Below, one piece after another: positions 1 to 64,000 of a stretch of DNA of 64,000 nucleotides (position 1 is the stretch's first letter; every line of letters begins with the position of its first letter). This DNA comes from a virus. The notes under the pieces are model-generated. The model made no database searches. It worked only from the letters and a program-made list of their open reading frames with translations, and was not told the origin of the DNA. The translations under genes and the position numbers were made by a program. The stretch lies in the IMG/VR virus record IMGVR_UViG_3300047491_001507; one strand, written 5' to 3'.

Positions 1-32
1 GATTTAAGATATGGGATTAAATCTTACTTAAA

Positions 33-410
33 TTATTTAGAGCTATCTGCGTCATCGCCTTCATTTTGAATAAGATTTGGCGAACCCTTCAAGTGTCGAT
101 CAACTCTGTAATCTTGATCTTTTTGGCTAAGACTTCTTTTGTCTTTTCCTAATCGATCTTGGCATCTTTCCCAGTAAGACCAGTGATCTTCATTGGTTGG
201 ATGGCTATAAATCAAAGGTGGAGAAAAACTGGTGTATTTATCAATGATTTCTTCAATGCGTTCTCTTGATAATCCAGTTTCTTTCATGAGTTGACTAGTG
301 CTGCGATAGTCATACTTGGGATGCCTAGCAAGAGCTTTGAAAAACTTTGCTTCTTCATCTCCCTGTTTTGTTCCGTAAGGATAAACATCAGTCCATCGTT
401 TGGGCTTCAT
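33..410 (-). CDS. hypothetical protein; possible helix-turn-helix (LMKETGLSRERIEEII)
   Basis: ORF track; short HTH-like segment; no catalytic motif recognised. Confidence 0.3.
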   Translation of the reverse strand: MKPKRWTDVYPYGTKQGDEEAKFFKALARHPKYDYRSTSQLMKETGLSRERIEEIIDKYTSFSPPLIYSHPTNEDHWSYWERCQDRLGKDKRSLSQKDQDYRVDRHLKGSPNLIQNEGDDADSSK

Positions 411-462
411 TTTTTTTGTACTCCTAACAATTATTATAATGATCTTTTTGTAATATGCAAGC

Positions 463-906
463 CTATTCGTCCAAAATTACAAAACCGCCATCAACTGGAC
501 CTTCATTGAGAAGAACGTCGGAATCTGGTTGATTATCAGCTTCGTTCAATTTAGCTTTTGGGGTTTCTTCATCAACAACATGTTCTACCTTACCTTTGGT
601 AGTAACTGTATCTGGCTGATCTAAAATTAGTTTTTGTTCCATAATTTGTCTCTCCTGTTCTGGTGTTTGAAGAACTTTAATTAATCGCAAATGTCCTTGT
701 TGAACCAATTGCATGTAATAGTTGTCTCCCTGAAATTCTTGTTTAGGACCTACGGTTCTTTTCCCACTTTTAGTGGGACGAGGCAGAGTTAATTCTGCAT
801 TCAAAGAGTTTTTAAATAAATACAAACCCTCTCCATGCATGGCATTTGCCAATTGTTCTTTTCTAACTTCTTTTGCCTCGTATTTCGTGAATTTTCTATA
901 TTTCAC
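463..906 (-). CDS. hypothetical protein
   Basis: ORF track; charged protein, no motif recognised. Confidence 0.3.
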   Translation of the reverse strand: MKYRKFTKYEAKEVRKEQLANAMHGEGLYLFKNSLNAELTLPRPTKSGKRTVGPKQEFQGDNYYMQLVQQGHLRLIKVLQTPEQERQIMEQKLILDQPDTVTTKGKVEHVVDEETPKAKLNEADNQPDSDVLLNEGPVDGGFVILDE

Positions 907-947
907 AATGCACTCCTTTAAAAAGCGTCCTTATAATATAGTCGTAT

Positions 948-1526
948 TTATTGAAAATTATTAATATCTTCTATCAATAATTGTAAATCTTTCCATACTT
1001 CTTCCTTAGCAGAAGGATTTCTTAGCAAATAAGCCGGATGATATGTCGAAAGAACCTTTACTTTTTTGGATTTCAAATTGTAATAATGCCACTTGCCTCT
1101 CATCGCAGTTATTGAAATTTCTGTCTGCAAAAGATGTTTTGTTGCCGTAGCACCTAAACACACAATATAATCTGGAGCAATTGTTTCTAATTGTAAATCA
1201 AAAAATGGTCTGCAATTTGCAGATTCTTCTAGCGTAGGAGGTCGATTATTGGGAGGTCTGCACTTTAAAACATTGCAAATAAAAACATCTTCTCTTTTAA
1301 GATTACAAGAAAGAATGATTTTGTCTAAAAGTTGCCCTGCTCTTCCACAAAAAGGAACTCCTTGCTCAGATTCGGTTTTTCCAGGGGCTTCTCCACAAAA
1401 TACTATTTTAGCATTAGGATTGCCGCTTCCTGGCACCGTCAACAATCTGTTTTCAGCCAACTCTTTGCACTTTTGACATGCTTTAATCTTCTCGGCAATT
1501 AAATTTAGTTTTTGTTGATTTGTCAT
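948..1526 (-). CDS. uracil-DNA glycosylase, family 4 (UDG superfamily)
   Basis: Motif GEAPGKTESEQGVPFCGRAGQLL (family-4 GE[AG]PG...PF.G.AG.LL) and HPAYLLRNP (HPS.LLR motif B). Track ORF runs to 1562 from a TTG; first ATG (MTNQQ...) is at 1526. Confidence 0.75.
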   Translation of the reverse strand: MTNQQKLNLIAEKIKACQKCKELAENRLLTVPGSGNPNAKIVFCGEAPGKTESEQGVPFCGRAGQLLDKIILSCNLKREDVFICNVLKCRPPNNRPPTLEESANCRPFFDLQLETIAPDYIVCLGATATKHLLQTEISITAMRGKWHYYNLKSKKVKVLSTYHPAYLLRNPSAKEEVWKDLQLLIEDINNFQ

Positions 1527-1623
1527 AATCGTGTTTGTAACAAAGTTTATTTCTTTTGTCAATTTGTAAATTTTCTATTTGAAATCTAAAAGGTTTCTGA
1601 TATAGTTTAAAGAGAGGTGCAAA

Positions 1624-1902
1624 ATGGCTGAAAAATCTAAAAAAGCTCAACTTGAAGAGAAAATCAATAAAATTAGAGATGAACTAGAATATGCCCAGAA
1701 ATCATTAGGCTGGTTTGCTATGGGAGATGCAGTAAGATTACAGGAAAAGTTCTTGCAAATGCAAACATTTAAAAGCAATTGCTTGAATCTTGCTAAAGAA
1801 ACCATGCTTTTCTTGAGGTTTAATACTTGTCCTAATTATCCAGATGCTTATAATCGACTAATCTTGGCTATTGAAGATTTTGATAAACTTAAAAATAGTT
1901 AA
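1624..1902 (+). CDS. hypothetical protein
   Basis: ORF track; RBS-like aagagaggtg upstream. Confidence 0.3.
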   Translation: MAEKSKKAQLEEKINKIRDELEYAQKSLGWFAMGDAVRLQEKFLQMQTFKSNCLNLAKETMLFLRFNTCPNYPDAYNRLILAIEDFDKLKNS

Positions 1903-1903
1903 C

Positions 1904-2380
1904 TTATTTTGGACCCCTCTTAAGAGGTACTTTTTTAAGTTTTTCGATATGTCGATCTGGCTTATCTTTTAAAGAATGCATAATGTTCTTTACTTTGTTT
2001 ACAATTTCTGAAGCATTATCGGCTTCGCATTTTTGTACATGTTCAGGTTTTGAAGGTATCGATACGCTTTTGCGATCTTTGTTGTAAAAACCCTTACTGA
2101 TGTAATAACATTGATGCTCTGGGTGCCAGGATACGATACAGACCCATTCTCCATCATCCCAATTTCTAGAAGAAACCATGATGCGGTAGGGTTCTTGTTC
2201 GAATACTTGCTTTACATGAAAATTTTGTTTTTTCAAAGCTGCTGAAGCATATCCCAAGGTGATTTTCGCAGCATGTTTTAAGACTTCATTTGTTTTGGTT
2301 CTATAGTTAATCTCGACACTATATCGTGTGTCGGATTCTGTTAACAAGTCATTTTTTAACCAACCAATAAAACTTCGCAT
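1904..2380 (-). CDS. hypothetical protein with capsid-targeting-like N-terminus (MRSFIGWLKNDLLTE)
   Basis: N-terminal M-x-x-F-x-x-W-L ... L-T-E motif shared with about 14 other ORFs; CTAAATAAA 4 nt upstream of ATG. Confidence 0.4.
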   Translation of the reverse strand: MRSFIGWLKNDLLTESDTRYSVEINYRTKTNEVLKHAAKITLGYASAALKKQNFHVKQVFEQEPYRIMVSSRNWDDGEWVCIVSWHPEHQCYYISKGFYNKDRKSVSIPSKPEHVQKCEADNASEIVNKVKNIMHSLKDKPDRHIEKLKKVPLKRGPK

Positions 2381-2383
2381 ATT

Positions 2384-3208
2384 TTATTTAGTACTTACAG
2401 TGTAATTTTTGATCTTTAACCATTGCTCAAAATCATCTTTATTATATTTGTCTTTTTTCTTGTTGTTTTCACTTTGTGTAAGTGGTTGTAAATTATCCAA
2501 AGAATTGATTAGCTTCAAATCAGTGATTCCATAATCAATAAACGCCTGAATAGGAAATATGTGATCAAGATGCCAACTGCCATTTTTAATAGAGTTCCAA
2601 TTAGGATGGCTGACAACATGTTCTTGAAGTTCTTTTGGTCCGTAACCTAACATATCGCTTGTGTGTCCGATTTTACTTTTGCCAGTTGCTTTTAAAGTAG
2701 AAGATAACATCTTACAACATTTCTGTCTTAATTTTCTATTGAGTGCTAATTGTTCTCTATCTGGTTGCCAGCAATAGTGATCAGAGCCTCGTTTGAAATT
2801 CGTTTTTAATCTTGATTTTCTTAATTTTTCGAAACCACATTCTTTGCAATTTTGTTTTTGATGATAGAAAGCAGCAAAATCTATTTCTGCTTCTTGACCA
2901 CATTTACAACGATAGTGATACTTATGATGGATTCCTTTAAATTCTGTATCTAGAAATTCGCACCCTCTTTCACGGAATATTTCCCTTACTTCTTCTAAGG
3001 AGTATTTTTTCTTTCTACCAGTAAGACCACAATAACCACAACGTCTACCTCGTGAAAAATTATTCCATGTGATATGTGATATTGTGCCACATGAACACTT
3101 GTATTTCATATGTTTTTGACAGCCAACATATTCATCTAATAACTCGCATCCTTGCTGGAGAAAATATTCAGCCACTTCTTCTGTTGTTCTTTTTAATGTT
3201 TTTAACAC
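2384..3208 (-). CDS. HNH endonuclease with N-terminal zinc-ribbon repeats (candidate homing endonuclease)
   Basis: Repeated C-x-C ... C-x2-C pairs (KCSCG...CGYCG; CKCG...CKECG); C-terminal HNH signature SWHLDHIFPI...N...N. Confidence 0.55.
   Translation of the reverse strand: MLKTLKRTTEEVAEYFLQQGCELLDEYVGCQKHMKYKCSCGTISHITWNNFSRGRRCGYCGLTGRKKKYSLEEVREIFRERGCEFLDTEFKGIHHKYHYRCKCGQEAEIDFAAFYHQKQNCKECGFEKLRKSRLKTNFKRGSDHYCWQPDREQLALNRKLRQKCCKMLSSTLKATGKSKIGHTSDMLGYGPKELQEHVVSHPNWNSIKNGSWHLDHIFPIQAFIDYGITDLKLINSLDNLQPLTQSENNKKKDKYNKDDFEQWLKIKNYTVSTK
2385..2391 (-). promoter_or_regulatory. CTAAATA motif (minus strand) 4 nt upstream of the 2380 start; overlaps the stop codon of the upstream HNH gene
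   Basis: gtactaaataaaatATG on the minus strand; partly explained by the K-stop codons (aaa taa). Confidence 0.2.
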
Positions 3209-3246
3209 AATAACCTCTACAATTATATAATGTAGAAGTTTTATTT

Positions 3247-4164
3247 TTAGTCAAGAGTAATTGGTCCTTGGAAATCTGAGAACTTATTTATTAGCTCTTC
3301 TTGCCATTTCTCTTTAAGTTCCCATCCTTTGGTCTTCATATACTCACCATCTAACGCCATGCCCCCGCCAGGACCAGGAGGTGCTGAAAATTTACCACGA
3401 ATATGACCCAACATGATCATCGCATGGGCCAAAGCTCCTTCCTGCATAGCCTGTGTCACCTCACGGAAATCCTTGCACTTTTGAAGGTAGTGAACAATAA
3501 CCAACTGAGAACGACAAGGCGTTGGATACAATTTAATCCAACCTAAATCTGATACCCACTCCCAACCACCAATATTTGAACTGACTCTACTGAACATTTG
3601 TTCATACTGTTTGTATAATACCCATTCTCCCATTCTTCCCCACATAGGCTGAATAGGATCAATTAATCCACCTTGAATGGAGGCATAAGCTCCACCTGGG
3701 TAAAAATACTCAATAGGAATCGATCCATCAAGATCAGAAGCTTGAAAAGCAAAAGTTCCATGTTCTTTATAAAATACATTGCGTACCATGCCTACGTCGT
3801 CAGGCAATTTATAGACACTTTTGCCAGGAATGCTGCGAAACGTATAGTAGTCGTAATACTCTGGTCCAGCATAATCTTCAAAAATTTTCAAAGATTGATT
3901 GACTGCTAGATCTAAATTTTGTTCATCTAATTCAACTTTGACAACTGGGGCTCCCAGCATGAGCAAAACATAATCTTTAATATCTTCTCTGACTTTTTCA
4001 CGGTGTTTTCTGCTGCCTAACTTGCGGTCATGAGCAGATACGTATTTGCATGAATTTCCACTGGTTTCACAGCCGGTGGTGGTTTTGGTGGTGCTTCCGC
4101 AAAGATTGTTGTAACTTTGTTGAGAAGGTCTTCCAATTGCTAATGTATTGTTACAATTTGCCAT
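3247..4164 (-). CDS. hypothetical protein (possibly virion-associated)
   Basis: ORF track; divergent from the large 4201 gene; no motif recognised. Confidence 0.3.
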   Translation of the reverse strand: MANCNNTLAIGRPSQQSYNNLCGSTTKTTTGCETSGNSCKYVSAHDRKLGSRKHREKVREDIKDYVLLMLGAPVVKVELDEQNLDLAVNQSLKIFEDYAGPEYYDYYTFRSIPGKSVYKLPDDVGMVRNVFYKEHGTFAFQASDLDGSIPIEYFYPGGAYASIQGGLIDPIQPMWGRMGEWVLYKQYEQMFSRVSSNIGGWEWVSDLGWIKLYPTPCRSQLVIVHYLQKCKDFREVTQAMQEGALAHAMIMLGHIRGKFSAPPGPGGGMALDGEYMKTKGWELKEKWQEELINKFSDFQGPITLD

Positions 4165-4200
4165 AATATTTATATATAGATAAAAGCGGAAGTTTGAAAT

Positions 4201-7200
4201 ATGATAAATTACAAAAGTTATCTAGACAATAAAAAATTGTTAGAAATGGCAGCATTATGGGATGTTGATACATTAAACTTCCCAATGACAGATTCAATGG
4301 CTTGTTTCGTCTCTGTAATCCCTGGTTCTTACCAACATCAAGCAAAAGTATTGCAATGGTTAATGACAGATGGCATGGTAAGAGCTTCTCAGTATAGAGA
4401 TAGACTCTGTGCATTGTTAAACGATCAAGAAGACCCACATCCAAATTTGGGAAAATTGATGCCATTGCCAGAAAATATAGCCAATATGGTCAGAAATCGA
4501 ATATACGGATATGATGATGAAGTTAAAGCAGAGGCCAAAAGAATAGTTTCTGTTGGAGATGAATATGAATCAGCATATCCTGCTGATATTCACCCATGTG
4601 ATTTGTTTTCGAATATTGCCAGAGAAAAAGATCCCATTTTATCCGCAGCAGCAAGTTGGATTGATATTGCTTTTAAAGAACCTTTATGGATTTACATTCC
4701 CACTATGAATGGAGAGCATGAAGGGTATGAAATCAAAAAGATAAATAACATTCTAAGATCAAAAAATCTTCCGCCATTCAAATATGGTGGCGTAGATGGT
4801 TATCTTCAATATGTAGAAAAAGGCGATTGGCTACCAGACGATGAAAAACATGGAGAACATGACCGAAATAAGCAACATTATGCAGATTTGTCACAAGCAC
4901 AAATAACATATCGCACCGATCCTAGCGGCAAAGAGACAGGACAAGTACAAGCTGAGTTTTATGGTGGCACAATGTTAAAAAGTCTTAAAAAGTTTCAAAG
5001 ACTAGCTTCTGCTGCCAGAACTGCCTTTAATGATTATGTGGGCGACAATATCAGCAAAGAAATTGATCAAGAAACCAGAAGCCAAATAAGCAACATCATT
5101 CATAGTCTTCAAACACAACCTGAAACAGCACAAGAAATTAAGCCAGACAATATAACCAACATAATAGGCAAGCAAGGAGAGAAAAAGGAATTTGAGCTTA
5201 CTCCAGATCTTGTGCAAAACAAAGACATTATATTGGAAATATTCCGAAAAGGCATTCAAGAAATTCCCATAAGAATAGGCAAAGACTTTTATCACCATTT
5301 CTATGGCAGTACCGACTATTTCAGAAATGTAGAAGAAACTACTTTTAGAAAAAAGCCTTGCTATCTTTTGTATTTAACCGAACAACAACAACAAGATTTG
5401 TACAACTATGTTACTAAAGACATAGATGAAGGCGTTTTGTATGTTACTTGGAATTGGCTTGAAGATGATCTCAAAATAAGAAAAAGCATCGAATCTATAG
5501 AAAAAGTAGCCAATCCTACCAAAATAGGCAATTGGAGAGGATATTTTTACCATTTCTTTAATGGTGCATTGGCTAAATTTCCCGATTTACAAGCCAAATT
5601 TACACAAAATGTACGTCAAGTAAGCTTGCACAAAGTACTGGGAATTGACTCGTCTTCATATACTTATAAGTGTCAGTTATCAGATCTGACTAAAGAGCCC
5701 GTTACTCTGGATTATATTGAAGAAAAATTGATCAAGCTTGGATATCGATGGAATTCTGGCAATCCACCTGTCAAAGGCAAAGAAGGAGCTTTAGTATATG
5801 GATCAGGGGATGTTTATGATGCAATCAAAGTGGTGGCTTTAGATGATGGACGATTTATACTGAAGTACCCGAATTATAAGATTGTTCACGAAAACGATCC
5901 TGAACGAAAATTTTCCGATACTAGCATTGCTATGCTTTCCAGAAATCAAACAGGAAAACCACTGACTGTATCTAGCTTTCCTAGTGATCGCTTAGGAATA
6001 TTTCCGCTTAGAAGACAACATGAACGAAGACAGTTAATACAGGACTTGATGCAAGGAGATTGGGGAGAGCCAAACGGACCAGTAGATGATGAAAATGATC
6101 TTGCCTCATTAAAGCAACAAATACGAGTATACACTAAAAATAAAGAATTGATACCCGCAGAAAAGATTAAAAGCGATGGATTATTAGCTTTGTACTGGTT
6201 TACTGGCAATCCTGCTTTTAAATTTGGTAATTTAAACAAGGGTTCAAAGAGAAATATTTTTAATTGTTTAGAAAAAGAAGGTATTAGCCCAGAAGACCAA
6301 GAGCAATATGTAAGGGAATTGATTAAAAAAAGCCGTTTGAAAGATTACACTTGGGAAGATTTAAACAACGATTTTCCTCCAGAAGTAGTCAAAGCTGTTG
6401 GCGAAAATGCTTTTGATGCAAGAAAGGCTTATATTAGAAGTACTGTACTAAAACACAATACAGATAGATCTGAAGAACTTACATTTTCTTCTATGGCGGG
6501 CGGGGACGAAGAAAAATACAATCAACTCACACAGAATCTTGTTGCAACATATGATGCGGCAGGAGAAGAAGACGTTCAACGTCAGATTGCTCCAAAATCT
6601 AAAGATATATTGCAATCAAGAGCAAATAATCCTGAAGAAATCTTAAGCACACAAGAGAAGAAAAGATCAGATTGTCCCAATTGCGGAAACAGTCTTAGCA
6701 TGAGAACTTCTAAATGCAAGTGCGGATATTCGTTTAAAACAGGAAAAGTTCAAGAACTTCCTAAAAAACAATGTCCAAACTGTCAAACAGAGAACTCTCC
6801 TAAAGCTAGGAAGTGTGCCTGCGGATATTCGTTTAAAACAGAAAAGGTTGAAAAGCCAAATATTCCAACAATAAAACCTCCAAGTGCTAAAACGACAACT
6901 TTACCCAGTGCAATCAAAACGACAACTTTGCCTAGTAAATTTGTGATTCCTCCTCCAAAACCAGCGAGTTTTAGTGTGAATGTACCTATTACTGGAAAAA
7001 CTCCGATTGAAAAAGTAGATCTATTTGATGACGATGAAGATGAACGAGTGGATCTATTTGATGATGACGAAGAGAGGGTGGATTTGTTTGATGATGTTAA
7101 AGAACACAGGCTCATGAATTATAAAGCTTGGAAGAAAACCGTAGAAACATATGCTGTTTATGATGGAAAAAAGGTAAAAGACGGTTGTGGGTATAATTGG

Positions 7201-7278
7201 TGGGGAACAGTAGGCGATCCTATGGGAGTTTCCGTTGAAGGAGAAGTAAAAGTTAAGAAACACAAAAAAAGAAAGTGA
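4201..7278 (+). CDS. large hypothetical protein (1025 aa) with duplicated Cys4 zinc ribbons, TTTLPS repeats and acidic VDLFDDDE repeats
   Basis: CPNCGNSLSMRTSKCKCGYSFKTGK and CPNCQTENSPKARKCACGYSFKTEK duplicated ribbons; 3 tandem VDLFDD(D)E(D)ER units (DNA 7025-7098); KK-rich C-terminus. Confidence 0.5.
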   Translation: MINYKSYLDNKKLLEMAALWDVDTLNFPMTDSMACFVSVIPGSYQHQAKVLQWLMTDGMVRASQYRDRLCALLNDQEDPHPNLGKLMPLPENIANMVRNRIYGYDDEVKAEAKRIVSVGDEYESAYPADIHPCDLFSNIAREKDPILSAAASWIDIAFKEPLWIYIPTMNGEHEGYEIKKINNILRSKNLPPFKYGGVDGYLQYVEKGDWLPDDEKHGEHDRNKQHYADLSQAQITYRTDPSGKETGQVQAEFYGGTMLKSLKKFQRLASAARTAFNDYVGDNISKEIDQETRSQISNIIHSLQTQPETAQEIKPDNITNIIGKQGEKKEFELTPDLVQNKDIILEIFRKGIQEIPIRIGKDFYHHFYGSTDYFRNVEETTFRKKPCYLLYLTEQQQQDLYNYVTKDIDEGVLYVTWNWLEDDLKIRKSIESIEKVANPTKIGNWRGYFYHFFNGALAKFPDLQAKFTQNVRQVSLHKVLGIDSSSYTYKCQLSDLTKEPVTLDYIEEKLIKLGYRWNSGNPPVKGKEGALVYGSGDVYDAIKVVALDDGRFILKYPNYKIVHENDPERKFSDTSIAMLSRNQTGKPLTVSSFPSDRLGIFPLRRQHERRQLIQDLMQGDWGEPNGPVDDENDLASLKQQIRVYTKNKELIPAEKIKSDGLLALYWFTGNPAFKFGNLNKGSKRNIFNCLEKEGISPEDQEQYVRELIKKSRLKDYTWEDLNNDFPPEVVKAVGENAFDARKAYIRSTVLKHNTDRSEELTFSSMAGGDEEKYNQLTQNLVATYDAAGEEDVQRQIAPKSKDILQSRANNPEEILSTQEKKRSDCPNCGNSLSMRTSKCKCGYSFKTGKVQELPKKQCPNCQTENSPKARKCACGYSFKTEKVEKPNIPTIKPPSAKTTTLPSAIKTTTLPSKFVIPPPKPASFSVNVPITGKTPIEKVDLFDDDEDERVDLFDDDEERVDLFDDVKEHRLMNYKAWKKTVETYAVYDGKKVKDGCGYNWWGTVGDPMGVSVEGEVKVKKHKKRK
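7025..7098 (+). repeat. three tandem about 30-33-bp coding repeats (VDLFDDDE-ER) inside the 4201..7278 gene
   Basis: gtagatctatttgatgacgatgaagatgaacga / gtggatctatttgatgatgacgaagagagg / gtggatttgtttgatgatg read directly. Confidence 0.7.
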
Positions 7279-7282
7279 CAAT

Positions 7283-7549
7283 ATGAGCGATTTTTTCAAA
7301 TATGCTTCAAATCCCAAAGCTTATACTCTAAAGAAGTGGTTTAGTGAATTATTGAAAGAAGATTATCTTCCTTTTAATGATGTTGTAGAGCGTTTAGCTA
7401 CAGTTTTAGCTACAGAAAAAGATTTGCAAGATTGTGGACGGTTAATAACCACGATTTATGAAAGAGCTTATAGGAAAGCAGTGGATGATTACCGTGAGGA
7501 ATTCGAAAAACTAGGTGTAACCATTAACATTGTGCCTAGATCTAACTAA
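7283..7549 (+). CDS. hypothetical protein
   Basis: ORF track. Confidence 0.3.
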   Translation: MSDFFKYASNPKAYTLKKWFSELLKEDYLPFNDVVERLATVLATEKDLQDCGRLITTIYERAYRKAVDDYREEFEKLGVTINIVPRSN

Positions 7550-8201
7550 AATCTGGACAACTATCGGATGAAATGGCTGTTAGAAGATATCCCCCCGTTT
7601 TGGGTAGTTTTTGATTAATTCTCCACCATCTTTCGGCTCCTTCTTTTACTTTCAAGTGGATAATGGAGTTTATTGTAATATCTCTTAACGACCATATTTG
7701 CAGTTGTAAATCGGACTGATCTACAACGATTGCTTCAAAAATAAACTTGTCTCCATATTGAGTTGTGTTGTATGTTGATCCATATAAAGAATCAACATGT
7801 GTTAAAGTACCTATTGCTGGGGCACAGAAGAATTTAACTCCGTCTTTTTTAAATAATGCTTCTAATTGCACAGGTTGTTTGACGGGCTGTTGCTCTACAA
7901 TAGGCTCTGTAGGTTGTTCGACAGGTTGTTCTACGATTTCAGGTTGTTTGATTTCTTCGATAAAATCTTTAGTTGGAATGTAGGTATCATTGGTTTTAAG
8001 GTTTAATTTTTCAGAAATATTAAGGACATTGAAATCAGATTTGAATTTCTCAACTGGATTGTTTTTATCTTTAATTACCTCTGATCCAAATCGCATATTA
8101 ATCAATCTTACTTGAGAAATATCCCAATTATCTTGGTGTTGTATTATCGGATTGGGACCTACTAATTTATAGACGCTTCCATCCTTATTTTTAATTGCCA
8201 T
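7542..8201 (-). CDS. hypothetical protein with Pro/Gln-rich linker (PVEQPTEPIVEQQPVKQPVQ)
   Basis: ORF track; low-complexity linker between two domains. Confidence 0.35.
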   Translation of the reverse strand: MAIKNKDGSVYKLVGPNPIIQHQDNWDISQVRLINMRFGSEVIKDKNNPVEKFKSDFNVLNISEKLNLKTNDTYIPTKDFIEEIKQPEIVEQPVEQPTEPIVEQQPVKQPVQLEALFKKDGVKFFCAPAIGTLTHVDSLYGSTYNTTQYGDKFIFEAIVVDQSDLQLQIWSLRDITINSIIHLKVKEGAERWWRINQKLPKTGGYLLTAISSDSCPDFS

Positions 8202-9072
8202 ATTTATATCCGACTTTTGTCGCAGCTTTGCCTGTAATATTTATTCCAGACTCTTTGTACATTTGGTTATTTACGATTTTGCTAATAGTTGACACACCTA
8301 CATTAAAAGTATTGGCTAGGTTTTTAAGAGAAAAGCCTTCTGACCTTAATTTTCTGATATTGTTGGCTTTTTCTCTGTTTAGTATCGGTCCTGACCAATA
8401 TTTTCCTTGTTTGTCTTTGGGTGCTAAGCTTATATCTATCTTGTAATCAAAGCAATCGCCAAATTCTTTGACGTATTTTGATACGATTTTCATAAAATGA
8501 AAATAGGATTTTGCCGATATTCTAATTATCATTCCTTTTTTGGTTCTGCAAGTTTTAGCTGTGATGTTGAATTCATTTTTAAGACAATCAACCAAAAATT
8601 GGGTTTCGTTTTCACTAAAAGCTTGAGTATGTAAAATAACGCTTTTGCATCTCTTTTTACTGCAAACGTTATTTTGTCCATCTTGTACAAACCAATGGGC
8701 CAAAATACGAGGCGTCAATTTTAAATCAGACGGAACGCATTTAGTTTTATTTTTGTACCATTTTTCCCAAATTTTGGTGAAGTCTGGATTGCATTTGGTC
8801 CAAAAATAATAATGTTTGCAATATTCGCCATTCCATTCTTCAAGAGAATGGATTATTTTTCCATCTCTTCTGGAGGGTTTTTTCGATATGCCCATTCTTA
8901 CTTCACAAGACACATATGAATCAAATTGTTTGTAAAGATAATGTACATATTTTTCGAATTTTTCACATTGTTTTATTTTAAACATTGCGTTTTTTGAACG
9001 AATGCTATTTAGACATAAACAACCATCTCCCAAAAGACTGCCCATCATGATTTCATAAAGTTTGTTTGTCAT
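8191..9072 (-). CDS. LAGLIDADG-family homing endonuclease with C-terminal HTH
   Basis: Two LAGLIDADG-type motifs (MGSLLGDGCLCL and LAHWFVQDGQ) at the expected roughly 100-aa spacing; C-terminal HTH-like NIRKLRSEGFSLKNLANTFNVGVSTISKIV; 11-nt overlap with the downstream gene. Confidence 0.55.
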   Translation of the reverse strand: MTNKLYEIMMGSLLGDGCLCLNSIRSKNAMFKIKQCEKFEKYVHYLYKQFDSYVSCEVRMGISKKPSRRDGKIIHSLEEWNGEYCKHYYFWTKCNPDFTKIWEKWYKNKTKCVPSDLKLTPRILAHWFVQDGQNNVCSKKRCKSVILHTQAFSENETQFLVDCLKNEFNITAKTCRTKKGMIIRISAKSYFHFMKIVSKYVKEFGDCFDYKIDISLAPKDKQGKYWSGPILNREKANNIRKLRSEGFSLKNLANTFNVGVSTISKIVNNQMYKESGINITGKAATKVGYKYGN

Positions 9073-9149
9073 GCTGTATATAGAGTAAAAAAATTTGAAT
9101 TTTTACCCCGCATGTGCATAAATAAACATATAATTTTGGAGGTTTTTTC

Positions 9150-9548
9150 ATGACAATAGTGTGTCCAGACGTTCATGGTGAGATTCTTTTGTTGCAATAT
9201 ATTGTTGGAATGACAGTAGCAGGCAATCCGGTATTGCATTTATACAGTAATGATCACACGCCTACCGACTATACGGTCAAGGCCAATTTAACTGAATGCA
9301 GTGCTGCTGGTTATGTGCCGATCACATTGTTATCTAGCAATTGGACAACAACTCAAGTTGGCGGGGTGACCACGGCTGTTTATTCTGAGCAGACCTTTAC
9401 ATTTAGCGGAAGTGCAATTGCTTATGGTTACTATATAACAGACACTTCTGACAAATTATTGTGGTTGGAGAAGTTTGGAACTTCGGCTTTTGAAATTCCC
9501 AGTGGTGGCGGCAGTATCTCAATTACCAGCAAGTTAAGCTTGAGTTGA
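9150..9548 (+). CDS. hypothetical protein (possibly virion/fibre-associated beta-rich domain)
   Basis: ORF track; RBS ggagg upstream; Thr/Ser/Gly-rich. Confidence 0.3.
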   Translation: MTIVCPDVHGEILLLQYIVGMTVAGNPVLHLYSNDHTPTDYTVKANLTECSAAGYVPITLLSSNWTTTQVGGVTTAVYSEQTFTFSGSAIAYGYYITDTSDKLLWLEKFGTSAFEIPSGGGSISITSKLSLS

Positions 9549-9572
9549 TAGAAAAATAATATACAAAAAGCC

Positions 9573-10073
9573 TTAGAAGCTTAAAGGTTTCAATAGGCTT
9601 TTTGGTTTTTTCCAACCTTGTCGATATTTGGACACTATCCAATCGATAAATGGCGACAGAATGCTATTAAAGATTACATCTTTGATTTTAGGAGCAAATG
9701 GCTTGAGCCATATCGGCATTGCTTCAACAATCACATGATCATAAATTTGTTCTGTGGCGTATATCACGGTGGCTTTCTTATCTGCACTATTATCTAGAGC
9801 TTCATCGACATAAACAACAAATTGATCTAAGCAATGCAGTATAAATTTTGTTGCTTTAATTATCATTCCTTTCTTAGTCCAAAATTTATACCATGGTTGA
9901 GCTTGTTCTATTTTATTTGATTCGTCCCATTGAACTTTAGCATCTTCAATAAACGTATCAATAGATTCATCGGTTACAACTTGACCTACAGGATTTGCTT
10001 CGCTTGTTTTGATGTCTACCATATTGGCACTCTCCAAAAAGCAGTTGTGTATAAAATTATATACTGCTATCAC
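9573..10073 (-). CDS. hypothetical protein
   Basis: ORF track. Confidence 0.3.
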   Translation of the reverse strand: MIAVYNFIHNCFLESANMVDIKTSEANPVGQVVTDESIDTFIEDAKVQWDESNKIEQAQPWYKFWTKKGMIIKATKFILHCLDQFVVYVDEALDNSADKKATVIYATEQIYDHVIVEAMPIWLKPFAPKIKDVIFNSILSPFIDWIVSKYRQGWKKPKSLLKPLSF

Positions 10074-10086
10074 ACTAAATAGTTAT

Positions 10087-10689
10087 ATGGCAATATACAA
10101 TCCAGACGGCAGCGAATATAAACCATCAGGTAGTTTAGCTCAATTTGATCCTAAAAACCCAGAATTTAATGTTTTTAATGTTTGGGACCAAGAAGCTATC
10201 GAAATGGGAGGCACTCCCTTATATTATTATGAGGTTTTCATCAACGTCAATAACATTGATGAGTTATATGTAGAAGCAAGAGACAAGATATATTCGCAAT
10301 TCCCTGTAATAATCCATGGTTATTATGAGCCAATTCCCTGCACAAATACTTTGGGAACATTTGGCATTGATTCTCCAGACGAAATGATGTTTGAGTTTAA
10401 TTATCGACATGTACTGAAGACTTTGGGACATGCTCCTAAGATTGGAGCTAGAATTTTTTCTCCTCATAAAAGCGAAAATTGGATTGTAATCCAAAGAAAC
10501 ACTGAAGTTTATAAGCTTTGGGGAGAATTAAGACTTCAGGTCATGTGTCAACGATTCCAGGAAAGCCTTACGACTGGAGAGGGCAAAGTTACTTTGAATA
10601 ATCAGCCTGATTATAAAATCAATAGTATTAAAGACCTGAAAGCAAATAATGGAATGAATATGGCCGGTGGGCAAACTTCTATTCCCTAA
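10087..10689 (+). CDS. hypothetical protein (neck/tail module candidate by position)
   Basis: Track ORF starts 10009 but overlaps the convergent gene; internal ATG at 10087 (MAIYNPDGSE) is the likelier start. Confidence 0.3.
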   Translation: MAIYNPDGSEYKPSGSLAQFDPKNPEFNVFNVWDQEAIEMGGTPLYYYEVFINVNNIDELYVEARDKIYSQFPVIIHGYYEPIPCTNTLGTFGIDSPDEMMFEFNYRHVLKTLGHAPKIGARIFSPHKSENWIVIQRNTEVYKLWGELRLQVMCQRFQESLTTGEGKVTLNNQPDYKINSIKDLKANNGMNMAGGQTSIP

Positions 10690-10834
10690 CAGGTTTATGT
10701 ACATGCCTGAATAACACAAGAGGTATTTTAGGCGGGATTAATTTGAAAATTAATTTGGTTTTCTTAATCGAATTTTTATTTTTAAAGAACTTTAAAGCCA
10801 TATCATAATATATAAACAATATAGGAATTTTTTT

Positions 10835-11851
10835 ATGTCAGAGCCTACTTTAGTTCCATGCAATGAACCAGGAGATATCAAACAATTAAATGCAGATCCT
10901 GCGGTTCCATTTTGCAAACAGGCAGTTGTTCAAGAAACATCTGGGACTATAGATCATCAGCCGGTTGTCACCAATATAAATGATGTTACAGGAAGTGATT
11001 TATCTTGGTTAGAAGAAGCAACACAAAGAAAAATGGGACAAGGAGAACCTGTTACTTGTGATCCTCAGCAGACGGGTCACATTATTAACGAACAAGGAAT
11101 GAGTCCTCCTAATAGAGACACAGTATACAGATATGAAAAATCTTTACGAGGAACTGACGAAGCTGTCAGAAAGATGTTTCAAGACATAGTGGTAATAGAT
11201 GAATCTGGAAAAGCACACAATATACCTATTATTTGGGCCACACAAGAGAAAGCAGTGGCTTATATTATTCAAGAAAATGTGCGTAAGGATGAAAGCTTAG
11301 TAGTGGATCGAGTTCGTTTGCCCATGATGGCAATACATCCTTCAAATTACCAGTTTAATCAATCTAGATACACTTACCATAAAGCGATAAATTATTTAAG
11401 AAGACGAGATTTAGATTGGAGTCCAGGATTCACGGTCAAAGAACGTTATGAAAGAGATACGGTTTTTGGAGTTTCTCGGGGAATTCCTATTGATATTAGT
11501 TACACTTTGATTGCTTGGACTTTATATGAAGAAGATATGAATCAGATTCTTACTCAAATTGCTACAAAATTTAGCCCTATGGCGTATATAAGAGTAAGAG
11601 GAGTTTCGTGGGAGGTCGGTGTTAAACTTGACTCGATAGGAAACAATGTAAATGTTGAGCCAGGAGACAAACAAGTACGAGTTTTTAAATATCAATTTGG
11701 GATTACTGCTGAAACTTATATTTCGCAGCCAATTGTTAGAAGAAAAGCAGTGCTGAAAACTAAAGTTGAAGTTACCGATAGTACTAATGAAGAAGACATA
11801 AGTGAGGTCTTGATTAGGTTAGAAGAGGCAGTAAAGGAATTAGAACCATGA
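10835..11851 (+). CDS. candidate tail-sheath stabiliser / tail-completion protein (T4 gp15-like)
   Basis: Lies immediately upstream of the sheath gene; segments HNIPIIWATQEKAVAY and YTLIAWTLYEEDMNQILTQIATKF resemble, as I recall them, gp15-family motifs; needs HHpred. Confidence 0.4.
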   Translation: MSEPTLVPCNEPGDIKQLNADPAVPFCKQAVVQETSGTIDHQPVVTNINDVTGSDLSWLEEATQRKMGQGEPVTCDPQQTGHIINEQGMSPPNRDTVYRYEKSLRGTDEAVRKMFQDIVVIDESGKAHNIPIIWATQEKAVAYIIQENVRKDESLVVDRVRLPMMAIHPSNYQFNQSRYTYHKAINYLRRRDLDWSPGFTVKERYERDTVFGVSRGIPIDISYTLIAWTLYEEDMNQILTQIATKFSPMAYIRVRGVSWEVGVKLDSIGNNVNVEPGDKQVRVFKYQFGITAETYISQPIVRRKAVLKTKVEVTDSTNEEDISEVLIRLEEAVKELEP

Positions 11852-12075
11852 TAGAAATTAAAAATAAAACAAGAAGTCCGATACAACTACTTGTTAGATC
11901 AGGGACGGCCCCTCGTTCATTTACAACTTTAATCGTTCCTGGAATAGGAAAAGGTAATAATGTCACATTAATAGAAGATGAACGCAAGACCGATATTATT
12001 GAACGTGTGGAGAAATTGGGCCTCATCTCCACTAAATATATTCCAAACTCAGAGATTCGTTTAAGGGAGATATAA
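11848..12075 (+). CDS. small hypothetical protein
   Basis: ORF track; ATGA overlap with upstream gene; contains the CACTAAATA motif near its 3' end. Confidence 0.3.
   Translation: MIEIKNKTRSPIQLLVRSGTAPRSFTTLIVPGIGKGNNVTLIEDERKTDIIERVEKLGLISTKYIPNSEIRLREI
12032..12038 (+). promoter_or_regulatory. CTAAATA motif 39 nt upstream of the sheath ATG (candidate late-promoter -10 element)
   Basis: cactaaatata followed by strong SD aagggag and ATG 12078. Confidence 0.3.
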
Positions 12076-12077
12076 CA

Positions 12078-14450
12078 ATGGCAATATTAAGGGGATTTCC
12101 ACCGTCAAACACAATTGCACCCACAGTAAAAGTCACCGAAAAGGATCTAAGCTTAATTGAGCCGCAACAATCCTTTCATCGTGCTGGGTTAGTTGGTTTT
12201 GCCTCCAAAGGTCCTATCAACATTCCGACCTTGGTCAGTACTCAACGTCAACTCAACACAATTTTTGGATATCCGCATCCAGAATCGGGCGATCCTTATC
12301 TGATTTATGCTGCACAACAATACCTACAAGTCGGTAACGAATTATATATCGTTCGTGTAGCCAATGAAGAAAATGTTAGCGATCAACAAGCACAAGTAGC
12401 TGCTGTTGATGTACCTTCTTCTGGCGGTCAGATTATTATACTATCTGATACTGCCGGACCATATACATTTGATGCCGACGCATTTTTCCGCTGGAGATTA
12501 AATGGAGTTCTACATTCCAAAACGCTTGTAGTACTTGCAAATGACGAAGGGGAAAGTTATACAGCCGCTCAATTAGCAGAAGATCTAAATGCTCAATTAA
12601 GCAGCGATATTGATGGCATCGAATTTTTCTCGCACACAAATGATACTAAAATCGGTGTAAGAACAACTTGGGCTTATGGTCCAGATGCTGAATTAGAATT
12701 AGTCTCCGTACAAGATTCTATGTATGGTGGATTGGTTGCTGACGGCAATGTGACCGGATTAGGAACTAGCATGACCCAAGCTACAATCACTGGCAGTTTG
12801 GATCGTTATCCCGCCTCCTACCAGAGTGCAGGAAATTATGATCTAACTGGTCTAACTAATCTTAATATCCAGATTGTAGTGGATGGCACCGATAATGGAG
12901 TGATTGATAACGTAGTTCAAATTATTGACTTAGCATTACTAGAAGGTTCTGAATTTACGATCACTGAAATTGTCAATGAAATCAATTCACAAAAGGCCGA
13001 AAATGGCGGAACACTTCCTGGTGGTTGGACCGCAGTTGATGAAAGCGATAATTTACAATTTGTTACAGATCACTATGGCCGTGATGCCAGATTGCTCATT
13101 AAACCAGACAGCACAGCTATTGACATCTTTGGTCTTCAAAGCGTCACTGTGCTAGGCGACAGTCCAATTGGAACTTCTGGCGATCTTGCAATCGCTACTT
13201 ATGGAAGAGTTAATGGTGATGCTAATAGCACTGGTGCTATCACCATGACAATTACAGCCGACTCCGCTGGTATTGATGGAAATGCAACACAGGTCGTTAT
13301 TGAAAACAACGTTCGTGAAGGTAATTTCCAGATTCAAGTTTACAACAACGGTGTTCAAGTTGAATCTTGGGGAGCTTTAGTTAAGGATGAGACTTCCAGG
13401 TTTTATGCTGAAACATACATTGCTTTGGTATCAGATTGGATTCGTGTTCAAGATGAAACCACAAATGCCGCACCGCCATTAGACGGAACATATACGCTTT
13501 CTGGTGGTACAGATGGTATTCCTTCTGATCCAGATGATCAGGATGCTTTAATCATAGGTAATACTGTAGGGTTTACAGGCATGTATGCACTTGGCGAACC
13601 TGAACAGATTGACATTGATTTGATTGCCGCACCAGGACATTGCAGTACGGCAGTAGTAGAAGCTTTGTTAAATCTTTGTCAAAATGTAAGATCTGATTGC
13701 TTAGCTATCATTGATCCTCCATTTGGTTTGACTATTAATGAAATTGTCGATTGGCAAAATGGTAGTCATCCATTGAATTTAACAAGATTGGACAGTGATT
13801 TTGGAGCATTATATTGGCCATGGGTTAAGATTAGAGATTCTTACAATGGCGTTGATGTTTGGGCTCCTCCATCAGGTTCTGTAATGGCAACAATTGCTCG
13901 ATCTGATCAGTTATCAGCACCTTGGTTTGCTCCTGCTGGTCTGACTCGTGGTATTGTTCCTAATGTTTTGGATGTATTTTCAAGACCTACACAGGACGAG
14001 CGAGATTTGATGCAAGGTTATAGAAACGCAATCAATCCTATCGTTCAATTTGCTGATATTAACGGATTTGTTCTTTGGGGTCAAAAAACATTGCAACGCA
14101 CTCCAACAGCTTTGGATCGTGTCAATGTAAGACGCCTTATGTTTGCTATAGAAAAACGAATTCGTATAGCTGCAAGACAATTGTTATTTGATCCGCACGA
14201 CGAAATTCTTCGTCAGAAATTTGTTCGAATTGCCACTGAAATATTGCAAGAAGTTCAAGTCAATAGAGGTATTAATGATTTCCGAGTTAAATGTGACGAA
14301 GAGATCAATACGCCTGACGTAATTGATAGAAATGAATTAAGAGCACGTATTGCTGTACAACCTATTCGTGCAGCAGAGTTCATTTTCATCGAATTTTCAA
14401 TTCACCGAACAGGTAGCTTCACTGAAAACACTGAAGCTGGTACTTTCTAG
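12078..14450 (+). CDS. contractile tail sheath protein
   Basis: C-terminal region GFVLWGQKTLQ...LDRVNVRRLMFAIEKRIR...DFRVKCDEEINTPDVIDRNELRARIAVQPIRAAEFIFIEF matches the conserved phage/T6SS sheath C-terminal domain; 790 aa; followed by tube genes. Confidence 0.85.
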   Translation: MAILRGFPPSNTIAPTVKVTEKDLSLIEPQQSFHRAGLVGFASKGPINIPTLVSTQRQLNTIFGYPHPESGDPYLIYAAQQYLQVGNELYIVRVANEENVSDQQAQVAAVDVPSSGGQIIILSDTAGPYTFDADAFFRWRLNGVLHSKTLVVLANDEGESYTAAQLAEDLNAQLSSDIDGIEFFSHTNDTKIGVRTTWAYGPDAELELVSVQDSMYGGLVADGNVTGLGTSMTQATITGSLDRYPASYQSAGNYDLTGLTNLNIQIVVDGTDNGVIDNVVQIIDLALLEGSEFTITEIVNEINSQKAENGGTLPGGWTAVDESDNLQFVTDHYGRDARLLIKPDSTAIDIFGLQSVTVLGDSPIGTSGDLAIATYGRVNGDANSTGAITMTITADSAGIDGNATQVVIENNVREGNFQIQVYNNGVQVESWGALVKDETSRFYAETYIALVSDWIRVQDETTNAAPPLDGTYTLSGGTDGIPSDPDDQDALIIGNTVGFTGMYALGEPEQIDIDLIAAPGHCSTAVVEALLNLCQNVRSDCLAIIDPPFGLTINEIVDWQNGSHPLNLTRLDSDFGALYWPWVKIRDSYNGVDVWAPPSGSVMATIARSDQLSAPWFAPAGLTRGIVPNVLDVFSRPTQDERDLMQGYRNAINPIVQFADINGFVLWGQKTLQRTPTALDRVNVRRLMFAIEKRIRIAARQLLFDPHDEILRQKFVRIATEILQEVQVNRGINDFRVKCDEEINTPDVIDRNELRARIAVQPIRAAEFIFIEFSIHRTGSFTENTEAGTF

Positions 14451-14460
14451 TTTTATTAAT

Positions 14461-14492
14461 AACCTTCTGAGGAATTAATTCCTCAGAAGGTT
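14461..14492 (+). terminator. perfect 32-bp palindrome (aaccttctgaggaatt|aattcctcagaaggtt) between sheath and tube genes; possible attenuator/partial terminator
   Basis: Read directly; followed by a weak T-tract (atattacaaattt). Confidence 0.4.
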
Positions 14493-14515
14493 ATATTACA
14501 AATTTAAAGGTAAAC

Positions 14516-15082
14516 ATGCCTATATCAATGGGAATCGGAGACTTAGGCTCTCCTGCCATAATTATAAAGAGAAAATTTAGATTTACACTGGATATTCAAC
14601 ATCCTTTTGGAACTATACCACGTTCATATGTAAAAGTGGCAAGCAGACCTAAGTTAACTATAGAAGAAAAAGAATTAAACTTTCTTAATTCAACTGAATA
14701 TTACCCTGGAAAAGGCAAATGGGACGCTCTTGATGTGACTTATATTGACGTTGTTGATAAAGCAGGCACAACATTGCAGATACATAATTGGATAAGAACA
14801 GTTTGGAATTTTCATGATGTAGTAAACATGAGACAGTCTGAAATGTTGGGCTGGGGTGGTTTAGCAAATTTAGGTATGTATGACGGTTGTGGAAATCTGT
14901 TGGAATTATGGCAATTGGCCAAGTGTTTTCCAACGAGTGTTGATTTTGGAGATTTGAGTTATGCAGAATCAGATGAAGCTACAATACAATTACAGATAAG
15001 ATACTCGCAAGTTCATTATTTTAATTACTGTGGACCTAAACTTGATCCTAATACAAACAATTGTATGGGATGCTACTTTTAG
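14516..15082 (+). CDS. tail tube protein (gp19-like), paralog 1
   Basis: 188 aa, directly after the sheath; C-terminal YDGCGNLLELW...FPTSVDFGDLSYAESDEATIQLQIRY recalls the gp19 C-terminus; paralogous to the next two ORFs. Confidence 0.55.
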   Translation: MPISMGIGDLGSPAIIIKRKFRFTLDIQHPFGTIPRSYVKVASRPKLTIEEKELNFLNSTEYYPGKGKWDALDVTYIDVVDKAGTTLQIHNWIRTVWNFHDVVNMRQSEMLGWGGLANLGMYDGCGNLLELWQLAKCFPTSVDFGDLSYAESDEATIQLQIRYSQVHYFNYCGPKLDPNTNNCMGCYF

Positions 15083-15110
15083 TCCAATTTTTATAATTTT
15101 AGGAGAAAAA

Positions 15111-15686
15111 ATGGCACAAAGAGATATGGGAATCGGCGTTATAGGCCAGCCAGATATTACAATTAAGAGAAAATTTCGTTACACCTTTGAAATCGTTGGT
15201 TTTTGCAACAATGCAAAGAATAATGTTCCAGAGCATTTTGTCAAAACAGCATCTCGTCCTAATCTAAGTATCGAAGAAACGACACTTAACTTTCTTAATG
15301 CTCGTACTTGGATTCCTGGTAAAGCAGAATGGCAAGACATTACCATTACCTACGTTGATGCTGCCAGCGAGCACATGGCGTTGTTATGGAACTGGCTAGT
15401 CTCTGTATATGATTTTACCAACCCAACATCCTTGAAAATGGGAAATAAAAGAGATTGGGCGGCAACTGGTATTTTGACATTATATGATGGTTGTGGATCA
15501 CCATTGGAAACATGGGAATTGAAGAATCTTTGGCCAAAAACAATCAATTTCGGAGATCTTGATTATGGCACAAGTGACGAAGCCACCATCGAATTAGGTA
15601 TGCGTTATTCTGATGTTAGATATACTTCGTATTGCCCGTCATTCCAGCCTCAAGGTTGCTGCACAAGTTGCTCAACTAAAAAATAG
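15111..15686 (+). CDS. tail tube-like protein, paralog 2 (tube or tube initiator/terminator)
   Basis: Shares IG..G.P.I.IKRKFR..F.I and YDGCGSPLETWEL...INFGDLDYGTSDEATIELGMRY with paralog 1; start moved to internal ATG (MAQRDMGIG) because the track ORF overlaps the upstream gene. Confidence 0.5.
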   Translation: MAQRDMGIGVIGQPDITIKRKFRYTFEIVGFCNNAKNNVPEHFVKTASRPNLSIEETTLNFLNARTWIPGKAEWQDITITYVDAASEHMALLWNWLVSVYDFTNPTSLKMGNKRDWAATGILTLYDGCGSPLETWELKNLWPKTINFGDLDYGTSDEATIELGMRYSDVRYTSYCPSFQPQGCCTSCSTKK

Positions 15687-15705
15687 CAATTAAATTAGGA
15701 AAACG

Positions 15706-15738
15706 CCCCGATTAAGGTCGGGGCATTTACTTTTTTAA
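15706..15738 (+). terminator. rho-independent terminator after the second tube paralog
   Basis: gccccga-ttaagg-tcggggc hairpin followed by atttactttttt. Confidence 0.6.
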
Positions 15739-15751
15739 AAGGAAAACACTT

Positions 15752-16315
15752 ATGGCTTCAATGGGAGTGCAATTCGGACTAGAGAGGAATCTCTATTCTA
15801 AACGAAAGAATAGATGGTTTCTTGAAATTAATGGAATTAGTCCTGGACCTTCAGATACAAAATTGGTCAACATTCTGCCTCCTGAAAAGGCAGCAAGGCC
15901 ATCTTTAAGCTTTAAAGAAATGGTCGTTAATCATATTACTGAAGATGTTTATCTTCCAACAAAGCCTGATTGGAAACCGCTTAACGTTACTCTTTATGAT
16001 TTACAGAGAAGCTATGCAGATGGAAGTCGGGCTGTTCAATCACATCCGGTTTGGGGATGGGTGCAACAATACTATGAGCCGCATTTAGGAATGGTAGCTA
16101 GGCCCAATCAATATAAGATGTTTAAAACTTGCATAGTTTATATGGTTGATGGCTGTGGAACGGTTATTGAACATTGGACCTATGAACATGCTTGGTTACA
16201 ATCTGTAGATTTTCAGACTTTAGATATGTCAGATTCATCTATTATGTCTTGCGATCTTGTAATCAGATTTGCGAGAGCTTATTTTGGAACTCCTAGCATG
16301 TATGGAATAGGCTAG
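15752..16315 (+). CDS. tail tube-like protein, paralog 3 (divergent)
   Basis: Shares VDGCGTVIEHW...VDFQTLDMSDSS with the two tube paralogs. Confidence 0.45.
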   Translation: MASMGVQFGLERNLYSKRKNRWFLEINGISPGPSDTKLVNILPPEKAARPSLSFKEMVVNHITEDVYLPTKPDWKPLNVTLYDLQRSYADGSRAVQSHPVWGWVQQYYEPHLGMVARPNQYKMFKTCIVYMVDGCGTVIEHWTYEHAWLQSVDFQTLDMSDSSIMSCDLVIRFARAYFGTPSMYGIG

Positions 16316-16608
16316 CTTTCTTCCAGTTGAAATTCATTTTTTAATAATTCTCGCATATTTTCCAAAGCATCTTCTAATTGTTTATTTTTCCATTTTAATT
16401 TTCTGGTGGTTGCACTTTTGTTTAAGCGGCCTTTTTTAGTGTAACATTCTGCTTCATTGTCCAGGAGGCATTCCACAACTTCTGAATATCCATTTTTTCT
16501 TAATTTTTCAATTATTTCGCTTAATTCGAGCAATTGCACCGGATTTGCTGTTATTTTTGTATCCATATACATAATTCTATAAACCTGAAAAAAATATTTC
16601 AAGTACAT
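16312..16608 (-). CDS. hypothetical protein
   Basis: ORF track; 4-nt convergent overlap. Confidence 0.3.
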   Translation of the reverse strand: MYLKYFFQVYRIMYMDTKITANPVQLLELSEIIEKLRKNGYSEVVECLLDNEAECYTKKGRLNKSATTRKLKWKNKQLEDALENMRELLKNEFQLEES

Positions 16609-16645
16609 ATTAATAAAATTTAGAAAAAATTATAGAATTATTTAA

Positions 16646-18076
16646 TTAAAGAACTAACTTTTTCAAAAAGTCTCTGGTCATTATCTCTAAATTCACCAAG
16701 TCCCAGTAAGATGCCAACAACAAAGGAATATTATTTTGCTTACAATATTCAAGTTTGATGTTGTCGTTCTTGTTGATATATTTTAAGCCTTCTTCTCCAC
16801 CGAAGTAAGTTACTGCCTCATAATGCTGTCTGCCCTGAAATTCAATTAATCCTGCTATCTTACCTTTGCCAAAAATAGCAAAATCAAAAGGCAATGGTCT
16901 AATATTCTTGCAATCTGGAAAACGAAATTGAGCCTTATGCTCAATATTGCTATTTTCTAAAATCTCTTTAATTAATTTCTCGCCTCTAGAAGATGCACAA
17001 AAAGGACATCCTGTACCATCAACTTTTGTTCTGGAATCAATTCTAGATTTCCATATGTGATTTGAATTATTTGAGCATTGCCACCAAACTTTTATTTTAT
17101 TAGTCGCATAAGTCACATGTTCTGGTGTTAATCTTCCATTTTTAGTTGGATGCCACTCAGAAGCAATTTGAGGATGTGTTGTGGATAAACAGTTGGATTT
17201 GACTAATTTTCTTCCAACACAACAAGGACATTGAAAACCTCTTGTTCTATTGTACACTGTTGCTTCCCATTCATGGTCATCTGCTTTATCACATTTCCAC
17301 CAAATCATCTTGTGGCTCATAGCAGTCACATCAGTAGGTAACAATAGTCCATTTTTGGTTGGATGCCATTCTTTAGCCAATTCTGGATATAACGTGGACA
17401 AACAGTTATTTTCATCTGTTTTTTGCCCACAACAATACGGACAACCTGTACCTTTGCCTTTTTTGCCGCCATTAGTCCTGTTTGTAATGGCAACTTTCCA
17501 TTCGTGTTTTGGATTTTTTGAACATTGCCACCAAATCTTTACTCCGCTACCTTCTACATGATTATTAGGATCAAGTCCTTTATTGTATATTGGATGCCAC
17601 TCTCTAACTAATTCAGGATGTGTAATGGCAAGACTATTGGTTGATCCTGCTTTCTTATTTTTACAAAAAGGACATCCGGCTTTATTTTTAGTTCTAGAAA
17701 ATACTCTTGCTTCCCAAATATGTTCTAGATTTTCTTCGCATTGCCACCAAATCTTTCTAGCACTCGAAATGGTTACTTCTGTAGGTTTTAAAGTGTTTTT
17801 GGTTGGATGCCATTGCTTGGCAATATCCGGCATATTATTGGCAAGGCAATTCGACCAAACTACTTTTTGTCCTGAACAACAAGGACAGCCTGGATATTTC
17901 ACTTGAGAAAATACATAAGATTCCCACTCGTGGTCATTGCCCATAGGACATTTAAACCAACACTTCACTTTAGATGTTCTGTGTACATCTGTTGGTCTTA
18001 AAGTGTTTTTGGTTGGATGCCATAGTTTGCAAATTTCTGGATGGGTTTCTGTCAGATTTTTAGTTGTTTTTCTCAT
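16646..18076 (-). CDS. five tandem zinc-ribbon (WHPTKN...WW.C...HEW...GCP.C, DUF4379-like) repeats fused to a C-terminal endonuclease-like domain
   Basis: Five about 80-aa repeats each with EWHPTKN...P..V...S.K.IWW.C...HEW......R...GCP.C; C-terminal PLPFDFAIFGKGKIAGLIEFQGRQHYE resembles a PD-(D/E)xK/Vsr-like core. Confidence 0.5.
   Translation of the reverse strand: MRKTTKNLTETHPEICKLWHPTKNTLRPTDVHRTSKVKCWFKCPMGNDHEWESYVFSQVKYPGCPCCSGQKVVWSNCLANNMPDIAKQWHPTKNTLKPTEVTISSARKIWWQCEENLEHIWEARVFSRTKNKAGCPFCKNKKAGSTNSLAITHPELVREWHPIYNKGLDPNNHVEGSGVKIWWQCSKNPKHEWKVAITNRTNGGKKGKGTGCPYCCGQKTDENNCLSTLYPELAKEWHPTKNGLLLPTDVTAMSHKMIWWKCDKADDHEWEATVYNRTRGFQCPCCVGRKLVKSNCLSTTHPQIASEWHPTKNGRLTPEHVTYATNKIKVWWQCSNNSNHIWKSRIDSRTKVDGTGCPFCASSRGEKLIKEILENSNIEHKAQFRFPDCKNIRPLPFDFAIFGKGKIAGLIEFQGRQHYEAVTYFGGEEGLKYINKNDNIKLEYCKQNNIPLLLASYWDLVNLEIMTRDFLKKLVL
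17100..18040 (-). repeat. imperfect about 200-240-bp tandem coding repeats (ttggatgccaYtc... units) encoding the zinc-ribbon repeats
   Basis: ttggatgccac/ttggatgccat recurring near 17150, 17352, 17590, 17806, 18008. Confidence 0.6.
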
Positions 18077-18216
18077 GTGTCACCTTAATTTTGTTGAAGT
18101 ATCCTATAACATTAATTTAAGCCTAATGCAACATCAAAATAAAATTTCTTCAAATTTTCCATGGATGTTACGTAGTTAAAGGCTTTACTATATATAGTAA
18201 CTTTCAAACAAAAAAA

Positions 18217-18759
18217 TTAAGATGTTTTTTCATTATCGTAATTTTGACGCTCTTTTCCGTTACGAATCACTAAGTTTTCGAATTTGTCCTGTAAGAATTT
18301 GTGATATCTCTTCTTCAATTCGTTGTAATTCCTCGCTCCTCTATATAACTGGCGCAGGTGATTAAGGACACAAGTTGATAAATAATTAAACGCCTTCCCC
18401 TTACGTGGATCGAATCTGTCTATTTTCTCAAAGCAGATCAGGACGCCTTCTTGAATAGCATCATCCATATCAATGCCGTTAAATTTAGCCCAATGGGCAA
18501 TGTTTTCAGAGAGAAGATAGAAGGCATGGGCCAATTGTTGTTGATGAGTTTGGAAATTGTCGCAAATTTCTTGATGCCTCTGTTTGATTTGTTCTAAATT
18601 TGGTTTTTTTTGATTGTCGTTGTATTTCTTTTTGCGACGTTCATGAGTCTGCTGAAGATCGCTGACAATTAACTCATATCTTGATTTTTGTCTTTTGTGT
18701 TGTTGGAATGCTCTGATTACAGATTCAAATGTCTTATTATTAAGATATTCGTTTGTCAA
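18217..18759 (-). CDS. late-transcription sigma factor, T4 gp55-like (sigma-70 region-2 only)
   Basis: DDAIQEGVLICFEKIDRFDPRKGKAFNYLSTCVLNHLRQ aligns with sigma-70 region 2.1-2.2 (DLIQEG...KFDP.RG.KFSTYA.WWIRQ); 180 aa with no region 4, as in gp55; N-terminus YLNNKTFESVIRAF recalls gp55; apparent TTG start 3 nt after GGAGG. Confidence 0.55.
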   Translation of the reverse strand: MTNEYLNNKTFESVIRAFQQHKRQKSRYELIVSDLQQTHERRKKKYNDNQKKPNLEQIKQRHQEICDNFQTHQQQLAHAFYLLSENIAHWAKFNGIDMDDAIQEGVLICFEKIDRFDPRKGKAFNYLSTCVLNHLRQLYRGARNYNELKKRYHKFLQDKFENLVIRNGKERQNYDNEKTS

Positions 18760-18950
18760 AAAACCTCCTATGGAATATTTATTTATTTTTTCGTACTATT
18801 AATTTAGTGTGGAACTACTGAACATATATTCAAAAATACAGACAAATCCCAGAAATATTGCAGCATATCGGCAATTAATTCAGTATTATAAAGATCGTCA
18901 TATGACTAATGAATCACAGGCTTTTGAAGAACTCATTAAGATAAAATTCA

Positions 18951-19871
18951 ATGAATGCGATAATACTCACCAAGAACAACAGCAAAACAATCCAGAAAAC
19001 ACTTGATTCCATATGTAATTGCTGCTCTAGAATTATTGTAGGAGATCTAGGAAGCTGTGATGGTACTTTAGATATTTGCCGTAATTATCAGGCTGAGATT
19101 CACTATTTAGTCGAATTTGACCGTGATCAAGCTAGAAACCGTCTTCAAAAAGACCTTTCAGGCTATAATTTGATGATAGAACCTTGGGAAATAATACTAA
19201 AACAAGATGAAATAGCCCTGACAAGTGATTGTTATTATGTGAAACTATTAAAAGATAAGACGATTACTAAAGAAATCAGACTATGGAAAGGATTTCAAGA
19301 ATTTGTTAATCCTACATACGAATGCATCAAATCGACTACAAATTCTGAAATTGATTTGATTTTATATAGCTTTGCCAATAGAGATCTGTTAAGTGACTTG
19401 GAATCAATCAAGAAATGGAAAGAAACAAAGCCATCTGCCTTCCAACCTTATTACTACGAAGCATGTATCTACTTGACTTTAGGGGATCATGAAAAGTTTT
19501 TAAATGCCATTCAACATTATTTATTTTTAAACAGAACACCCAGCATTTCCACAATTATGAGCCATTATTATATGGCTTACGCATATATCTGTAAGAAAGA
19601 AGTCAAAAAGGCTTTACAAAACATCAATATTTGTTTAAGTTATTGTCCATTAATGGCTGAGTTTTGGTGTATTTTGGGAGATGTTTATTATCATTTATTG
19701 AAAAAATTTGACGAAGCTATCGAATTTTATGAAAATGCTATGATTTTAGGAGCAAAAAGGCTAAAAACAGATAAGTATCCTATTGATCTAACCAAATACA
19801 AAGAATATCCCGAAAAAATGATAGCCAGTTGTAATAAAATCAAGGAAACACAAGGTATTTATGTCAGATAA
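18951..19871 (+). CDS. glycosyltransferase family 2-like N-terminus fused to a helical (TPR-like) C-terminal region
   Basis: MNAIILTKNNSKTIQKTLDSI...IIVGDLGSCDGTLDI resembles the GT2 N-terminal nucleotide-binding motif; upstream ORF 18809..19006 may be an N-terminal extension. Confidence 0.4.
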   Translation: MNAIILTKNNSKTIQKTLDSICNCCSRIIVGDLGSCDGTLDICRNYQAEIHYLVEFDRDQARNRLQKDLSGYNLMIEPWEIILKQDEIALTSDCYYVKLLKDKTITKEIRLWKGFQEFVNPTYECIKSTTNSEIDLILYSFANRDLLSDLESIKKWKETKPSAFQPYYYEACIYLTLGDHEKFLNAIQHYLFLNRTPSISTIMSHYYMAYAYICKKEVKKALQNINICLSYCPLMAEFWCILGDVYYHLLKKFDEAIEFYENAMILGAKRLKTDKYPIDLTKYKEYPEKMIASCNKIKETQGIYVR

Positions 19872-20769
19872 TATATTGACTACAGCTATGGGAGCTTGGG
19901 GAGATGTTTTTACATCTTTGACTCTTATTGAACGATTGAAATCTCGTGTCTCTAAAGTAGATATTCTTTATTATGGATTTGATGTCGAAATTGCTAAATT
20001 TCTAGAACATCAAGAAAATATCGATTCTGTTATACATGTTTTGCCTAAATCTCATGACGATTATCACAAAATTCTTGACGAAGCGGCCCAAGACAAATTG
20101 GATTGGATCGAGGCAATTAGTGATATTAAACTAATGGACAGGAAGATACTTCCGACACATCTTCGTTATAGTTCAATGATCCCTGAGTTAATTTTTAGAA
20201 AATTTAGCTATAAACTCCCCAAAATAGAACAGTCATATCCTAAACCGTGTATTCTTTTAAACCCAGTTTCTTTTCACTCATGCAGATTTGAGGAGCATTG
20301 GCCTTTTATCCCAAATGCTATTGAATTTTTAATTAAAGAAAGTGGATGGAATTTTATCCTCATTGGTCAAGAAAAGACAAGACATTGTCTAAAAGGCGAA
20401 TATTGGGACTATCCTTACCAAATTAACATGCCGAATGTGGTTAATTTAGTAGGGCAAACTGAAAGTATGGCTCAAGTTTTAGCAATTGCTGAATTATGCG
20501 ATGGCATTATCACCACCTCCAATTGCTTGTCGATGTGGTCGATTTTATCCAACAAACCAGCAATTGTTTGGTTAAATTCTAAATTAACCCATCCATTTGC
20601 AGTAGGACATTTCTACTATAGAGAATGGATTACTAGCAAACCTAATTCAATTGTGAGTTTTGATGACGATTTTGCTACCTTTATGAAGGTTTATGAAGAA
20701 TGGAACAGAAACTTGAAATCGAAAGATGTCCCTGCTGCGATGGAATCTTTAGGAGAATCTCAGGTCTAA
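19861..20769 (+). CDS. GT-B glycosyltransferase, family 9 (heptosyltransferase)-like
   Basis: N-terminal GAWGDV (G.GD) and C-terminal LVGQTESMAQVLAIAELCDGIITTSNCLSMWSILSNKPAIVW resemble the GT9 signature (l.g...l.el.ali..a.lvi.nDSG.mHlA...P.v.l). Confidence 0.45.
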   Translation: MSDNILTTAMGAWGDVFTSLTLIERLKSRVSKVDILYYGFDVEIAKFLEHQENIDSVIHVLPKSHDDYHKILDEAAQDKLDWIEAISDIKLMDRKILPTHLRYSSMIPELIFRKFSYKLPKIEQSYPKPCILLNPVSFHSCRFEEHWPFIPNAIEFLIKESGWNFILIGQEKTRHCLKGEYWDYPYQINMPNVVNLVGQTESMAQVLAIAELCDGIITTSNCLSMWSILSNKPAIVWLNSKLTHPFAVGHFYYREWITSKPNSIVSFDDDFATFMKVYEEWNRNLKSKDVPAAMESLGESQV

Positions 20770-21407
20770 AGATAGATCAATATTGCGATAATTGCGATAC
20801 CCTTTTGACCCCTATCGTAGATGAAGATATTTACGGGGTTGATTATTACATTAAATATGTCAGATATCACAGCACAACATTAAACGCCAAATTGCAAGAA
20901 ACACGTTGGTCTATTGTTCAGAAATATCGCAATGAAGGAAATCTGTTGGACATAGGCTGTTCTGTAGGTTCATTTATTGAAAAAGCTCCCTCTGGGTTCA
21001 ATGCCGAAGGATACGACGTAAACAAATTTTGCTTAATCCATTGTGGTTGCTATGATTTGGTCACTCACAAAAAACTTCCCATTGACAAACGATATGATGT
21101 CGTTACAATGTTTGATGTTTTGGAGCATGTTCCAAACATAGAAGACATTGTGGTTAAAATCAAGGCGATGTTGGTTCCAAAAGGTATTTGGATCGTTACA
21201 ATCCCTAATTTTTACCATGAGAGGCTTGAATCCATTGACAAATGGAGGCATTATCGCCCTAAGGAGCATGTGTATTGTCTGTCAGAAAATTCCATGAAAG
21301 CTCTGTGTCAAAAATTTGATTTTGAGTTGTTAGAGGTCAATTTTGACGAATCCGAGCATCGACCTCCCAAAGACAATTTAGCCACTTACATTATGAGAAA
21401 ACAATGA
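20700..21407 (+). CDS. class I SAM-dependent methyltransferase with N-terminal Cys4 zinc finger
   Basis: Motif I LLDIGCSVGSF, post-I acidic DVVTMFDVLEHV; CPCCDG...CDNCD. Confidence 0.6.
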   Translation: MEQKLEIERCPCCDGIFRRISGLKIDQYCDNCDTLLTPIVDEDIYGVDYYIKYVRYHSTTLNAKLQETRWSIVQKYRNEGNLLDIGCSVGSFIEKAPSGFNAEGYDVNKFCLIHCGCYDLVTHKKLPIDKRYDVVTMFDVLEHVPNIEDIVVKIKAMLVPKGIWIVTIPNFYHERLESIDKWRHYRPKEHVYCLSENSMKALCQKFDFELLEVNFDESEHRPPKDNLATYIMRKQ

Positions 21408-21676
21408 TTAAAATTGCCAAGTTGGACCCCCAGCCCAAGCATATTTTTAGTTCAGGCTATCAAGGCTATGAATTTGGAGTTACAGAAGGGATTGAAAAGC
21501 CTGATGATTTTTTTGGAGGAACTTGCTTACATGAAGGCCCATTTATTCCTTGTCCAATTGAAGTAAACATGGAAGAATGGGCGACTAGAGAAGTTGATTT
21601 CATAAAAATCGATGGTGAATGGTGGTGGATTAGGCGGGAAGCATTAGATGAAGCTTCCAAAGGAGCAAAGCAATGA
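21404..21676 (+). CDS. small hypothetical protein
   Basis: ORF track; ATGA overlap. Confidence 0.25.
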   Translation: MIKIAKLDPQPKHIFSSGYQGYEFGVTEGIEKPDDFFGGTCLHEGPFIPCPIEVNMEEWATREVDFIKIDGEWWWIRREALDEASKGAKQ

Positions 21677-21879
21677 AGTATTACTTTTTGTTTATTCATG
21701 ATGGGAAATTTCCTAAGTTTTTTGGTCCTTATGATTTGGAATCCGAAAGGGATGATGCGGCAAAGAGTTTTTGGTTCATACATCGTAAAGAAGGACATCT
21801 TATATTCAAAGTGCAGTCACTTACTGATCCTCAAATCTTTACCTTTACTGATTCTGAACTTACGTTTAATTGGACGTAA
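21673..21879 (+). CDS. small hypothetical protein
   Basis: ORF track; ATGA overlap. Confidence 0.25.
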   Translation: MKYYFLFIHDGKFPKFFGPYDLESERDDAAKSFWFIHRKEGHLIFKVQSLTDPQIFTFTDSELTFNWT

Positions 21880-21882
21880 CAA

Positions 21883-22089
21883 ATGTATCAAATCATTGCA
21901 AGTGTCGTTAAGATCCATGAAGATTTGTCACAAACTGGATATAATATTCCAACCTTTTATCTTGATCCTCAGTGTCAAGGCATAACTGATGCGACTCATG
22001 CAGAAAAGGTTGCTAGAGACATAATTAATCCAACAAATGATCACACTATTAAGGTGAATGTTTGTGCTGTTTTCGTTTTTCCAGATTAG
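21883..22089 (+). CDS. small hypothetical protein
   Basis: ORF track. Confidence 0.25.
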   Translation: MYQIIASVVKIHEDLSQTGYNIPTFYLDPQCQGITDATHAEKVARDIINPTNDHTIKVNVCAVFVFPD

Positions 22090-22505
22090 GCGTGATCCAT
22101 CGGATGATGGACTTTAATCCATTCGCCTGAAAATGCCGAATCAGGATCTTCATGTTCTTTGGGCATATCATCATAATGCCTGCATGAGCCTAATTTCTCA
22201 AGAATTGGCCCTTTAGGTCCCATATTGGTGCAAATCACATCTGATATTGGCAGATGATGTCTTTTGACCATATCTACAATTGGAAGACGATCTCTAGAAA
22301 TTCTGCTAGTTACAATAATCACAGAATATCCTTTTTTGGCATAATCTCGGATTAGCTCAAATCTTTCGTGGTTTAGATGATCGTCATTATCTGAATCTCC
22401 ATTGAACCACAATTGGGATTCATCGTCCCATTGAGGCACGGTAAGCGTGCTATCAAAGTCAAAAGTGACAACTTTTTGATTTTCTAACCACATCTGAAAT
22501 TTCAT
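22086..22505 (-). CDS. HAD-superfamily phosphatase (nucleotidase / polynucleotide 3'-phosphatase-like)
   Basis: Motif I FDFDSTLT (DxDxT), motif II VIIVTSR; N-terminus MKFQMWLEN also resembles the shared targeting-like motif. Confidence 0.5.
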   Translation of the reverse strand: MKFQMWLENQKVVTFDFDSTLTVPQWDDESQLWFNGDSDNDDHLNHERFELIRDYAKKGYSVIIVTSRISRDRLPIVDMVKRHHLPISDVICTNMGPKGPILEKLGSCRHYDDMPKEHEDPDSAFSGEWIKVHHPMDHA

Positions 22506-22578
22506 ATTTCCCTCTTTAGCTCGACATTATATGTATGCCGAACAAGCCGCACAAGGGACAAAAAATGATTCTTTGGCA

Positions 22579-22585
22579 CTAAATA
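22579..22585 (+). promoter_or_regulatory. CTAAATA motif 7 nt upstream of the paralog-1 ATG
   Basis: ttctttggcactaaataagttattATG; near-identical 25-nt leader before paralog 2. Confidence 0.3.
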
Positions 22586-22592
22586 AGTTATT

Positions 22593-24293
22593 ATGGGATT
22601 TAAAGATTTTGTGATATTTGAGGCTGGTTTAGAGCATCGTGCTTTCAACAAGTTCAAAAAATTAGAAGAAATTCGCAATTTGCTTATGCAACAAGGATAT
22701 TCTGAAAGTGATATTTGGGTAACTTATTCGGAAGTTCCTAGAATTACTATTTGGGGAGGCTCAGCAGATAAAGCTCAAGGCACTCCTCATGCTTTGTTTG
22801 CCTATCCTATAACAAAAATTCTTGAAAGAAAAGATACTTTTGGCGAATACGCCACTGACAGACCTTATATTGTTGTATTTATTGCAAACGAAAAAATCAA
22901 CGATATAGGAGGAGCAAATGCCGATTTCAAGATTAGAAACAGATTTAAAGCAGCAGAAACTCCTGAGGTCGTTAGGTCTGTTTATAAAAACATCGATAAA
23001 TCAATAAAATCTAATCCTTATTTTAATTTGATTAGTAAAAAATTTGGATCTTATTGGTATATTGACTTTTCATCAATAGACGATGATGAAATCAAATACA
23101 AATCAAAAGATACATTAAGACATGTTATTGAAGAAAACTTAGACGAGGTTATGGATTTACGAGGTTCGGATACCATACTTGGAGATGAAATACCATACGT
23201 TTATAGACATTATAAAGATTATCACAACTCTCAAAGCATCCAACTTTTCAGCGACACATATTTAAATGTGAGTTTATCTTTGGAAGCATTTGATAAAATT
23301 TTAAATATTCCCGAATTTGACTACATTAGTCAATATGGACGTACACTTTTGCCATTAGATGTATTGCTAAGATTCGATTCGCAAATTAGAAAAGATGGCA
23401 TTCCTAAAATATCTGAAGTGATAAAAAGACTTCGTCAAGATGAGCCCGAGATCACAAAAATAATTCAAATGCTGTTTGATAATTGTGTCAAAAAACAAAA
23501 AAACATAAATAAACTAAGAATCAGCAAGGCATTCGGCAAAGACTTTCCCAATAAAAAGAAATTGCTTCAATTTGCCCAAAATCATGGATTGGATGTGGTT
23601 AGGGCCTTTAAAAACATGCAAACTTCAGGAAATAAGATTGAAAATGACAGTCAGGTCATCTATCGTTTTACTGAACAATTAGCAATGCAATGGGCAGAAA
23701 AGGATGGAAAGTATCGATACTATCCATCTAGATGGACCAGAATACTTAAAGCAATTGGATATACTAACATAGCAGATTTAAGGAATACTGGTGCAGTGCA
23801 TGTTGCCGAATCTACGCAAGGTGCGTTTTTTGATACAAGAAAATTAGAGATGGTCGGATTGGTACGCAATAAATCCCATAATGATTATCGTTTTTATCAA
23901 AGTCCCAGCTTCATATCTGGGGGACGAGAACAACGAAAATCTGGCTCTCCTAATAATTATTTTAGTTCGCCTCAGGAAAAAGAAGCAGAAGCAAGGCAAT
24001 ATAATACCAAAAGTCGATTTGTTGATTTAAAGAATGCTTTGTCCAGGGTCGAAAGGAGTTTGGATTTTGGCGTTAGTGTGTCAAGTGAATACGTTGAGTA
24101 TTTGAAAAAAGCTTTCAGTAGTTTCAAGAAAGTCTTAAATTGGGCTCAAAATCAATCTTCTTGGGGATATGATTTGTATTCTTTAAAAAGACTAATATCA
24201 CAAATTGAATTTAAAAACAATTCAGAAGCTATCAAGCCTCTCTTAGACAATATTAAATCTACAATCGACACTGCCTACGAAAATACAATGTAA
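22593..24293 (+). CDS. paralog 1 of a five-member tandem family (capsid-targeting-like N-terminus, conserved N- and C-terminal domains)
   Basis: MGFKDFVIFE|AGLEHRAFNKF...; conserved blocks EVPRITIWGGS..QGTPHALFAYP, YIVVFIANE.INDIGG, YRFTEQLAMQWAEKDGK..YPSRW.RILK.IGYTNIADL..TGAVH..E.TQGAFFDTRKLEM, SP.EKE. Confidence 0.6.
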   Translation: MGFKDFVIFEAGLEHRAFNKFKKLEEIRNLLMQQGYSESDIWVTYSEVPRITIWGGSADKAQGTPHALFAYPITKILERKDTFGEYATDRPYIVVFIANEKINDIGGANADFKIRNRFKAAETPEVVRSVYKNIDKSIKSNPYFNLISKKFGSYWYIDFSSIDDDEIKYKSKDTLRHVIEENLDEVMDLRGSDTILGDEIPYVYRHYKDYHNSQSIQLFSDTYLNVSLSLEAFDKILNIPEFDYISQYGRTLLPLDVLLRFDSQIRKDGIPKISEVIKRLRQDEPEITKIIQMLFDNCVKKQKNINKLRISKAFGKDFPNKKKLLQFAQNHGLDVVRAFKNMQTSGNKIENDSQVIYRFTEQLAMQWAEKDGKYRYYPSRWTRILKAIGYTNIADLRNTGAVHVAESTQGAFFDTRKLEMVGLVRNKSHNDYRFYQSPSFISGGREQRKSGSPNNYFSSPQEKEAEARQYNTKSRFVDLKNALSRVERSLDFGVSVSSEYVEYLKKAFSSFKKVLNWAQNQSSWGYDLYSLKRLISQIEFKNNSEAIKPLLDNIKSTIDTAYENTM

Positions 24294-24310
24294 AATAGGA
24301 TTCTTTGACA

Positions 24311-24317
24311 CTAAATA
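24311..24317 (+). promoter_or_regulatory. CTAAATA motif 7 nt upstream of the paralog-2 ATG
   Basis: ttctttgacactaaataacttattATG. Confidence 0.3.
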
Positions 24318-24324
24318 ACTTATT

Positions 24325-26076
24325 ATGTTGTTCAAAGAATTTTTAAATATATCGGAAGCCGGTCTAGAACATCGGGCTTTTAATAAATTAAAAAAGCTGC
24401 AAGATATTAGAAATATGCTTGCTAATCAAGGAATTGCCGATTCCGATATTTGGGTGACATTTTCGGAAGTTCCTAGAATTACCATTTGGGGCAGATCCGC
24501 AACTAAAAGTCAAGGAACTCCCCATGCATTATTTGCTTATCCTATTCAACAAGTGCTTGCTGCTGGACAGGACTTTCGTTATTATGGTAACACTCGTCCT
24601 TATATGGTTGTATTTATTGCTAACGAAGCCATCAACGATATTGGAGCAAAACATATTGAATTCAATATGTTTAAGAACAATGAATCTGTGAAAAATCAAG
24701 ACGTTGTAGATGCTGTTTATTTAAAATTGGCAAATGATGAATCTTGTAAGTACATTGAAGAAATACATAATTATTTCACAGATGAATATATCGAAATATC
24801 AGATTCTAGTAACAGATTGAATGCTTATTGGTTGAATAAGGATATTTTCGATCAAAAATCAAAACAGATAGCACGATTGGTGTTTTCGAATATATTAAAA
24901 CAAAAACTTCAGAGTTTGAAAGGGTTCGATACTATATTCGGAAATAGCGTATATCAAATTTATGATGTTTATTATAGAACGGATCATGAAGATACAGATG
25001 ATATTTTTAGCAGAATTATTGTTGAACTATCTTATGACGTAAAACGAATAATCAACAGCCCTTACAATGAGGATAAGTTTAAAGATCTGCAACAATATAC
25101 CTATTATTTGAACAAGCAAGAGTTAATAGATTTTGACAAAAAAATCAGACAGTCAGGCCCTGGTGTGGCCGAAATTATCGAAAATTTGAAGAATGACGAA
25201 GCCGAAATTAAAGCGTCCGTCAGAAAATTCATTAAAACCTGTATCAAGACATTTAAACAAATTAAAGATCAAAGGTTGAGATCTGTGTATCGTTATAATT
25301 TTCCTAAAAAGAAAGAACTTACGGCTTTCTGCAAAGAAAATGGACTGAGCATAATCGATGCTTTAAGACATATGACTGGAACTTATAAACTTCGAAACAA
25401 GCTTCAATTTGTCTACCGGTTTACAGAACAACTGGCACTTCAATGGGCTAGAAAAGATGGGAAAGAGGATTATTGGCCAGCTAGATGGGCTATGATATTA
25501 AAGAAAATTGGATTTACCAATATCGCAGATTTACAACACACTGGAGCCGTTCACGCTAGTGAACCCACACAAGCTGCATTTTTTGACACAAGAAAATTAG
25601 AAATGATAGCTTCTATCAATAATATATCGCATATTGACTATCGTCCTGTACAAAGCGATGATGCTTCATTAGAAACAGAAAAGTTGACAGGAGGAAAAAG
25701 ACAAAGACAAAGAGATCCTACTAGTTCACTAAGTTCTTACTATGGAACTCCAGAAGAAAAACAACAAAAAGCTTTGGCAGATAAGGCTTATTCTTATGTT
25801 ATGGCTTTAAGGGATGAAATTTCTAATCTTCATTACTTTGCAAGATCTCATGCTCCAGTGCCAGTACATCGTGTGTCTGCAATAACGGGTGCTATTCAAA
25901 AATTCTTGTCTATTTACAAATGGCTATCTGGTAACTTTGAGCAAATAGGGATTGATAAAAAAGAAATTTTTGAATTATTAAAGGATCTTAATGGTCTTAA
26001 TGTAAAAGACTATACTGGTCGTATTATTCCTGTATTAAATAGACTTAAAGCAAAATTGGAGCCAAATGGGGTTTAG
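24325..26076 (+). CDS. paralog 2 of the tandem family
   Basis: MLFKEFLNISE|AGLEHRAFNKL...; same conserved N- and C-terminal blocks (VYRFTEQLALQWARKDGK, TGAVHASEPTQAAFFDTRKLEM). Confidence 0.6.
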   Translation: MLFKEFLNISEAGLEHRAFNKLKKLQDIRNMLANQGIADSDIWVTFSEVPRITIWGRSATKSQGTPHALFAYPIQQVLAAGQDFRYYGNTRPYMVVFIANEAINDIGAKHIEFNMFKNNESVKNQDVVDAVYLKLANDESCKYIEEIHNYFTDEYIEISDSSNRLNAYWLNKDIFDQKSKQIARLVFSNILKQKLQSLKGFDTIFGNSVYQIYDVYYRTDHEDTDDIFSRIIVELSYDVKRIINSPYNEDKFKDLQQYTYYLNKQELIDFDKKIRQSGPGVAEIIENLKNDEAEIKASVRKFIKTCIKTFKQIKDQRLRSVYRYNFPKKKELTAFCKENGLSIIDALRHMTGTYKLRNKLQFVYRFTEQLALQWARKDGKEDYWPARWAMILKKIGFTNIADLQHTGAVHASEPTQAAFFDTRKLEMIASINNISHIDYRPVQSDDASLETEKLTGGKRQRQRDPTSSLSSYYGTPEEKQQKALADKAYSYVMALRDEISNLHYFARSHAPVPVHRVSAITGAIQKFLSIYKWLSGNFEQIGIDKKEIFELLKDLNGLNVKDYTGRIIPVLNRLKAKLEPNGV

Positions 26077-27778
26077 AGATTTTTTTTACATAGAAGGCGG
26101 ATTGGAACATCGTGCTTTTAATAAGTTTAATACACTTAGAGATGTATTCGATAAACTTGTCAAGCAACAGATCCCAGAAAACAACATTTGGGTTACATTT
26201 ACTGATGTTCCTAGAATTACCATTTGGGGCGGATCTGCTACTAAAGAACAGGGCACGCCTCATGGATTATATGCTTATCCCGTAAAACATATTCTAGAAT
26301 GGGAGTTTTCATTTAGCGATTATGCATTTGGCAGAGATTATATGGTTGTTTTTGTGGCCAACGAAGAAATAAACGACATTGGAACAGCAGATCGTTACAA
26401 AAAATTCGACTTACTTGATAAGCTCAGATCCAGAACAACCGAAGAAATAATCAATGAAGTTTATCAGCAAAGCAATAAACAAAACAACAAATATCTCAAA
26501 TTGATCTATAATTATTGCAATGAAAACTTGATGTTAGATAACAGCACGGATAAATTTGGAGTAAAATCCGAAATAGACCCTGATTACATTGAAAGCAAGG
26601 TCAAATCTGCGGCAAATTTTGCTCTTGCTAGCTTTCTGAAAGATTATTTATACTTATCTGGACCTGATAGTATTTTTGGAGAGCGAATATGGCACGTATA
26701 TTATGTGGCTAGTGGTTATAGGCTTGATCGGAAGGATTTTTATAACACAATTAGTGTGTCATTAGATGCAAATCTTATACATTTGATCAACAAATCTCCA
26801 GAATTGCAAAGATTCAAGAAGTATATGGATGGCGACAGTTTAACCAAAGAAGAATTAATAGAACTTGATGCACAAGTCAGAATATCCCAGTCTATTTTAG
26901 GCGAAATTATGCAGGATTTGTATAAAGACAAGCCTCAAGTTCTAGAAATGGCAGAGGAATTCATAAACAGTTGCATGCAAAAAAAGAAAGAATTTGATTA
27001 CGCAAGACATCAAAGCATATATGTTGAAGATTTCCCTAAAAAGAAACAGTTTATGGAAATTTGTAAAGAATATGGGTTAGATCTGCCTGCTTCTATAAAC
27101 ACGGTCGTAGATGCTTATCAGCCTAGAAATGAGGGGCAATTTATCTATCGACTTGCTCAACAATTGGCTTATCAATGGTCACGGAAAGACAATAAACCAG
27201 AATTTTCTCCTTCTAGGTGGAGGAGAATTTTAACCAGGGTTGGCTTTACCAATGTAGTGGACTTAAAAAAGACTGGTACTGTTCATTCATCAGAAGAAAC
27301 CCAAGGAGCATTTTTAGATACGAGAAATTTAGTTTTGACAGCAGTAATCAGAAATAGATCCCATACAGATTCTCGTTTTCAACAAGAAAGCCCTTATGAA
27401 GTTAGAGGGGGCAGAGAACAAAGAAACAGAGTCCAAGTAGATTATTTGGCAAGTCCAGAACAAAAACGTTTACAAGGTCTGAGAGCAAGTGTAAACGATA
27501 CAATTAAGAAATTGTATTATGCTCTTAGGAATATTGGGACCATAGCTCTGTATCCTCGTAGTATTTCTAAAGAGGATGTTGAAAGTATAGAAAAGATTGT
27601 TGATAGATACCTAAAAATAAATGATGAAATATTAAATTACAATTCGGGTTATGGCTTTTATAACCCTAGAGAAATCAAATATTTATTGGATGGTATTGAG
27701 CGTAATGATCACATTAAGGAGTTTTTGCCAGCATTGGACAAATTATCTTTAGGAATTCAGGCTAAAGAACAGAGGTAA
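26066..27778 (+). CDS. paralog 3 of the tandem family
   Basis: MGFRDFFYIE|GGLEHRAFNKF...; conserved blocks present but more divergent (IYRLAQQLAYQWSRKDNK, TGTVHSSEETQGAFLDTRNL); 11-nt overlap with paralog 2. Confidence 0.6.
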   Translation: MGFRDFFYIEGGLEHRAFNKFNTLRDVFDKLVKQQIPENNIWVTFTDVPRITIWGGSATKEQGTPHGLYAYPVKHILEWEFSFSDYAFGRDYMVVFVANEEINDIGTADRYKKFDLLDKLRSRTTEEIINEVYQQSNKQNNKYLKLIYNYCNENLMLDNSTDKFGVKSEIDPDYIESKVKSAANFALASFLKDYLYLSGPDSIFGERIWHVYYVASGYRLDRKDFYNTISVSLDANLIHLINKSPELQRFKKYMDGDSLTKEELIELDAQVRISQSILGEIMQDLYKDKPQVLEMAEEFINSCMQKKKEFDYARHQSIYVEDFPKKKQFMEICKEYGLDLPASINTVVDAYQPRNEGQFIYRLAQQLAYQWSRKDNKPEFSPSRWRRILTRVGFTNVVDLKKTGTVHSSEETQGAFLDTRNLVLTAVIRNRSHTDSRFQQESPYEVRGGREQRNRVQVDYLASPEQKRLQGLRASVNDTIKKLYYALRNIGTIALYPRSISKEDVESIEKIVDRYLKINDEILNYNSGYGFYNPREIKYLLDGIERNDHIKEFLPALDKLSLGIQAKEQR

Positions 27779-27779
27779 G

Positions 27780-29477
27780 ATGGTTTCATTTAAGGAATTT
27801 TTACTTGAGTCTAATTTAAAAGATCGTGCTTCCAACAGATTCACGAAAATCAAGGATATTTTGGCTAAATTGACTCAACAAGGAGTTCCTGAAAGCAATA
27901 TATGGCTTACATTTACTAATGTTCCTAGAATTTCTATTTGGCCCCAATCAGAAACAAGACAACAAGGAACTCCAACTGCATTGTTTGCATATCCATTGAA
28001 CTTTATAAATCATTATGGTCGTAAATTTGAAGATTTTTACTATTACGGCTGTGATCGAGCTTTTATGGTTATTTTTATTGTTAATGAAAACATTAACGAT
28101 ATTGGAGGAAAAACTGATTTTGACATTAGTCAATATTCTTTAAGTAAAAATTATGCTAGCGTAGCTAAAACAGTATTTAGAAAAATAACCAATACAAGCG
28201 ACGAAGAACAAGAATGCTTAAGTGTAATTTTCAGTTACATACAAAATCATACTCATGGTGCTGTATCGCCAGTTCCTAATGTGTTGCAGATGGCAGAAAA
28301 TGCAGTGGATATAGCCTTAGAACGTGTTTTATTTAATGCTTTTGATACCCTACATGGCGGCGATACTATATTTGGCGAAACGATAGATAGAGTTTATCAT
28401 AGTGTAGAGAAATTTGAACCAGAGCTATATTCTGAACTAGCAGGATCAGAATATAAAGCAGAATTATCTGCGGGAGTAGTTCTAAAAATCGAAAAATACC
28501 CCCAATTCAGTCATTTGGTCAAATATGCCAATAAAGTAATCCTATACGGAAAGGAATTGTTAGATTTTGACAAACAAATTAGAAAGTCTACAGCTAGCAT
28601 CGATCCATCTAAAATAGACAAAGAAGAATTGTTTAACAAAACCGTGACATTTATTAAAGAGTGTAATAGTTCTTTTGCAGAATTTATAAAGCAACATAAT
28701 GATGTATTGAATAGCAAAACATTTCCTAAAAAGGATGAGCTTATAAAAATCGCAACTGAACACCAATTAGATCTTAATTTAGCAATAATAAACGCCGCAC
28801 GCTCTGTCATGCCAATTGAAAATGAAAATCAATTTGTTTATAGAATAGCAGAAAATTTAGCAATGCAATGGGCTGATAAAGATGATAAGCATAAATATTG
28901 GCCGTCTAGATGGGCTAGAATCCTTAAAAGACTTGGAATCTCAAATATAGTAGACTTACAACATACTGGGGCTGTACATGGTTCTGAGCCTACTCAAGGT
29001 GCATTTTTCGATACAAGAAAATTAGAGATGGTGGCGGTGTTAGTAAACAGATCGCATCTAGATCCTCGTACTGTATTGGTCGATAAATATAATTCAGGAC
29101 ATCTTGAGCCAGGAGGCTCTCAACGAAAGAAAACTCCTACAGGTTGGAATTACTATAATTCTCCAGAAGAGAAAAAAGCTACAGGCTTGGCTGTCTATGC
29201 AAACCAATTATTTACTCAATTAGCAAGCAGCATCGATTATATAAAGTACTTTATGGTAAATCCAGAAGTTGAAATAGGAAAAGAAAGAGCCTCTGTAAAA
29301 CGATTAAAAAATTTGGTCAATAGATATGTTAAGATTCATGACTGGATAGCCCGTAATAAGCCTCATTTAGCAAATGAAATTCGGAGATCTTTACAGGAAA
29401 TTGATTTAGATTCAAGAAAGGAACTATCGCCAATATTGCACAGGCTGGATACGTGTTTAAATTTGGATAACATATAA
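27780..29477 (+). CDS. paralog 4 of the tandem family
   Basis: MVSFKEFLLE|SNLKDRASNRF...; VYRIAENLAMQWADKDDK..YWPSRWARILKRLGISNIVDLQHTGAVHGSEPTQGAFFDTRKLEM. Confidence 0.6.
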   Translation: MVSFKEFLLESNLKDRASNRFTKIKDILAKLTQQGVPESNIWLTFTNVPRISIWPQSETRQQGTPTALFAYPLNFINHYGRKFEDFYYYGCDRAFMVIFIVNENINDIGGKTDFDISQYSLSKNYASVAKTVFRKITNTSDEEQECLSVIFSYIQNHTHGAVSPVPNVLQMAENAVDIALERVLFNAFDTLHGGDTIFGETIDRVYHSVEKFEPELYSELAGSEYKAELSAGVVLKIEKYPQFSHLVKYANKVILYGKELLDFDKQIRKSTASIDPSKIDKEELFNKTVTFIKECNSSFAEFIKQHNDVLNSKTFPKKDELIKIATEHQLDLNLAIINAARSVMPIENENQFVYRIAENLAMQWADKDDKHKYWPSRWARILKRLGISNIVDLQHTGAVHGSEPTQGAFFDTRKLEMVAVLVNRSHLDPRTVLVDKYNSGHLEPGGSQRKKTPTGWNYYNSPEEKKATGLAVYANQLFTQLASSIDYIKYFMVNPEVEIGKERASVKRLKNLVNRYVKIHDWIARNKPHLANEIRRSLQEIDLDSRKELSPILHRLDTCLNLDNI

Positions 29478-29483
29478 TAAATA
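29474..29483 (+). promoter_or_regulatory. ATAATAAATA (T4 late-promoter TATAAATA-like) about 16 nt upstream of the paralog-5 ATG, followed by SD GGAG
   Basis: catataataaatagtgtggagtattacgATG. Confidence 0.3.
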
Positions 29484-29498
29484 GTGTGGAGTATTACG

Positions 29499-31202
29499 AT
29501 GGTTTCATTTAAAGAATTCTTTTTTATTGAGGCTGGTTTAGAACATCGGCCTTTTAACAAATTTAAGCAATTAGAAGAAATTGCCAATAAATTGAAACAA
29601 GAAGGAATTCCTGAAGCCAATATCTGGATTACATTCACCAATGTGCCTAGAATTTCTATCTGGCCTAGAACAGAAAACAAAGAACAAGAAACCCCAATGG
29701 CATTATATGGCTACCCCATTAAAATCGTCATAGACAAGAACACGGATTTTAGTTATTTTGCATCAAAAAGACCATATATTGTTGTTTTTATCGTCAATGA
29801 AGACATTAAAGATATAGGCATTAAAGACAAAAATTTCGATGTAAATCAATACAAAATAGATATTGATAGTGCGAAGATTTTAGAATCAGTTTATAGAAGC
29901 CTTCCTACAGAAGGAATCGAAGAAGAAAAATGCTTAAAAGAAATCTACGAATATTTGTTGCGATGTAGACACTTTGCATTTTTAGAGCTTTTACATAGTA
30001 CTAGTCAAGCAGCATTCCACGCAAAACAAAGTGTTTGTTACGAAGCTTTTTGTGAACTAAAAGGCAAAGACAGCATATTTGGAGGTGCCGTGGATGAAGT
30101 GTATGGCAGTGTGCATCATTCGGGGAAATTCTGGGTTCAACTGTCTACAGAGACAATAGAAGCAATCAAATACAATCCTAAGTTCAATTTCTTATTAAAG
30201 TACATCAAATCTCCTTTGTTATATGGCAAAGATGCTCAAGAATTTGATGCTTTAGTCAGAAAACCTTCTTCAGGCATTGACCCGTCTAAAATAAACGAAT
30301 CTAAGTTATTTGAAAAAGCCAAAAGTCTTGTTACTAATTTTAAAGCCGAATATGATAGAGTAGAAAAAGAACAGTTAACAAATCTTATCAGTAAGGATTT
30401 TCCCAAGAAAAAGGGGTTGATGGAAATAGCTAATGAATATGATTTGAATATAGGCTTGGCTTTGTCTAAAGCTACAGATATTTGGTACTTAAAGGCTTCA
30501 GAAGGAAGTGTTTTGCCCAGAAATAAAGATGAATTCGTATATCGTGTGACTGAAGAATTGGCTCGTCAATGGGCAAGACAAGATGGAAAAGATGGGCATT
30601 GGCCAGGAAGATGGAGAAGATTATTGATGCGACTTGGTTATTCAAGTATTGCTGATTTGCAACATTCCGGTGCAATTCACAGAGCAGAACCTACACAAGG
30701 TGCATTTTTTGATACTTCCAAGCTAGAAATGATAACGGTGATTCGTAATTTGCCTTATATGAGTGATAGATTTAAACAAAACAGCGTATCAGAAAAGCTG
30801 CCAGATGACACAGAAATGCCTATATTGCAGGACAAATCTATTGTTCACACAAGGCAATCATCCACATCTCATCGGTATGAAGATTCGCCAGAAAGAAAAG
30901 CTTACAAGGGTCTTTTAAATAAAGCAACGGAGCGTGCAAATGATTTGAGAAGGACCATAACAACTATTAAGTCGTATCCCATAGATTATCAATATACAAT
31001 ATCGCTTCATGGATTTCGAAAAAGTGTAAATGCATTTATTGCGAGTTGTGATTGGATTTTAAGAAATAGTCCTGGCATATTAGACAATATCAAGCAAATA
31101 ATAGATATAGATCCAAACAAAGTAAGACCAGAATTTCATTCCATACTCAACAGTTTAAAGTCTAAAATTAGAGAAAAAGAACAAAGTGTCATAGGAGCTT
31201 AA
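29499..31202 (+). CDS. paralog 5 of the tandem family
   Basis: Track ORF starts 29484 (MWSIT), but the family-conserved start MVSFKEFFFIE|AGLEH is at 29499 with an SD upstream; VYRVTEELARQWARQDGK, SGAIHRAEPTQGAFFDTSKLEM. Confidence 0.55.
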   Translation: MVSFKEFFFIEAGLEHRPFNKFKQLEEIANKLKQEGIPEANIWITFTNVPRISIWPRTENKEQETPMALYGYPIKIVIDKNTDFSYFASKRPYIVVFIVNEDIKDIGIKDKNFDVNQYKIDIDSAKILESVYRSLPTEGIEEEKCLKEIYEYLLRCRHFAFLELLHSTSQAAFHAKQSVCYEAFCELKGKDSIFGGAVDEVYGSVHHSGKFWVQLSTETIEAIKYNPKFNFLLKYIKSPLLYGKDAQEFDALVRKPSSGIDPSKINESKLFEKAKSLVTNFKAEYDRVEKEQLTNLISKDFPKKKGLMEIANEYDLNIGLALSKATDIWYLKASEGSVLPRNKDEFVYRVTEELARQWARQDGKDGHWPGRWRRLLMRLGYSSIADLQHSGAIHRAEPTQGAFFDTSKLEMITVIRNLPYMSDRFKQNSVSEKLPDDTEMPILQDKSIVHTRQSSTSHRYEDSPERKAYKGLLNKATERANDLRRTITTIKSYPIDYQYTISLHGFRKSVNAFIASCDWILRNSPGILDNIKQIIDIDPNKVRPEFHSILNSLKSKIREKEQSVIGA

Positions 31203-31203
31203 T

Positions 31204-31464
31204 ATGTTTTTAGAATGGCTAGAACATAGACAATTGTGCGAAGTCACTAAGAAAGGTTGGCGTGGTACGGTTGCGGCCATGTTACAAAAACATCCTGATA
31301 AATTCAGCAAAGCAGCATGCAAAAAAGGATATGAAGGGGATAAGTTGTGCCCTTGGGCAATAGCACATTCTAAGGCCAAGGAAGATGCTGAACCTCATTA
31401 TAAAGATCAGGAAAGTTCTTTAAAGGGAAAACCTAAGAAAAAGAAGAAGTTTGAGGAAGATTAA
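31204..31464 (+). CDS. small basic protein with targeting-like N-terminus (MFLEWLEH)
   Basis: ORF track; Lys-rich C-terminus KPKKKKKFEED. Confidence 0.35.
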   Translation: MFLEWLEHRQLCEVTKKGWRGTVAAMLQKHPDKFSKAACKKGYEGDKLCPWAIAHSKAKEDAEPHYKDQESSLKGKPKKKKKFEED

Positions 31465-31847
31465 ACGCCATCTAAATGGTTCACGATTACTGTAACTTGG
31501 TCTTGCCATCGTGCGATATCAATTTGCTTTCTTCCAGGGCCTAATTCTCTTAATTTTTCGGAAAGTTCATGGGTTGTGCAGTTGATGACTTGCCAATTAT
31601 TAATGTGTGGTTGTTCAACTTCTTCTTTTAATTCTTGATCGGTTGGGGCTACTTTAGTGGGAAAGTATTCTAGTAATTGCTTATGTCCTTTTTTCATTAT
31701 GTTGATATAGACAGAAGTATTACATCCACAGGTGGGGTTTTTGAGGAATTTTTGGACATCTTCTTGCAACTCTTCTGGCAGAGAATCACGAAATCTTTCG
31801 TCAAAAAGAGCTTGTTTAACATCATGGATTGTAATTCTTTTCTTCAT
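31461..31847 (-). CDS. hypothetical protein
   Basis: ORF track. Confidence 0.3.
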   Translation of the reverse strand: MKKRITIHDVKQALFDERFRDSLPEELQEDVQKFLKNPTCGCNTSVYINIMKKGHKQLLEYFPTKVAPTDQELKEEVEQPHINNWQVINCTTHELSEKLRELGPGRKQIDIARWQDQVTVIVNHLDGV

Positions 31848-32161
31848 CCTAAAAATTCCGTTTCCCTTTGAACAGGAGTGCCATCTTCAATTCGTTTTTT
31901 TCTTTCCCGTTCTGCGTGTTCTTTTTTTTGTTTTTCTTCAATCTCTTTGATGGTACTTGAATAAGCACCAGGAAGATTACGAACTGTAATGCCCCTTCCG
32001 CATTTGGGGCATTTTAGTTTTATTTGATCTTTAATTGTTGTTTTAATTTGATGTAAATCTACCTTAAACTCTTCGCCTTCTACGATTTGTTTATAAGAGC
32101 AAATTTCACAAAATACAATCCAACGCTTATTTGTCTTCTGCATCGTTAATTTCAAATCCAA
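31844..32161 (-). CDS. small zinc-ribbon protein (CEIC...CPKCG)
   Basis: Two C-x2-C pairs; Lys/Glu-rich tail. Confidence 0.35.
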   Translation of the reverse strand: MDLKLTMQKTNKRWIVFCEICSYKQIVEGEEFKVDLHQIKTTIKDQIKLKCPKCGRGITVRNLPGAYSSTIKEIEEKQKKEHAERERKKRIEDGTPVQRETEFLG

Positions 32162-32462
32162 TTTTAGAGCGAACTAAATCAATACAATCGGTGTAGGTTT
32201 GTGCTAAAACACTTCCTGCAAAGCCACACATGGGCCACATAAACCAATATTTGCTGGACAGGAAAAATAATCCGCAAAATAGTCCTGCCCAAAACCCTGA
32301 GCATTCATAACATTCAAACACCTGAAACCATTCAGTGTTCATATGTTTTTTAAGCCACGGTCTAAGTCCAATTACGTCTAATATTTTACCGTGAACCATA
32401 ATATTGGTTAGCCCGATAGTAGCTAATGCGAACCAAATCAGTGATACTGCTATCATTTTCAA
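32127..32462 (-). CDS. small integral membrane protein (2-3 predicted TM helices)
   Basis: Hydrophobic segments MIAVSLIWFALATIGLTNIMV, FWAGLFCGLFFLS, FMWPMCGFAGSVLA. Confidence 0.35.
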   Translation of the reverse strand: MKMIAVSLIWFALATIGLTNIMVHGKILDVIGLRPWLKKHMNTEWFQVFECYECSGFWAGLFCGLFFLSSKYWFMWPMCGFAGSVLAQTYTDCIDLVRSKIGFEINDAEDK

Positions 32463-33082
32463 CCTTCTTCTTCAATTAATAATTCTTCTGGATCTTCTTC
32501 TTCAATTACAATAGGTCTTGGCAGATTGGTTTTGCCAGCACTAATGGCGATCCAGCGGGGGAAAGGAGCTTCATAATCTATTTTTTCGATTCGACATGCT
32601 TCTTTGGTAGTAGGGAGAAGCATGACTTGGTATCTTCCGTCATTTTTGATTTTATCTAGTGTTTCAGCATTGATTTTCTTGATGAGATTTATCATCTCAT
32701 CGATTCCAATGGCCACATCAGGATGAAAATTGATATAAAATGTCAAAAAACCCTTGTTTTTAGGACAATATTCTTTTTTATCTTCCTCTTGTGGTTGAAA
32801 TATATTCTTCTTCTTTTTTGTTGTTTCTCCTTGGCCTTTATAGACAAAATCGTTTCTGGATCTACAACGAGGATAAGGTTCCTCGAAATCGATTTTTTCT
32901 ATTCTGCTGCCTTCTCTGGTGGTTGGCATGATAAAACACATATATTTGCCATCTTCTTCTAGCAATTGAAGGAAGGGTTTATTCATGTTTTTGATCATAT
33001 TGATGGTATTTTCTATATTTTGCCCCAATTCAGGGTAAAAATTTACATAAAATACAACCATACCTCTTAATTTATTTTCCAC
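32459..33082 (-). CDS. hypothetical protein made of two tandem about 85-aa internal repeats
   Basis: VVFYVNFYPELGQNIENTINMIKNMN...PTTREGSRIEKIDFEEPYPRC vs LTFYINFHPDVAIGIDEMINLIKKIN...PTTKEACRIEKIDYEAPFPRW. Confidence 0.35.
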   Translation of the reverse strand: MENKLRGMVVFYVNFYPELGQNIENTINMIKNMNKPFLQLLEEDGKYMCFIMPTTREGSRIEKIDFEEPYPRCRSRNDFVYKGQGETTKKKKNIFQPQEEDKKEYCPKNKGFLTFYINFHPDVAIGIDEMINLIKKINAETLDKIKNDGRYQVMLLPTTKEACRIEKIDYEAPFPRWIAISAGKTNLPRPIVIEEEDPEELLIEEEG

Positions 33083-33085
33083 AGT

Positions 33086-33460
33086 TTATCTCCAAAAGGA
33101 TATATAAAGAAATTGTTCGTCTCTCCAAGTACTAAAGTAGTTAAAACTTTGGATTTCGCATAACGCTTCACATATTTGTGCATTGTTTAAAGGAATTTTA
33201 AGATTTTCTACTATATTATAATTGAGTTTCTGAACAATGATTTTTTCACCAAAATACAATTCAAGAATATTTATGTCCTCTTCATTGAGGGAATTAATAA
33301 AATCCAGAAGAGCTTGTTTTCCTACATTACGAAGAAACGGCAGTCTTTTAGACAAACGCCACTGTTCGAAAAATCCAAACATATGATCCGGCAAAATGTT
33401 TTGTAAATTTTTGTCATAAAAGACAAGTTCTTCAACATTAGAAAAATTAACTATTTTCAT
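33086..33460 (-). CDS. hypothetical protein
   Basis: ORF track. Confidence 0.3.
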   Translation of the reverse strand: MKIVNFSNVEELVFYDKNLQNILPDHMFGFFEQWRLSKRLPFLRNVGKQALLDFINSLNEEDINILELYFGEKIIVQKLNYNIVENLKIPLNNAQICEALCEIQSFNYFSTWRDEQFLYISFWR

Positions 33461-33492
33461 ACTCTATTAGAGTACTAAACAAGGAGAAATTT

Positions 33493-34662
33493 ATGGCAGG
33501 AGATGATGAAGTAATCCGTTCAAGAAAAAAAGTCACCGCAGAAGAAATTAACGACCCACTAGCTCAAGTTAGGCAAATTCAAGAAGCAACAGCCAGAGAA
33601 GTTAATCGAGAAATCCCTGTTCCTTTTCAGGAAGATGCACCCTTTACTGTGAGTGGTAACATTCCGCCAGAATTTCAACAAATTTTAGCTCAGAAAAAAG
33701 GACAGGTGCCTCCACAGCAAATGCCCTATCCACAACAAATGCCTTATCCTCCACAGCCGCAAATGCCTTATCCGCAACAACAAATGTCGCAACAGCCTGT
33801 GCAGGATAATTTTGAGGTATTTGAAGCACCTCCAGAAAGAAAGAGGAACATTCAAACTCCAACCCAAGCTGGTAGCGGAGAATTAAATGCTTTGTTAGAG
33901 AAACTAGCAGAACATTATACATGGGAAAAGTTTGAGCTTTGTTCTAAAGGCAGATTTTATTCCAATATTCCTCCAGTTATTCATGTAAGACCTATGACAG
34001 GTGGCGAAGAGCAAATCTTAGCAACTGCTCGTTATGTGAAAAAAGGACAGGCTATTGATATGATCTTCCAGAAATGCATTCAGGAAACAATTCCTACAGA
34101 ACAGCTTCTTTCTGTAGATCGAACGCATTTATTGATTTACCTACGAGGTATTTCTTATACTCCTTCTTTTGATGTAGAAATTAAATGTCCTGCTTGTAAT
34201 ATCAAATTCTCTACAGTTATTGACTTGAATAGTTTAGAAGTCGAAACATGTCCTGACGATTTTTCGTTTGATCAGTTATCAGGTAAATTGCCGACTAGTG
34301 GTTTTTCCTATACATATCGCTTAGCGACTGGATCTGACGAACAAGAGATAAATCAATATCGTGAAAAACGTATCCAACAATGGGGAGATCAAGGCGATGA
34401 CGATACTCTTCTTTATCGAACTGCCTTGCTCTTGGAACAAATTGAAAATGTGACTCGTAAGAAAGAATTGGCCACATTATTGAAAAAATTGCCAATAAAT
34501 GACGTTGCACATCTAAGAAATACGATTAATGATCCTCCTTTCGGAGTAAATACAAATATCGTTCAGTATTGTCCTGCATGCGGCGAAGATTTTGAAATTG
34601 ATTTGCCATTTGATGCAAATTTTTTCTTCCCCAAAAAGAAGGAGGTGGAAGTTCAAGCGTAG
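33493..34662 (+). CDS. hypothetical protein with QQMPYP tandem repeats and two CPAC zinc-knuckle pairs
   Basis: PQQMPYPQQMPYPPQPQMPYPQQQM low-complexity repeats; CPACNIKF ... CPACGEDF. Confidence 0.4.
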   Translation: MAGDDEVIRSRKKVTAEEINDPLAQVRQIQEATAREVNREIPVPFQEDAPFTVSGNIPPEFQQILAQKKGQVPPQQMPYPQQMPYPPQPQMPYPQQQMSQQPVQDNFEVFEAPPERKRNIQTPTQAGSGELNALLEKLAEHYTWEKFELCSKGRFYSNIPPVIHVRPMTGGEEQILATARYVKKGQAIDMIFQKCIQETIPTEQLLSVDRTHLLIYLRGISYTPSFDVEIKCPACNIKFSTVIDLNSLEVETCPDDFSFDQLSGKLPTSGFSYTYRLATGSDEQEINQYREKRIQQWGDQGDDDTLLYRTALLLEQIENVTRKKELATLLKKLPINDVAHLRNTINDPPFGVNTNIVQYCPACGEDFEIDLPFDANFFFPKKKEVEVQA

Positions 34663-34947
34663 AGCTTTGGGGAATTCTCATGGAGGAGTTATTCTTTTTC
34701 CAATATCACATGCACATGAGCAGGCGTGACTGTATGAGCCTGCCCATTCATGAGAGGAAATGGATGATTCAGCGATTTATTGATCAAAAACGATTAGAAC
34801 ATGAAGCTTTAGAAAAAGCAAAGAAGAAACGATGAGAAACTTTTGGATATTAAACAGGAAAAAAAAAGAAGAACTAGCAAAACAAGTGCCAAAACATCTA
34901 GATATTAGAAATATCGTTATTTTGAAAAAACTTTTAGGGAAAACAAA

Positions 34948-35682
34948 ATGGCAAAAGAACGCTACCAAAACCCCGTAGTCGGTGACTTATTAAATTTAAG
35001 ACTTTTTGCTTATAATAGCAATAATTTTGCTGATTTCAGGGAAATCGAAGAGGTAAATATTTACTATCTAGATCCCGCCGAAATCAATGCCGACAATCCT
35101 GACGGCAGAAGATTAGTAGAGAGTTTTAATGGAGACAGTGTCACTTCAGAAGATACGGGACAATATCTGCTCCAGACCCAACTTGAGCAAAATGTATATG
35201 TAATTGGAAGATATTGCGATGTTTGGACTGTCAGTGTGTTTGAGGACCAACCCTCTCAAACAGTAGAGCAATATTTCGAAATATATCCAGCATTATGGTA
35301 TACCACGCCAATGCCCATTGTTTATGATTTTAGCTTTAATTTTCAACCAAATAAATTCAGGCAAAATTCCAAACAATATTTGATTATCGAAATTACTCCC
35401 AATGTGCCACGAGCCAGTGATTTACGAGCTTATTACGAAAATCTTGCTATCGTATCTGATTTAAAACTCACTATCGAACAACGTTGTGGAGATTGCCTTC
35501 CTGCTGAACGGGATGCTCGTGTTATTGTAGAAGAAGTAAGCGTAGATTATCGAGAAAAACGATTCGGCTATTACCAACTTGATACTGCCGATATGGAATG
35601 CGGCATCTATGATGTGACTTTTAGACTGGATTTTGGCGGAAATAGATACATTTCTGATAAACATCAATTTCAAATTTATTAA
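34948..35682 (+). CDS. hypothetical protein
   Basis: ORF track; RBS-like aggg upstream. Confidence 0.35.
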   Translation: MAKERYQNPVVGDLLNLRLFAYNSNNFADFREIEEVNIYYLDPAEINADNPDGRRLVESFNGDSVTSEDTGQYLLQTQLEQNVYVIGRYCDVWTVSVFEDQPSQTVEQYFEIYPALWYTTPMPIVYDFSFNFQPNKFRQNSKQYLIIEITPNVPRASDLRAYYENLAIVSDLKLTIEQRCGDCLPAERDARVIVEEVSVDYREKRFGYYQLDTADMECGIYDVTFRLDFGGNRYISDKHQFQIY

Positions 35683-35683
35683 A

Positions 35684-36061
35684 ATGATACAAGATAATGA
35701 ACCAAATAGTTTTAACTTGATATTCAAGTCAGTACCAAAACTATCAGAACAAGTCGAGCATCTTTATTGGGATAGTTCTGCAAAAATACTCAAACTGATT
35801 TTAAAAGAAACAAGTGAGTTTCATGTTTATAGATGGGTCAACGAAATAAAGAAGTATTGTGCAGAAATTAAAAAAAGTCCATTTCATCATATGGAGAAAG
35901 ACACACTAACCTTGCAGTTTTTAAGCGACAATAACGTTCTAATAAAAATCCAATTTACCGACCTGAAGATTGAACAGCATTGTTGTAATTTGAAAGCAAA
36001 TTTCAAAAATCCCCTCAAGTATAAAGTTGTTGTGTCATATGGCAGCGAATCACTATGTTAA
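35684..36061 (+). CDS. hypothetical protein
   Basis: Track ORF starts 35633 but overlaps the upstream gene; ATG immediately after the upstream stop (MIQDNEPN) is the likelier start. Confidence 0.3.
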   Translation: MIQDNEPNSFNLIFKSVPKLSEQVEHLYWDSSAKILKLILKETSEFHVYRWVNEIKKYCAEIKKSPFHHMEKDTLTLQFLSDNNVLIKIQFTDLKIEQHCCNLKANFKNPLKYKVVVSYGSESLC

Positions 36062-36246
36062 TGAGATGTACTTTCTGGTTGTGGAAGTCTTGGTTCTGAA
36101 GGGTTTAATTTAGGCATCTTTTTGTGATGCTTATGGAATTTAGATGGATGGTAATGATGAGATGGAGGATTGATTATTATATGTGTTGGTGGAGTATTAT
36201 AACACCCACATAAGAACAACGAACCAATAAAAACAATTTTTTTCAT
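36058..36246 (-). CDS. putative small lipoprotein, His-rich (MKKIVFIGSLFLCGC...)
   Basis: Signal-peptide-like N-terminus with an L-x-G-C lipobox-like LCGC; start taken at the internal ATG (MKKIVF). Confidence 0.3.
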   Translation of the reverse strand: MKKIVFIGSLFLCGCYNTPPTHIIINPPSHHYHPSKFHKHHKKMPKLNPSEPRLPQPESTSH

Positions 36247-36305
36247 AAATACCTCTATGTTATTTCTATAATATTTATAGTTATTATTGTATTTTAAGGA
36301 GATAG

Positions 36306-36710
36306 GTGAAAAATACACACAAGAGCAAATTAGACAAGAAAAAATCTAATGAGAATTCCAAGTATTGGAAAAACAAACTTTGGGCTTTAGTCCGAAAAAT
36401 AGTCTTAGAACGAGATGGACATTGCTGTGTAATGTGCGGTAATACAGAAAAAACTAACGTCCATCACATTATAGATCGAAGATATAAGCCTTTTAGCTTT
36501 GAAACTAATAATCTTATCAGTCTTTGTCCTAAATGTCACAAATTTGATTCTTTCAAATCAGTTCATTGCAATCCTGCTCGATTTCTAAAGTTCTTAAAAA
36601 CGTTCAGAAAAGAACAATGGAAATGGATCAACGAACATTGCAATGAACCATTTGAAGAAAAACAGGAAACTATTTTGGAAATATACAACAGGTTAAACGA
36701 ATCAACCTGA
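36306..36710 (+). CDS. HNH endonuclease
   Basis: CCVMCGN...NVHHIIDRRYKP...NLISLCPKCHK (C-x2-C ... HH ... N ... C-x2-CH). Confidence 0.65.
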   Translation: MKNTHKSKLDKKKSNENSKYWKNKLWALVRKIVLERDGHCCVMCGNTEKTNVHHIIDRRYKPFSFETNNLISLCPKCHKFDSFKSVHCNPARFLKFLKTFRKEQWKWINEHCNEPFEEKQETILEIYNRLNEST

Positions 36711-37895
36711 AATAATTCTAAAAGTTCCTTCTAAATCAAACTTTGTTTGCTCCAATAATTCTATTAATTGTTCATATTCACCAGTACCGAGATTGCTCTC
36801 ATTAAGATGATTGACTGTTTCTGTTTCAATAGACTGTGCCAAATTAATTATTTCTTGGCACAAATCTTGATACCTAGAATCATTCGGTGGTGTAAATAAA
36901 CCCTCTTCTAGAGTGAATTCCTCTTCCTCTTTTACCGGTGGAGCTTTCTTAGGTTTTTTGACAATTACATTCTCAAAATCGTCCAATTGAGTGATTACCG
37001 GTAAGTTTTTCTCTGCTTTTATGATGTTTTTAATGGGTTCTGGCTTCCATTCTTTGGTACTTTCTGAGGTTTCGATTTTAAATCGAAGCAATTGTGCATT
37101 ATCGGTCATCATGGGATTGTTTTCATCAGTCCAAAATGCCCAAATTTCATTAGTTGGAATCTCTATTAATTTTTCATTGCCAGAACAAGCCTTGGTTAGC
37201 CATTTTGAAGATGCAACTGCCTTAAACCAAATAAATGGCTCCGAAAAAAAGAAAATTTGACCCAACAATTCCCTAAGATCACAAATCCATAAAGGACGTT
37301 TTTCATTCCTAAATAGGAACAAATAACGCAAATCATGCTCTAGTCTCTCTCCTAAAGCAACAGCCATTCCTCCTTGGGAAATGACCGACCAAATGCTTTT
37401 AATTCCATTAATACGTCGAGAAATTTCCGAATTGACCTTCAAATCCTCAATTTCTGCGTCCATGTTGTGTTCAAATAGTCTCAACAACACTTCCGAATCA
37501 GTATTGGATTTGATTTTGTATTTCTCTTTAAGAAATCGAAATTCACTAAGTGTTCCGTTGTGAATCATGCCGATTCGCTTGTCTTCACTCACAAATGGGT
37601 GATTATTGCAGTTGTCAGAGGCATTTCCTCCACCAAATGAAGTAGCTCGTGCATGAACCAGCATCATGTTTAATTGGAGCTTTTTAATCTTTTTCCAAAA
37701 AGTTTTTTGGATGAAATCTGTAGCTCTAATCGGTTCTTTGTGATACAAAATTCTTCCATCATTGCCAGTCTCGGTTCCCCAAACTCCAGAGGCATCTGTT
37801 CCACGGATTTCCAGAAAATCAAATAGACAAGTTATCAACTCGTAAGTGATTTTGGGATTTTTAGACTGACCAATATATCCAGCGATACCACACAC
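36702..37895 (-). CDS. class-II (Ntn) glutamine amidotransferase domain protein
   Basis: N-terminal catalytic MCGIAGYIG; RGTDASGV and IHNGTLSEF resemble the GATase-II motifs (RGPD.SG, HNGEIYN); no AsnB-type synthetase SGGLDSS motif in the C-terminal half. Confidence 0.55.
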   Translation of the reverse strand: MCGIAGYIGQSKNPKITYELITCLFDFLEIRGTDASGVWGTETGNDGRILYHKEPIRATDFIQKTFWKKIKKLQLNMMLVHARATSFGGGNASDNCNNHPFVSEDKRIGMIHNGTLSEFRFLKEKYKIKSNTDSEVLLRLFEHNMDAEIEDLKVNSEISRRINGIKSIWSVISQGGMAVALGERLEHDLRYLFLFRNEKRPLWICDLRELLGQIFFFSEPFIWFKAVASSKWLTKACSGNEKLIEIPTNEIWAFWTDENNPMMTDNAQLLRFKIETSESTKEWKPEPIKNIIKAEKNLPVITQLDDFENVIVKKPKKAPPVKEEEEFTLEEGLFTPPNDSRYQDLCQEIINLAQSIETETVNHLNESNLGTGEYEQLIELLEQTKFDLEGTFRIISG

Positions 37896-37922
37896 TTGTC
37901 ACCTCTTTTTTAAGTAAAAATT

Positions 37923-38666
37923 TTGTGTTTTGCAATAAATACTATACTTGCTGGAGTTAATATGATATCAAATTTTACGGAATGGGTCAATGTCAAAACA
38001 GGGATAAAATTAGAAAACGAAGAGTATAATAAAGAAGTCGTTTCTAATTATCTGAGAAACAAAATCTATTATGGAAAATTTGATATCAAACCAGAAATTG
38101 GAGACATTGTAATTACTAATCCGGCAGTAGTTGTAGCAAATCTTAAAGCAGCCACAGAAGGTCGAGTTCTTTTGTCACAAACGCTCAATTTAACAGATGA
38201 ACGAATACATTTTGCTGTCGTGAAAAATATAGAAAATTTCATTCTAGCTCTTACTAAAGGGGGAAAGCCCATTAGTTTAGACTATGACGCATCAAAATAC
38301 CGACTTGTTACTCCCTTCTTTGGTCAATCTGGCAATAGCAGAATTCTTTTATTTTTTGCCGATAAAAAAACCAAAGCTTTTAAAGATTTTAATAACTGGA
38401 TTAATGAACAAGTGACACTTCAAAAAGGCGAAGATGAAAGGCAAAGACCAATAGTAAATAATCTTTCAGATATTTTGCCTCAAGATATGCCTCCCCTTCC
38501 TGATGAAAATGTCGCAAAGTCTCCTCCATTAAGCCTTATGAACAGAATGAGAACTCCTTTGTCGCCAGCAACAGTTCCTAGTTTAGATCAATTGGTTGGT
38601 CAACCTACAAGTGAACCACCTAAGGCAACACTGAGAGACAGAATACAACGTCGTTTCACAATATAA
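37923..38666 (+). CDS. hypothetical protein
   Basis: ORF track; possible internal start at MISNFTEWVN. Confidence 0.3.
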   Translation: MCFAINTILAGVNMISNFTEWVNVKTGIKLENEEYNKEVVSNYLRNKIYYGKFDIKPEIGDIVITNPAVVVANLKAATEGRVLLSQTLNLTDERIHFAVVKNIENFILALTKGGKPISLDYDASKYRLVTPFFGQSGNSRILLFFADKKTKAFKDFNNWINEQVTLQKGEDERQRPIVNNLSDILPQDMPPLPDENVAKSPPLSLMNRMRTPLSPATVPSLDQLVGQPTSEPPKATLRDRIQRRFTI

Positions 38667-38676
38667 AAGAGGAATC

Positions 38677-39378
38677 ATGAGAAATTTTATTGAATGGCTC
38701 ACAGAAATGAGCGATGGCAATGTCGGTGGAGATAACTTTTTCTGGGGCGATAATGGCTCTGGAGGCTCAACTGTGGCTGCTGGCGTTTTGATTTTGGCCG
38801 CTGATACTAAAAGAATTTGCCTAAATCACAGAAGTAATTATATCAACAATTGGATTGATGGCAAGAGCGTTGATAGAAGTTATGGAGCAGGATTGCATCA
38901 CTTAGATGATCCAGAATTTAATAATATGTACATGAAAGGATGCTGGGGAACAATTGGTGGAGCATTAGGTGGAAGAAATCCTTTAGAAGCCGCCAAAGAC
39001 GAAGTTGAAGAGGAAATAGGCTATGGCGGTCCTTGGTTGAAAATAGAAAAATCTATGACTTGGAACATTCCTGTTAAAGGCAAAAATATAAATTACCAAA
39101 ATTTCTTGGGCTTAGTTCCTAAAGAGAAAAGCGTAATGTTTAAACCCTCCCCAGGATCATCTTCTGGCTTGAGTCATGCAATGGAATCGTTGGGGATTGA
39201 TTGGGCTACTTTAGATGAAATCAAAGGCAAAAATGCATTTAAAGGAATTAGATTTCATGATGGATTGACCAAGCTTTTATCAAATCCGTCTGTAATTGCT
39301 CAAATTGAAAAAATGTTGGGTTTAAATAATCAAGATCAAGACATGCCTAACTCTCAACCTAATCAGCCTAGTATTTGA
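38677..39378 (+). CDS. Gly-rich protein with targeting-like N-terminus (MRNFIEWLTE) and a degenerate Nudix-like box
   Basis: GGRNPLEAAKDEVEEEIGY approximates G-x5-E-x7-REUxEExGU with wrong spacing, so weak. Confidence 0.35.
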   Translation: MRNFIEWLTEMSDGNVGGDNFFWGDNGSGGSTVAAGVLILAADTKRICLNHRSNYINNWIDGKSVDRSYGAGLHHLDDPEFNNMYMKGCWGTIGGALGGRNPLEAAKDEVEEEIGYGGPWLKIEKSMTWNIPVKGKNINYQNFLGLVPKEKSVMFKPSPGSSSGLSHAMESLGIDWATLDEIKGKNAFKGIRFHDGLTKLLSNPSVIAQIEKMLGLNNQDQDMPNSQPNQPSI

Positions 39379-39841
39379 ACATAAGCGACATTCCTGGCTG
39401 AGGCTGTTGTGGCTGAGGCTGTTGTTGTGGCTGAGGTTGAGGTTGTTGTGGCGTTGGCTTGAAGTCATTATCGCTAATGTTTCCAATTGCAGGAACTTGT
39501 AAATTATTTGTTTTTACCTTCAATTGACCAATAAGTTTTTGAGTTTCTCGTATTGCATTAGGTATCACTTCTTTTAAATCGCCTTTTTCTTCAATTGCCT
39601 TGGCGAGATAAACTCCAATTTTTCGCAATACAGGAAGATACGGTCTGGCTTCTTTTGACCATTGACTGTGTAAGATTTTCCTAATCTGATTCACAATTTC
39701 ATTAGCCAGTCTGTTTAGGTGTCTGCTTCCTAAATTCTCCATGTCTTTTTGAACATCTTCCATGCCAGATAATACATCATTAACTCGATGTCCCAAATGG
39801 CTTTTTTCTTCGTTGATTAAAAAGTTTTTGAAATTTTGCAT
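39368..39841 (-). CDS. protein with targeting-like N-terminus (MQNFKNFLINE) and PQ-rich C-terminus
   Basis: N-terminal motif; QPQPQPQQQPQPQQPQP tail. Confidence 0.35.
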   Translation of the reverse strand: MQNFKNFLINEEKSHLGHRVNDVLSGMEDVQKDMENLGSRHLNRLANEIVNQIRKILHSQWSKEARPYLPVLRKIGVYLAKAIEEKGDLKEVIPNAIRETQKLIGQLKVKTNNLQVPAIGNISDNDFKPTPQQPQPQPQQQPQPQQPQPGMSLMFKY

Positions 39842-39871
39842 AATGTATGTAGTTTTCTGGCTTTATCTTTT

Positions 39872-41479
39872 TCAAATCCCTGCAAACAATTGCCGTTCAA
39901 TTGCTGCTTGTATAAGCCCTGCAAACAAAGGACTTGCAGAATCCAAACGACTTTGGAACTCAGGATGAGCCTGCGTACACACAAAATAAGGATGTAAGTC
40001 CTTTTTCAATTCCATCATTTCGACCAATCCGCTTTGAGGATTACGCCCAGAAACAACAAAACCTTGCTCCTCATACCGTTCTGTATAATCATTATTGACC
40101 TCAAAACGGTGCCTGTGACGCTCACTGACGACCTTTTTCTTGTATAGGTCCTTGATGATGCTGTCCTTCACCAGTTCGCACTCGTAAGCTCCCAGACGCA
40201 TTGTGCCGGATCGCTTGATCTTATCGTTCTGTCCCTCTACATAATGAATAACTGGATTTTCACATGTAATATTAAATTCCTGACTGTTTGCGTCTTTAAT
40301 GCCTAAAACATTTCTAGCAAATTCAATAACGGCACACTGCAAGCCCAAACAAATGCCCAAAAATGGTATTTTTCTTTCTCTACACATCTTAATTGCTTGA
40401 ATTTTGCCTTCTACAGATCGGGAATCAAAACCTCCAGGCACAATCACGCCATCTACATTCAAATCCACCTGACCCTTTTCAAATAATTCAGCATTGATCC
40501 ATTCAATCTTTACCTTGGCATGGTTATGCACTCCAGCATGAAGAATCGCTTCCTTCAAACTGAGATATGCTTCGTCACAATTATCGTATTTGCCAACTAC
40601 ACCAATAGTTACATTGGCCAAATCATTGCCAAACACATATCGTTCTACTAATTCTCGATATTTGTGAATTCTGATGCCTCGTCGCTGAATGTGAAAACGA
40701 TCAACAATAAGATCGTCTACGTGTCTTTTGTAAAATTCAATGGGAACCTGATAAATTGTCTCTACATCAGGTGCCTCAAATACCCCAGAACGATGCACTC
40801 CGCTCATTTTGGAGATTTTATCCAAAATTTTCTCGGGAATTTCACGATCACAACGACACAGCAAAATTTCTGGTATTAATCCATCATGCCGTAATGCTCT
40901 GACAGCATTTTGTAATGGCTTTGTCTTGAATTCTTTTACCGTAGGATTCCAGATAACCGGAGCGACCATGATAATCAACACATCATCTGGATTTTTGTGT
41001 TTAAATTGACTGATGGATTCAAAAAATGCTGCACTTTCAAAATCCCCGACTGTTCCACCAATTTCTACAATTGTAATATCATGTCCTTGTGAAACTTCTA
41101 CTAATCTCTGTTCAATTTTGTTGATGACATGAGGTACAATTTGTACAGAAGACCCTAAATGTTTACCTTGCTCCTCTTCTTCTAGCAGTTCTTTGTACAA
41201 AATACCACTAGTAAAGATGTTTTGTTTACACATCTGAATACCAGTGATTCGTTCTATATGGCCAAGATCAAGATCCACTTCTGTGCCATCGTTGAGAATA
41301 AAGACTTCGCCATGTTCTTTTGGTGCTAGAGTTCCAGCATTTATGTTCAAATAAGGGTCACACTTGATGTATTGCATATCAAGTCCACGCATTTTAAGCA
41401 ATAAAGCTAAAGATGCTGCTCCAATGCCCTTACCTGTTCCACTATAAACGCCACCAACGATAATAACAAATTTACTCAT
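39872..41479 (-). CDS. pyrG: CTP synthase
   Basis: N-terminus MSKFVIIVGGVYSGTGKGIGAASLALLLKMRGL parallels PyrG; GATase catalytic GICLGLQ; GKYDNCDEAYLSLKEAI. Confidence 0.85.
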   Translation of the reverse strand: MSKFVIIVGGVYSGTGKGIGAASLALLLKMRGLDMQYIKCDPYLNINAGTLAPKEHGEVFILNDGTEVDLDLGHIERITGIQMCKQNIFTSGILYKELLEEEEQGKHLGSSVQIVPHVINKIEQRLVEVSQGHDITIVEIGGTVGDFESAAFFESISQFKHKNPDDVLIIMVAPVIWNPTVKEFKTKPLQNAVRALRHDGLIPEILLCRCDREIPEKILDKISKMSGVHRSGVFEAPDVETIYQVPIEFYKRHVDDLIVDRFHIQRRGIRIHKYRELVERYVFGNDLANVTIGVVGKYDNCDEAYLSLKEAILHAGVHNHAKVKIEWINAELFEKGQVDLNVDGVIVPGGFDSRSVEGKIQAIKMCRERKIPFLGICLGLQCAVIEFARNVLGIKDANSQEFNITCENPVIHYVEGQNDKIKRSGTMRLGAYECELVKDSIIKDLYKKKVVSERHRHRFEVNNDYTERYEEQGFVVSGRNPQSGLVEMMELKKDLHPYFVCTQAHPEFQSRLDSASPLFAGLIQAAIERQLFAGI

Positions 41480-41515
41480 GTCAAAGTCCTTTTAATGTAA
41501 TATAGCTAGTTTAGA

Positions 41516-41549
41516 AAAAATGCGTCACAAGAATTCTTGTGACGCATTT
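41516..41549 (-). terminator. rho-independent terminator after the RNR gene (minus strand)
   Basis: Palindrome aaatgcgtcacaagaattcttgtgacgcattt followed on the minus strand by ttttt. Confidence 0.5.
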
Positions 41550-41558
41550 AAAGAAACT

Positions 41559-43853
41559 TTATGCATAACTAACAGTACATGCTCCACCTGCACATGCAAT
41601 ATCTTGTGTAAATTCCACATTGTTCTGTTCTTCGATCATCAATGTGTAATCCACTTCCTTATATTCCCGCTTTAGAGCATTCCAATAGTGTAAATTATTG
41701 ATGTCTTTCAGGCAATAGGTCATTTGTTTGACATCACCACCAAAATAACGATCTGCAAATTGCTTGGCTCTACGAATCCAATCCGTCTGTGCCTCAAACT
41801 TTTTAGACTCTTCTTCGAAAATCTTACGATGCAAGAACAATATTACACTTTTATCTTCTTCATCATTATAATTGCATTCTGTTTCAAGTTCGGGTTTTTT
41901 AAGCTCCTCAAAACCCAACAATGTATTACATGCCTTCCACAAATCATTATCAAAAACATGCAAACCATCTACAATCAAACCACTAGCAAACATACTTCCA
42001 TCCCCATACATCTGTTGAATCTCTTTGGGAGTATAAATTGCCGTAAATGGAGCTTGTGGATAGTCTTTATCGCCTGTAATTGGCAGCAAACTAATACCAG
42101 TAAAACTTGAACGATTATCATAAATGTAATCAGTTACAGCATCCCATTCATCTGGTCTAACTGTAATCGTGTTAGATACATTGTGCATTAGCCAATCTTG
42201 AGTGCAACGTTCCTTTTTGGTTCCTGCTGCCACCCAATTATTCTGAGTTAATTTAACATGCTCCAATAAAGTCAAAGCATCAATATCATTCTTGGTTTTA
42301 GAGCCCTTAGGCACTTCAATACAAAATGAAAGAACTTCATCTGTCTTATTGGCAGACCAAACCGACTTCTCTACCGCCAAGGGATTAATTGACTTAAAAT
42401 ACTGTAGTGGTGGCTCCAAATGATTGCCCTGACTTCTACGAATGTAGCGATTGGCATGATGAGCATGAATTCCAGATGATGTGGAAAGTAAACAACTTGT
42501 AGTTCCACTTGGCTTTACACAAGTTGCTCTGGCACAAGGATTTATGCCGATTTTTGCAGCTATTTCTTCGTTGACTTTAAGAATGTATTTGGCGACTTTT
42601 CTTTGAGTTTCTGGATTGAACAGAATATCTGGGCTATCCATCATTCCGGTAATCGAAACACCCAATAAAGCTTCACGTTTGAGGATGTTTTCGGTGGTTT
42701 CGCCAAGATACCTCATGGTAGTGTAACCAGCTTGACATGTGCCAATAATGGCAGCGGCTTCAGCGGCAAGCATGAAATCGTCTTCAGTTTTGCATTTCTT
42801 ACCATTAATTTCACAGAGATTACAGAATTGGAAGCCTGATTTGCCAGTTTCGATATCCACAGGATACATGGAGATTTCACAACAGGGATTTACGATTAAT
42901 TCTGTACTATCGGAAAATACAAATCCTGGCTCTCCAAATTCCCTCACCGACTTCATTAATTTAATAAAATCTTCTTTACTAGTCTTATTTCGGATCAATA
43001 AAGCGGAATTATTGGAACGTCCTCGTTGTGGATTTTCAATAAACCAATTGCCCGTCTTAGCAGTTGCCATTTCCATATCATCTGGTGAAAATAATACAAT
43101 TGTAGCACTTCGACGGATACCTCCTGATAAAACCGCATCTGAGGCATGCATAATTGTGTCATAAGCATGAATCGGACGGAATTCTCTTTCTGCAATCGCT
43201 TTTTCTAATAAACTACGGATATTTTCGAGTGCGATTTCTAATGGCTTGTATCCTGGGGCTTTTCCACATCCCGATGACAATAGAGATCCTTCAGGACGAA
43301 TCTGGCTATAATCAAATTTGACGTTGGTATTGTAATACTTCTCAAAAATTGGTTCATCATCAAAATACGAACTTAACAACACGCCAAGGGAGTCTGCCCA
43401 ACCTTCGATACTATCTGGAATAACATAAATGCTATTGAATAATTTTTTGCCAGACAATCTAGCCGCAGAAAGAGGTGGTAATTTAGCAATATGATGCTTT
43501 TGAACAGATAATCCCACTCCACAACCACAAAGAAGCACCCAAAAACACTCTTGAAACGCTCTTAAGCGATCACAATATGTGGCTGAACAATTGTAGATGC
43601 GGCAATGTTTTTTCTCAATTGGTGAGCCACCATATTGTAAAGCTCGTTGCGATCCCAAAACCCTTCTCTGTCTGACCTGTTCAAATGACCAATCAATCTC
43701 TTTAGTAATCTGAGGATATCTATTCAAATGCATGTTTCTAACACGCTCTACCGCTTCTGACCACGTTTCTCGACGCTTTTTTTCAGGAAGATAACGGGCA
43801 TATTTAGATACAAATGTATAATCTTGTAACGCTTTCATCGACATTATAATCAC
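41559..43853 (-). CDS. ribonucleotide reductase catalytic subunit (probably class II, NrdJ-like)
   Basis: 764 aa; active-site-like VNPCCEISM and FCNLCEING (NPCGE / NxCxE thiyl-radical motifs); no NrdB-like small subunit in the window; class assignment tentative. Confidence 0.7.
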   Translation of the reverse strand: MIIMSMKALQDYTFVSKYARYLPEKKRRETWSEAVERVRNMHLNRYPQITKEIDWSFEQVRQRRVLGSQRALQYGGSPIEKKHCRIYNCSATYCDRLRAFQECFWVLLCGCGVGLSVQKHHIAKLPPLSAARLSGKKLFNSIYVIPDSIEGWADSLGVLLSSYFDDEPIFEKYYNTNVKFDYSQIRPEGSLLSSGCGKAPGYKPLEIALENIRSLLEKAIAEREFRPIHAYDTIMHASDAVLSGGIRRSATIVLFSPDDMEMATAKTGNWFIENPQRGRSNNSALLIRNKTSKEDFIKLMKSVREFGEPGFVFSDSTELIVNPCCEISMYPVDIETGKSGFQFCNLCEINGKKCKTEDDFMLAAEAAAIIGTCQAGYTTMRYLGETTENILKREALLGVSITGMMDSPDILFNPETQRKVAKYILKVNEEIAAKIGINPCARATCVKPSGTTSCLLSTSSGIHAHHANRYIRRSQGNHLEPPLQYFKSINPLAVEKSVWSANKTDEVLSFCIEVPKGSKTKNDIDALTLLEHVKLTQNNWVAAGTKKERCTQDWLMHNVSNTITVRPDEWDAVTDYIYDNRSSFTGISLLPITGDKDYPQAPFTAIYTPKEIQQMYGDGSMFASGLIVDGLHVFDNDLWKACNTLLGFEELKKPELETECNYNDEEDKSVILFLHRKIFEEESKKFEAQTDWIRRAKQFADRYFGGDVKQMTYCLKDINNLHYWNALKREYKEVDYTLMIEEQNNVEFTQDIACAGGACTVSYA

Positions 43854-43956
43854 CTTAACCTTTTAAAATATTTTTTTTGTGTAGTATAGGTAAACGTTAT
43901 CAATCAATTTTATTTCAAAGAAATTTAAAATTAATCTTAATAATCGTAACCCCTTA

Positions 43957-45966
43957 TCAGGTAACGAGTTGCGTCACATCGTTTTTCTTTCTTAATAAAA
44001 TAATTTCACAACCTTGAAGTAAAGTGAATAAGTTTTCATTATGTGTGGTGACGAAAACTTGACGTTCTTTAGCAAGCTCAAAAATCATGTTGTAAACGCC
44101 TGTTGTGCCTGCTTTGTCAATGCCTCCACCAGTAATTTCATCAAGAAAAACCAAACTAGGACAACTGCCTGAATTAAGCATCATAACATAGGCAAAAGCT
44201 TGAGAGATTGCAAGATTAATTCTTCGTCTTTCTCCGTTTGACATTGAGTAATAATAAGCAGAAGAGCCATTTCGACTTATAGTTTCTTCAAGTTGATTGT
44301 TGAAGGTTAATTCAATTCTTCCATCGATAAGATATTGCAGCCAATAGGCGACTCTAGAGTTTAAAGCAGGGATTATTTTTTCTACTACATATTTACGAAT
44401 TCCCTTATCGCTAAAAGCTTCGACCCAATAATCGTAATAGGGAATGTCGCTTTCTGTTACGTTGATTTCTTCACCTTTATTTTTTTTATTTAACTCTATG
44501 GTGTTTAAATCGTCCTTGGCTTGCTCAAGAATTTCTAGATAAGGAGAATTATCGATCTCTTTTTCTTTTTCTCCTAATTGTTTTTTAAGGTCTGTGATTT
44601 GCGACTCTAAGACTTGTTCCATCGCTTGAGAATCCGGCTTGGAAATGCCAGATAGCTTAGAAATCGTGTTTTGCATTGTTGCAATATTTCGGTCTGCTTC
44701 TTGTACACTTCTTTGAGCATCGGCAATTTTTTCACGAATTGTCGTGACCGATGATCCTTTTTTACCAAGATTTTGTTTTTCTAGTTCTATTAGGGTTTCT
44801 TTTTGTTTGATTTGAGATTGACATCCCTGAACAGAATTCAAACTATGGGTTAAAACGCTGCCAAAATTGTTCTTGTCAATAATGCCATGGCATGTTGGAC
44901 AACGACTGCCTTCTTTTAATGATTGCAGATCTTCGACTAAAGCACTGTGCTTTTTCAATTCCATCCTAAGAGAACTGGCAGCTAAATGAATTTCTTCAAT
45001 TTGGGTTGCGAGTTTTCTTTTGTCATTTTCACAAGTTTCCAGTTTTTCTGTGGCTAATTTAATCAGATCTCTAGTTTTTTTGCTTTTTTGCTGTGTTTGT
45101 TCGATCTTGGTATTTAGCTCTTGAATTTGTTGTTGTGCTTGTTGCCACTCCTCTAAACGACCAGAAATATCAATCTTGACCAATTCTTCTTGTTTTGCCT
45201 TGATTTTTTGAGTTAAATTAACAATTTCCTGATTTTTCGTTTGTTTCCATGTTAATTCCTGCTTGCATATTGTTGAAATACGACCCTTTGCAGTCTCGAC
45301 TTGATTCTGTAACTGCTGATATTCGGTTTTTTGCAGGCTTAATTTTTGTTTTATTTCTTTTAGTTTTTCTTTGGCATTTTCGTGGTATCCACGATATCGG
45401 TCTAATCCTAAAAGATTTTCGACAAATTCTCGTTTGCTAGGACCATCAGCTTCCAAAAAGGAATAAGTATCTCGATCATCAAAAATTGCAATATTACAGA
45501 AAGCTTGATGTGTTAATCCAATTTTTTGCTCAATCCATCGTTGTGTATCGGTCGATTTACCTTGGGTTTTTTCCGTTTTTTTACCCCAAATTGCTTCTGT
45601 GCTTTCCCAAACTTGCAACTTACTAGTTACAGAACTTCCAGTTTTGTTAAATGTTCGCAAAATCCGATAGTCGTCCCAACAAAGCTCTATTTCTCCTTTT
45701 TCAGCAGAAACATTGATAAAATGCCCGCCTTTGAGCTTGGTGGGGCTTTTCACTGTTTTGCCAAACAAACCAATAGAAATTAATTCTTGTAGAGAGGATT
45801 TTCCGGCTGCATTACTGGCTGGATCTTCGTCAGTCCCAGGATTGTCTAGATTTTCGCCTTTAATTTGAACGATGTTTCCATAATTTCTAAAATCTAGTTC
45901 GATTCCAGACTCACCGAAACAAAGAATATTTTTGGCACGAACATAATTAAACTTAAGATTTTTCAT
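43957..45966 (-). CDS. SbcC/Rad50-like ATPase (T4 gp46-type recombination/repair nuclease subunit)
   Basis: N-terminal Walker A NAAGKSS, long coiled coil with a CPTCHG zinc hook, C-terminal Walker B/D-loop LVFLDEITGGGID and VFVTTHN. Confidence 0.65.
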   Translation of the reverse strand: MKNLKFNYVRAKNILCFGESGIELDFRNYGNIVQIKGENLDNPGTDEDPASNAAGKSSLQELISIGLFGKTVKSPTKLKGGHFINVSAEKGEIELCWDDYRILRTFNKTGSSVTSKLQVWESTEAIWGKKTEKTQGKSTDTQRWIEQKIGLTHQAFCNIAIFDDRDTYSFLEADGPSKREFVENLLGLDRYRGYHENAKEKLKEIKQKLSLQKTEYQQLQNQVETAKGRISTICKQELTWKQTKNQEIVNLTQKIKAKQEELVKIDISGRLEEWQQAQQQIQELNTKIEQTQQKSKKTRDLIKLATEKLETCENDKRKLATQIEEIHLAASSLRMELKKHSALVEDLQSLKEGSRCPTCHGIIDKNNFGSVLTHSLNSVQGCQSQIKQKETLIELEKQNLGKKGSSVTTIREKIADAQRSVQEADRNIATMQNTISKLSGISKPDSQAMEQVLESQITDLKKQLGEKEKEIDNSPYLEILEQAKDDLNTIELNKKNKGEEINVTESDIPYYDYWVEAFSDKGIRKYVVEKIIPALNSRVAYWLQYLIDGRIELTFNNQLEETISRNGSSAYYYSMSNGERRRINLAISQAFAYVMMLNSGSCPSLVFLDEITGGGIDKAGTTGVYNMIFELAKERQVFVTTHNENLFTLLQGCEIILLRKKNDVTQLVT

Positions 45967-47035
45967 TTAAACATCCTTTTCCAATAGCGAACAATTTATT
46001 TTGATCTAATCCTTCAGGAATTCCTCGTTCCTTCATGTAAGTCGTCAAAACATCGGCTATATTCGTTAAAACGTTTTGTGCCTCATTCAACATGGCATGA
46101 CTTACTTCTTGAGTCTTTTTACTGTCAGTTTCTTTAATATCCAAACTTAATGGCGAAGAACTAGATGCAATTTGTCTTTTGAGATCCAAAATTGATTTAG
46201 ATCCAACATCATCCACCGATAATCTTACAAAATTGCCACTTAATTCATAGGCTTCATTTTCCACATCGGTAGGCGTTACAATTAAATGTTTGGGGCTGAA
46301 TTCATTTACAACATATTTTCGTTCTAAAGTTTCTAAGTCCAATATAGCAACATGTTTCTGTTGAAATGCTTCGCCAAAACTTAACTGAAGTGGAGATCCT
46401 ATATATTCAACTTTTGAATTCAAATTTTGAGCACCGTGGTAATGTCCTAGAAATACTCTTTTGTAATCCTTTAAAATGCCGATATCAACTGGCATCATCT
46501 CGTTGTCGTATTCTGTAATTACGTCTGACTTTACACCATAAAACGTGTTAGTCATTGCCCCGTTAATAGCAATATGGGCTAAAAGAACATCGCCTGCACC
46601 ATTGTGTTGTTGTGCTAAATCTGCTAATTCTTTAATTGGATTTTCGGTATGAGGCAACCAGTCGATAAGACAATCATCGAATTTTAGAGCTTTTGGCTTT
46701 TCGATAATATGAACGTTTTGGATGGCTGTAAATGGTTTGATGGAGTTAACATCCCATTTTTCTTTATGATACATATCGTGATTGCCTACCAATAAATATA
46801 CATCTATTTTTTTGTAGGCATACTTCATGAATACTTCAAAGGCTTTAAGATAATTTAGAACATCAATTTTGCTACGTTCATGAAATAAATCCCCAAGAAA
46901 GAAAATATATCTGCAATTATGGGATTTTGCGGTTTCAAAGATCCATTCCAGTGTTTTTACACAATCTTGCAGTCTGTCAATGCGATCTTTGTGAGCATGA
47001 AGATGTAAATCAGAAAATATTAATGCTTTAGACAT
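45953..47035 (-). CDS. SbcD/Mre11-like nuclease (T4 gp47-type)
   Basis: Calcineurin-like phosphoesterase motifs FSDLHLHAH, FFLGDLFH, LVGNHD, GHYH; 14-nt overlap with the SbcC-like gene. Confidence 0.75.
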   Translation of the reverse strand: MSKALIFSDLHLHAHKDRIDRLQDCVKTLEWIFETAKSHNCRYIFFLGDLFHERSKIDVLNYLKAFEVFMKYAYKKIDVYLLVGNHDMYHKEKWDVNSIKPFTAIQNVHIIEKPKALKFDDCLIDWLPHTENPIKELADLAQQHNGAGDVLLAHIAINGAMTNTFYGVKSDVITEYDNEMMPVDIGILKDYKRVFLGHYHGAQNLNSKVEYIGSPLQLSFGEAFQQKHVAILDLETLERKYVVNEFSPKHLIVTPTDVENEAYELSGNFVRLSVDDVGSKSILDLKRQIASSSSPLSLDIKETDSKKTQEVSHAMLNEAQNVLTNIADVLTTYMKERGIPEGLDQNKLFAIGKGCLNEKS

Positions 47036-47088
47036 AGTTGCTTCCTTTAAGTAACATAAGATAGCAACTATTTTGCATTATGCAATGG

Positions 47089-47478
47089 TTATTGTGTCAA
47101 AAAAGGAGGTTGCGGCCCTGGAGGAATATTTCCAGTATTAGTGTTTAATGGAGGCATTTCAGGAGATGCGCCTTTTTTGTTATGCTTTTTGTTTTCTTTG
47201 TCTTTGTTATATTTTCTATCTAAAAAATCAAAAAAATCAATATCTTCATCATCTTTAGGTAAAGTTGGATTACCACCGACAGGAGGGCCTGGAGGAGCCC
47301 CTAAGCCACCACCTAAATCTGGAGGTCCACCTAAGCCAGGAGGAGGGCCTGGAGGAGCAGCACCGGCACCGCCACCTAAATCTGGTCCACCGAGCCCTGG
47401 AGGTCCACCAGGAGGAGCGGCTCCTCCCATTCCCATTTCAGGACCTTGTTCATTAATGATAAAGTGCTTAAATCGCAT
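47089..47478 (-). CDS. Pro/Gly-rich low-complexity protein with targeting-like N-terminus (MRFKHFIINE)
   Basis: Repeated PPGLGGP(P)DLGGG units; local GC-rich island in an AT-rich genome; CTAAATA 4 nt upstream. Confidence 0.4.
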   Translation of the reverse strand: MRFKHFIINEQGPEMGMGGAAPPGGPPGLGGPDLGGGAGAAPPGPPPGLGGPPDLGGGLGAPPGPPVGGNPTLPKDDEDIDFFDFLDRKYNKDKENKKHNKKGASPEMPPLNTNTGNIPPGPQPPFLTQ

Positions 47479-47482
47479 ATCT

Positions 47483-47489
47483 TATTTAG
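47483..47489 (-). promoter_or_regulatory. CTAAATA motif (minus strand) 4 nt upstream of the 47478 start
   Basis: gaactaaataagaATGcga on the minus strand. Confidence 0.3.
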
Positions 47490-47595
47490 TTCATTGGCTG
47501 CAAATCTTTTGACTAAAAAATTAGAACTTATTGCTCTTGCTTTAAAATGTTTAATAGGATAAGATTCAGAGATCTTATTCACCAAGGAGACATAC

Positions 47596-48069
47596 ATGGC
47601 TAAAGCTACGTTTTGGAAAGCAAAGGAAGTTGAAGAAGTTGCAGTAAATTTGATCGAAAAATACCATCAGCATTTATTGGATTTCAATGTCAGAATAGAA
47701 TATATGTTTACTGACAAAACCCCGAAGAACAATGGAAAAGAAGTTTGGGGTTGTTGTCGTAAAGTCTCATCTCTTAACGCATATCTTGCTAAAGACAATG
47801 TAGATGGAGATCCATTCTTTGTTATTGTAATCAGTAAAGATATCTGGGATATACTTCCTGCTGAAAAACGAGAAGCTTTAATAGACCATGAATTGTGCCA
47901 TGCTTTAGCCGAAGCTAATCAAAAAGAAGACGAAGATGATGCCGAACCGGTGAAATTGTCAATTCGTCCTCATGATTTGGAAGAATTTGCCTGCATTGTA
48001 CGCAGACATGGCACTTGGAAAAATGATATCGAAGACTTTATTAAAGCAAGTCGAGAAAAAATTTCATAA
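47596..48069 (+). CDS. hypothetical protein with HExxH (HELCH) motif; possible zinc metallopeptidase-like
   Basis: REALIDHELCHALAEA; SD aaggaga upstream. Confidence 0.3.
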   Translation: MAKATFWKAKEVEEVAVNLIEKYHQHLLDFNVRIEYMFTDKTPKNNGKEVWGCCRKVSSLNAYLAKDNVDGDPFFVIVISKDIWDILPAEKREALIDHELCHALAEANQKEDEDDAEPVKLSIRPHDLEEFACIVRRHGTWKNDIEDFIKASREKIS

Positions 48070-48816
48070 TGTCAGGATCTCACAACCATGATCTGTCACT
48101 AAAACAGTGTGTTCATATTGTGCGGATAATCCGCCATCGACTGTGACTGCGGTCCATTTATCCTCAAGTATTTTAGCAGTTGCTGAATTGGTGCAGATCA
48201 TGGGTTCTATTGTGAAAATCATCCCAGGTTTCATTTTTCGATTATCAAAATTTCTTCCATCAAAAAAATGACTTACTTGTGGCTCCTCATGAAATTCTAG
48301 ACCTGTACCGTGCCCGCAAAATTGATAAACGACCGAGAAATTATTTTCCCTAGCATGTTTAGAAATAGCTTTGCTTATATTGCCAAATTCAGCATCAGGC
48401 TTTACTTCAGCAATTCCTATTTCTAAACATTTTTTCGTTACTTTTATCAGTTTTTTAGTTCTTTTAGGAATGTTTCCAATCTGAAACATTGTACAGGTAT
48501 CCCCATAATAACCATCCAAAATGGTTGTTACATCGATATTTAAGATATCTCCATATTTGAGAACTGTAGAATCAGGTATTCCGTGACAGATTACTTCATT
48601 TAAAGAAGTGCAAATGGATTTAGGAAAGCCATTATAATCAAGAGGTGCCGGAATGGCACCGTGATCTCTAATATACTGATCTAAAAGATCATTGAGATAT
48701 AAAGTGGTCACTCCTTCTTTGACATAGTTTTCAATAAATCGAAGTGACTCAGCGGCTAGTTGACAGCTTTTACGAATGCCTTCTATTTGCTCAGTTGTTT
48801 TGATTATAATGCTCAT
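48064..48816 (-). CDS. map: methionine aminopeptidase, type I
   Basis: VICHGIP, FCGHGTGLEFHEEPQV, GMIFTIEPMI metal-ligand motifs. Confidence 0.8.
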   Translation of the reverse strand: MSIIIKTTEQIEGIRKSCQLAAESLRFIENYVKEGVTTLYLNDLLDQYIRDHGAIPAPLDYNGFPKSICTSLNEVICHGIPDSTVLKYGDILNIDVTTILDGYYGDTCTMFQIGNIPKRTKKLIKVTKKCLEIGIAEVKPDAEFGNISKAISKHARENNFSVVYQFCGHGTGLEFHEEPQVSHFFDGRNFDNRKMKPGMIFTIEPMICTNSATAKILEDKWTAVTVDGGLSAQYEHTVLVTDHGCEILTL

Positions 48817-49105
48817 TTTTTGAGATTACGCCTAAATTAATTCCCATCTTTTTCATTGCTTCATCAAGGGTTACTGCACTAACGTCAATTGATTTTTCTC
48901 CCTTAGATGCAATTAGTCTCCATTGTTGTAGAGTCCTTTTTTCAGGATCAATATTGGATTTTCGAACAGGAATTTCCCGTAATTTCCAACCAATGCCATT
49001 AATCCTTGCCCGAATAGAGTTTATGTCCACATTTCTCCTTATTTGATTGTGAGGATGTTCTTTTTCAATTTTTTTCTTACGCCAAAAACAGAGCCATTTG
49101 ATCAT
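48791..49105 (-). CDS. hypothetical protein
   Basis: ORF track. Confidence 0.25.
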   Translation of the reverse strand: MIKWLCFWRKKKIEKEHPHNQIRRNVDINSIRARINGIGWKLREIPVRKSNIDPEKRTLQQWRLIASKGEKSIDVSAVTLDEAMKKMGINLGVISKNEHYNQNN

Positions 49106-49108
49106 TTT

Positions 49109-49324
49109 TCACATATGAATGTTAGCAGCTAGTTTAGAACGAATTTGCATTTCTTCAAAGGCTTGTCGTTCCATGTTTTTTTGTCCCACATATCTAGCAA
49201 TCAGCCACTTGCGATAGTCTTCAGGTAAACTTTGAACTTCGCTAGGTGCCCAATGAAAATGATACATTAGAAAAAACTGTTCCTCATCTGCTTCTGTTGC
49301 TTGATATTTTAGTTCTTCTTCCAT
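49109..49324 (-). CDS. small acidic hypothetical protein
   Basis: ORF track. Confidence 0.25.
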   Translation of the reverse strand: MEEELKYQATEADEEQFFLMYHFHWAPSEVQSLPEDYRKWLIARYVGQKNMERQAFEEMQIRSKLAANIHM

Positions 49325-49346
49325 TTTATACCCTCTCTTAATATAG

Positions 49347-50786
49347 TCACTCTATAGTTAAATATTGATCTAGATCTTTTGAGTTAACCATCAGTTTTTT
49401 AATATCAAAAATTGCTCTTACAGAATTATAGTAAGGAGCTTTGTCCATTCCTATGCCCCAAAATGGCAAACTCACTTCTTCCCCTAACAAACAAAAACAA
49501 GGCTTATCCATTGCTCCAGCAATATGCATGTGCAATGTATCCACTGTTATAATACAATCTGACTCTTTAATATAAGAACATAATTCTAAAATATCCTTAC
49601 AAGGCAAGAATTTAACCGGTAAATCGTATTGTTCGATATCTATTTGAATTTCTTCAATTAAATCTGTTCTTTGAGGAATATAAAAATCGCAATTTTCATA
49701 ACTTTTCAATAATGTAGCCAAATCCTGCATGTTGATTTTTTTCATGGAGGATAAATGCTTTGCTGATATCCAATTTATTATAACCCGTTGTTTCTCAGAA
49801 CTTGGCAGTTCTACACTAGGAATTATATCTAAATATTTTTCATACTTAAAAGGAAGATGTTCCATCAATTGATATATGTTCATGATATAATCAACATTTA
49901 CCAATTCTCTACTATCAAATCCTGGCAGCAATACCTCATCAATATACAATAATTGATTTACTACACAATGCAGATCATGATATGCCGCAAATTTAATTCT
50001 ACAACTAGGATACAGTGTCTTTAATTGATTGACTAATCCTAACAGCCATATATTATCGCCCAAACCCTGTTCTGAATATAATAAGACGGTTTTACCATCT
50101 AAACTACTTCCATCCCACTTATTGGGAGGTGTCCAAGGCACAAATACATGTCCTACTTGTTCAAAAATCTTGTATTCATAAATAAAAACCGGACTTTCTA
50201 TGATCTTATTTGAATTTCCAAATATTGTCAGTAAATCTGGAGAATTGGGGAATCTTCTTACTAATGACAGACAAAATGGATGCAAACCAAAGTACAACAC
50301 CGCTTCTTTGTTTTTTCCCAATGCTTTTGTGTATTCTTCAAATTTATTGCTATATCCTATTAGCTCTATTCTTAAGGACGCTGTCGTTTCGTTTTTAGGA
50401 TCTAATGCTTCAGATAACATCAAATGCTTTTCTGCTTCTATCAGTTTTCCCATACGAGTGTATATTTTGCAAAAAGTCTGATGCAAGAAAGCATCTGTAT
50501 TATCAATTGCTTGACATTGACGAGCATAATCCAATGCTTTGTCATATTCTTTAATATCCATGTATGCATTGGCTAGGTTTACTAAAGCTGTCTTTTTTGT
50601 CAAATATGAATCCAATGCTCTTTTAAGCGTTTCAATGCCTTCTGTGTGGTTTCCTTTTAAGCACATTTCAGAACCAACCTTCAAGAAGGCATATGGATTG
50701 AAAGGCACTACAGAATGCAATACTGGCTCATTTTTCTCGTTCATTGTCAATTCTAATCCCAATTCGTCCAAAGTTTTATTCGACAT
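49347..50786 (-). CDS. TPR-repeat protein fused to a GT-B glycosyltransferase (GT9/heptosyltransferase-like)
   Basis: N-terminal TPR-like helices (ALVNLANAYMDIKEYDKALDYARQCQAID...); C-terminal EQGLGDNIWLLGLVNQL and CIITVDTLHMHIAGAMDKPCFCLLG resemble the GT9 G.GD / DSG.mHlA motifs. Confidence 0.5.
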   Translation of the reverse strand: MSNKTLDELGLELTMNEKNEPVLHSVVPFNPYAFLKVGSEMCLKGNHTEGIETLKRALDSYLTKKTALVNLANAYMDIKEYDKALDYARQCQAIDNTDAFLHQTFCKIYTRMGKLIEAEKHLMLSEALDPKNETTASLRIELIGYSNKFEEYTKALGKNKEAVLYFGLHPFCLSLVRRFPNSPDLLTIFGNSNKIIESPVFIYEYKIFEQVGHVFVPWTPPNKWDGSSLDGKTVLLYSEQGLGDNIWLLGLVNQLKTLYPSCRIKFAAYHDLHCVVNQLLYIDEVLLPGFDSRELVNVDYIMNIYQLMEHLPFKYEKYLDIIPSVELPSSEKQRVIINWISAKHLSSMKKINMQDLATLLKSYENCDFYIPQRTDLIEEIQIDIEQYDLPVKFLPCKDILELCSYIKESDCIITVDTLHMHIAGAMDKPCFCLLGEEVSLPFWGIGMDKAPYYNSVRAIFDIKKLMVNSKDLDQYLTIE

Positions 50787-50827
50787 TTAAATGCTCCTTT
50801 ACTATTTTACCTTAAAGGAGTAAGTAA

Positions 50828-52201
50828 ATGTCGAGAATTTTTGTAGATACTTCTGAGAATGGTGCTAGTTTTGGTTTAGGAGATTCTATTTGTTTTATTC
50901 CTGCTTTGCGTGCCTTAAGGGAAAAGCACCCCCACGATGAAATTGTACTAGTCACCTATTTTGCTCATATTAATGTTTTTGCGTATTGTGATTTTGTAGA
51001 TTATGTTTTGCCATTAGATTTTCTTAATCCAGGCGATTGGACCTATGGCTACAATGTGTCTGTAGATGAACGATTTAATATCGTCAATCCCAAGCACACT
51101 TTCCTCCAACATCACAAAGAACATATGGCAAAAGCCAATATTCGACATATGCTCCTTGAATCTCCCGAAGGTCATTCTTTGGATTATGAACTTTCCATTC
51201 GTGATCATGACAAAGAGCCTATTCAGAAATTTAAAGATGATATTCTGAAACAGGCCAAAGACAAGCCAATTGTGGCTATTTGTCCTTCCATTACCATGTA
51301 TAGCCGTATGTGGCCCAAACAACGATGGGAAGAATTGACCAAATTACTTCAAAAAAATAAATATTTTGTGGTTTCTATTGGTCATGCTGAAGATTTTGAG
51401 ATTGATGTGGATTATGATGCTCGTGGTAAATATCCTGTCCATTACATTCCTAAAATACTTGATATTTTTAAGTCTGTTATTCTTATTGATTCCGGTATGT
51501 TGCATGTTGCTTCTATAAATCAAAAAGTTCATATCACAATGATCTCTACCGGCAGATTTCCTCCAGAAGTTATCGTTCCCTACCGAAATGGCAAATGGGC
51601 TGATAATGTCACTATCATTCAACACAACTGCCCTCAAAAAGAAGCTTGTTTTAAAGAATACGCCAGTGAATTGAGCACTAATGACCATATTGAACGTAAT
51701 TTAAGAAAATACCAGCAAGAAAACAACAAACCGTTTCCACCTGAAGAATCCCAGTTGCTTTTGAAGTATGTTTGCTGGAACCACTGTCTTCGTGAAGAAA
51801 ATAAATTCATTTGTAACACTATTAATGCTCAAGATGTTTACAATGCTTTCAAGGATAAAGAATCGCAATTAGTAGCTTTGGAGAGCAAAGGATTTCCGGT
51901 TTATCACCAAGTACAGCCAACCTTTACTGAAGATTATAAGGTTTGGAAAGAAACCATATTTTTTAAAGGGGCAGAACATCGAACTTTTATTGATGCTCAT
52001 GAAATCAATAGCGTAGAGCTAATTACTGCCAAGGTCAAAATCATCAAAGACCTTTACCCCAAAAATCTACTTATAGTCATTGCTAGGAAGGATTTTGTGC
52101 CAATGCTGAAAGAATGTGCAGACATTTACCACACAATTCCCGTCGAATTCATTAAAAATAATTTTCGAATAGGCACCAAAGACAATTTCTTGAGATTGTA
52201 A
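50828..52201 (+). CDS. GT-B glycosyltransferase, GT9/heptosyltransferase-like
   Basis: FGLGDSICFIPALRALREKHP (G.GD...P.l.al) and ILIDSGMLHVASINQKVHI (DSG.mHlA). Confidence 0.45.
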   Translation: MSRIFVDTSENGASFGLGDSICFIPALRALREKHPHDEIVLVTYFAHINVFAYCDFVDYVLPLDFLNPGDWTYGYNVSVDERFNIVNPKHTFLQHHKEHMAKANIRHMLLESPEGHSLDYELSIRDHDKEPIQKFKDDILKQAKDKPIVAICPSITMYSRMWPKQRWEELTKLLQKNKYFVVSIGHAEDFEIDVDYDARGKYPVHYIPKILDIFKSVILIDSGMLHVASINQKVHITMISTGRFPPEVIVPYRNGKWADNVTIIQHNCPQKEACFKEYASELSTNDHIERNLRKYQQENNKPFPPEESQLLLKYVCWNHCLREENKFICNTINAQDVYNAFKDKESQLVALESKGFPVYHQVQPTFTEDYKVWKETIFFKGAEHRTFIDAHEINSVELITAKVKIIKDLYPKNLLIVIARKDFVPMLKECADIYHTIPVEFIKNNFRIGTKDNFLRL

Positions 52202-52328
52202 AAATTTTTCAAAAAAAGTTATAAAAAAAACAGACTTGCTACGATAATATATTTAGACAGGGCAAGTACCAGTAAGGGCTTGCAACAAGATAACCAATGG
52301 TGGTATCTTAATTTTTTGGAGGTAAAAT

Positions 52329-52796
52329 ATGAGAAATCTAATCAGTAGAGACATTGCTCCCAATCGTGACAATCTTTTGTTCCCACTTGAAACCGCTTTT
52401 GATGAATTCTTTCGTGAATTCTTTTCTTCAAATCCTATTTCTCGTGTTAAACAGGGCGGTTATCCAAAAATGAACGCTTCTGAATCAGAAAATGAATTAG
52501 TGTTAACATTGGCAGTTCCTGGGATGAAATCGGAAGATTTAGAATTGGTAATTGATCAAAACAACATATTGACTGTTCGTGGAAAAATGTCGGTAGATTA
52601 CCAATCGCCTGAAGGTAGTAAATATTACATCAGAGAATTGAGACAATCCGCTTTTGAGCGAAGTATACAGCTACCAGAATACGTGAGAGGCGATCCAAAA
52701 ACCTCTATGAAAGATGGTATTTTGACATTGACTTGGGAAACTGAACCTAAAGTTCCTAAAAACAATGTCAGAAAAATCAACATCGAACCTAGTTGA
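52329..52796 (+). CDS. small heat-shock protein (Hsp20/alpha-crystallin family)
   Basis: ACD-like LVLTLAVPGMKSEDLELVIDQNNILTVRGK ... GILTLTWETEP. Confidence 0.7.
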   Translation: MRNLISRDIAPNRDNLLFPLETAFDEFFREFFSSNPISRVKQGGYPKMNASESENELVLTLAVPGMKSEDLELVIDQNNILTVRGKMSVDYQSPEGSKYYIRELRQSAFERSIQLPEYVRGDPKTSMKDGILTLTWETEPKVPKNNVRKINIEPS

Positions 52797-52819
52797 CACG
52801 CTCTTTGTTGAAAGAGTCA

Positions 52820-52859
52820 GGAGCGAACGCTTTTTAGAAGCGTTCGCTCCAATATTTTT
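52820..52859 (+). terminator. rho-independent terminator after the Hsp20 gene
   Basis: ggagcgaacgc-tttttagaa-gcgttcgctcc followed by aatattttt. Confidence 0.55.
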
Positions 52860-52912
52860 AGCCAAAATTTTTTATTAACGCATAACTAATTTATTTGATA
52901 TTTGAGGAATCA

Positions 52913-54040
52913 ATGGAAGAAGATTGTAAAGAGCCTCCTGGTAGAGTGGCCGCTACTCTATATGAGCAATTGCCGAGTAGCGGTCGTAAGATTTTTGACT
53001 CAGCAACGAATGAAAATTGGAATGATTGGAAATGGCAATTTGCTAATCGATTAACTTCAGCCGATCTTGGAAATGTAGAATTTAAATTCCCTGTAGCAAT
53101 TACCCCTTATTATTTCTCTCTAATTAAAGATTATTCTCTCAACGATCCGATCTTTTCAATGTGCATGCCAAATCCCAGAGAATTATCGGAAATTATGCAT
53201 GCAGATCCATTAGGAGAAGATCAAATGATGCCAGTAAAAAATCTGGTTCATCGTTATAAAGATCGAGCTTTAATTATTACAACGACATTATGTTCTATGT
53301 ATTGTCGTTATTGCACCAGAAAACGTACCGTAGGATCAAAAGATCACATTCTTACTCAAGAAAATTTAGAAGAAATTACAAATTATCTTAAATCTCATCC
53401 AGAAATCACCGATGTCATCATTTCTGGAGGCGATCCAATGGTGTTTTCCACTAAAAAACTAGAACACATCATCAAAAAAATCAGATCTGTTTCTTCGGTT
53501 CAGGTCATTAGAATTGGCACTAAAGTGCCTGTTGTAATGCCAATGCGAATTAACAAACATTTGGCAAGTATGTTGTCAAAATACCATCCGATTTATGTCA
53601 ATACCCATTTTAATCATCCTAATGAAATTACTCCAGAATCCATGCAAGCTTGTAATATTCTAGCAAATCATGGAATTCCTGTGTCAAACCAGTCGGTTTT
53701 GCTTAAAGGGGTAAATGATGACAAGTATGTATTTGAAGAACTTTGCCGAAAACTCTTTAGAAACAGAGTCAGGCCATATTATTTATTCCAATGTGATCTT
53801 GTTAATGGAGTAGAGCATTTTCGCACTAGGGTTGCTCAAGGTATAGAAATTATGGAACACCTACGAGGTCGTTTGTCTGGAATGGCTATTCCTCAATTTA
53901 TTGTTGATAGTCCCAATGGACTAGGAAAAATTCCAGTATCGCCCAATTATGTGTTGTATCAAACTCCAGAAAAGTTTGTGCTAAGAAATTATCAAGGTAA
54001 ATTGGTGGAATATCCAGAAGTTAAGCAGTTAAGTCCATAA
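52913..54040 (+). CDS. KamA-family radical SAM enzyme (lysine 2,3-aminomutase / EpmB-like)
   Basis: CSMYCRYCTRKR (C-x3-C-x2-C), ISGGDP, and overall KamA-family layout; track ORF starts at TTG 52895, first ATG with SD gaggaa is 52913. Confidence 0.75.
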   Translation: MEEDCKEPPGRVAATLYEQLPSSGRKIFDSATNENWNDWKWQFANRLTSADLGNVEFKFPVAITPYYFSLIKDYSLNDPIFSMCMPNPRELSEIMHADPLGEDQMMPVKNLVHRYKDRALIITTTLCSMYCRYCTRKRTVGSKDHILTQENLEEITNYLKSHPEITDVIISGGDPMVFSTKKLEHIIKKIRSVSSVQVIRIGTKVPVVMPMRINKHLASMLSKYHPIYVNTHFNHPNEITPESMQACNILANHGIPVSNQSVLLKGVNDDKYVFEELCRKLFRNRVRPYYLFQCDLVNGVEHFRTRVAQGIEIMEHLRGRLSGMAIPQFIVDSPNGLGKIPVSPNYVLYQTPEKFVLRNYQGKLVEYPEVKQLSP

Positions 54041-54464
54041 GGACATAATCACTTGCTAATTTACTTCTTGATTTCAAGATTTTTGTTGCAAAAAAACCAG
54101 TTCCTTGGAAGAAAAGCAATGCAGGCAAATTTGTCTCTGGAACTCTTAATTTGATTTTTCGCCTTTTTTCGTTCAATTTTTTCTCTAATTTTTGAATCAT
54201 TGTTCGCCCTACACCTTGACGATGATAGGCGGGATGTACTGCTATGGTTAAAATTGTATAGTGGGTCTTTTCTAGGACATACATGATGTAGCCAATGATT
54301 TTTTCCTCCAACTCAACGACTAAGCCGATATTGTTTCTTTGATGCAAACAATATGTAAAATCATCTTCCTCCCATGGATATTCAAAATTCAATTCGTCTA
54401 TTTTCTGCATTTGTGGTAGATCATTGCGAATAGCCCAACGAATGTGCAAGTTTTGTAGATCCAT
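54021..54464 (-). CDS. GNAT-family N-acetyltransferase (RimI-like)
   Basis: Motif A IAVHPAYHRQGVGRTMIQKL; 20-nt convergent overlap with the KamA-like gene. Confidence 0.65.
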   Translation of the reverse strand: MDLQNLHIRWAIRNDLPQMQKIDELNFEYPWEEDDFTYCLHQRNNIGLVVELEEKIIGYIMYVLEKTHYTILTIAVHPAYHRQGVGRTMIQKLEKKLNEKRRKIKLRVPETNLPALLFFQGTGFFATKILKSRSKLASDYVLMDLTA

Positions 54465-54520
54465 TTTAGGTTCTCCTCAAGCGAATGATATCATTTTGAT
54501 CAAAAATTTCCAAGTAGATC

Positions 54521-54757
54521 TTGTCAAAAAAAGCTCGTACTATTATAAATTTGTATATGGCATCTAATCTAAAACTGAAGCTAGAGTGCAGAAAGCTTCC
54601 AAAAGGTAAAAAAGCGTGGTTTATTGTAGGCATTCCTCCAGGATGGCATAATAAAGGCGACTTACCAGAATACGGTCCTTACAAGGACAAAGAGGAAGCT
54701 CAGTCTGATATTCAAGGCTTGAAAAATTTTGCGGAGAAAAATCCAGATTATCTATGA
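54521..54757 (+). CDS. small hypothetical protein
   Basis: ORF track. Confidence 0.25.
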   Translation: MSKKARTIINLYMASNLKLKLECRKLPKGKKAWFIVGIPPGWHNKGDLPEYGPYKDKEEAQSDIQGLKNFAEKNPDYL

Positions 54758-55023
54758 CCCCAAATAAAGAATGTTACTTTGATTTCGGACAACTTGAGAT
54801 TGTTAATGCAAAGAAAGTGAAAGTTTTTGTCAAAAATGGACCTCGTGAATTAGAAGTGGGAGATATCATTGGCGGTAGACGGATTATCGCCATTAATATC
54901 AAAGGAATTAATTCAGACAACTTAGGAATTGGCATGAATGGCAAGATTACTCTCGATGGCATGCCAATGCTTACTATTGGCGTGCCATATGACAATATCA
55001 TTTCAAAACAATTTTTGTTTTGA
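54754..55023 (+). CDS. small hypothetical protein
   Basis: ORF track; ATGA overlap. Confidence 0.25.
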   Translation: MTPNKECYFDFGQLEIVNAKKVKVFVKNGPRELEVGDIIGGRRIIAINIKGINSDNLGIGMNGKITLDGMPMLTIGVPYDNIISKQFLF

Positions 55024-55534
55024 TGCGATATTGATTGCTGAAGACGATTTCATCTACTGTCACAGTAGTTCCTGAAAATTCTGTATTGCCTGCATACTTT
55101 TTGCCTGTTCCTTTTTTGACATAGGCAATTGTGCAGTGGGGCTCGTACTTTGGATGCGTCGAGCTAAAACTGCAATTTTTTCTTAATTTTTCATTTAGAC
55201 GATGTAAATCTTTACTTTCCACAGTGAATTTTACTACATCGTATTCTTCATTTTCAAAGACCGATGTTTCTTTGATTTCAAATGTAATAGGCTTTTCGCC
55301 TTTAACGACCTTTTTAACACGGTCTGGCGTTTTGTCGTGTAAACCATACAAAATAGTTACATGACAATCATCTTCTCTGCCATAATCTTCTATATCATAC
55401 ACATCAGAATCTGGAATTAATTTCTTTCCAAATTTCATTACTTTCTCAGCAAGGGCATGCGGCAAATTTACATGGGTTGACGAATATTCATGTTCTGTCT
55501 TCTCTAATAAAAACTGTTTCCAATTTCTCATCAT
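54998..55534 (-). CDS. 2H phosphoesterase (LigT-like) with targeting-like N-terminus (MMRNWKQFLLE)
   Basis: Two H-Φ-[ST]-Φ motifs, CHVTILYG and PHCTIAYV, about 75 aa apart in a 178-aa protein; CTAAATAAA 35 nt upstream and SD aaagg. Confidence 0.5.
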   Translation of the reverse strand: MMRNWKQFLLEKTEHEYSSTHVNLPHALAEKVMKFGKKLIPDSDVYDIEDYGREDDCHVTILYGLHDKTPDRVKKVVKGEKPITFEIKETSVFENEEYDVVKFTVESKDLHRLNEKLRKNCSFSSTHPKYEPHCTIAYVKKGTGKKYAGNTEFSGTTVTVDEIVFSNQYRIKTKIVLK

Positions 55535-55569
55535 TAACCTTTCGCTTTTATAATATAGTCACGCTATTT

Positions 55570-55576
55570 TATTTAG
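55570..55576 (-). promoter_or_regulatory. CTAAATA motif (minus strand) 35 nt upstream of the 2H phosphoesterase start
   Basis: tcctaaataaaatagcgtgactatattataaaagcgaaaggttaATGATG on the minus strand. Confidence 0.3.
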
Positions 55577-55596
55577 GATTATTCAAAGGATTAAAA

Positions 55597-56175
55597 ATGG
55601 ACTCTTTAACAAAAATTATAAAAGAAACAGAAGCCTTAGATATTAATATTGAGCCTTTTACAGCAGATTTTCCTTCTACTATTCGGGATTCTGTTCTTCA
55701 AACCAATTTTTATTGGGGGTTAGCAGCTTATATTTCTCTGTTTAAAGTGAAAAAAGTCTTAGAATTAGGCACTTGCACAGGAGCAAGTGCTGCTATTATG
55801 GCAAGGGCCGGTGCAGAAGTTGATACCTATGATTTATTGGATAAATGGGAACTTCCCAAAATAGACAATTTGTATCGCCATATTGTTCCTCAAGATTATT
55901 TGGAATTTTTGAAATTTGAAGGTTATGACATGATCTTTGTAGATGTAGGACACGATGGTAAAGCAGAACAAGAAATTCACGAAAAACTAACAAAAGAATA
56001 TAAAGGCATTGTGTTCTATGACGATATCATCATAAACCAAGATATGATCTATTTCTGGAATGGAATTAAACAAGACAAATTGCCTTTATTTTGGCATGTG
56101 GCAAAATATCCCTCAGCCAATCCTGGAGGAGGACTTATCACCAAGAATGTTGGGTTTGGTATTGTCAGATATTAG
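55597..56175 (+). CDS. class I SAM-dependent methyltransferase (O-methyltransferase-like)
   Basis: Motif I VLELGTCTGASA, acidic DTYDL, MIFVDVGHD; start moved to internal ATG (MDSLTKII) because the track ORF (55477) overlaps the convergent gene. Confidence 0.45.
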   Translation: MDSLTKIIKETEALDINIEPFTADFPSTIRDSVLQTNFYWGLAAYISLFKVKKVLELGTCTGASAAIMARAGAEVDTYDLLDKWELPKIDNLYRHIVPQDYLEFLKFEGYDMIFVDVGHDGKAEQEIHEKLTKEYKGIVFYDDIIINQDMIYFWNGIKQDKLPLFWHVAKYPSANPGGGLITKNVGFGIVRY

Positions 56176-56418
56176 TTTCTTTTGACCCCTGCGTTTATTT
56201 ACATTTTCTTTATGATCGTGAGGAGCCATGATTCCATTTTTACCTGGAGGTCCTTTATCTCCATAATGAATCCAAAGATATGTAACAACATCAGCAGAAC
56301 CAGGAGTTGTGTATAGAGGAGGATATTGCCCTACGACATCATAAATTGGCGGATATAAGCCGATTTTTGATCCTGTGCGTTGATCTTTTTCTAAAAGCAA
56401 CCATTCTTTGAATTTCAT
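56113..56418 (-). CDS. small protein with targeting-like N-terminus (MKFKEWLLLE) and a short collagen-like GDKGPPGKNG segment
   Basis: N-terminal motif; CTAAATA 5 nt upstream. Confidence 0.35.
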   Translation of the reverse strand: MKFKEWLLLEKDQRTGSKIGLYPPIYDVVGQYPPLYTTPGSADVVTYLWIHYGDKGPPGKNGIMAPHDHKENVNKRRGQKKLISDNTKPNILGDKSSSRIG

Positions 56419-56423
56419 ATAAA

Positions 56424-56430
56424 TATTTAG
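56424..56430 (-). promoter_or_regulatory. CTAAATA motif (minus strand) upstream of the 56418 start; the same bases on the plus strand give TATAAATA (56418-56425) about 70 nt upstream of the 56493 gene
   Basis: catataaatatttag read directly: bidirectional T4-late-promoter-like element. Confidence 0.3.
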
Positions 56431-56492
56431 TTGTTTAAACTAAATTATATTGAGTAAATAGTTTAAGATTTACTTTTAAATAAGGATGGTAT

Positions 56493-57056
56493 ATGTCAGA
56501 ATTAGAAGGATCACCTTGGTTTTGGAGGATTTTTGGCGGTGCAATCCTCAGTCTTCTCACTATTCTTTTTGTCACGCTCTTTAATATAATCCATACCTCA
56601 AACGAAAGAGCTAACTCTGATATTCTTGCCACAATTCAAGAAATTAAAGTTGACTTACGTGCTATCAATTCAGAAATTAAAGAACAAGAACAAAAATTAT
56701 TAAAAATAGACAGCAATGCACTAAAAGAGTCTATTACCAGTTTAGAAAAAAAGTTTAATGATATCGATACCGACACAAAGAATCGCAACGAACGTCTGGC
56801 TTCTTTAGAAACAGCACTTACAAATATCAAAGAACAAATCGCTGCGGATAAAACCGACAAAAACAATACGGATTATAAAAATCTTTATGAGCGGGTTGTA
56901 GCACTGGAATTAGAGTTGAAACAATTAAAAGAAAAATCCGGTCAAGTTCAATCCACTGCTGAAGCCAAAAAAACTATGTTGTTAGAAAAAAATACAGATA
57001 AAAATAAGCCTTTATCCAATGTTCCTATCCTTAAAAATTTACCGCTCAAACAATAG
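56493..57056 (+). CDS. membrane-anchored coiled-coil protein (N-terminal TM helix plus long coiled coil; i-spanin-like architecture)
   Basis: FWRIFGGAILSLLTILFVTLFNII TM segment, then heptad-rich EIKVDLRAINSEIKEQEQKLLKIDSNALKESITSLEKKFNDID... Confidence 0.4.
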   Translation: MSELEGSPWFWRIFGGAILSLLTILFVTLFNIIHTSNERANSDILATIQEIKVDLRAINSEIKEQEQKLLKIDSNALKESITSLEKKFNDIDTDTKNRNERLASLETALTNIKEQIAADKTDKNNTDYKNLYERVVALELELKQLKEKSGQVQSTAEAKKTMLLEKNTDKNKPLSNVPILKNLPLKQ

Positions 57057-57064
57057 ATACATGC

Positions 57065-57370
57065 ATGAATTTTAAGAGTTGGTTAGAGCAAAAAGAAGAA
57101 CCTATCTATTGCTTATGGCGAGAATATAAAGATTATGGAGAAATACACATTCTCCTAAGCAATATCCGACATATATTTGCTGCAAATCTAGATAATTTTT
57201 ATAACAAAAGAGACTTTGCTTCATGGAGAAAACAAAGCAAGATTCCCAATGCAAAATGGGTAGTTTGGCACAGAATTCAAGATGCTGTAGATCAAGGCTG
57301 GGTAGAACAAATAGAACCCAAAAAGCCTCCAAAAAAAGAAAGCCCTTTTAAACAAAAAAGACTTTTCTAA
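57065..57370 (+). CDS. small protein with targeting-like N-terminus (MNFKSWLEQKEE)
   Basis: N-terminal motif. Confidence 0.35.
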   Translation: MNFKSWLEQKEEPIYCLWREYKDYGEIHILLSNIRHIFAANLDNFYNKRDFASWRKQSKIPNAKWVVWHRIQDAVDQGWVEQIEPKKPPKKESPFKQKRLF

Positions 57371-57792
57371 TTATTGCTGCCAAAAACTACACACCAATAA
57401 ATTGTGTCGTTCTTATTGGTGGCAACTCCTACTCCCATATATTCAAATTTCGAATTTAGAATATTTCTACGATGTCCAGTAGAGCCCATCCAGGATTTCA
57501 TAACATCATTTTCTGTTTTTTGCCCAAAAGCAATGTTTTCGCCTCTGGTCTTAAAGTCAAAATTTAAATTTGAGTGTACCATCAATCCCTTTGTCGCCAT
57601 CCATTCTGCATGTTTTTGTGCAAATAAAGACAAAGAATCATCTAATTCTAGTGTTTTAATGTTTTTAGATGCTCTTTCTTTATTGTGTAAATATTGCACA
57701 TAGGTCTTGTTGACATCGACCTGTCTTACCTGGAAATGTTGGCTACAACCCACAAACAACAATAAAATTAACAAAAAGATTTTCTTTATCAT
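57367..57792 (-). CDS. CAP/SCP (PR-1-like, YkwD-type) domain lipoprotein
   Basis: Signal peptide plus lipobox-like MIKKIFLLILLLFVGC; CAP motifs HNKERA, GENIAFG, GHRRNILNSKFEYMGVG, YWCVVFG. Confidence 0.55.
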   Translation of the reverse strand: MIKKIFLLILLLFVGCSQHFQVRQVDVNKTYVQYLHNKERASKNIKTLELDDSLSLFAQKHAEWMATKGLMVHSNLNFDFKTRGENIAFGQKTENDVMKSWMGSTGHRRNILNSKFEYMGVGVATNKNDTIYWCVVFGSNN

Positions 57793-57822
57793 ATTTGTAT
57801 TTATTATCCACTACATATTTAT

Positions 57823-58191
57823 ATGTTAAATCCTGTTCCATCACACTGGTATAATTCTCCGTATTATATTCCAGAAGGTGCCCCCGTCCCTTCAGGTGGA
57901 AATTATACTCCTGAAAATGTAGCCTGGGTCATAGAATTATTCGCTCAGGTTCTTGAAAAAGACAAAACAGAATTAAGATTTTGTTATCCAAATAATACAG
58001 AAGACGTTCCAGAAGACGATATACTCGTTGATCACCCTAATGATAAAAATTACTTGCCAGCATTACGATATAAATTAGCAACTACACCAAAAAGCAAGGA
58101 ATTACTAAGATATGAAGCTGCGGCCAAAAAATCTTCAATTCTTAAATTATATGAAGAAAACTCTCCAGCCGGTATAAAATACTTCCAATAG
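57823..58191 (+). CDS. hypothetical protein
   Basis: ORF track. Confidence 0.3.
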   Translation: MLNPVPSHWYNSPYYIPEGAPVPSGGNYTPENVAWVIELFAQVLEKDKTELRFCYPNNTEDVPEDDILVDHPNDKNYLPALRYKLATTPKSKELLRYEAAAKKSSILKLYEENSPAGIKYFQ

Positions 58192-58198
58192 GTGGTTT

Positions 58199-59230
58199 AT
58201 GTCAATTTTATTCATTTGCAAAAAACGCATTGATTATGGATGCAATCAAAGTGGTGTTGCTTATGGCTTAGGCAATTCTGCACAATTTATTGTCAATTAT
58301 CTTAACAAACAACATATCGAAGCAAAATTGGTATTTGCTGATGATGCAAATAGCATCGATAGATTAGTAACCGAATTTAACCCAGAATACGTCATTATTG
58401 AGGCGATTTGGGTGACTGCCAAAAAATTTCAAGAACTTCTTGCCATTCCTCGTCATCAAAATCGTGTTTGGATCGTTCGCTTACATAGTCGATTGTCTTT
58501 TTTGGCCAATGAAGGAATTGCTATTAAATGGCTTATGGAATATAAAGAAACAGTAATGCAGGATTACGATTTCTGGATTTCTCCAAATACCTACGAATTG
58601 GCTTGTGATTTACACGATTTGGGAATGCGATGCGTTTATCTTCCCAACATTTACTCGCCAATGGAAGGTTTTGATAATCCAAACAAAAAATTCAACAGAA
58701 TTTTAGACGTTGGATGCTTTGGAGCCGTTCGGCCTATGAAAAATAACCTTGCACAAGCGATGGCAGCGATAAAATTTGCCGATGATTTGAATATGCACAT
58801 GCGATTTCATATCAATTCTTCTCGGACAGAACAAAATGGAGATGCTGTTCTGAAAAATATTAGAGCCTTATTTTCAGATAGTTCCCATGAATTAGTCGAA
58901 CATAGCTGGCAAAAACACCATGATTTCTTGAATCTTGTTCGACAAATGGATATCGGCATGCAAGTCAGTTTCAGTGAAACATTCAATATCGTTGCAAGTG
59001 ATTTTGTACACTGTAATGTGCCAATTGTCGTTTCTCAACAAATCGACTGGATGCCTTTCTGGACAAAAGTCAAAGATCCTAATAGCACCGAAGAAATTAG
59101 AGATAAATTACACTTTGTTATGGCCACAAGCTGGCTGGGGTTACATAGATTAAATAAACAATGGCTGGACTACTCTAATTCAAATGCTGGAAGAGAATGG
59201 CTACAATTCCTAAATACTTCTAATGTTTAG
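58199..59230 (+). CDS. hypothetical protein (possibly a glycosyltransferase-like alpha/beta protein)
   Basis: ORF track; no clear signature. Confidence 0.3.
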   Translation: MSILFICKKRIDYGCNQSGVAYGLGNSAQFIVNYLNKQHIEAKLVFADDANSIDRLVTEFNPEYVIIEAIWVTAKKFQELLAIPRHQNRVWIVRLHSRLSFLANEGIAIKWLMEYKETVMQDYDFWISPNTYELACDLHDLGMRCVYLPNIYSPMEGFDNPNKKFNRILDVGCFGAVRPMKNNLAQAMAAIKFADDLNMHMRFHINSSRTEQNGDAVLKNIRALFSDSSHELVEHSWQKHHDFLNLVRQMDIGMQVSFSETFNIVASDFVHCNVPIVVSQQIDWMPFWTKVKDPNSTEEIRDKLHFVMATSWLGLHRLNKQWLDYSNSNAGREWLQFLNTSNV

Positions 59231-59294
59231 ATAAATTTGTAACTAAATTAAGTAAATAATAAGGGACTATTCCAAACATTAAAAAGGTGCAAAT

Positions 59295-62200
59295 ATGACA
59301 GGCCATTCAGCTACAGGGACAGGATCTGGTTCAGCAGAAGGTCCACTCAGGATGTTTCAAAATCTAGACTGGACTCGTAAAATAAGAAGTCTTCAAGGCT
59401 CACAAATTGGAGATGGTAGACTTACTACAAGTGAACTCTATGCATTGCAAGGAACGACTGGCAATATTCAGCAACAAATTACAGAAATTGCTGCTGTGAC
59501 CAATCCCCAAAACATTATTAATGTGTCAGATAATGGCAATTATACGTCTATTGCAGCGGCTTGTGCTAGCATTACAGATGCAACGGAAAACAATCCGTAT
59601 GTTGTAAAAGTTGCTCCTGGTGTTTATGAAGAACCATTAATCGAAATTCCAGAATTTGTGCATGTTATCAGCGAACATATCGATGCTGTAATTGTTCGAC
59701 CAGATGGTAACCATCATGTGTTTCAATTAAATGAAAATAGCGGTTTGGTTAATTTAACTATTGAAAATGCCCCTTCAGGATATGCTGGGGTTTATTCTTA
59801 TGATGTTGGCAATTTTTGTTTGATGCATAAAGTAACTATTAGAGATTGTGATTATGGAATTTTACACCAATCCGATTCTGTAGATTCGTATTTATTTGCA
59901 GAATATGTGGATTTTACTGATTGTAATGTTGTTGTCAAATCACATAATGTAAGTGACAAGTTGGCCCTTGTGCATGCTGAGAATTTGTATTTTGAATATT
60001 CTGCTTCCAATTCCGCTAATGCTGTAATTGTAGATGGAAGTTCAGCAGAAATTAGAATAATGTTGGCGAGTTGCATAGGAGCCGACAGAGCAGGAAATGC
60101 GTTTTTAGTTACTAATGGCGGAAGATTGGAAATTTCTTCGGCTCATATTGAAAGTTTTAATAGAGGCATTTATGCAGACACAACCTCTGGAAATCCTTTT
60201 TTGGCTTTGTCAGATGTCAGTTTCGGAGTAACCAACTACAATAACACTAATTTGGAAGTTGCCAATGCAAATGCTAGTGGAATCTTCACTGGATATACAG
60301 ATCACTCCAAAACAATCATTAACAAGTCTAATACATTTTTTATAACTAACAAAGACGAACGAACTATTGTTGTAGCTAAAAAAGGTGGAGATTTCGATTC
60401 TGTCGAAGACGCTGTAAATTCTATTACAGATAGCGATTATGATAATCGATATAATGTTTATGTAGGTCCTGGGGTTTATTTAGAAGACGCCATTACTTGT
60501 AAAAATTATGTATCAATTACTGGAGACGAAACCAGATCTACCATCATAGAACTCAAAGATGGAAATGATTATTTGTTTGAAATTCCTGATGATGTAAATG
60601 TCACTTTAAGAAAGTTGATGTTAAGGCCCAATAAGACGGGTGTTGCTGCAATTAAATATCGTGGTGGTGTGGTACGCCTCAACCAATTAAGATTCGGAAC
60701 CGACGATGACACATACACCAGTATTTGCGTAGATGCCTCAGAAGTCACTGGAGATGAAAATTCACTGAATATTTCGGATTGTTCTACGGCTAGAGTGTTT
60801 AAATGCCCATTGATTTTCAAGTTTTCTGACGATGGCACTCATGATTTAGATGTTGTTGTTTCAGATTTTGTTAGCAATGATGCCGCAAATGGCATTACAA
60901 ATGTTGCAGAAATTGGCATTGTCACAGGAGGTGCTAGAGGAACTTCTACAGAAGTTCAATTTGTTAGTTGTACATTTGTAGGAGATGGAACTGGAACCTG
61001 CTTTAAAATAGGTGATGGATGTGATTTCCATCTAATGAGTTCAACTATTGTTGATTTTGATAAAGGAATTCATGTTGTCAATGAAGGTAATGCCCCAGAA
61101 CTGGAAGCAGTGGGAAATCTTGTTTATGATAATGTGAATTATGATATTTTAGTTGAACACGCAGGAACAAACGGATCATTATCAGTAACTACTATATTAG
61201 ACAAAGTATCTATTCCTGATACGTGCCCACTTGCTGTTTTAATACAAGACGAAGAAACCGGAGCCTTAGCTGTCTCTGGTGATTTTTACCAAGGTGGTTC
61301 CTTCAGTAAATTAACCAATATGACCGATGTCATGACCAAATCTCCAGCTTGTGGTGTGACCAGTGGCGGTGAAATTACTATAGCGTCTGGTAGATTATTA
61401 GATGTAGCAGCAGGAACTGGTTACGTACAAGTCACTGATTTAGATGGTGTAACCCATATACAACATGTTTCATGGGATGCTGTCACAAATTTAGAAGCCC
61501 CTGCCAATGCCAATACAAGTATTTATGTAAATTCTAGTGGGGTTGTTGGAACGTTAGCTGGAACTGGCTCTGTGGATTTCTTTACCCAAATCTTTTTAGG
61601 CAGAGTAGCTACTGATGCATCCGATGTAGTGGTTTTAGTAGATTCTTATCGAGATGCAGTAGCCTCCTCCACAAAGTACGATAAATTATTTAGACTGTAT
61701 TTAGGTCCGATTTTCCGTTCAGGTTCTATTGTTACTGCAAATAATCGTAAACTTAATGTGACTTCGGGCGATTATGCCAATTCTACGACCATTGTGAAGC
61801 CAAGCGGTGGAACCCCAGTTACTTTCTCGACTTGGTATCGTAATGGGGCATACCACACTATTACCTCTAGCCAAACAGATGTTCCTAATGGACACTATGA
61901 TGACGGAACAGGAACACTTCATGCACTAACTGATGCTTATTTTGTTAAACATACGCTATACACTTGTGGACAAGGATCAACAGAAAGATACTTTTTGGTG
62001 TATGGCCAGGAAGAATTTGCTTCCGAAGAAGCAGCAATTGCAGGCGGTTTACCTATAGCTCCTGCGGCATTAGGTGCTAGTATTGCTTTAATCGCAGCAG
62101 TGATTATACAGAAATCAGCCTCTGCTATTAGTCAAGTTATTGATTTAAGACCAACTTTGGTTACAAGAGCCGCTACCGTTACCTCTACAACTGTACATGG

Positions 62201-64000
62201 TAATCTATCAGGTCTTGATGCTAATGATCATCCACAATACTTACTGAAAAATGGCACAGCAGCCATGACGGGTCCTCTAGATATGGGAACTCAAGCCATT
62301 ACTAATGTGGGAAATGTGGATGGGGTGGATGTTTCTGGTCATGCTTCCAGACATTTACCTGGAGGGGCTGATGCCCTTACAACAGATGCTCCTACTGCCA
62401 ACCTTTCTGCACTTTCCACGAATCAAGCTGGTGTACAGGCTAAATTTGCTAGAAGCGATCATTGGCACGCAATTACAGCCTATTCGGATGGAACTGTAAG
62501 TGGATTGGTCAAGTTAGACTCCAATGGAGATTTTGCTGCTCGTAGAATTACCGCTGATCTTATTGGTAATGTCACAGGTAATGTTACGGGCGATGTCACA
62601 GGCGATGTTACAGGTGACGTTACAGGTAATTTAACTGGTAATGTCACAGGCGATGTTACAGGTGACGTTACAGGTAATGTCAGTGGAACTGCTGCTAATA
62701 TTACAGGTGTTGCTGCTATTGCAAATGGCGGAACAGGATCATCTACTGCTTTAAACAATAACAGAATTGTTATCAGTAGTGCTGATAAAATTGTAGAAGC
62801 TTCGGCTATTACAACAAATCGAGCATTGGTTTCAAATGTTAGCGGAATTCCAGTGGCTTCCACTACAACCAGTACTGAATTGGGATATGTTGCTGGTGTT
62901 ACAAGTAGTGTTCAGGACCAATTAAATGCAAAACAAGCCACCATTACAGGTGCTGCTAGTACTGTTACATCTTCTGATTTGACAGCAAGTCGTGCTGTAA
63001 TTGCGAATGCTTCTGGCAAAATAGCCGTTTCTGCAACAACCAGTACGGAATTAGGCTATGTTTCAGGTGTGACTGGAGCCATTCAAACACAACTTAATGG
63101 CAAACAGGCTACCATTACTGGTGGTGCCAGTACTATTACGTCTTCTGATTTAACAGCGGATCATGCTTTAGTTGCAGACAGTTCTGGTAAAGTAGCTGTT
63201 TCGGCAGTAACTAGTACCGAATTAGGCTATGTTTCAGGTGTAACTGGAGCCATTCAGACGCAACTTAATGGCAAACAAGCTACCATTACAGGTGGTGCCA
63301 GTACTATTACCGTGTCTGATTTAACGGCAAATCGTGCTGTAATTGCAAATGCTTCTGGCAAAGTAGCTGTTTCTGCAACAACCAGTACCGAATTGGGCTA
63401 TGTTGCAGGCGTAACTGGAGCTATTCAAACACAATTAAATAATAAACAGGCTACCATTACAGGTGCTGCAACGACCATTACATCTTCTGATTTGACAGCA
63501 GATCGTGCTTTAACTTCAGATTCTCTTGGCAAGGTAGCTGTTTCTGCAACAACCAGTGCTGAATTAGGTTATGTTGCAGGCGTAACTGGAGCCATTCAAA
63601 CGCAACTTAATGGTAAAGAAAATACCATTACCGGTGCTGCTAGTACTATTACGTCTTCTGATTTAACAGCGAATCGTGCTGTGCTTACAAATGTTTCTGG
63701 AAAAATAGCCGTTTCGGCTACAACTGGTACTGAATTAGGTTATGTTTCGGGTGTAACCGGAGCCATTCAAACACAATTAAATAATAAACAGGCTACCATT
63801 ACTGGTGCTGCTAGTACCATTACATCTTCTAATTTGACAGTGGATCGTGCTTTGGTTGCAGATGCTTCTGGGAAGGTGGCTGTTTCAGCAGTAACTAGTA
63901 CTGAATTAGGTTATTTGAGTGGAGTTACCAGTAATATTCAAGATCAGCTTAATGCATCATCTGGATCTACTGTTTCGGTGGTGACCGCAGCAACTGCTAC
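59295..64000 (+). CDS. tail fibre / tailspike protein, partial (runs off the window end): two pectin-lyase-like beta-helix regions, then Ser/Thr-rich tandem repeats
   Basis: ATG 59295 with SD aaggtg; no stop in frame 0 to the window end (ORF not in the track because it is unterminated); NPYVVKVAPGVYEE and RYNVYVGPGVYLED are classic beta-helix openings; VTG[DN] 4-aa repeats; 57-aa repeats ITG(A/G)ASTITSSDLTA..AVIANASGKVAVSATTSTELGYV.GVTGAIQTQLNGKQAT. Confidence 0.6.
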   Translation, partial: MTGHSATGTGSGSAEGPLRMFQNLDWTRKIRSLQGSQIGDGRLTTSELYALQGTTGNIQQQITEIAAVTNPQNIINVSDNGNYTSIAAACASITDATENNPYVVKVAPGVYEEPLIEIPEFVHVISEHIDAVIVRPDGNHHVFQLNENSGLVNLTIENAPSGYAGVYSYDVGNFCLMHKVTIRDCDYGILHQSDSVDSYLFAEYVDFTDCNVVVKSHNVSDKLALVHAENLYFEYSASNSANAVIVDGSSAEIRIMLASCIGADRAGNAFLVTNGGRLEISSAHIESFNRGIYADTTSGNPFLALSDVSFGVTNYNNTNLEVANANASGIFTGYTDHSKTIINKSNTFFITNKDERTIVVAKKGGDFDSVEDAVNSITDSDYDNRYNVYVGPGVYLEDAITCKNYVSITGDETRSTIIELKDGNDYLFEIPDDVNVTLRKLMLRPNKTGVAAIKYRGGVVRLNQLRFGTDDDTYTSICVDASEVTGDENSLNISDCSTARVFKCPLIFKFSDDGTHDLDVVVSDFVSNDAANGITNVAEIGIVTGGARGTSTEVQFVSCTFVGDGTGTCFKIGDGCDFHLMSSTIVDFDKGIHVVNEGNAPELEAVGNLVYDNVNYDILVEHAGTNGSLSVTTILDKVSIPDTCPLAVLIQDEETGALAVSGDFYQGGSFSKLTNMTDVMTKSPACGVTSGGEITIASGRLLDVAAGTGYVQVTDLDGVTHIQHVSWDAVTNLEAPANANTSIYVNSSGVVGTLAGTGSVDFFTQIFLGRVATDASDVVVLVDSYRDAVASSTKYDKLFRLYLGPIFRSGSIVTANNRKLNVTSGDYANSTTIVKPSGGTPVTFSTWYRNGAYHTITSSQTDVPNGHYDDGTGTLHALTDAYFVKHTLYTCGQGSTERYFLVYGQEEFASEEAAIAGGLPIAPAALGASIALIAAVIIQKSASAISQVIDLRPTLVTRAATVTSTTVHGNLSGLDANDHPQYLLKNGTAAMTGPLDMGTQAITNVGNVDGVDVSGHASRHLPGGADALTTDAPTANLSALSTNQAGVQAKFARSDHWHAITAYSDGTVSGLVKLDSNGDFAARRITADLIGNVTGNVTGDVTGDVTGDVTGNLTGNVTGDVTGDVTGNVSGTAANITGVAAIANGGTGSSTALNNNRIVISSADKIVEASAITTNRALVSNVSGIPVASTTTSTELGYVAGVTSSVQDQLNAKQATITGAASTVTSSDLTASRAVIANASGKIAVSATTSTELGYVSGVTGAIQTQLNGKQATITGGASTITSSDLTADHALVADSSGKVAVSAVTSTELGYVSGVTGAIQTQLNGKQATITGGASTITVSDLTANRAVIANASGKVAVSATTSTELGYVAGVTGAIQTQLNNKQATITGAATTITSSDLTADRALTSDSLGKVAVSATTSAELGYVAGVTGAIQTQLNGKENTITGAASTITSSDLTANRAVLTNVSGKIAVSATTGTELGYVSGVTGAIQTQLNNKQATITGAASTITSSNLTVDRALVADASGKVAVSAVTSTELGYLSGVTSNIQDQLNASSGSTVSVVTAATA
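62565..62688 (+). repeat. about 10 tandem 12-bp coding repeats (GDVT/GNVT units)
   Basis: ggtaatgtcaca ggtaatgttacg ggcgatgtcaca ggcgatgttaca ... read directly. Confidence 0.7.
62770..63966 (+). repeat. 6-7 tandem 171-bp (57-aa) coding repeats in the fibre gene
   Basis: accattacNggtg...gcNagtact units starting 62941, 63112, 63283, 63454, 63625, 63796 (exact 171-bp period) plus a divergent unit upstream. Confidence 0.8.

Follow-up and report, generated by a model that had tools for sequence, protein, structure and literature searches.

Why should proteins with nothing else in common begin with the same few amino acids? The question is raised by the window, the whole 64,000-nucleotide stretch of viral DNA analysed here (IMG/VR record IMGVR_UViG_3300047491_001507), which comes from a huge T4-superfamily myovirus. 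An earlier note had described a shared N-terminal motif on about 15 unrelated proteins and read it as a capsid-targeting sequence (CTS) and propeptide like that of the T4 internal proteins. Every computational test that we ran supports this reading, and we infer from it the binding, packaging, cleavage and ejection of the proteins that carry the motif (carriers). We consider it likely that the shared N-terminus is a T4-type CTS and prohead-protease substrate, used at the scale of the proteome.

Occurrence of the motif

The 14 N-termini quoted in the earlier note were all present where it had placed them, each starting at the first ATG of its own open reading frame (Table 1). Across six frames, the pattern M.{0,3}[FW]..[FW][LIVF] was matched by 19 of the 420 ATGs with at least 50 codons downstream, nearly every one of them at the true start of a gene. 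The strict pattern M-x(0-3)-[FW]-x-x-[FW]-[LIVF]-x(0-3)-E was found at 13 of the 70 gene N-termini of the window. Because it occurs only twice among 17,284 internal positions, 0.03 N-terminal matches would be expected (binomial P = 2e-30); a loose pattern gave 15 of 70 (P = 8e-25). The regex matched 28 of the 974 proteins of the 595-kb relative LR756511, compared to 2 expected (P = 8e-23), 53 of the 974 scored at least 4 by PSSM, and more motif N-termini were found on other contigs of the clade. The earlier note had called for such enrichment statistics, and in both the window and LR756511 they bear the motif out.

The independence of the carriers fared less well. The five proteins encoded at 22593-31202 are paralogs with 31-38% identity, so the carriers form 10 independent families rather than about 15. 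With the first 15 residues removed, no BLASTP similarity was detected between carriers except among these paralogs, for which homologues were found only on contigs of the same phage; the N-terminal 18 residues are disordered in a paralog structure model. Two more degenerate carriers (37962-38666 and 4201-7278) lie beyond the 10 families. The functional labels given earlier (2H phosphoesterase, HAD-like protein, Pro/Gly-rich protein, small basic proteins) stand. Several carriers are small and basic. The median pI of the window carriers is 9.0 compared to 6.1 in other genes (P = 0.013), whereas in LR756511 the charge bias does not reach significance. The phage also encodes its own MetAP at 48064-48816.

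Table 1. Carriers, promoter-like elements and sigma factor gene of the window.
Position	Strand	Feature	N-terminus	Evidence or remark
1904-2380	-	carrier, 158 aa, pI 9.5, without known domain	MRSFIGWLKNDLLTE	ACTAAATA 4 nt ahead of ATG
2385-2392	-	ACTAAATA, promoter-like element abutting carrier ATG		sequence
4201-7278	+	degenerate carrier, 1025 aa, adjoins gp13-like neck gene	MINYKSYLDNKKLLE	PSSM only 2.5
10074-10081	+	ACTAAATA element		ahead of gene 10087-10689
12031-12038	+	ACTAAATA element		ahead of sheath gene
18217-18759	-	small sigma factor, region 2 only, gp55-like		Pfam Sigma70_r2 1.5e-7; PHROG 'late sigma transcription factor' 1.8e-5
22086-22505	-	carrier, 139 aa, HAD-like phosphatase	MKFQMWLENQK	then directly DxDxT strand VVTFDFDSTLT
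22578-22585	+	ACTAAATA, promoter-like element abutting carrier ATG		sequence
22593-24293	+	carrier, paralog 1 of 5, 566 aa	MGFKDFVIFE, then AGLEHR	ACTAAATA 7 nt ahead of ATG
24310-24317	+	ACTAAATA, promoter-like element abutting carrier ATG		sequence
24325-26076	+	carrier, paralog 2, 583 aa	MLFKEFLNISE, then AGLEH	ACTAAATA 7 nt ahead of ATG
26066-27778	+	carrier, paralog 3, 570 aa	MGFRDFFYIE, then GGLEH	
27780-29477	+	carrier, paralog 4, 565 aa	MVSFKEFLLE, then SNLKD	
29499-31202	+	carrier, paralog 5, 567 aa	MVSFKEFFFIE, then AGLEH	
31204-31464	+	carrier, 86 aa, basic, Lys-rich tail	MFLEWLEH	
37962-38666	+	possible extra (degenerate) carrier, 234 aa, basic	MISNFTEWVNVK	PSSM 8.1; Glu not close
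38677-39378	+	carrier, 233 aa, weakly NUDIX-like	MRNFIEWLTE	F4, W7, L8, E10
39368-39841	-	carrier, 157 aa, basic, PQ-rich tail	MQNFKNFLINE	
47089-47478	-	carrier, 129 aa, Pro/Gly-rich	MRFKHFIINE	ACTAAATA 4 nt ahead of ATG
47483-47490	-	ACTAAATA, promoter-like element abutting carrier ATG		sequence
54998-55534	-	carrier, 178 aa, Acb1-like 2H phosphodiesterase	MMRNWKQFLLE	domain from about residue 12-17
56113-56418	-	carrier, 101 aa, basic	MKFKEWLLLE	ACTAAATA 5 nt ahead of ATG
56424-56431	-	ACTAAATA, promoter-like element abutting carrier ATG		sequence
57065-57370	+	carrier, 101 aa, basic	MNFKSWLEQKEE	PSSM 25.0, best of the window

Equivalence to the T4 capsid-targeting sequence

The T4 CTS is MKTYQEFIAE, and T4 IPI begins MKTFKEF. 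Mutagenesis of the T4 sequence demonstrated that targeting depends on residues 4 and 7 and processing on residues 8 and 10, and that a version with Asp at position 10 is targeted but blocked in processing (PMC9026906). These four key positions are the four conserved positions of the motif (aromatic, aromatic, aliphatic, Glu), and paralog 4 matches them exactly with F4, F7, L8 and E10. A regex derived from the window, with Tyr allowed, matched only IPII and IPIII among 213 ORFs at 45-135 kb of T4. When a PSSM made from LR756511 alone was run on 90 kb of T4, IPIII, IPII and IPI ranked second to fourth, behind an ORF that is antisense to all annotated genes at its position; the three internal proteins are the top three real genes. 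The parallel drawn earlier to the T4 CTS and prohead-protease site is supported by this match of positions, by the ranking of the T4 internal proteins with a matrix from the clade, and by the enrichment of Glu described below.

Selection on the peptide and association with a late-type promoter

Codons at the Phe and Leu positions of the motif are used as in the rest of the genome, the second aromatic position is Trp (TGG) or Phe (TTY) in a ratio of about 50:50, and the offset of the motif from Met varies by whole codons (1-4). Selection is on the amino acids, not on the codons. A Glu falls within four residues past the core in 37 of 49 independent carriers, compared to 25% expected (P = 1e-13), whereas Asp falls there in 8 of 49 and is not enriched; the count of Glu to Asp after the core is 45:9 (P = 4e-6). 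The distance of the Glu from the core varies, from 0 to 3 residues past the aliphatic position, and at P3 there is often a Trp or Phe in place of the Leu or Ile of the T4 rule.

Many carriers also share a promoter-like element. In LR756511, TAnATA lies 3-7 nt ahead of the ATG in 25 of 37 carriers (68%) compared to 55 of 937 other genes (odds ratio 33, P = 1e-20). These 55 include about a dozen degenerate carriers, a few proteins that can be recognised as virion components (gp13, a tail-tube paralog), and several more that start with 'MA' as those components do. In the window, TAnATA abuts the ATG in 7 of 16 carriers and in 5 of 56 other genes (P = 0.003). Carriers of this kind lack a Shine-Dalgarno sequence in both genomes; among the carriers of the window, about one in two has an ordinary Shine-Dalgarno leader. 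These data support co-regulation of the carriers with some virion structural genes through a late-type promoter arrangement, for which the small sigma factor at 18217-18759 is a candidate reader.

This arrangement, together with the A/T-rich nature of the region, is what one would expect if the conserved feature were a signal in the mRNA, such as one used to start translation of leaderless late transcripts or bound by a translational regulator near the AUG, with the peptide as a by-product. We regard this as highly improbable, the least likely of the explanations considered: the codon usage, TGG/TTY interchange and whole-codon offsets speak against it, as do the carriers with ordinary leaders, the gp13 and tail-tube genes that share the promoter arrangement without the peptide, and the T4 internal protein genes, which have the equivalent peptide behind normal leaders. 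The strong link to a promoter abutting the ATG does leave room for some degree of influence of the mRNA 5' end.

Gain and loss of the peptide among orthologues

Orthologues in relatives of the phage indicate how the peptide behaves in evolution. In three orthologue pairs between the window and LR756511 the peptide is kept at 42-55% identity, and it is lacking from the LR756511 orthologues of the 31204-31464 protein (MPEPDKKAYKGWRGT) and of the 2H enzyme. The carrier at 1904-2380, in which the nearest Glu is not reached until residue 15, has an orthologue in LR756511 that begins MLNFKDYVEE. Orthologues of the 39368-39841 protein begin MEFKKFLITE (LR756511) and MMFKEFLLNE (L017), homologues of the 56113-56418 protein in LR756511 begin MDFKGWFYTE and MNKLDFKLWIE, and positional orthologues of the degenerate carrier at 4201-7278 begin MLLKFKEFLDNSW (LR756511) and MTFRKFIRTKLKE (L011). 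These comparisons show the peptide to be an add-on that is gained and lost among orthologues.

Gain and loss would also fit the exchange of cassettes, with the shared N-terminus marking a recombination boundary without any targeting function, or the peptide could have another role shared by late proteins, as a tag for stability or degradation, a handle for chaperones or a helix for oligomerisation. Two of the paralogs do have a nearly identical promoter and 5' end, and the internal protein loci of T-even phages are variable with only the CTS conserved in common. Outside the paralogs, however, the upstream DNA is dissimilar and the carriers are unrelated past residue 15. The motif is retained between diverged orthologues and corresponds position for position to T4 residues proven in targeting and processing, and these explanations do not account for the bias of Glu over Asp. 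We consider them very unlikely.

Head genes of relatives

Processing of the T4 type calls for a prohead protease, and one is encoded by both large relatives; that of the window phage itself would lie outside the window. LR756511 has homologues of gp17, gp20, gp21 and gp23 (phmmer), with a 310-aa gene without assignment in the gp22 position, and its gp21 gives a Pfam hit to Peptidase_S77 (2.5e-27). The order is the same in a 673-kb relative (Portal_T4, Peptidase_S77, Gp23), where a 299-aa gene without assignment separates the protease and capsid genes. L-x-E endings are found near the N-termini of the head proteins themselves: at residue 10 in the capsid protein (FLNE) and protease (LLNE) of LR756511, and in the 673-kb relative at residue 10 in the capsid protein (FLNE) and at residue 11 in the protease (L-I-E). 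Carriers lie on both sides of the LR756511 capsid gene, and in the 673-kb relative a gene starting MKTFSQFVGLKE sits between portal and protease. The domains of LR756511 carriers include NADAR, HAD, 2H/CPD and a C39/AvrRpt2-like protease; a Toprim primase, unlikely to be a head protein, also scores well with the PSSM. We looked for a cultured member of the clade or a virion proteome from it and found none.

An alternative is that the peptide serves as a late-assembly address outside the T4 scheme. Proteins would then enter the prohead and stay uncleaved, or would be sent to a different late structure, for example the tail lumen, baseplate or some compartment within the cell, and the Glu would be part of a binding surface. 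Such an address would accommodate the late-type promoter, the several carriers that adjoin tail and neck genes, and the departures of the Glu and P3 positions from the T4 rule, and in T4 itself targeting is separable from processing. Yet the preference for Glu over Asp fits a Glu-specific protease better than a generic acidic contact, and the best scores among real T4 genes go to the internal proteins. The L-x-E endings of the clade's capsid protein and protease, and the position of carriers around the head genes, likewise favor targeting and processing of the T4 type, and we view the alternative as unlikely.

Predicted cargo

The product of 54998-55534 matches Pfam 2_5_RNA_ligase2 and Acb1, passing the Acb1 threshold, has both HxT motifs, and has only Acb1 as a sequence match in the PDB. 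In 124 of its 150 best homologues (median 1797 aa) there is no recognisable copy of the 2H domain in the first 40 residues; the best matches are mostly located hundreds to thousands of residues into proteins 500-5600 aa long, and the match to these giants begins at about residue 9-17 of the query. Among the 26 homologues with an N-terminal domain, 10 score at least 4 by PSSM, about four more resemble carriers by eye, and about 12 begin directly at the domain. A 'large polyvalent protein' domain is present in one of the giants and an SLT domain in another. The kind of prefix seen on the 22086-22505 protein is also found on HAD enzymes of the 673-kb relative (MQFGLWLEQNE, NIF domain) and of LR756511 (HAD_SAK_1). 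Because the carriers, the anti-immunity enzyme included, begin with the 10-residue peptide by which T4 loads proteins into its head and clips them, the phage probably injects them into the host together with its DNA.

Proposed mechanism

We propose that the carrier genes would be expressed late, many from a TAnATA promoter of the gp55 type so close to the ATG (3-7 nt) that their mRNAs would have little or no leader. The first 8-12 residues, M-x(1-3)-F-[KR]-[EQD]-[WF]-[LIVF]-x(0-3)-E, would form a short amphipathic peptide that binds through its two aromatic residues to the scaffolding core while the prohead assembles, so that the attached protein is enclosed as the shell forms. A gp21-like S77 serine protease would then cut after the Glu downstream of the aliphatic residue, freeing within the head a mature protein that would exit with the DNA at infection. 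The predicted cargo comprises small basic proteins, the five 570-aa paralogs, which form a lineage-specific family, and enzymes of kinds used against host defence signalling (the Acb1-like 2H phosphodiesterase, the HAD-type phosphatase and the NUDIX-like protein).

Comparison with known packaging systems

The closest likeness is to T4. Both systems have a 10-19-residue N-terminal peptide in which position 4 is aromatic, position 7 is Phe, position 8 is aliphatic and position 10 is Glu, borne by otherwise unrelated and often small basic proteins as well as by enzymes. In relatives of the window phage, the T4-type portal and capsid genes have a gp21/S77 protease gene next to them. The systems differ in scale, the canonical sequence being on three T4 proteins compared to 10 families in 64 kb here and about 30-50 motif proteins (3-5% of genes) in the 595-kb relative. 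They also differ in that the clade often has Trp for Phe at the second aromatic position and a Glu 0-3 residues past the aliphatic one, and in that carriers of the relative mostly have a promoter-like element abutting the ATG rather than the normal leaders of T4. The capsid proteins of T4 and the clade are only about 30% identical. Two other jumbo phages of the T4 superfamily, XacN1 and Microcystis phage Mel-JY01, lack the motif in the parts that we examined, so its link to T4 may reflect convergence rather than common descent.

In phiKZ-like giants (SPN3US, 201phi2-1), propeptides of many ejection and inner-body proteins are cut after Glu by a diverged gp21-related protease (PMC5694885) and are thought to be targeting signals; they are mostly longer than 100 residues and have no common short N-terminal motif, unlike the 10-residue consensus found here at the extreme N-terminus. 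Anti-defence Dar proteins of phage P1 also enter the head through an N-terminal signal, which in DarB is less than 30 residues long and is enough for a reporter (PMC9024508), but the Dar N-termini lack a common consensus. The cargo itself invites comparison with Acb1 (T4 gp57B), an anti-CBASS 2H phosphodiesterase that the 54998-55534 protein resembles in its HxT motifs and its Pfam and PDB matches. The latter bears the address peptide, whereas the start of T4 57B, MMEFKDFS, is similar to the peptide but reaches a PSSM score of only 0.3. Acb1 is not known to be a virion protein. The 2H subfamily of this enzyme is found mostly inside giants with LPD38, SNF2 and SLT neighbours. Such polyvalent proteins of phages and conjugative elements are predicted to deliver effectors with the invading DNA (Iyer, Burroughs, Anand, de Souza, Aravind 2017; PMC5512222). 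They fuse many domains into one giant, whereas here the effectors are separate small proteins, each with its own address peptide.

A shared N-terminal motif in the window and across the clade

The earlier note had described a short motif (aromatic-x-x-aromatic-aliphatic, then Glu) shared by the N-termini of otherwise unrelated proteins, here called carriers. All 14 of the N-termini that it quoted were found at the first ATG of their own ORF, and in all carriers the motif lay within residues 1-12 of a first-ATG ORF. When expressed as the strict pattern M-x(0-3)-[FW]-x-x-[FW]-[LIVF]-x(0-3)-E, the motif was matched by 13 of the 70 genes called in the window, compared to 0.03 expected (P = 2e-30); at internal positions of the window proteins the same pattern occurred 2 times in 17,284. 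The claim that the carriers are unrelated held in part. Five of them (22593-31202) are paralogs of one another, but beyond these no similar pair was found after removal of residues 1-15, so that the carriers represent 10 independent families. Two degenerate carriers were added to the set, these being 37962-38666 and the 1025-aa protein 4201-7278, the positional orthologues of which have a clear motif.

We also examined the whole genome of LR756511, a 595-kb uncultured relative, in which the strict motif was found in 28 of 974 genes compared to 2 expected (P = 8e-23). Use of a position matrix trained only on LR756511 raised the carrier count in that genome to 53, many of these starting MKTFxxWLE. 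The motif was found on other contigs of the clade as well. It was kept in three orthologue pairs of the window and LR756511 with a protein identity of merely 42–55%, and was absent from two LR756511 orthologues, those of 31204-31464 and of the 2H enzyme (54998-55534). Possession of the motif is a clade-level trait. A Toprim/zinc-ribbon primase of LR756511 (543819-544832, + strand), starting MVDFDSFVDWCEDRF, had a good matrix score of 14; this may be a chance match and thus a false positive, or a tagged replication enzyme and thus a counter-example.

An explanation for the motif at the nucleotide level was rejected. The synonymous codons at the motif Phe and Leu matched genome-wide usage, both in the window genome and in LR756511; the second aromatic position alternated between Trp (TGG, 28 cases) and Phe (TTY, 25 cases); the distance from the ATG to the motif varied in whole codons; and there were carriers led by a Shine-Dalgarno sequence.

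Genome context

The window, with 35% G+C, is part of the genome of a T4-superfamily myovirus, T4-type core virion and replication genes being present both in the window and in its relatives. It is syntenic with the 439-487 kb region of LR756511, with protein identities of 27–61%. Relatives of the sheath protein were found on IMG/VR contigs of up to 572 kb, the five-paralog family was located on a 306-kb JGI contig, and the capsid protein of LR756511 has more than 7,800 close homologues (approximately 80% identical) on contigs of up to 673 kb among the matches listed. These data place the phage in a clade of huge phages that is abundant and has a T4-type head. Near-identical DNA was not found in the phage collection, nor was there an exact match among the metagenome contigs of IMG/VR or JGI; short Logan contigs reached approximately 7 kb past the left end of the window and none past the right end. 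Neither tRNAs nor Rfam elements were found in the window.

Positions of genes and promoter-like elements in the window
Feature	Position	Strand	Remark
TAnATA elements	2385-2392, 47483-47490, 56424-56431	-	mostly ACTAAATA
TAnATA elements	10074-10081, 22578-22585, 24310-24317	+	mostly ACTAAATA
gp13-like neck protein	3247-4164		
gp15	10835-11851		
gp18 sheath	12078-14450		
gp19 tail-tube paralogs (three)	14516-16315		
Sigma factor, region 2 only, 180 aa	18217-18759	-	syntenic block with tail genes
Baseplate hub protein	33493-34662		
Glutamine amidotransferase	36702-37895	-	
Gene pair at gp46/47 position	43957-47035		from the earlier note's account and LR756511 synteny, not a family hit
Methionine aminopeptidase (Peptidase_M24), phage-encoded	48064-48816	-	
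HSP20	52329-52796	+	
Radical-SAM lysine-aminomutase-like enzyme	52895-54040	+	
Ribonucleotide reductase and PyrG	in window		labels from the earlier note only

The neck/tail module is interrupted by three genes of the homing-endonuclease type (2384-3208, 8191-9072 and 16646-18076, all on the - strand), comprising an HNH/EndoVII-like gene, a LAGLIDADG gene, and an HNH gene with five DUF4379 zinc fingers. The end of the window, seemingly free of ORFs, is a single giant gene that runs on the + strand from 59295 to beyond 64000 and off the window edge (more than 1,568 codons). This gene repeatedly matched a PHROG family of 'virion structural protein', and its N-terminus resembles that of the LR756511 gene 255109-256200.

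A Glu signature and the T4-type head module

For analysis of the Glu, carriers were defined without a Glu requirement and paralogs were counted once (n = 49). Glu followed the hydrophobic core within four residues in 37 of the 49 carriers, compared to an expectation of 25% (P = 1e-13). Asp was present after the core in 8 of the 49, which is no enrichment, and the E:D ratio after the core was 45:9 against a background of approximately 1.1:1 (P = 4e-6). Carrier 1904-2380 has no Glu before residue 15 and 37962-38666 is without a nearby Glu. In the paralogs, small residues follow the Glu (AGLEH, GGLEH, SNLKD).

Neither a prohead protease of the type of T4 gp21 (Peptidase S77) nor a scaffolding core was found within the 64-kb window. 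LR756511 contains homologues of T4 gp17, gp20, gp21, and gp23 as determined by phmmer, the gp21 homologue (525953-526621) matching Pfam Peptidase_S77 at 2.5e-27. In a second huge contig of the clade, the 673-kb relative, Portal_T4, Peptidase_S77, and Gp23 are found in the same order. The protease required by the scheme of the T4 capsid-targeting sequence (CTS) is thus encoded by two relatives. The gp22 position is occupied in both by a gene of approximately 300 aa (310 aa in LR756511), for which no scaffold homology was detected in either genome; in the 673-kb relative a gene starting MKTFSQFVGLKE sits between portal and protease. In LR756511 an L-x-E ends at residue 10 in the capsid protein (FLNE) as well as in the protease (LLNE), and in the 673-kb relative the FLNE of the capsid protein ends at residue 10 and the L-I-E of the protease at residue 11. 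The T4 protease itself has LIE ending at residue 9 (PMC9026906). Two carriers, a NADAR enzyme and a 1076-aa protein, are found a few genes downstream of the LR756511 capsid gene.

Two further features of these head modules were observed. An orthologue of the 2H enzyme that lacks the peptide (LR756511 534205-534765, - strand) lies inside the head module between terminase and portal, and the T4-type portal gene of the 673-kb relative (contig L053, 2061-4628) contains an intein (Pfam Intein_splicing and Portal_T4).

A promoter-like element abutting the start codon

In LR756511, the sequence TAnATA precedes the ATG by 3-7 nt, and a Shine-Dalgarno sequence is lacking, in 25 of 37 carriers and in 55 of 937 other genes (odds ratio 33, P = 1e-20), for a total of 80 of 974 genes. 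Of the 55 others, about a dozen are degenerate carriers and a few can be recognised as virion proteins (gp13, a tail-tube paralog), which start 'MA'; this start is shared by several more. The counterpart of this analysis in the window gave 7 of 16 carriers compared to 5 of 56 other genes (P = 0.003). Common to five window carriers is ACTAAATA, 4-7 nt before the ATG, and this octamer also precedes the sheath gene and gene 10087-10689.

Since a gp55-like sigma factor is encoded in the window, the simplest reading is that TAnATA would represent a T4-like late promoter with transcripts that start at or next to the AUG. Such an arrangement implies leaderless or near-leaderless late mRNAs, and the sigma factor at 18217-18759, which matches T4 gp55 in size and type, is likely to be the reader of these promoters. 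Normal Shine-Dalgarno leaders are found for approximately half of the window carriers and also for the genes of the T4 internal proteins (IPs), indicating that the peptide does not depend on the leaderless arrangement. Genes 7542-8201 (- strand) and 10087-10689 (+ strand), which flank the neck region, have similar N-termini (MAIKNKDGSVYK and MAIYNPDGSEYK), and in each a TA-rich element resembling a promoter abuts the ATG.

Proteins that carry the motif

The carrier 54998-55534 is predicted to be an Acb1-type 2H phosphodiesterase. The two motifs of such enzymes are present (HVT at residues 58-60 and HCT at residues 133-135), the protein scores 32.5 bits against Pfam Acb1 (cut-off 27), and its sequence matches in the PDB are to Acb1 only (9q2g, 9q2y). 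Homologues were sought exhaustively among 1.8 billion representative proteins and the best 150 hits were analysed. In 124 of these 150 there is no recognisable copy of the domain in the first 40 residues (median length 1797 aa), and in most of the best matches the matching segment is embedded hundreds to thousands of residues deep in a protein of 500-5600 aa. For hits in the large proteins the match begins at approximately residue 9-17 of the query, just past the motif. Two of these large homologues contain SLT, SNF2, and 'large polyvalent protein' domains. For polyvalent proteins, injection together with the DNA has been predicted, as has a role of their 2H domains against defence signalling by nucleotides (PMC5512222).

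The other 26 of the best 150 hits have the domain at the N-terminus. A matrix score of at least 4 was obtained for 10 of these, and about 4 more have the peptide as judged by eye; one starts MKTYREFVED, and about 12 start directly at the domain. The peptide is thus a discrete module ahead of an effector domain which is elsewhere found within giant proteins that are predicted to be injected. Whereas polyvalent proteins (Iyer et al. 2017) combine several effector domains in one protein, the window protein is a single 178-aa domain plus peptide; it is not itself a polyvalent protein, and only its homologues lie inside giant proteins. The relation between the two is one of a common domain and, probably, a shared delivery logic.

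Tagged HAD-type phosphatases were found in three genomes, with the motif directly ahead of the DxDxT strand. Other tagged enzymes are a NUDIX-like protein in the window and, in LR756511, NADAR, a 2H/CPD domain, and a C39/AvrRpt2-like protease. For the majority of carriers no known domain was identified. A basic tendency of the carriers was observed in the window but not in LR756511, and so charge was not used as an argument.

Discussion

Our analysis upholds the observation of a common N-terminus on these proteins, and capsid targeting followed by cleavage, as proposed in the earlier note, is its best-supported explanation. We consider it likely from the sequence evidence that the shared N-terminus is a T4-type capsid-targeting and prohead-protease peptide, by which the carriers would be packaged, cleaved, and ejected. 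The mechanism is already known from T4. The novelty lies in its extension to dozens of proteins of a distant huge-phage clade, in its coupling to late promoters abutting the ATG, and in its attachment to stand-alone versions of the effector domains of polyvalent proteins; in the literature searched, we found no link between the CTS and huge phages, and the T4 CTS itself is known from a handful of proteins.

A broader proposal, for and against which we see the balance as even, concerns the globally abundant T4-superfamily clade as a whole (contigs of up to 673 kb among the matches listed). The T4-type address-and-cleavage peptide would here serve as a proteome-scale cargo code, with about 3–5% of genes (approximately 30–50 proteins per genome) tagged, most of them expressed from gp55-type late promoters abutting the ATG (leaderless mRNAs), and the proteins loaded into the head and injected. 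The cargo would consist of stand-alone effector domains of the polyvalent type (Acb1-like 2H, NADAR, HAD, C39-like protease) and of fast-evolving, lineage-specific families. If this is true, the ejected proteome of uncultivated huge phages could be read from sequence, the injected proteins that make the first strike on host defence being listed by a 10-residue motif. That list would hold plausible anti-defence enzymes (an Acb1-like nuclease, NADAR, HAD, 2H phosphoesterases, a C39-like protease), and the dozens of uncharacterised carriers would be candidates for new counter-defence factors. Two delivery routes for the same effector domains would also be joined, one by separate peptide-tagged proteins and the other by giant polyvalent fusion. 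The peptide may further be of use as a portable tag, an equivalent at the tested positions already packing foreign proteins into T4 heads.

How the motif compares with the capsid-targeting sequence of T4

The motif is absent from the 50-kb head regions of XacN1 and Mel-JY01, two jumbo phages of the T4 superfamily, and common descent with the T4 CTS is therefore not established; for the same reason, the published XacN1 virion data are no test of the idea. A cultured relative with virion proteomics was also looked for, and the nearest capsid proteins shared only 32–34% identity.

The T4 CTS is MKTYQEFIAE (PMC8442874), a sequence that IPII and IPIII were verified to carry in the T4 record, where IPI starts MKTFKEFTST. 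Amber-suppressor mutagenesis of IPIII located targeting to residues 4 and 7 and processing to residues 8 and 10, with Asp at position 10 allowing targeting but blocking cleavage (PMC9026906). The T4 Acb1 (gp57B; AF158101, L052 28952-29410, - strand), which adjoins ipI, starts MMEFKDFS; this resembles the CTS start of IPI (MKTFKEF), although its matrix score is low (0.3).

The four positions defined by mutagenesis are the four conserved positions of the motif, as can be seen in MVSFKEFLLE and MRNFIEWLTE. Like the T4 CTS, the motif is found at the extreme N-terminus, within the span of 10-19 residues. The aromatic residue 4 and Phe 7 have their counterparts in a first aromatic at residue 2-5 (F in 48, Y in 3, and W in 2 of 53 carriers) and a second three residues on. 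Carriers also have a counterpart of the aliphatic residue 8, although [LIVF] after the second aromatic is built into the pattern definition, and that of Glu 10 is the Glu, rather than Asp, enriched in the residues after the core, the exceptions being 1904-2380 and 37962-38666. When applied to the 213 ORFs of T4 45-135 kb, the regular expression derived from the window, with Tyr allowed, matched only IPII and IPIII. The LR756511 matrix placed IPIII, IPII, and IPI at ranks 2-4 of the same ORFs, rank 1 being an ORF that runs antisense to all genes annotated there. The motif model thus recognises the known CTS proteins of T4 and little else.

Follow-up and report, generated by a model that had tools for sequence, protein, structure and literature searches.

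A candidate T4-type late promoter box at leadered and putatively leaderless distances from start codons in a huge-phage locus encoding a gp55-like sigma factor

The heptamer CTAAATA recurs upstream of the tail sheath gene and of several other genes in a stretch of viral DNA, tens of nucleotides from some start codons and only a few from others, which raises the question of what the element is and what reads it. The window, by which we mean the whole stretch analyzed, comprises 64,000 nt of one strand of IMG/VR virus record IMGVR_UViG_3300047491_001507 and has 35% GC. It most plausibly belongs to a huge, T4-related jumbo phage of "group 2"; the window contains the T4-like core genes for sheath, a gp15-like protein, gp46/47-like SbcCD, and a minimal sigma factor, and no RNA polymerase genes were seen in it. 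The complete genome is probably larger than 300 kb, of which the window covers 64 kb. From the positions, orientation, spacing, and clade-wide conservation of the element, together with the family of the sigma factor, we infer that the element is a promoter, that it acts late, that the sigma factor encoded at 18217-18759 reads it, and that some of its transcripts are leaderless. In the reading that we consider probable, a short, -10-only late promoter, (A)[C/A]TA-N-ATA, works with a gp55-like sigma and serves both leadered and leaderless genes.

A sequence-only reading of the window had described CTAAATA as a recurrent element pointing toward starts. Direct checking of the sequence confirmed the coordinates and strands of all the copies it listed, and both ATAATAAATA at 29474 and TATAAATA at 56418(+) are present; a further copy at 10075(+), 5 nt before ATG 10087, had been omitted. 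The recurrence holds for orientation and position and not for total count. The window has 21 copies, compared with 15.3±3.7 in shuffles, and 8 of 100 shuffles reach 21, so the word is not over-represented. Eight of the 21 copies, however, are sense-oriented and lie no more than 60 nt upstream of a start, where 0.73 would be expected (binomial p=3e-7). The same upstream regions contain a single antisense copy, and none of 2,000 composition-matched shuffles of these regions reached 8 copies. The remaining 13 copies fall within genes. The CTAAATA signal is thus one of position, not overall abundance. The k-mers most enriched upstream of starts are TAAATA (6-mer), ACTAAAT (7-mer), and ACTAAATA (8-mer); the last is the commonest form of the box in this genome, with 7 of 8 copies placed in sense orientation no more than 60 nt before a start codon. 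Across the clade, the consensus is [AC]TA-N-ATA.

The variable distance between box and start, which the sequence-only reading had found odd, resolves into two classes: 4-7 nt without a Shine-Dalgarno (SD) sequence, and 15-47 nt with one, the latter including the sheath gene, a tail-fibre-like gene, and the sigma gene. In 13 of the 74 window genes, 2-9 nt separate a box from the start; each of these genes begins with ATG and lacks an SD, which 40 of the 61 other genes possess. This mutual exclusion is partly forced, since either element would occupy the same 15 nt. With so short and AT-rich a box, whose fourth position is degenerate, chance may account for some of the sites assigned here, above all for those with the variants CTAAATT, CTACATA, and ATAGATA. 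The sites close to an ATG, all of them without an SD, are as follows.

2385..2391 (-): CTAAATA, 4 nt before ATG 2380 of gene 1904-2380 (MRSFIGWL)
4167..4176 (-): TATATAAATA, before ATG 4164 of the head-tail adaptor-like gene 3247-4164
9077..9083 (-): CTATATA, 4 nt before ATG 9072 of the LAGLIDADG homing endonuclease gene 8191-9072
10075..10081 (+): CTAAATA, 5 nt before ATG 10087 of a gene for a 200-aa protein (MAIYNPDGSE)
22579..22585 (+): CTAAATA, 7 nt before ATG 22593 of paralog 1 (MGFKDFVIFE)
24311..24317 (+): CTAAATA, 7 nt before ATG 24325 of paralog 2 (MLFKEFLNISE)
39846..39852 (-): CTACATA, a one-mismatch variant, 4 nt before ATG 39841 (MQNFKNFL)
47483..47489 (-): CTAAATA, 4 nt before ATG 47478 of gene 47089-47478 (MRFKHFIINE)
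56424..56430 (-): CTAAATA, 5 nt before ATG 56418 of gene 56113-56418 (MKFKEWLLLE)
57053..57059 (+): ATAGATA, 5 nt before ATG 57065 (MNFKSWLE)
57798..57804 (-): ATAAATA, 5 nt before ATG 57792 of the YkwD/SCP-like secreted protein gene 57367-57792
57811..57817 (+): CTACATA, 5 nt before ATG 57823

Several of these sites are informative in their own right. Paralogs 1 and 2 are identical at 28 of 32 upstream nucleotides (88%), versus 55% nucleotide identity in their coding sequences. The start of the 10087 gene was reassigned from TTG 10009 to ATG 10087. Its orthologues in about 20 relatives have an [AC]TA-N-ATA or TATATA box 4-8 nt before the ATG, and those in other relatives have a plain SD; because members of this one family carry one or the other, box and SD are alternatives. 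The copy at 2385(-) overlaps the TAA stop codon of the upstream HNH endonuclease gene 2384-3208(-), the copy at 47483(-) sits in a divergent intergenic region, and the copy at 56424-56430(-) overlaps TATAAATA at 56418-56425(+) as a palindrome. Within TATATAAATA at 4167(-), TATATAA lies 5 nt and TATAAATA 2 nt before ATG 4164, and the opposite strand carries ATAGATA (4176-4182, +), with an 18-nt gap to ATG 4201. The product of gene 3247-4164 matches PHROG 211, a head-tail adaptor family, and an orthologue in a related locus (L001) has ATAAATA 5 nt before its ATG.

In the second class, the box is followed by a leader, as at the following sites.

10809..10815 (+): TATATAA, 19 nt before ATG 10835 of the gp15-like tail sheath stabiliser gene
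12032..12038 (+): CTAAATA, within ACTAAATA from 12031, 39 nt before the sheath ATG 12078; SD AAGGGAG
18801..18807 (-): CTAAATT, 41 nt before the TTG start 18759 of the sigma gene
29477..29483 (+): ATAAATA, 15 nt before ATG 29499, the probable true start of paralog 5; SD GGAG
34898..34904 (+): CTAGATA, 43 nt before ATG 34948 (MAKERYQNPV)
55570..55576 (-): CTAAATA, 35 nt before ATG 55534 of the 2',5' RNA ligase / Acb1-like gene 54998-55534; SD present
59243..59249 (+): CTAAATT, a weaker variant, 45 nt before ATG 59295 of the gene for a giant tail-fibre-like virion protein; SD present

The sheath box is located within the 3' end of a small gene (11848-12075), where its codons read ACT-A[AG]A-TA[TC] in 16 of 17 close relatives, preserving CTA[AG]ATA while neighbouring wobble positions vary. 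Close relatives have CATAGATAA at the same distance upstream of the gp15-like gene. Paralog 5 had been described as preceded by ATAATAAATA; the sequence is there, but the start is most likely ATG 29499, which places the ATAAATA 15 nt upstream. The orthologue of the 34948 gene in another relative (L078) has ATAGATA 5 nt before its ATG.

We extended the spacing analysis to 80 related huge-phage loci (sigma 53-73% identical, GC 30-56%); the clade is uncultivated, its contigs measure 340-600 kb, and its SDs are strong and of the AAGGAG type. Distances from [AC]TA-N-ATA to the ATG of long open reading frames (ORFs) peak at exactly 5 nt, with 34 non-redundant sites (39 including the window), compared with 9-13 sites at neighbouring distances and a background of about 4. 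Reverse-complement and permuted control words gave no peak; a smaller one, of 18, came from the box word simply reversed, which coincides in part with the box wherever ATATATA runs occur. At the 5-nt gap, clade and window together have ATG 39 times and GTG not once. SD-type spacings in the same data are broad, unlike the peak for the box, which is sharp to one nucleotide. Non-redundant sites show the 5-nt peak again in relatives whose GC content reaches 55% and in which GC-rich flanks set the box apart. At six sites, all with a 5-nt gap, a strong intrinsic terminator (-13 to -26 kcal/mol) ends 5-16 nt upstream of the box, leaving no room for another promoter or a leader. No -35-like conserved sequence was apparent by eye in the 25 nt upstream of 69 box sites. 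The box was absent upstream of the tail tube, 18951, 31461, and baseplate-hub families.

A sigma70/sigmaA promoter was considered and rejected, as CTAAATA is out of register with TANNNT (no A-11/T-7) and has neither a TG extension nor a -35 element. A sigma70-type scan of the window gave only 3 matches near gene starts, none of them at a box. Elsewhere in the clade, the 84-aa gene that adjoins the sigma gene has orthologues preceded by true sigma70-type promoters; many relatives have a host-type TTGACn-17-TAnnnT promoter directly against the ATG of this sigma-adjacent gene, which suggests that leaderless starts are used in the clade independently of the box.

The candidate reader of the box is encoded in the window itself.

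18217..18759 (-): gp55-like minimal sigma, 180 aa, region 2 only; proposed reader of the box

This ORF was recognized as a gp55-like, region-2-only sigma from the letters alone, and profile searches bore this out. It has sigma region 2 only (Pfam Sigma70_r2, 31.5 bits; cut-off, 24) and matches PHROG 234, "late sigma transcription factor" (E=1.8e-5). Comparison of the sigma-family profile with a T4-type gp55 profile by hhalign gave E=4.7e-5, with a probability of only 68%. A gp55 HMM built from seven T4-type gp55 proteins and run on 12,450 ORF fragments gave 82 hits at E<=1 (83 sequences searched), all of them sigma orthologues; ORF 18217-18759 was its sole match in the window (E=5.8e-5). By PHROG, profile-profile comparison, and the T4 gp55 HMM, sequence similarity thus assigns this ORF to the gp55 family. 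No sigma paralogue was found in the window or in the 80 sigma-gene neighbourhoods, and the DNA-facing region of the sigma is almost invariant across the clade.

T4 late promoters are read by gp55 together with gp33 and the gp45 sliding clamp, and T4 late genes, so far as is known, have SD-containing leaders. The system described here is like that of T4 in its short, AT-rich, -10-only element without a -35 and with the common core TAAATA, in its minimal region-2-only gp55-family sigma of about 180 aa, and in the placement of the box before some virion genes, among them those for sheath, neck, and tail fibre. According to passages of Nolan et al. 2006 (PMC1524935), the T4 late promoter is TATAAATA at -13 to -6, and that of Aeromonas phage Aeh1 is CTAAATA, beginning at -12. 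These passages bear out the earlier assignment of the box to the T4 late-promoter class, with CTAAATA as a variant used by a T4-like phage. The Aeh1 heptamer is identical to ours, including the unusual C at -12, and its gp55 is divergent; Aeh1, however, is a conventional T4-like phage of a gammaproteobacterium, whereas the present phage belongs to an uncultivated huge-phage clade. The same passages make no mention of a leaderless arrangement in Aeh1.

The box differs from that of T4 at positions 1-2, which are A-C here and T-A in T4, and in a central position that is degenerate across the clade. About one in two boxes here abuts a start codon, implying leaderless mRNA. In the DNA sampled, neither a gp33 homologue nor the clamp-binding C-terminal motif of the sigma was found. 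The earlier reading had pointed to gp33 as a homologue to look for; a gp33 HMM (6 diverse T4-type sequences) found nothing at E<0.3 either in the window or in the 1.1 Mb of DNA that lies within ±10 kb of 80 sigma genes, nor is the conserved 84-aa protein encoded beside the sigma like gp33. The LDF[LM]-type clamp-binding motif (e.g., SLDFLYE in T4 gp55) is absent from the sigma C termini of 36 clade members (...RNGKE...); it is present in enterobacterial T4-type gp55 and absent also from the cyanophage gp55 compared. No clamp gene (gp45) was identified in the general annotation of the window genes. Passages of Iyer et al. 2021 (PMC7824862) describe "group 2" jumbo phages that have a minimal sigma and a gp33 orthologue and lack their own RNA polymerase, and contain no description of their promoters. 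The T4-like core genes and the lack of visible RNA polymerase genes in the window agree with this group; the gp33 orthologue reported for it in those passages is undetectable in the DNA sampled here.

The T4 and Aeh1 elements end at -6, so with a 5-nt gap transcription would begin at the A of the ATG, yielding a leaderless mRNA. Leaderless genes are known elsewhere, for example lambda cI transcribed from PRM and the middle and late genes of Thermus phage phiYS40. The close-box genes resemble these in lacking an SD, in their obligatory ATG, and in a -10 element placed at a short, constant spacing from the start codon, the gap being the promoter's own -10-to-+1 distance. They differ in that the -10 element is of the gp55 late type and not the housekeeping TANNNT hexamer, and in that the arrangement is concentrated on proteins with N-terminal targeting peptides.

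Genes would use this element in two arrangements. The box, of the same kind as T4 TATAAATA and Aeh1 CTAAATA, would most likely be read by host RNA polymerase core carrying the phage gp55-like sigma 18217-18759(-). In leadered genes (sheath, tail-fibre-like gene, gp15-like gene, paralog 5, and sigma gene), a box 15-47 nt upstream would give a normal SD leader. The other class, about 13 genes out of 74, has no SD, and only 4-7 nt (mode, 5) lie between the end of the box and the ATG; the first transcribed nucleotide would be the A of AUG or one within about 3 nt of it, and the mRNAs would be translated via direct ribosome binding to the 5' AUG. Leaderless transcription had been raised earlier as one option for the 4-7-nt copies, and we favour it because this distance is what is expected of a -12 to -6 element that starts transcription no more than about 3 nt from AUG. 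With their 7-nt gaps, paralogs 1 and 2 would not start exactly on the A of the ATG, nor would the gene behind TATAAATA at 4167, where the gap is 2 nt.

The box could instead be a promoter read by another factor: a second phage sigma, a host sigma redirected by a phage protein, or an RNA polymerase that the phage encodes beyond the window. We regard this as unlikely, even though only 64 kb of a genome probably larger than 300 kb is visible, tblastn located two sigma-like places in a 595-kb relative (LR756511.1), and group 2 jumbo phages carry both minimal and RpoD-like sigmas according to the passages of PMC7824862. In addition, no co-variation ties the sigma to the box, since the DNA-facing region is near-invariant and the fourth position of the box varies freely. 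Against another reader, the box fits the known specificity of the gp55 family (T4, Aeh1), to which the sole window sigma belongs, and does not fit the sigma70 -10 hexamer; a sigma paralogue is lacking from the window and the 80 neighbourhoods, and the same passages report group 2 phages to be without an RNA polymerase of their own. A different proposal is that the copies at 4-7 nt act on the mRNA, as an AU-rich ribosome-loading or enhancer element or a RegA-like operator, with only the distant copies, if any, being promoters. The operators of T4 RegA are AU-rich and overlap start codons. In favour of this proposal, the motif lies in sense orientation where a ribosome-binding site would be, in genes without an SD, and a strand-specific element adjacent to AUG is equally compatible with an RNA signal. 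We nevertheless judge it improbable, as SD-led genes have this word too, 15-47 nt before the start, where no ribosome footprint reaches, and the spacing peak is sharp to one nucleotide at the value predicted from promoter geometry, unlike SD spacings. The six terminators ending 5-16 nt upstream also require the promoter to lie where the box is, and the host-type promoter abutting the ATG of the sigma-adjacent gene points to leaderless starts that do not depend on the box.

Finally, the box might have no function and be a by-product of AT-rich intergenic DNA, of stop codons at gene junctions (TAA lies inside CTAAATAA), and of duplicated upstream regions of the paralogs. The overall count is indeed within chance, the genome has 35% GC, the 2385 copy overlaps a stop codon, and two copies are part of a duplicated 20-mer. 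This explanation is strongly disfavoured and, in our estimation, very improbable. The shuffled upstream regions never yielded the observed count, and the ratio of sense to antisense copies is 8 to 1. The 5-nt peak appears in non-redundant sites and in relatives with up to 55% GC, synonymous sites preserve the sheath box, and a box is missing altogether from many upstream regions, such as those of the tail tube, 18951, 31461, and baseplate-hub families.

The preferred reading, a late promoter read by the gp55-like sigma, is partly consistent with the genes that carry the box. The sheath, head-tail adaptor-like, gp15-like, and virion structural proteins and the targeting-peptide proteins are virion or virion-associated, and no box precedes the ribonucleotide reductase or SbcCD genes of the window. 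The box is also found before genes that are not obviously late, namely those for the LAGLIDADG endonuclease, the Acb1-like protein, and the sigma. The close-box class comprises most of the proteins with N-terminal "targeting" peptides and the head-tail adaptor-like gene.

The promoter type is already known from T4 and Aeh1; the new part is the clade-conserved, putatively leaderless architecture. We suggest, tentatively and on the strength of sequence comparison, that this abundant clade may possess a dedicated leaderless late regulon, driven by a gp55-like sigma apparently without gp33 or clamp coupling; initiation exactly at the AUG would extend to about one gene in six, preferentially those for proteins with capsid-targeting-like N-terminal peptides. 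If so, late transcription would be tied to a distinct mode of translation initiation for proteins apparently destined for the capsid. The mRNAs for virion cargo would bypass SD-dependent initiation late in infection by direct recognition of the 5' AUG, a possible translational switch independent of host 30S initiation.

More generally, (A)[C/A]TA-N-ATA together with a gp55-family sigma would provide a late-promoter rule for a widespread huge-phage clade seen only in metagenomes, by which late and virion genes could be predicted in hundreds of unannotated contigs. Many genes in the clade would lack a ribosome-binding site because their mRNAs probably start at AUG, and taking this into account should improve start-codon calling, as in the shift from 10009 to 10087. 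The sigma gene may itself be among the targets: besides the CTAAATT at 18801, ATAAATA occurs 16 and 20 nt before its TTG start, and autoregulation is possible. In relatives, cagTATATA[GAC]ATACC is strongly conserved about 40 nt upstream of the sigma genes.

The window has a GC content of about 35%, and 8 kb of it compared by megablast with GenBank phages gave no match, that is, no close deposited phage relative by DNA. Scans for Rfam families and tRNAs found nothing in it. Its gene set is of the T4-related myovirus type.

Genes of the window
Tail genes: sheath, gp15-like sheath stabiliser, three tail-tube paralogs
Baseplate hub, gp46/47-like SbcCD, ribonucleotide reductase
Head-tail adaptor-like protein
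59295 to 64000, giant repetitive virion protein, continuing past the window end
39872-41479(-), full-length CTP synthase (PyrG; NCBIfam, 653 bits; 61% identical to the LR756511.1 orthologue)
16646-18076(-), 2384-3208(-), 8191-9072(-), homing endonucleases (two HNH, one LAGLIDADG)

The 595-kb uncultured phage LR756511.1 carries an open reading frame (ORF) with 55% identity to the sigma-like ORF at 18217-18759(-), and the genes flanking it are syntenic between the two genomes at 30-60% amino-acid identity. An IMG/VR scan with this sigma returned 80 loci (53-73% identity, contigs up to 533 kb, GC 30-56%), and based on these matches the window is a member of a large environmental huge-phage clade; an identical sigma was found only in one 7.5-kb Logan contig. 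The window fits the "group 2" jumbo phages, which passages of PMC7824862 describe as having T4-like cores and minimal sigma factors but no RNA polymerase of their own. Gene runs that are otherwise syntenic are split by the three homing-endonuclease genes. One of these, the HNH gene at 16646-18076(-), separates the sigma gene from a conserved neighbour gene encoding 84 amino acids and had no tblastn match in the LR756511.1 locus (L001; 444287-484796) or in any of the 80 IMG/VR loci. L001 also lacks a sheath gene between the gp15-like and tail-tube genes (its positions 21650-23282), unlike most IMG/VR relatives, which keep it. A strong hairpin lies 3' of the sheath gene, at 14451-14515 in the window and in the orthologous regions of 61 loci.

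The sequence-only reading had noticed CTAAATA in front of several genes, and all of its coordinates were correct on recheck. The word is not over-represented in total (21 copies versus 15.3±3.7 in dinucleotide shuffles), so any enrichment lies in its bias toward gene starts: on a 74-gene map of the window, 8 of the 21 copies are in sense orientation and no more than 60 nt ahead of a start codon, where 0.73 would be expected (p=3e-7). Those upstream regions hold a single antisense copy, and none of 2000 composition-matched shuffles of them attained eight. With a preceding A (ACTAAATA), 7 of 8 window copies are so placed. We relied on k-mer enrichment, in which TAAATA, ACTAAAT, and ACTAAATA were the top upstream 6-, 7-, and 8-mers, as an EM motif search gave only low-information AT-rich motifs. 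A further copy at 10075, absent from the earlier list, is 5 nt upstream of ATG 10087, the correct start codon of the gene concerned. A sigma70-type promoter scan of the window gave almost no matches upstream of genes and yielded no early promoter class to set against the box described below.

The heterogeneity of distances, which had been called odd, resolves into two classes of what we term the box, CTAAATA and its variants.

Boxes upstream of window genes (SD, Shine-Dalgarno sequence)
Close class, heptamer ending 4-7 nt from the ATG, no SD
CTAAATA: starts 2380(-), 10087, 22593, 24325, 47478(-), 56418(-)
ATAAATA: start 57792(-)
TATATAA/TATAAATA: start 4164(-)
One-mismatch CTACATA, CTATATA, ATAGATA: starts 39841(-), 57823, 9072(-), 57065
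Distant class, box 15-47 nt upstream, then a normal SD
Sheath gene, 39 nt
54998-55534(-), 35 nt
Paralog 5 (start 29499), 15 nt
Gene at 34948, 43 nt
CTAAATT: tail-fibre-like gene, 56493, sigma gene

All 13 close-box genes start with ATG and none has an SD, compared with an SD in 40 of the 61 other window genes, a contrast that is partly forced because box and SD compete for the same space. Between paralogs 1 and 2 (starts 22593 and 24325), the 32 nt upstream are 88% identical, versus 55% for coding DNA.

In the related loci, excluding the window, we measured the distance from the degenerate box [AC]TA-N-ATA to the next ATG opening an ORF of at least 80 codons. It peaks with one-nucleotide sharpness at 5 nt, with 34 non-redundant sites where the background is about 4. 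No peak appeared for reverse-complement or permuted control words; the plain reversed word, overlapping the box in runs of ATATATA, had a smaller peak of 18. With the window included, 13, 39, and 9 sites fall at 4, 5, and 6 nt, and GTG never occurs at the 5-nt gap. Some of the sites come from relatives with 51-55% GC, in which the box is distinct against GC-rich flanks, and the sites recur on the MAIKN(P/K)DGS, MxCNNNTL adaptor-like, and M-x-F-K-x-[FW]-L "targeting" protein families.

Among orthologues of the gene at 10087, about 20 relatives have a box 4-8 nt from the ATG and no SD, and others have an ordinary SD, which makes the two interchangeable. The sheath-upstream box sits within the preceding small gene, at its 3' end, where the codons ACT-A[AG]A-TA[TC] are kept in 16 of 17 close relatives, preserving CTA[AG]ATA, while neighbouring wobble positions vary freely. 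At six sites a strong intrinsic terminator (-13 to -26 kcal/mol) has its T-run ending 5-16 nt before the box, and the box-ATG gap is 5 nt in all six. Since a gene right after a terminator needs its own promoter and nothing is there but the box, this arrangement argues for the box as promoter. Upstream regions of the tail-tube, 18951, 31461, and baseplate-hub families are without any box, so AT-rich leaders do not carry the signal as a matter of course. Among tail-tube orthologues, only 3 of 61 have an upstream box, which suggests that read-through from the sheath promoter accounts for their expression.

The window's sigma had been likened to T4 gp55, with region 2 only, and the searches agree. 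Pfam finds sigma region 2 only (31.5 bits), and the ORF matches PHROG 234, "late sigma transcription factor." Profile-profile alignment of the family with seven T4-type gp55 proteins gave E=4.7e-5 (probability 68%), and a T4-type gp55 HMM run against 12,450 ORF fragments retrieved sigma orthologues only (window copy, E=5.8e-5). Residues 76-152 are extremely conserved, and the N-terminal EYLNNK-FE-II resembles NYVNNKELLQAII of T4 gp55. Membership in the gp55 family is thus supported. PDB searches with the sequence and the family profile gave only weak region-2 matches to cellular sigmas and no T4 gp55 entry. Neither the window nor 1.1 Mb of sigma neighbourhoods yielded a gp33 homologue, which had been proposed as a check, and the sigma lacks an LDFL-type clamp-binding tail, so we do not claim the full T4 gp55-gp33-gp45 mechanism.

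About 40 nt upstream of many sigma ORFs in relatives (L003-L036) lies a strongly conserved cagTATATA[GAC]ATACC, with an SD about 22 nt further on. No other version of the box is as long or as well conserved as this one, which suggests that the sigma gene is autoregulated.

In all 81 related loci the sigma gene is followed directly by the gene for the 84-aa acidic protein (16312-16566(-); orthologues in L001 and L003-L082), which has the conserved core CYTKKGRLNKSxTxR..WKxKQLEDAL. It probably begins at ATG 16566 (MDTK...), with a sigma70-type promoter (TTGAAA-17-TAGAAT) abutting this codon. The protein may be a sigma partner. As a gp33 analogue it was rejected (hhalign 0.1% against T4 gp33, 0.4% against a six-sequence gp33 profile), its PDB matches to ankyrin repeats were spurious, and its AF2 single-sequence model was too poor for use (pLDDT 59).

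According to passages in Nolan et al. (PMC1524935), the T4 late promoter TATAAATA occupies -13 to -6, and Aeromonas phage Aeh1, with a divergent gp55, has CTAAATA from -12, which bears out the sequence-only reading's statement that some T4-like phages use CTAAATA variants. The observation of start-directed boxes is confirmed; its interpretation as a T4-type late promoter of the -10 class is supported. An element ending at -6 would leave five nucleotides before +1, so at the modal 5-nt gap transcription would begin with the A of the ATG and give a leaderless mRNA; gaps of 4-7 nt would give leaders of 0-3 nt. Leaderless or short-leader transcripts had been offered as one option for the close copies, and this geometry favours it. 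A leaderless start would explain together the absence of an SD, the exclusive ATG, and the terminator-box-ATG order. It would not be peculiar to the box in this clade, since in many relatives a canonical TTGACn-17-TGnTAnnnT promoter abuts the ATG of the 84-aa gene.

That the close copies act instead at the RNA level is improbable, given that distant copies exist, that the spacing peak is sharp and at the promoter-predicted value, and that some boxes adjoin terminators. Chance is a very remote explanation, given the statistics of placement and the fact that the clade conserves the pattern. Somewhat unlikely, though worth keeping in mind, is a promoter read by a factor other than ORF 18217-18759, as most of the genome lies outside the 64-kb window and LR756511.1 has a second sigma-like match. 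In a co-variation check, each of the two sigma subclades had all box variants and the DNA-facing part of sigma was nearly invariant, leaving no co-variation to tie one to the other.

The promoter type (T4, Aeh1) and gp55-like minimal sigmas in jumbo phages are already known, and our literature search returned nothing directly relevant on leaderless late phage promoters, CTAAATA alone, or LR756511. What is new is a promoter definition for an uncultivated huge-phage clade, together with a putative leaderless class that the clade conserves and that centres on proteins with the targeting peptide.

An N-terminal M-x-F-[KR]-x-[FW]-[LI], often followed by [ILV]-x-E (examples, MKFKEWLLLE and MGFKDFVIFE), is shared by at least 14 proteins of the window and by many proteins of relatives (L001, L038, L043, L046, L048, L052).

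Starts of window proteins with the N-terminal peptide
2380(-), 22593, 24325, 26066, 27780, 29499, 31204
38677, 39841(-), 47478(-), 56418(-), 57065, 55534(-), 22505(-)

About half of these genes are box-led and without an SD. We take the peptide to resemble the T4 capsid-targeting sequence and prohead-protease cleavage site.

A second word that recurs upstream, (G)CTATATTA(C/T), is found 17-28 nt ahead of genes with an SD, among them those for CTP synthase and the first tail-tube protein, and directly follows a terminator hairpin in at least two cases. Four of the six window copies of CTATATTA are upstream of starts; the word could be either the box in variant form or a promoter class of its own.

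Genes preceded by (G)CTATATTA(C/T)
463-906(-), 39872-41479(-), 49109-49324(-), 54998-55534(-), 14516-15082(+)

The divergent genes 33086-33460(-) and 33493-34662(+) have 32 nt between their starts (33461-33492), and this intergenic region includes the palindrome TACTCTAATAGAGTA. In relatives, AGAGT is retained directly in front of the minus-strand gene's ATG, and so is ACTATGAT about 35 nt upstream; together these suggest another promoter or operator type common to the baseplate-hub gene pair.

A 52-aa ORF (MEELFFFQYHMHMSRRDCMSLPIHERKWMIQRFIDQKRLEHEALEKAKKKR) lies at 34680-34838(+), inside a 285-nt gap of the 74-gene map. The 3' part of the giant virion-protein gene (about 62870-63960) is built from tandem coding repeats, each about 171 nt long (…TSSDLTA-RA-…ASGK-AVSATTSTELGYV-GVTGAIQTQLN-KQATITGAAST…), and PHROG 16122 matches seven stretches.

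Follow-up and report, generated by a model that had tools for sequence, protein, structure and literature searches.

Six genes of an uncultured phage, here called p1 to p6, encode predicted glycosyltransferases and methyltransferases, and this gene set probably adds a methylated sugar chain to a protein. In the reading that we favour, at a probability of about 0.4, p1 would act first on the protein, p2 and p3 would elaborate the glycan, and p4, p5 and p6 would extend the set; the acceptor is likely a protein of the tail or virion. The proposal of an earlier note on this DNA that the phage glycosylates proteins gains support in its general form: p1 is built like the SunS, ThuS and GmaR proteins and is fixed inside a block of tail genes, and p4 carries a TPR domain ahead of a GT-B domain, as do FlmG and OGT.

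The window, the whole stretch of 64,000 nucleotides (64 kb) that was analysed, is part of the genome of an uncultured T4-like jumbo phage of 306 kb (contig 306,208 bp). A check of its open reading frames placed p1 to p6 where the earlier note had located them. The more than 390 homologues of p1, at 42-52% identity, and the nine homologues of p2 indicate that p1 to p6 are genes and not chance ORFs. The gene inventory of the earlier note and its family calls were correct, all six genes being real.

A GT2-TPR protein fixed in the tail-gene block

The predicted model of p1 (18951..19871, plus strand; AF2, pLDDT 94.4) comprises a compact GT-A (GT2) domain (residues 1-140) followed by the helices of a C-terminal TPR domain (residues 145-300), and thereby bears out the GT2-like, helical protein described earlier for this ORF. 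The best fold matches were SunS and ThuS, which spanned both domains (Foldseek, E 4e-13, TMq 0.64-0.70). In Pfam, the TPR_2 match was above the cut-off and the GT2 (PF00535) score was slightly under it (21.7 bits vs 23.3); many p1 homologues carry a precomputed PF00535 match. Sequence searches matched GmaR (E 0.0025) and SunS (E 0.16), with alignment of the N-terminal region. The one tblastn match of p1 was partial and lies in an uncultured, unannotated phage of 595 kb; at the DNA level, 18951-21407 matched none of 50,697 phage records.

As in SunS/ThuS (PDB 7msn, 7msp, 7msk) and Listeria GmaR (PDB 22ao), the GT-A (GT2) domain of p1 precedes TPR-type helices. The motifs KNx, D-x-G-S-x-D-x-T and ARN appear to be common to p1 and these proteins, and the likeness extends through ARN. 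Residues D32, S35, D37, T39, R62, R110 and E124 are 98-100% conserved among 120 p1 homologues and align to motif positions of the canonical GT2-TPR proteins, which argues for a working nucleotide-sugar site. The DXD position, however, is unlike that of SunS, ThuS and GmaR. It reads E-P-W-E in p1 where a canonical GT2-TPR protein has D-A-D-E, and this replacement holds throughout the family (E in 114, P in 120, W in 120 and E in 119 of the 120 homologues). This casts doubt on a canonical, Mn-dependent GT2 mechanism for p1. Two acidic residues, E77 and E80, are retained at the metal-site position. At 306 aa, p1 is far shorter than SunS (~420) or GmaR (637), and the GT-A part of its model is unusually small (~140 aa); the GT domain of GmaR, which O-GlcNAcylates flagellin, has ~180 residues (PMC9638930). 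The most conserved part of p1 is the TPR and C-terminal region. Taken together, the model and the motifs point to a bipartite glycosyltransferase of the SunS/ThuS/GmaR type, with predicted activity. To our knowledge, all characterised enzymes with this GT-A plus TPR architecture act on a peptide or protein. The genetic settings differ: SunS is encoded on a prophage, whereas p1 is a core gene in the tail block of a lytic-type jumbo phage, and p1 adjoins neither a bacteriocin precursor nor a flagellin gene.

Gene order around p1 was kept in all five of the related contigs examined, in the sequence tail sheath, tube genes, late-type sigma factor, p1, and neck and baseplate genes. p1 is a core, position-fixed gene of this phage lineage. 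The sigma-like gene of the window (18217..18759, minus strand) is divergent from the p1 operon, and in all related loci the sigma factor gene adjoins the p1 homologue in this divergent arrangement. Its 180-aa product matches sigma-70 region 2 only (Sigma70_r2, E 1.5e-7) and is compared here to T4 gp55.

The segment 18809-21407 reads as a single operon of a small ORF, p1, p2 and p3, each overlapping the next gene. The small ORF (18809..19006, plus strand, GTG start) encodes 65 aa with one TPR-like helical hairpin and shares its last 56 nt with the beginning of p1. It is conserved, and its counterparts in contigs L001, L002, L006, L007 and L008 end near the start of the p1 homologue or overlap it; the product may be a partner of p1. 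A role for it as a glycocin-like substrate was rejected, since its alignment holds no invariant Cys, Ser or Thr. The promoter-like motif ACTAAATA is found upstream of the sheath gene and only in a degenerate form upstream of the p1 operon, so that late co-expression of p1 is unsupported by this motif. The T4 late promoter TATAAATA was not enriched (6 observed vs 7.2 expected).

An accessory transferase and methyltransferase pair

The model of p2 (19861..20769, plus strand) suggests a divergent GT-B transferase with a GT9 fold. In the fold comparison its closest structures were the LPS heptosyltransferases WaaF, 3tov and WaaC, with slightly better matches than TibC, which ranked fourth. With WaaC, WaaF and Veillonella 3tov, p2 has in common the GT-B fold and an N-terminal G-x-G-D; this GD motif is GAWGD in p2 and is invariant among its homologues. 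It differs from these GT9 LPS enzymes in being invisible by sequence and in having lost the Asp of the DSG motif. The C-terminal motif of p2, I-T-T-S-N-C-L-S-M-W, has no Asp and no His, the canonical DSG being replaced by T-S-N. p2 had no match in Pfam, NCBIfam or PHROG, and hhalign related its family to those of p4 and p5 at less than 1% probability. The p2 family profile gave no significant match to PDB sequences, and no GT9 entry among them, so the classification of p2 is by fold.

p3 (20700..21407, plus strand) is a class-I SAM-dependent methyltransferase with a four-Cys ribbon at its N-terminus (Pfam Methyltransf_23, 74.8 bits, E 9e-21; PHROG 6564). In L001 and L002 a methyltransferase gene comes after the p2 homologue, in L003-L005 one is located close by, and p2 and p3 occur together in the window, L001 and L002. 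The pair is accessory, being present in only part of the phage lineage.

A second, rare set of genes

p4 (49347..50786, minus strand) has an N-terminal TPR domain and a C-terminal GT9-like GT-B domain in which both Asp motifs are intact. Its TPR match in Pfam was above the cut-off and its GT9 score below (19.8 bits vs 22); distant p4 homologues exceeded the GT9 cut-off. The motifs EQGLGDN and DTLHxH are invariant in a six-member family alignment. Five close homologues were found; the next matches, in the hundreds, were giant proteins of bacteria that contain several TPR and GT9 domains. By hhalign, the families of p4 and p5 were related at 92% probability. In the order of its domains, TPR then GT-B, p4 is like OGT and Caulobacter FlmG, the latter as judged from its description; unlike both, its catalytic domain is GT9-like. 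FlmG binds its substrate, flagellin, through the TPR domain, and sugar transfer is the task of its C-terminal GT-B domain (PMC7591256). Classification of p4 as GT41/OGT, an option that the earlier note had put forward, was ruled out by sequence: p4 had no Glyco_transf_41 match in Pfam at E up to 0.1, OGT was matched in the PDB search through the TPR region only, and the catalytic domain matched GT9 instead.

p5 (50828..52201, plus strand) comprises a GT9 domain (residues 1-250; PF01075, 36.6 bits vs a cut-off of 22), an insert with an invariant His and four Cys (H266, C268, C274, C320 and C329), and a C-terminal domain of ~120 aa with no family match. Its GLGD motif is invariant. The second motif is I-D-S-G-M-L-H in p5 itself, and its Asp position is D, N or S in homologues. 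A word-indexed search of 5.8 billion proteins returned two homologues, to which two paralogues on contig L011 are added; a single-sequence search of viral contigs with p5 found no related locus, and tblastn with p4 and p5 gave no match. The p5 family profile retrieved 3tov and 1psw (WaaF), and TibC was absent from its matches at E up to 10. Both p4 and p5 weakly matched the NCBIfam models for heptosyltransferases I, II and III, at scores far under the equivalog cut-offs. Compared to WaaC, WaaF and 3tov, p4 has the additional N-terminal TPR domain and its profile matches are weak, whereas p5 has the Cys4 insert and the C-terminal domain in addition, with Pfam and profile matches present. The setting also differs from that of the GT9 LPS enzymes, as neither a lipid A-Kdo context nor ADP-heptose genes were seen in the window. 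The p4/p5 GT9 pair is rare, accessory and patchy.

p6 (55597..56175, plus strand) is a probable class-I methyltransferase. Its Methyltransf_24 score was below the Pfam cut-off (22.2 bits vs 26.3), which makes this call the weaker one, though SAM motif I (VLELGTCTGASA) can be seen in the translated sequence. Thus, the two methyltransferases proposed in the earlier note are a solid call for p3 and a weak one for p6. Similarly, of its three GT9-like enzymes, p5 passes the family cut-off, p4 stays under it, and p2 is GT9 by fold and not by sequence.

A GT9-like gene adjoins a methyltransferase gene in L011, L012, L013 and L015 as well. These methyltransferases are not orthologues of p3 or p6, and the association therefore holds at the level of enzyme class only. 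In the bacterial contig L014, a GT2-TPR gene, a TPR-GT9 gene and a methyltransferase-GT1 fusion all lie in one cluster. Among the window ORFs scanned there were no sugar-nucleotide synthesis genes and no homologue of the ADP-heptose genes GmhA, HldE and GmhB.

A proposed route to a glycosylated protein

In the scheme that we propose, p1 would bind a conserved protein through its TPR domain, and the compact GT-A domain would add the first sugar to the bound protein from a host nucleotide-sugar. In the sub-lineage that carries p2 and p3, p2 would then add a further sugar and p3 would methylate the glycan. The rare second set of p4, p5 and possibly p6 may widen this repertoire, with p4 probably also protein-directed, via its TPR domain. 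p1 belongs to the core genes and keeps its position between the late-type sigma factor and the tail, neck and baseplate genes; the likeliest acceptor would therefore be a phage protein that is conserved, probably one of the tail or virion. A precedent exists in the mycobacteriophages, in which capsid and tail-tube subunits of the phage are glycosylated by transferases that it encodes itself (Freeman et al. 2023, as cited in PMC12619734). These are siphoviruses of Actinobacteria, and the likeness lies in the proposed role.

Several observations weigh against glycosylation. p1 is under the Pfam GT2 cut-off and has E-P-W-E for DXD; p2 has lost the DSG Asp and has no sequence-level similarity to GT9; no sugar-nucleotide synthesis gene was among the window ORFs scanned; and ACTAAATA is degenerate at the p1 operon. 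In addition, the characterised GT9 enzymes that we know of, BAHTs excepted, work on LPS and not on protein.

Fibre repeats and competing explanations

The fibre ORF runs on the plus strand from 59295 to the window end and contains a tandem repeat of 171 nt (57 aa), in 6.1 copies, at 62865-63914 (TRF). The earlier note had suggested that GT9 enzymes of the BAHT kind heptosylate Ser in these repeats, in the way that AAH and TibC modify AIDA-I and TibA. We consider this very improbable. The repeats are indeed Ser/Thr-rich, and the His and four Cys that are invariant in the insert of p5 may recall an iron-binding site such as that of TibC. p2 has the GT9-related GT-B fold in common with the BAHTs. 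The 57-aa repeat, however, is also present in the virion proteins of numerous unrelated phages (Pseudomonas PaBG, Aeromonas and Vibrio phages, Prochlorococcus P-RSP2) and of an archaeal virus; it is thus a general fibre module rather than a dedicated glycosylation substrate. No link between the repeats and the transferases was found in the analysis. The GT9 gene closest to the fibre is p5, which ends at 52201, with nine unrelated genes in between, and the BAHT gene setting, an adjoining autotransporter-type substrate, is absent. Nor are the GT9 proteins closer to TibC than to the LPS enzymes, p2 being slightly better matched by the LPS heptosyltransferases and the p5 profile missing TibC, and no ADP-heptose pathway gene was among the window ORFs scanned. 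The gene directly upstream of the fibre (58199-59230) was tried as a fibre glycosyltransferase and rejected, as it gave a weak GT4-conflict match only (E 0.003). It had no PDB or NCBIfam match, a single-sequence search of viral contigs was also empty, and its only phage homologues adjoin DNA polymerase/primase genes in Ralstonia phage RSL1.

The transferases and methyltransferases could instead alter the LPS core, capsule or surface glycoproteins of the host during infection, with the TPR domains docking onto host machinery, and so block superinfection or keep progeny off cell debris. Large cyanophages with many transferases are usually interpreted in this manner (PMC12801897). We regard this explanation, which the earlier note had named as its alternative, as possible, if less than likely, here. 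The best structural matches of p2 (WaaF, WaaC) and the weak matches of p4 and p5 to the heptosyltransferase I, II and III models favour it, as does the accessory and patchy occurrence of p4, p5 and the p2/p3 pair, which is expected of host-specific functions. Yet the NCBIfam heptosyltransferase scores are all far under the family cut-offs and, as judged by family matches, no protein of the set belongs to a membrane-associated or lipid-carrier enzyme family. p1 is moreover a core gene fixed in a structural block, and its most conserved part is the TPR domain, which is easier to reconcile with a conserved partner of phage origin than with host glycans, which vary. That same conservation is compatible with a p1 that is no enzyme at all, namely a GT-derived TPR scaffold acting as a tail assembly chaperone or as a regulator linked to the sigma factor, with p2 and p3 an unrelated add-on. 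Replacement of the DXD by E-P-W-E across 120 homologues, the small GT-A domain of ~140 aa and the invariably divergent sigma factor gene are in keeping with such a role, and GmaR, a GT2-TPR protein, acts as a transcription regulator (anti-repressor; PMC9638930). GmaR is active as an enzyme too, however, and p1 keeps D32, S35, D37, T39 and R62 at nucleotide-binding positions with 98-100% conservation, needless in a pure scaffold, along with the acidic E77 and E80 at the metal site. A non-enzymatic p1 is, on balance, distinctly unlikely. Finally, the classical role of phage transferases is DNA modification (discussed in PMC12619734), and the set could decorate hypermodified bases of the phage genome in evasion of restriction; the RSL1 homologues of the 58199-59230 gene, beside DNA polymerase/primase, would agree with this. 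We find it scarcely credible. The TPR fusions indicate protein partners, positions 948-1562 encode a uracil-DNA glycosylase, and no hydroxymethylase was found in the examined part of the 64-kb window, out of a genome of 306 kb. We also know of no GT9 or GT2-TPR enzyme that acts on DNA.

Implications for jumbo phages

Glycosylation of a protein remains our preferred reading, and its significance lies in the phages concerned, since virion self-glycosylation is established in mycobacteriophages and essentially unexplored in T4-like and jumbo phages. The moraphages, to which the phage of the window may be related, are jumbo phages from aquatic habitats, 200-307 kb in size, that have T4-type tail genes and a sigma factor; their core orthogroups include four annotated as putative glycosyltransferases (PMC12619734). 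Bacteroidota are their predicted hosts. By description, they resemble the phage of the window (306,208 bp, T4-like tail genes, sigma factor); that paper gives no domain architectures, TPR fusions, GT9 folds or synteny for them. In place of the vague 'putative glycosyltransferases in the core genome', the present analysis offers a specific candidate, p1, of the SunS/GmaR type and with an altered metal motif. The p2 family indicates that GT9-fold enzymes exist beyond the reach of sequence models.

If p1 modifies a virion protein, it would be a compact protein glycosyltransferase of 306 aa with a new active-site variant, and its activity would bear on phage adsorption, host range and recognition. 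In a bolder form of the proposal, which we hold to be unlikely, the p1 family is essential and lineage-defining and glycosylates a conserved tail or baseplate protein through its E-x-W-E site, and the patchy GT9-like and methyltransferase genes build strain-specific methylated glycans upon it. Were this true, the tails of these phages would bear a variable glycan coat that affects host range or evasion of host recognition.

The tail block and the place of p1

The metagenomic contig that contains the window is 306,208 bp long, and the tail genes of the window are of the T4 type. They include a tail sheath gene (12078-14450; 26% identity to cyanophage gp18), a gp15-like gene and baseplate genes; a small sigma-like gene (18217-18759) matches sigma-70 region 2 only, as T4 gp55 does. 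G+C content is about 35% throughout, and no tRNA genes were found in the window. The p1-p3 region has no DNA-level match among 50,697 phage records, and the phage has no close cultured relative. The published 'moraphages' are 200-307 kb in size; their gene set includes T4-like tail genes, a sigma factor and four core orthogroups annotated as putative glycosyltransferases (PMC12619734). The window fits this description, which makes them a candidate lineage. The glycosyltransferase and methyltransferase genes of the earlier note were all found in place, and its inventory is borne out by ORF, Pfam and fold evidence.

The key gene of the set is p1 (18951-19871). Gene order around it is identical in five related contigs (L001, L002, L006, L007 and L008): the sheath gene, three gp19-like tube genes, one further gene, and a small gene and the sigma factor gene on the opposite strand, followed by an ORF of 64-70 aa, the p1 homologue, and then the neck and baseplate genes. 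Thus, p1 is a core gene with a fixed place in the tail block. Only the window, L001 and L002 have p2 (19861-20769) and p3 (20700-21407) after it, and both are missing from L006-L008; in a more distant phage, a p2 homologue lies near other methyltransferases and a GH130 gene. The overlaps in the window between p1 and p2 (19861-19871) and between p2 and p3 (20700-20769) suggest that the three genes are translated in a coupled fashion. The small ORF upstream (18809-19006, + strand) encodes a single TPR-like hairpin and shares 56 nt with the beginning of p1; each of the five related loci has an equivalent that ends at, or runs into, the start of its p1 homologue. The conservation of its polar tail is probably imposed by the p1 codons that overlap it. 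We considered it as a glycocin-like substrate, and it is no obvious candidate, as its family has no invariant Cys, Ser or Thr.

Contig L007 (ENA ERZ26692762) is 693,098 bp long with the tail-block synteny around its p1 homologue unchanged, and another homologue (P0084) resides on a contig of 664,448 bp; p1-bearing contigs of this size (>660 kb) belong to very large relatives or are concatemers produced in assembly. The window also has an insertion, at 16646-18076 on the - strand, that separates the tube genes from the sigma factor gene and encodes five DUF4379 treble-clef zinc-finger repeats in one protein (E 1e-87); it is missing at that place in L001, L002 and L006-L008. Five tandem paralogues of ~570 aa with no family match (22593-31202, + strand), a HAD-like gene (22086-22505) and small ORFs make up a stretch of ~10 kb that is missing between p1 and the neck genes in L006-L008.

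The T4 late promoter TATAAATA is not enriched in the window. The sheath gene and several other genes have a different motif, ACTAAATA, at a distance of 12-15 nt in front of their start codons. The form (C)ACTAAATA, at 12032, 22579, 24311 and 10075 on the + strand and at 56430, 47489 and 2391 on the - strand, is enriched ~17-fold in upstream regions and may be the counterpart of the T4 late promoter in this lineage. Upstream of the p1 operon the motif is degenerate, and the relatives carry a different conserved stretch there; co-expression of p1 with the tail genes therefore does not follow from the motif. The (C)ACTAAATA motif also precedes several genes whose products begin with M-x-F-K-x-W/F-L/I-x-x-x-E. 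This N-terminus is common to several unrelated ORFs (for example MKFKEWLLLEKD, MNFKSWLEQKEE and MRFKHFIINEQG), located at 22086-22505 (-), 22593, 47089-47478 (-), 54998-55534 (-), 56113-56418 (-) and 57065, and may be a targeting or processing signal.

p1 as a predicted two-domain glycosyltransferase

The sequence of p1 matches TPR_2 over the Pfam cut-off, with GT2 slightly under it (21.7 vs 23.3 bits). The predicted model (pLDDT 94.4) has a GT-A domain of 140 residues, with TPR helices after it. Among its PDB matches, the glycocin S-glycosyltransferases SunS and ThuS rank first, far above pure TPR proteins, and the match spans both domains (E 4e-13, TMq 0.64-0.70). The N-terminal sequence aligns to that of GmaR (E 0.0025) and also to that of SunS. 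The ~180-residue GT domain of GmaR O-GlcNAcylates flagellin (PMC9638930).

More than 390 proteins, 300-320 aa long and at 42-52% identity, make up the p1 family. Across 120 homologues D32, S35 and D37 are invariant, and T39 (119/120) and R62 (118/120) nearly so; these correspond to the D-x-G-S-x-D-x-T and A-R-N positions of canonical GT2-TPR proteins. R110 and E124 are likewise invariant. The DXD position is occupied by E-P-W-E, with P and W invariant and the two Glu residues kept in 114 and 119 of the 120. The strict retention of the nucleotide-site residues, together with a fixed non-canonical acidic motif, looks like an altered active site that still works, not one in decay. That p1 has a non-catalytic role, which the replaced DXD would accommodate, is in our estimation improbable, but it is one of the two main rival readings.

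The GT9-fold proteins and the methyltransferases

The p2 protein has no match in Pfam, PHROGs or NCBIfam, and nine homologues were found among 5.8 billion clustered proteins. With the model built from their alignment (pLDDT 88.4), the ten best Foldseek matches in the PDB are all GT9 structures or TibC. The invariant GAWGD of the family corresponds to the N-terminal G-D motif of GT9, and T-S-N-C-L-S-M-W stands in place of the C-terminal D-S-G-x-x-H. Sequence profiles connect p2 neither to GT9 structures nor to p4 or p5; the earlier assignment as GT9-like is thus right for the fold only.

Homologous catalytic domains are shared by p4 (49347-50786, - strand) and p5 (50828-52201) (hhalign 92%, E 7e-7). 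In p4, TPR scores over the Pfam cut-off and GT9 slightly under it (19.8 vs 22); EQGLGDN and DTLHxH are invariant in its family. Beyond five close homologues in 1.8 billion representatives, hundreds of bacterial proteins of very large size are related to p4; TPR and the p4-type domain recur within them, and they score GT9 over the cut-off. The domain order resembles that of OGT, but the catalytic domain does not; with no GT41 match in Pfam, p4 is not an OGT. GT9 is over the cut-off in p5 (36.6 bits), which has two database homologues only, plus two paralogues on the same foreign contig. Its family keeps GLGD, YSRMW and (D/N/S)-S-G and, after the GT domain, invariant H266, C268, C274, C320 and C329. 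The PDB matches of the p5 family profile include 3tov and the LPS enzyme WaaF, whereas the autotransporter heptosyltransferase TibC was not retrieved.

The methyltransferase p3 is a clear Methyltransf_23 (74.8 bits), and p6 (55597-56175) is a weak Methyltransf_24 match (22.2 vs a cut-off of 26.3) with a visible SAM motif I. Class-I methyltransferases adjoin GT9-like genes in the foreign contigs L011, L012, L013 and L015, and on L014, a bacterial contig, a single cluster brings together a canonical GT2-TPR, a TPR-GT9, a methyltransferase-GT1 fusion and a CgeB-like GT1-TPR. None of the methyltransferases beside foreign GT9-like genes is an orthologue of p3 or p6, and the association holds at the level of enzyme class only. 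Its recurrence suggests that the three enzyme types act jointly on one glycan. The L014 cluster (4345-18835; Logan ERR15087775, 212-kb contig) has the same enzyme classes as the phage set, with a TPR protein and a giant TPR protein besides. The 14-kb L011 (1-14424; JGI 3300048647) encodes three p5-like GT9 paralogues, a GT17/GT2 fusion, Methyltransf_24 and Methyltransf_21 proteins, a 683-aa methyltransferase, a B12-binding radical SAM enzyme, a second radical SAM enzyme and a split transketolase/E1-like pair; this gene content suggests a pathway to sugars that are branched or highly methylated.

Several other genes of the window are of note. A KamA-family radical SAM aminomutase (52895-54040, + strand) matches the lysine 2,3-aminomutase AblA model best (E 1.5e-128), yet under the cut-off of that model, and is convergent with a RimI-like GNAT acetyltransferase gene (54021-54464, - strand). 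The two could be an ablA/ablB-like pair for N-acetyl-beta-lysine or have an EpmB-like function. A 129-aa protein (47089-47478, - strand), mostly Pro/Gly low-complexity with GGPPGLGGP repeats, has the ACTAAATA motif upstream. The window also encodes a 2H phosphoesterase with an Acb1 (anti-CBASS)-like match (54998-55534), a LAGLIDADG homing endonuclease (8191-9072), a CTP synthase (39872-41479) and a class-II glutamine amidotransferase-like protein (36702-37895), all on the - strand.

Acceptor and proposed function

The earlier note, with GT9-related autotransporter heptosyltransferases and the 57-aa repeats of the fibre in view, had suggested that the phage glycosylates its own fibre or virion proteins or else remodels host surface glycans. 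The tandem repeat of 171 nt (6.1 copies, 62865-63914) recurs in virion or tail proteins of Pseudomonas PaBG and of Aeromonas, Vibrio, Stenotrophomonas, Microcoleus and Prochlorococcus phages, and in a virus of Methanomassiliicoccales. This distribution in unrelated viruses marks it as a general fibre module and not as an acceptor of its own. In the window, the fibre gene has no GT9 gene beside it; the gene directly upstream (58199-59230, + strand) encodes an unclassified protein of 343 aa with a weak GT4-type match and 38-44% identity to hypothetical proteins of the Ralstonia jumbo phages RSL1 and RsoM2USA, the RSL1 homologue being ORF258, beside DNA polymerase I and primase. TibC never ranks above the LPS enzymes in the p2 structure or p5 profile rankings, and the window ORFs scanned include no ADP-heptose or other sugar-nucleotide genes. 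BAHT-like heptosylation of the fibre repeats is, on these grounds, very unlikely. The broader proposal, protein glycosylation, gains strength, chiefly from p1 and p4.

We give a probability of about 0.4 to a reading in which a TPR-guided protein glycosyltransferase, core to the lineage, would act on a protein, and accessory GT9-fold and methyltransferase enzymes would elaborate the glycan. A virion protein is the favored acceptor, by synteny only. Remodeling of the host surface is a less probable alternative that we still take seriously, and among the main rivals it ranks ahead of a non-catalytic role for p1. The enzyme families are already known, as are phage-encoded transferases, virion glycosylation included. 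What is new is a GT9-fold family, that of p2, invisible to sequence models, and a SunS/GmaR-type gene that has an E-P-W-E site and a fixed position within the tail block of a T4-like jumbo phage lineage.
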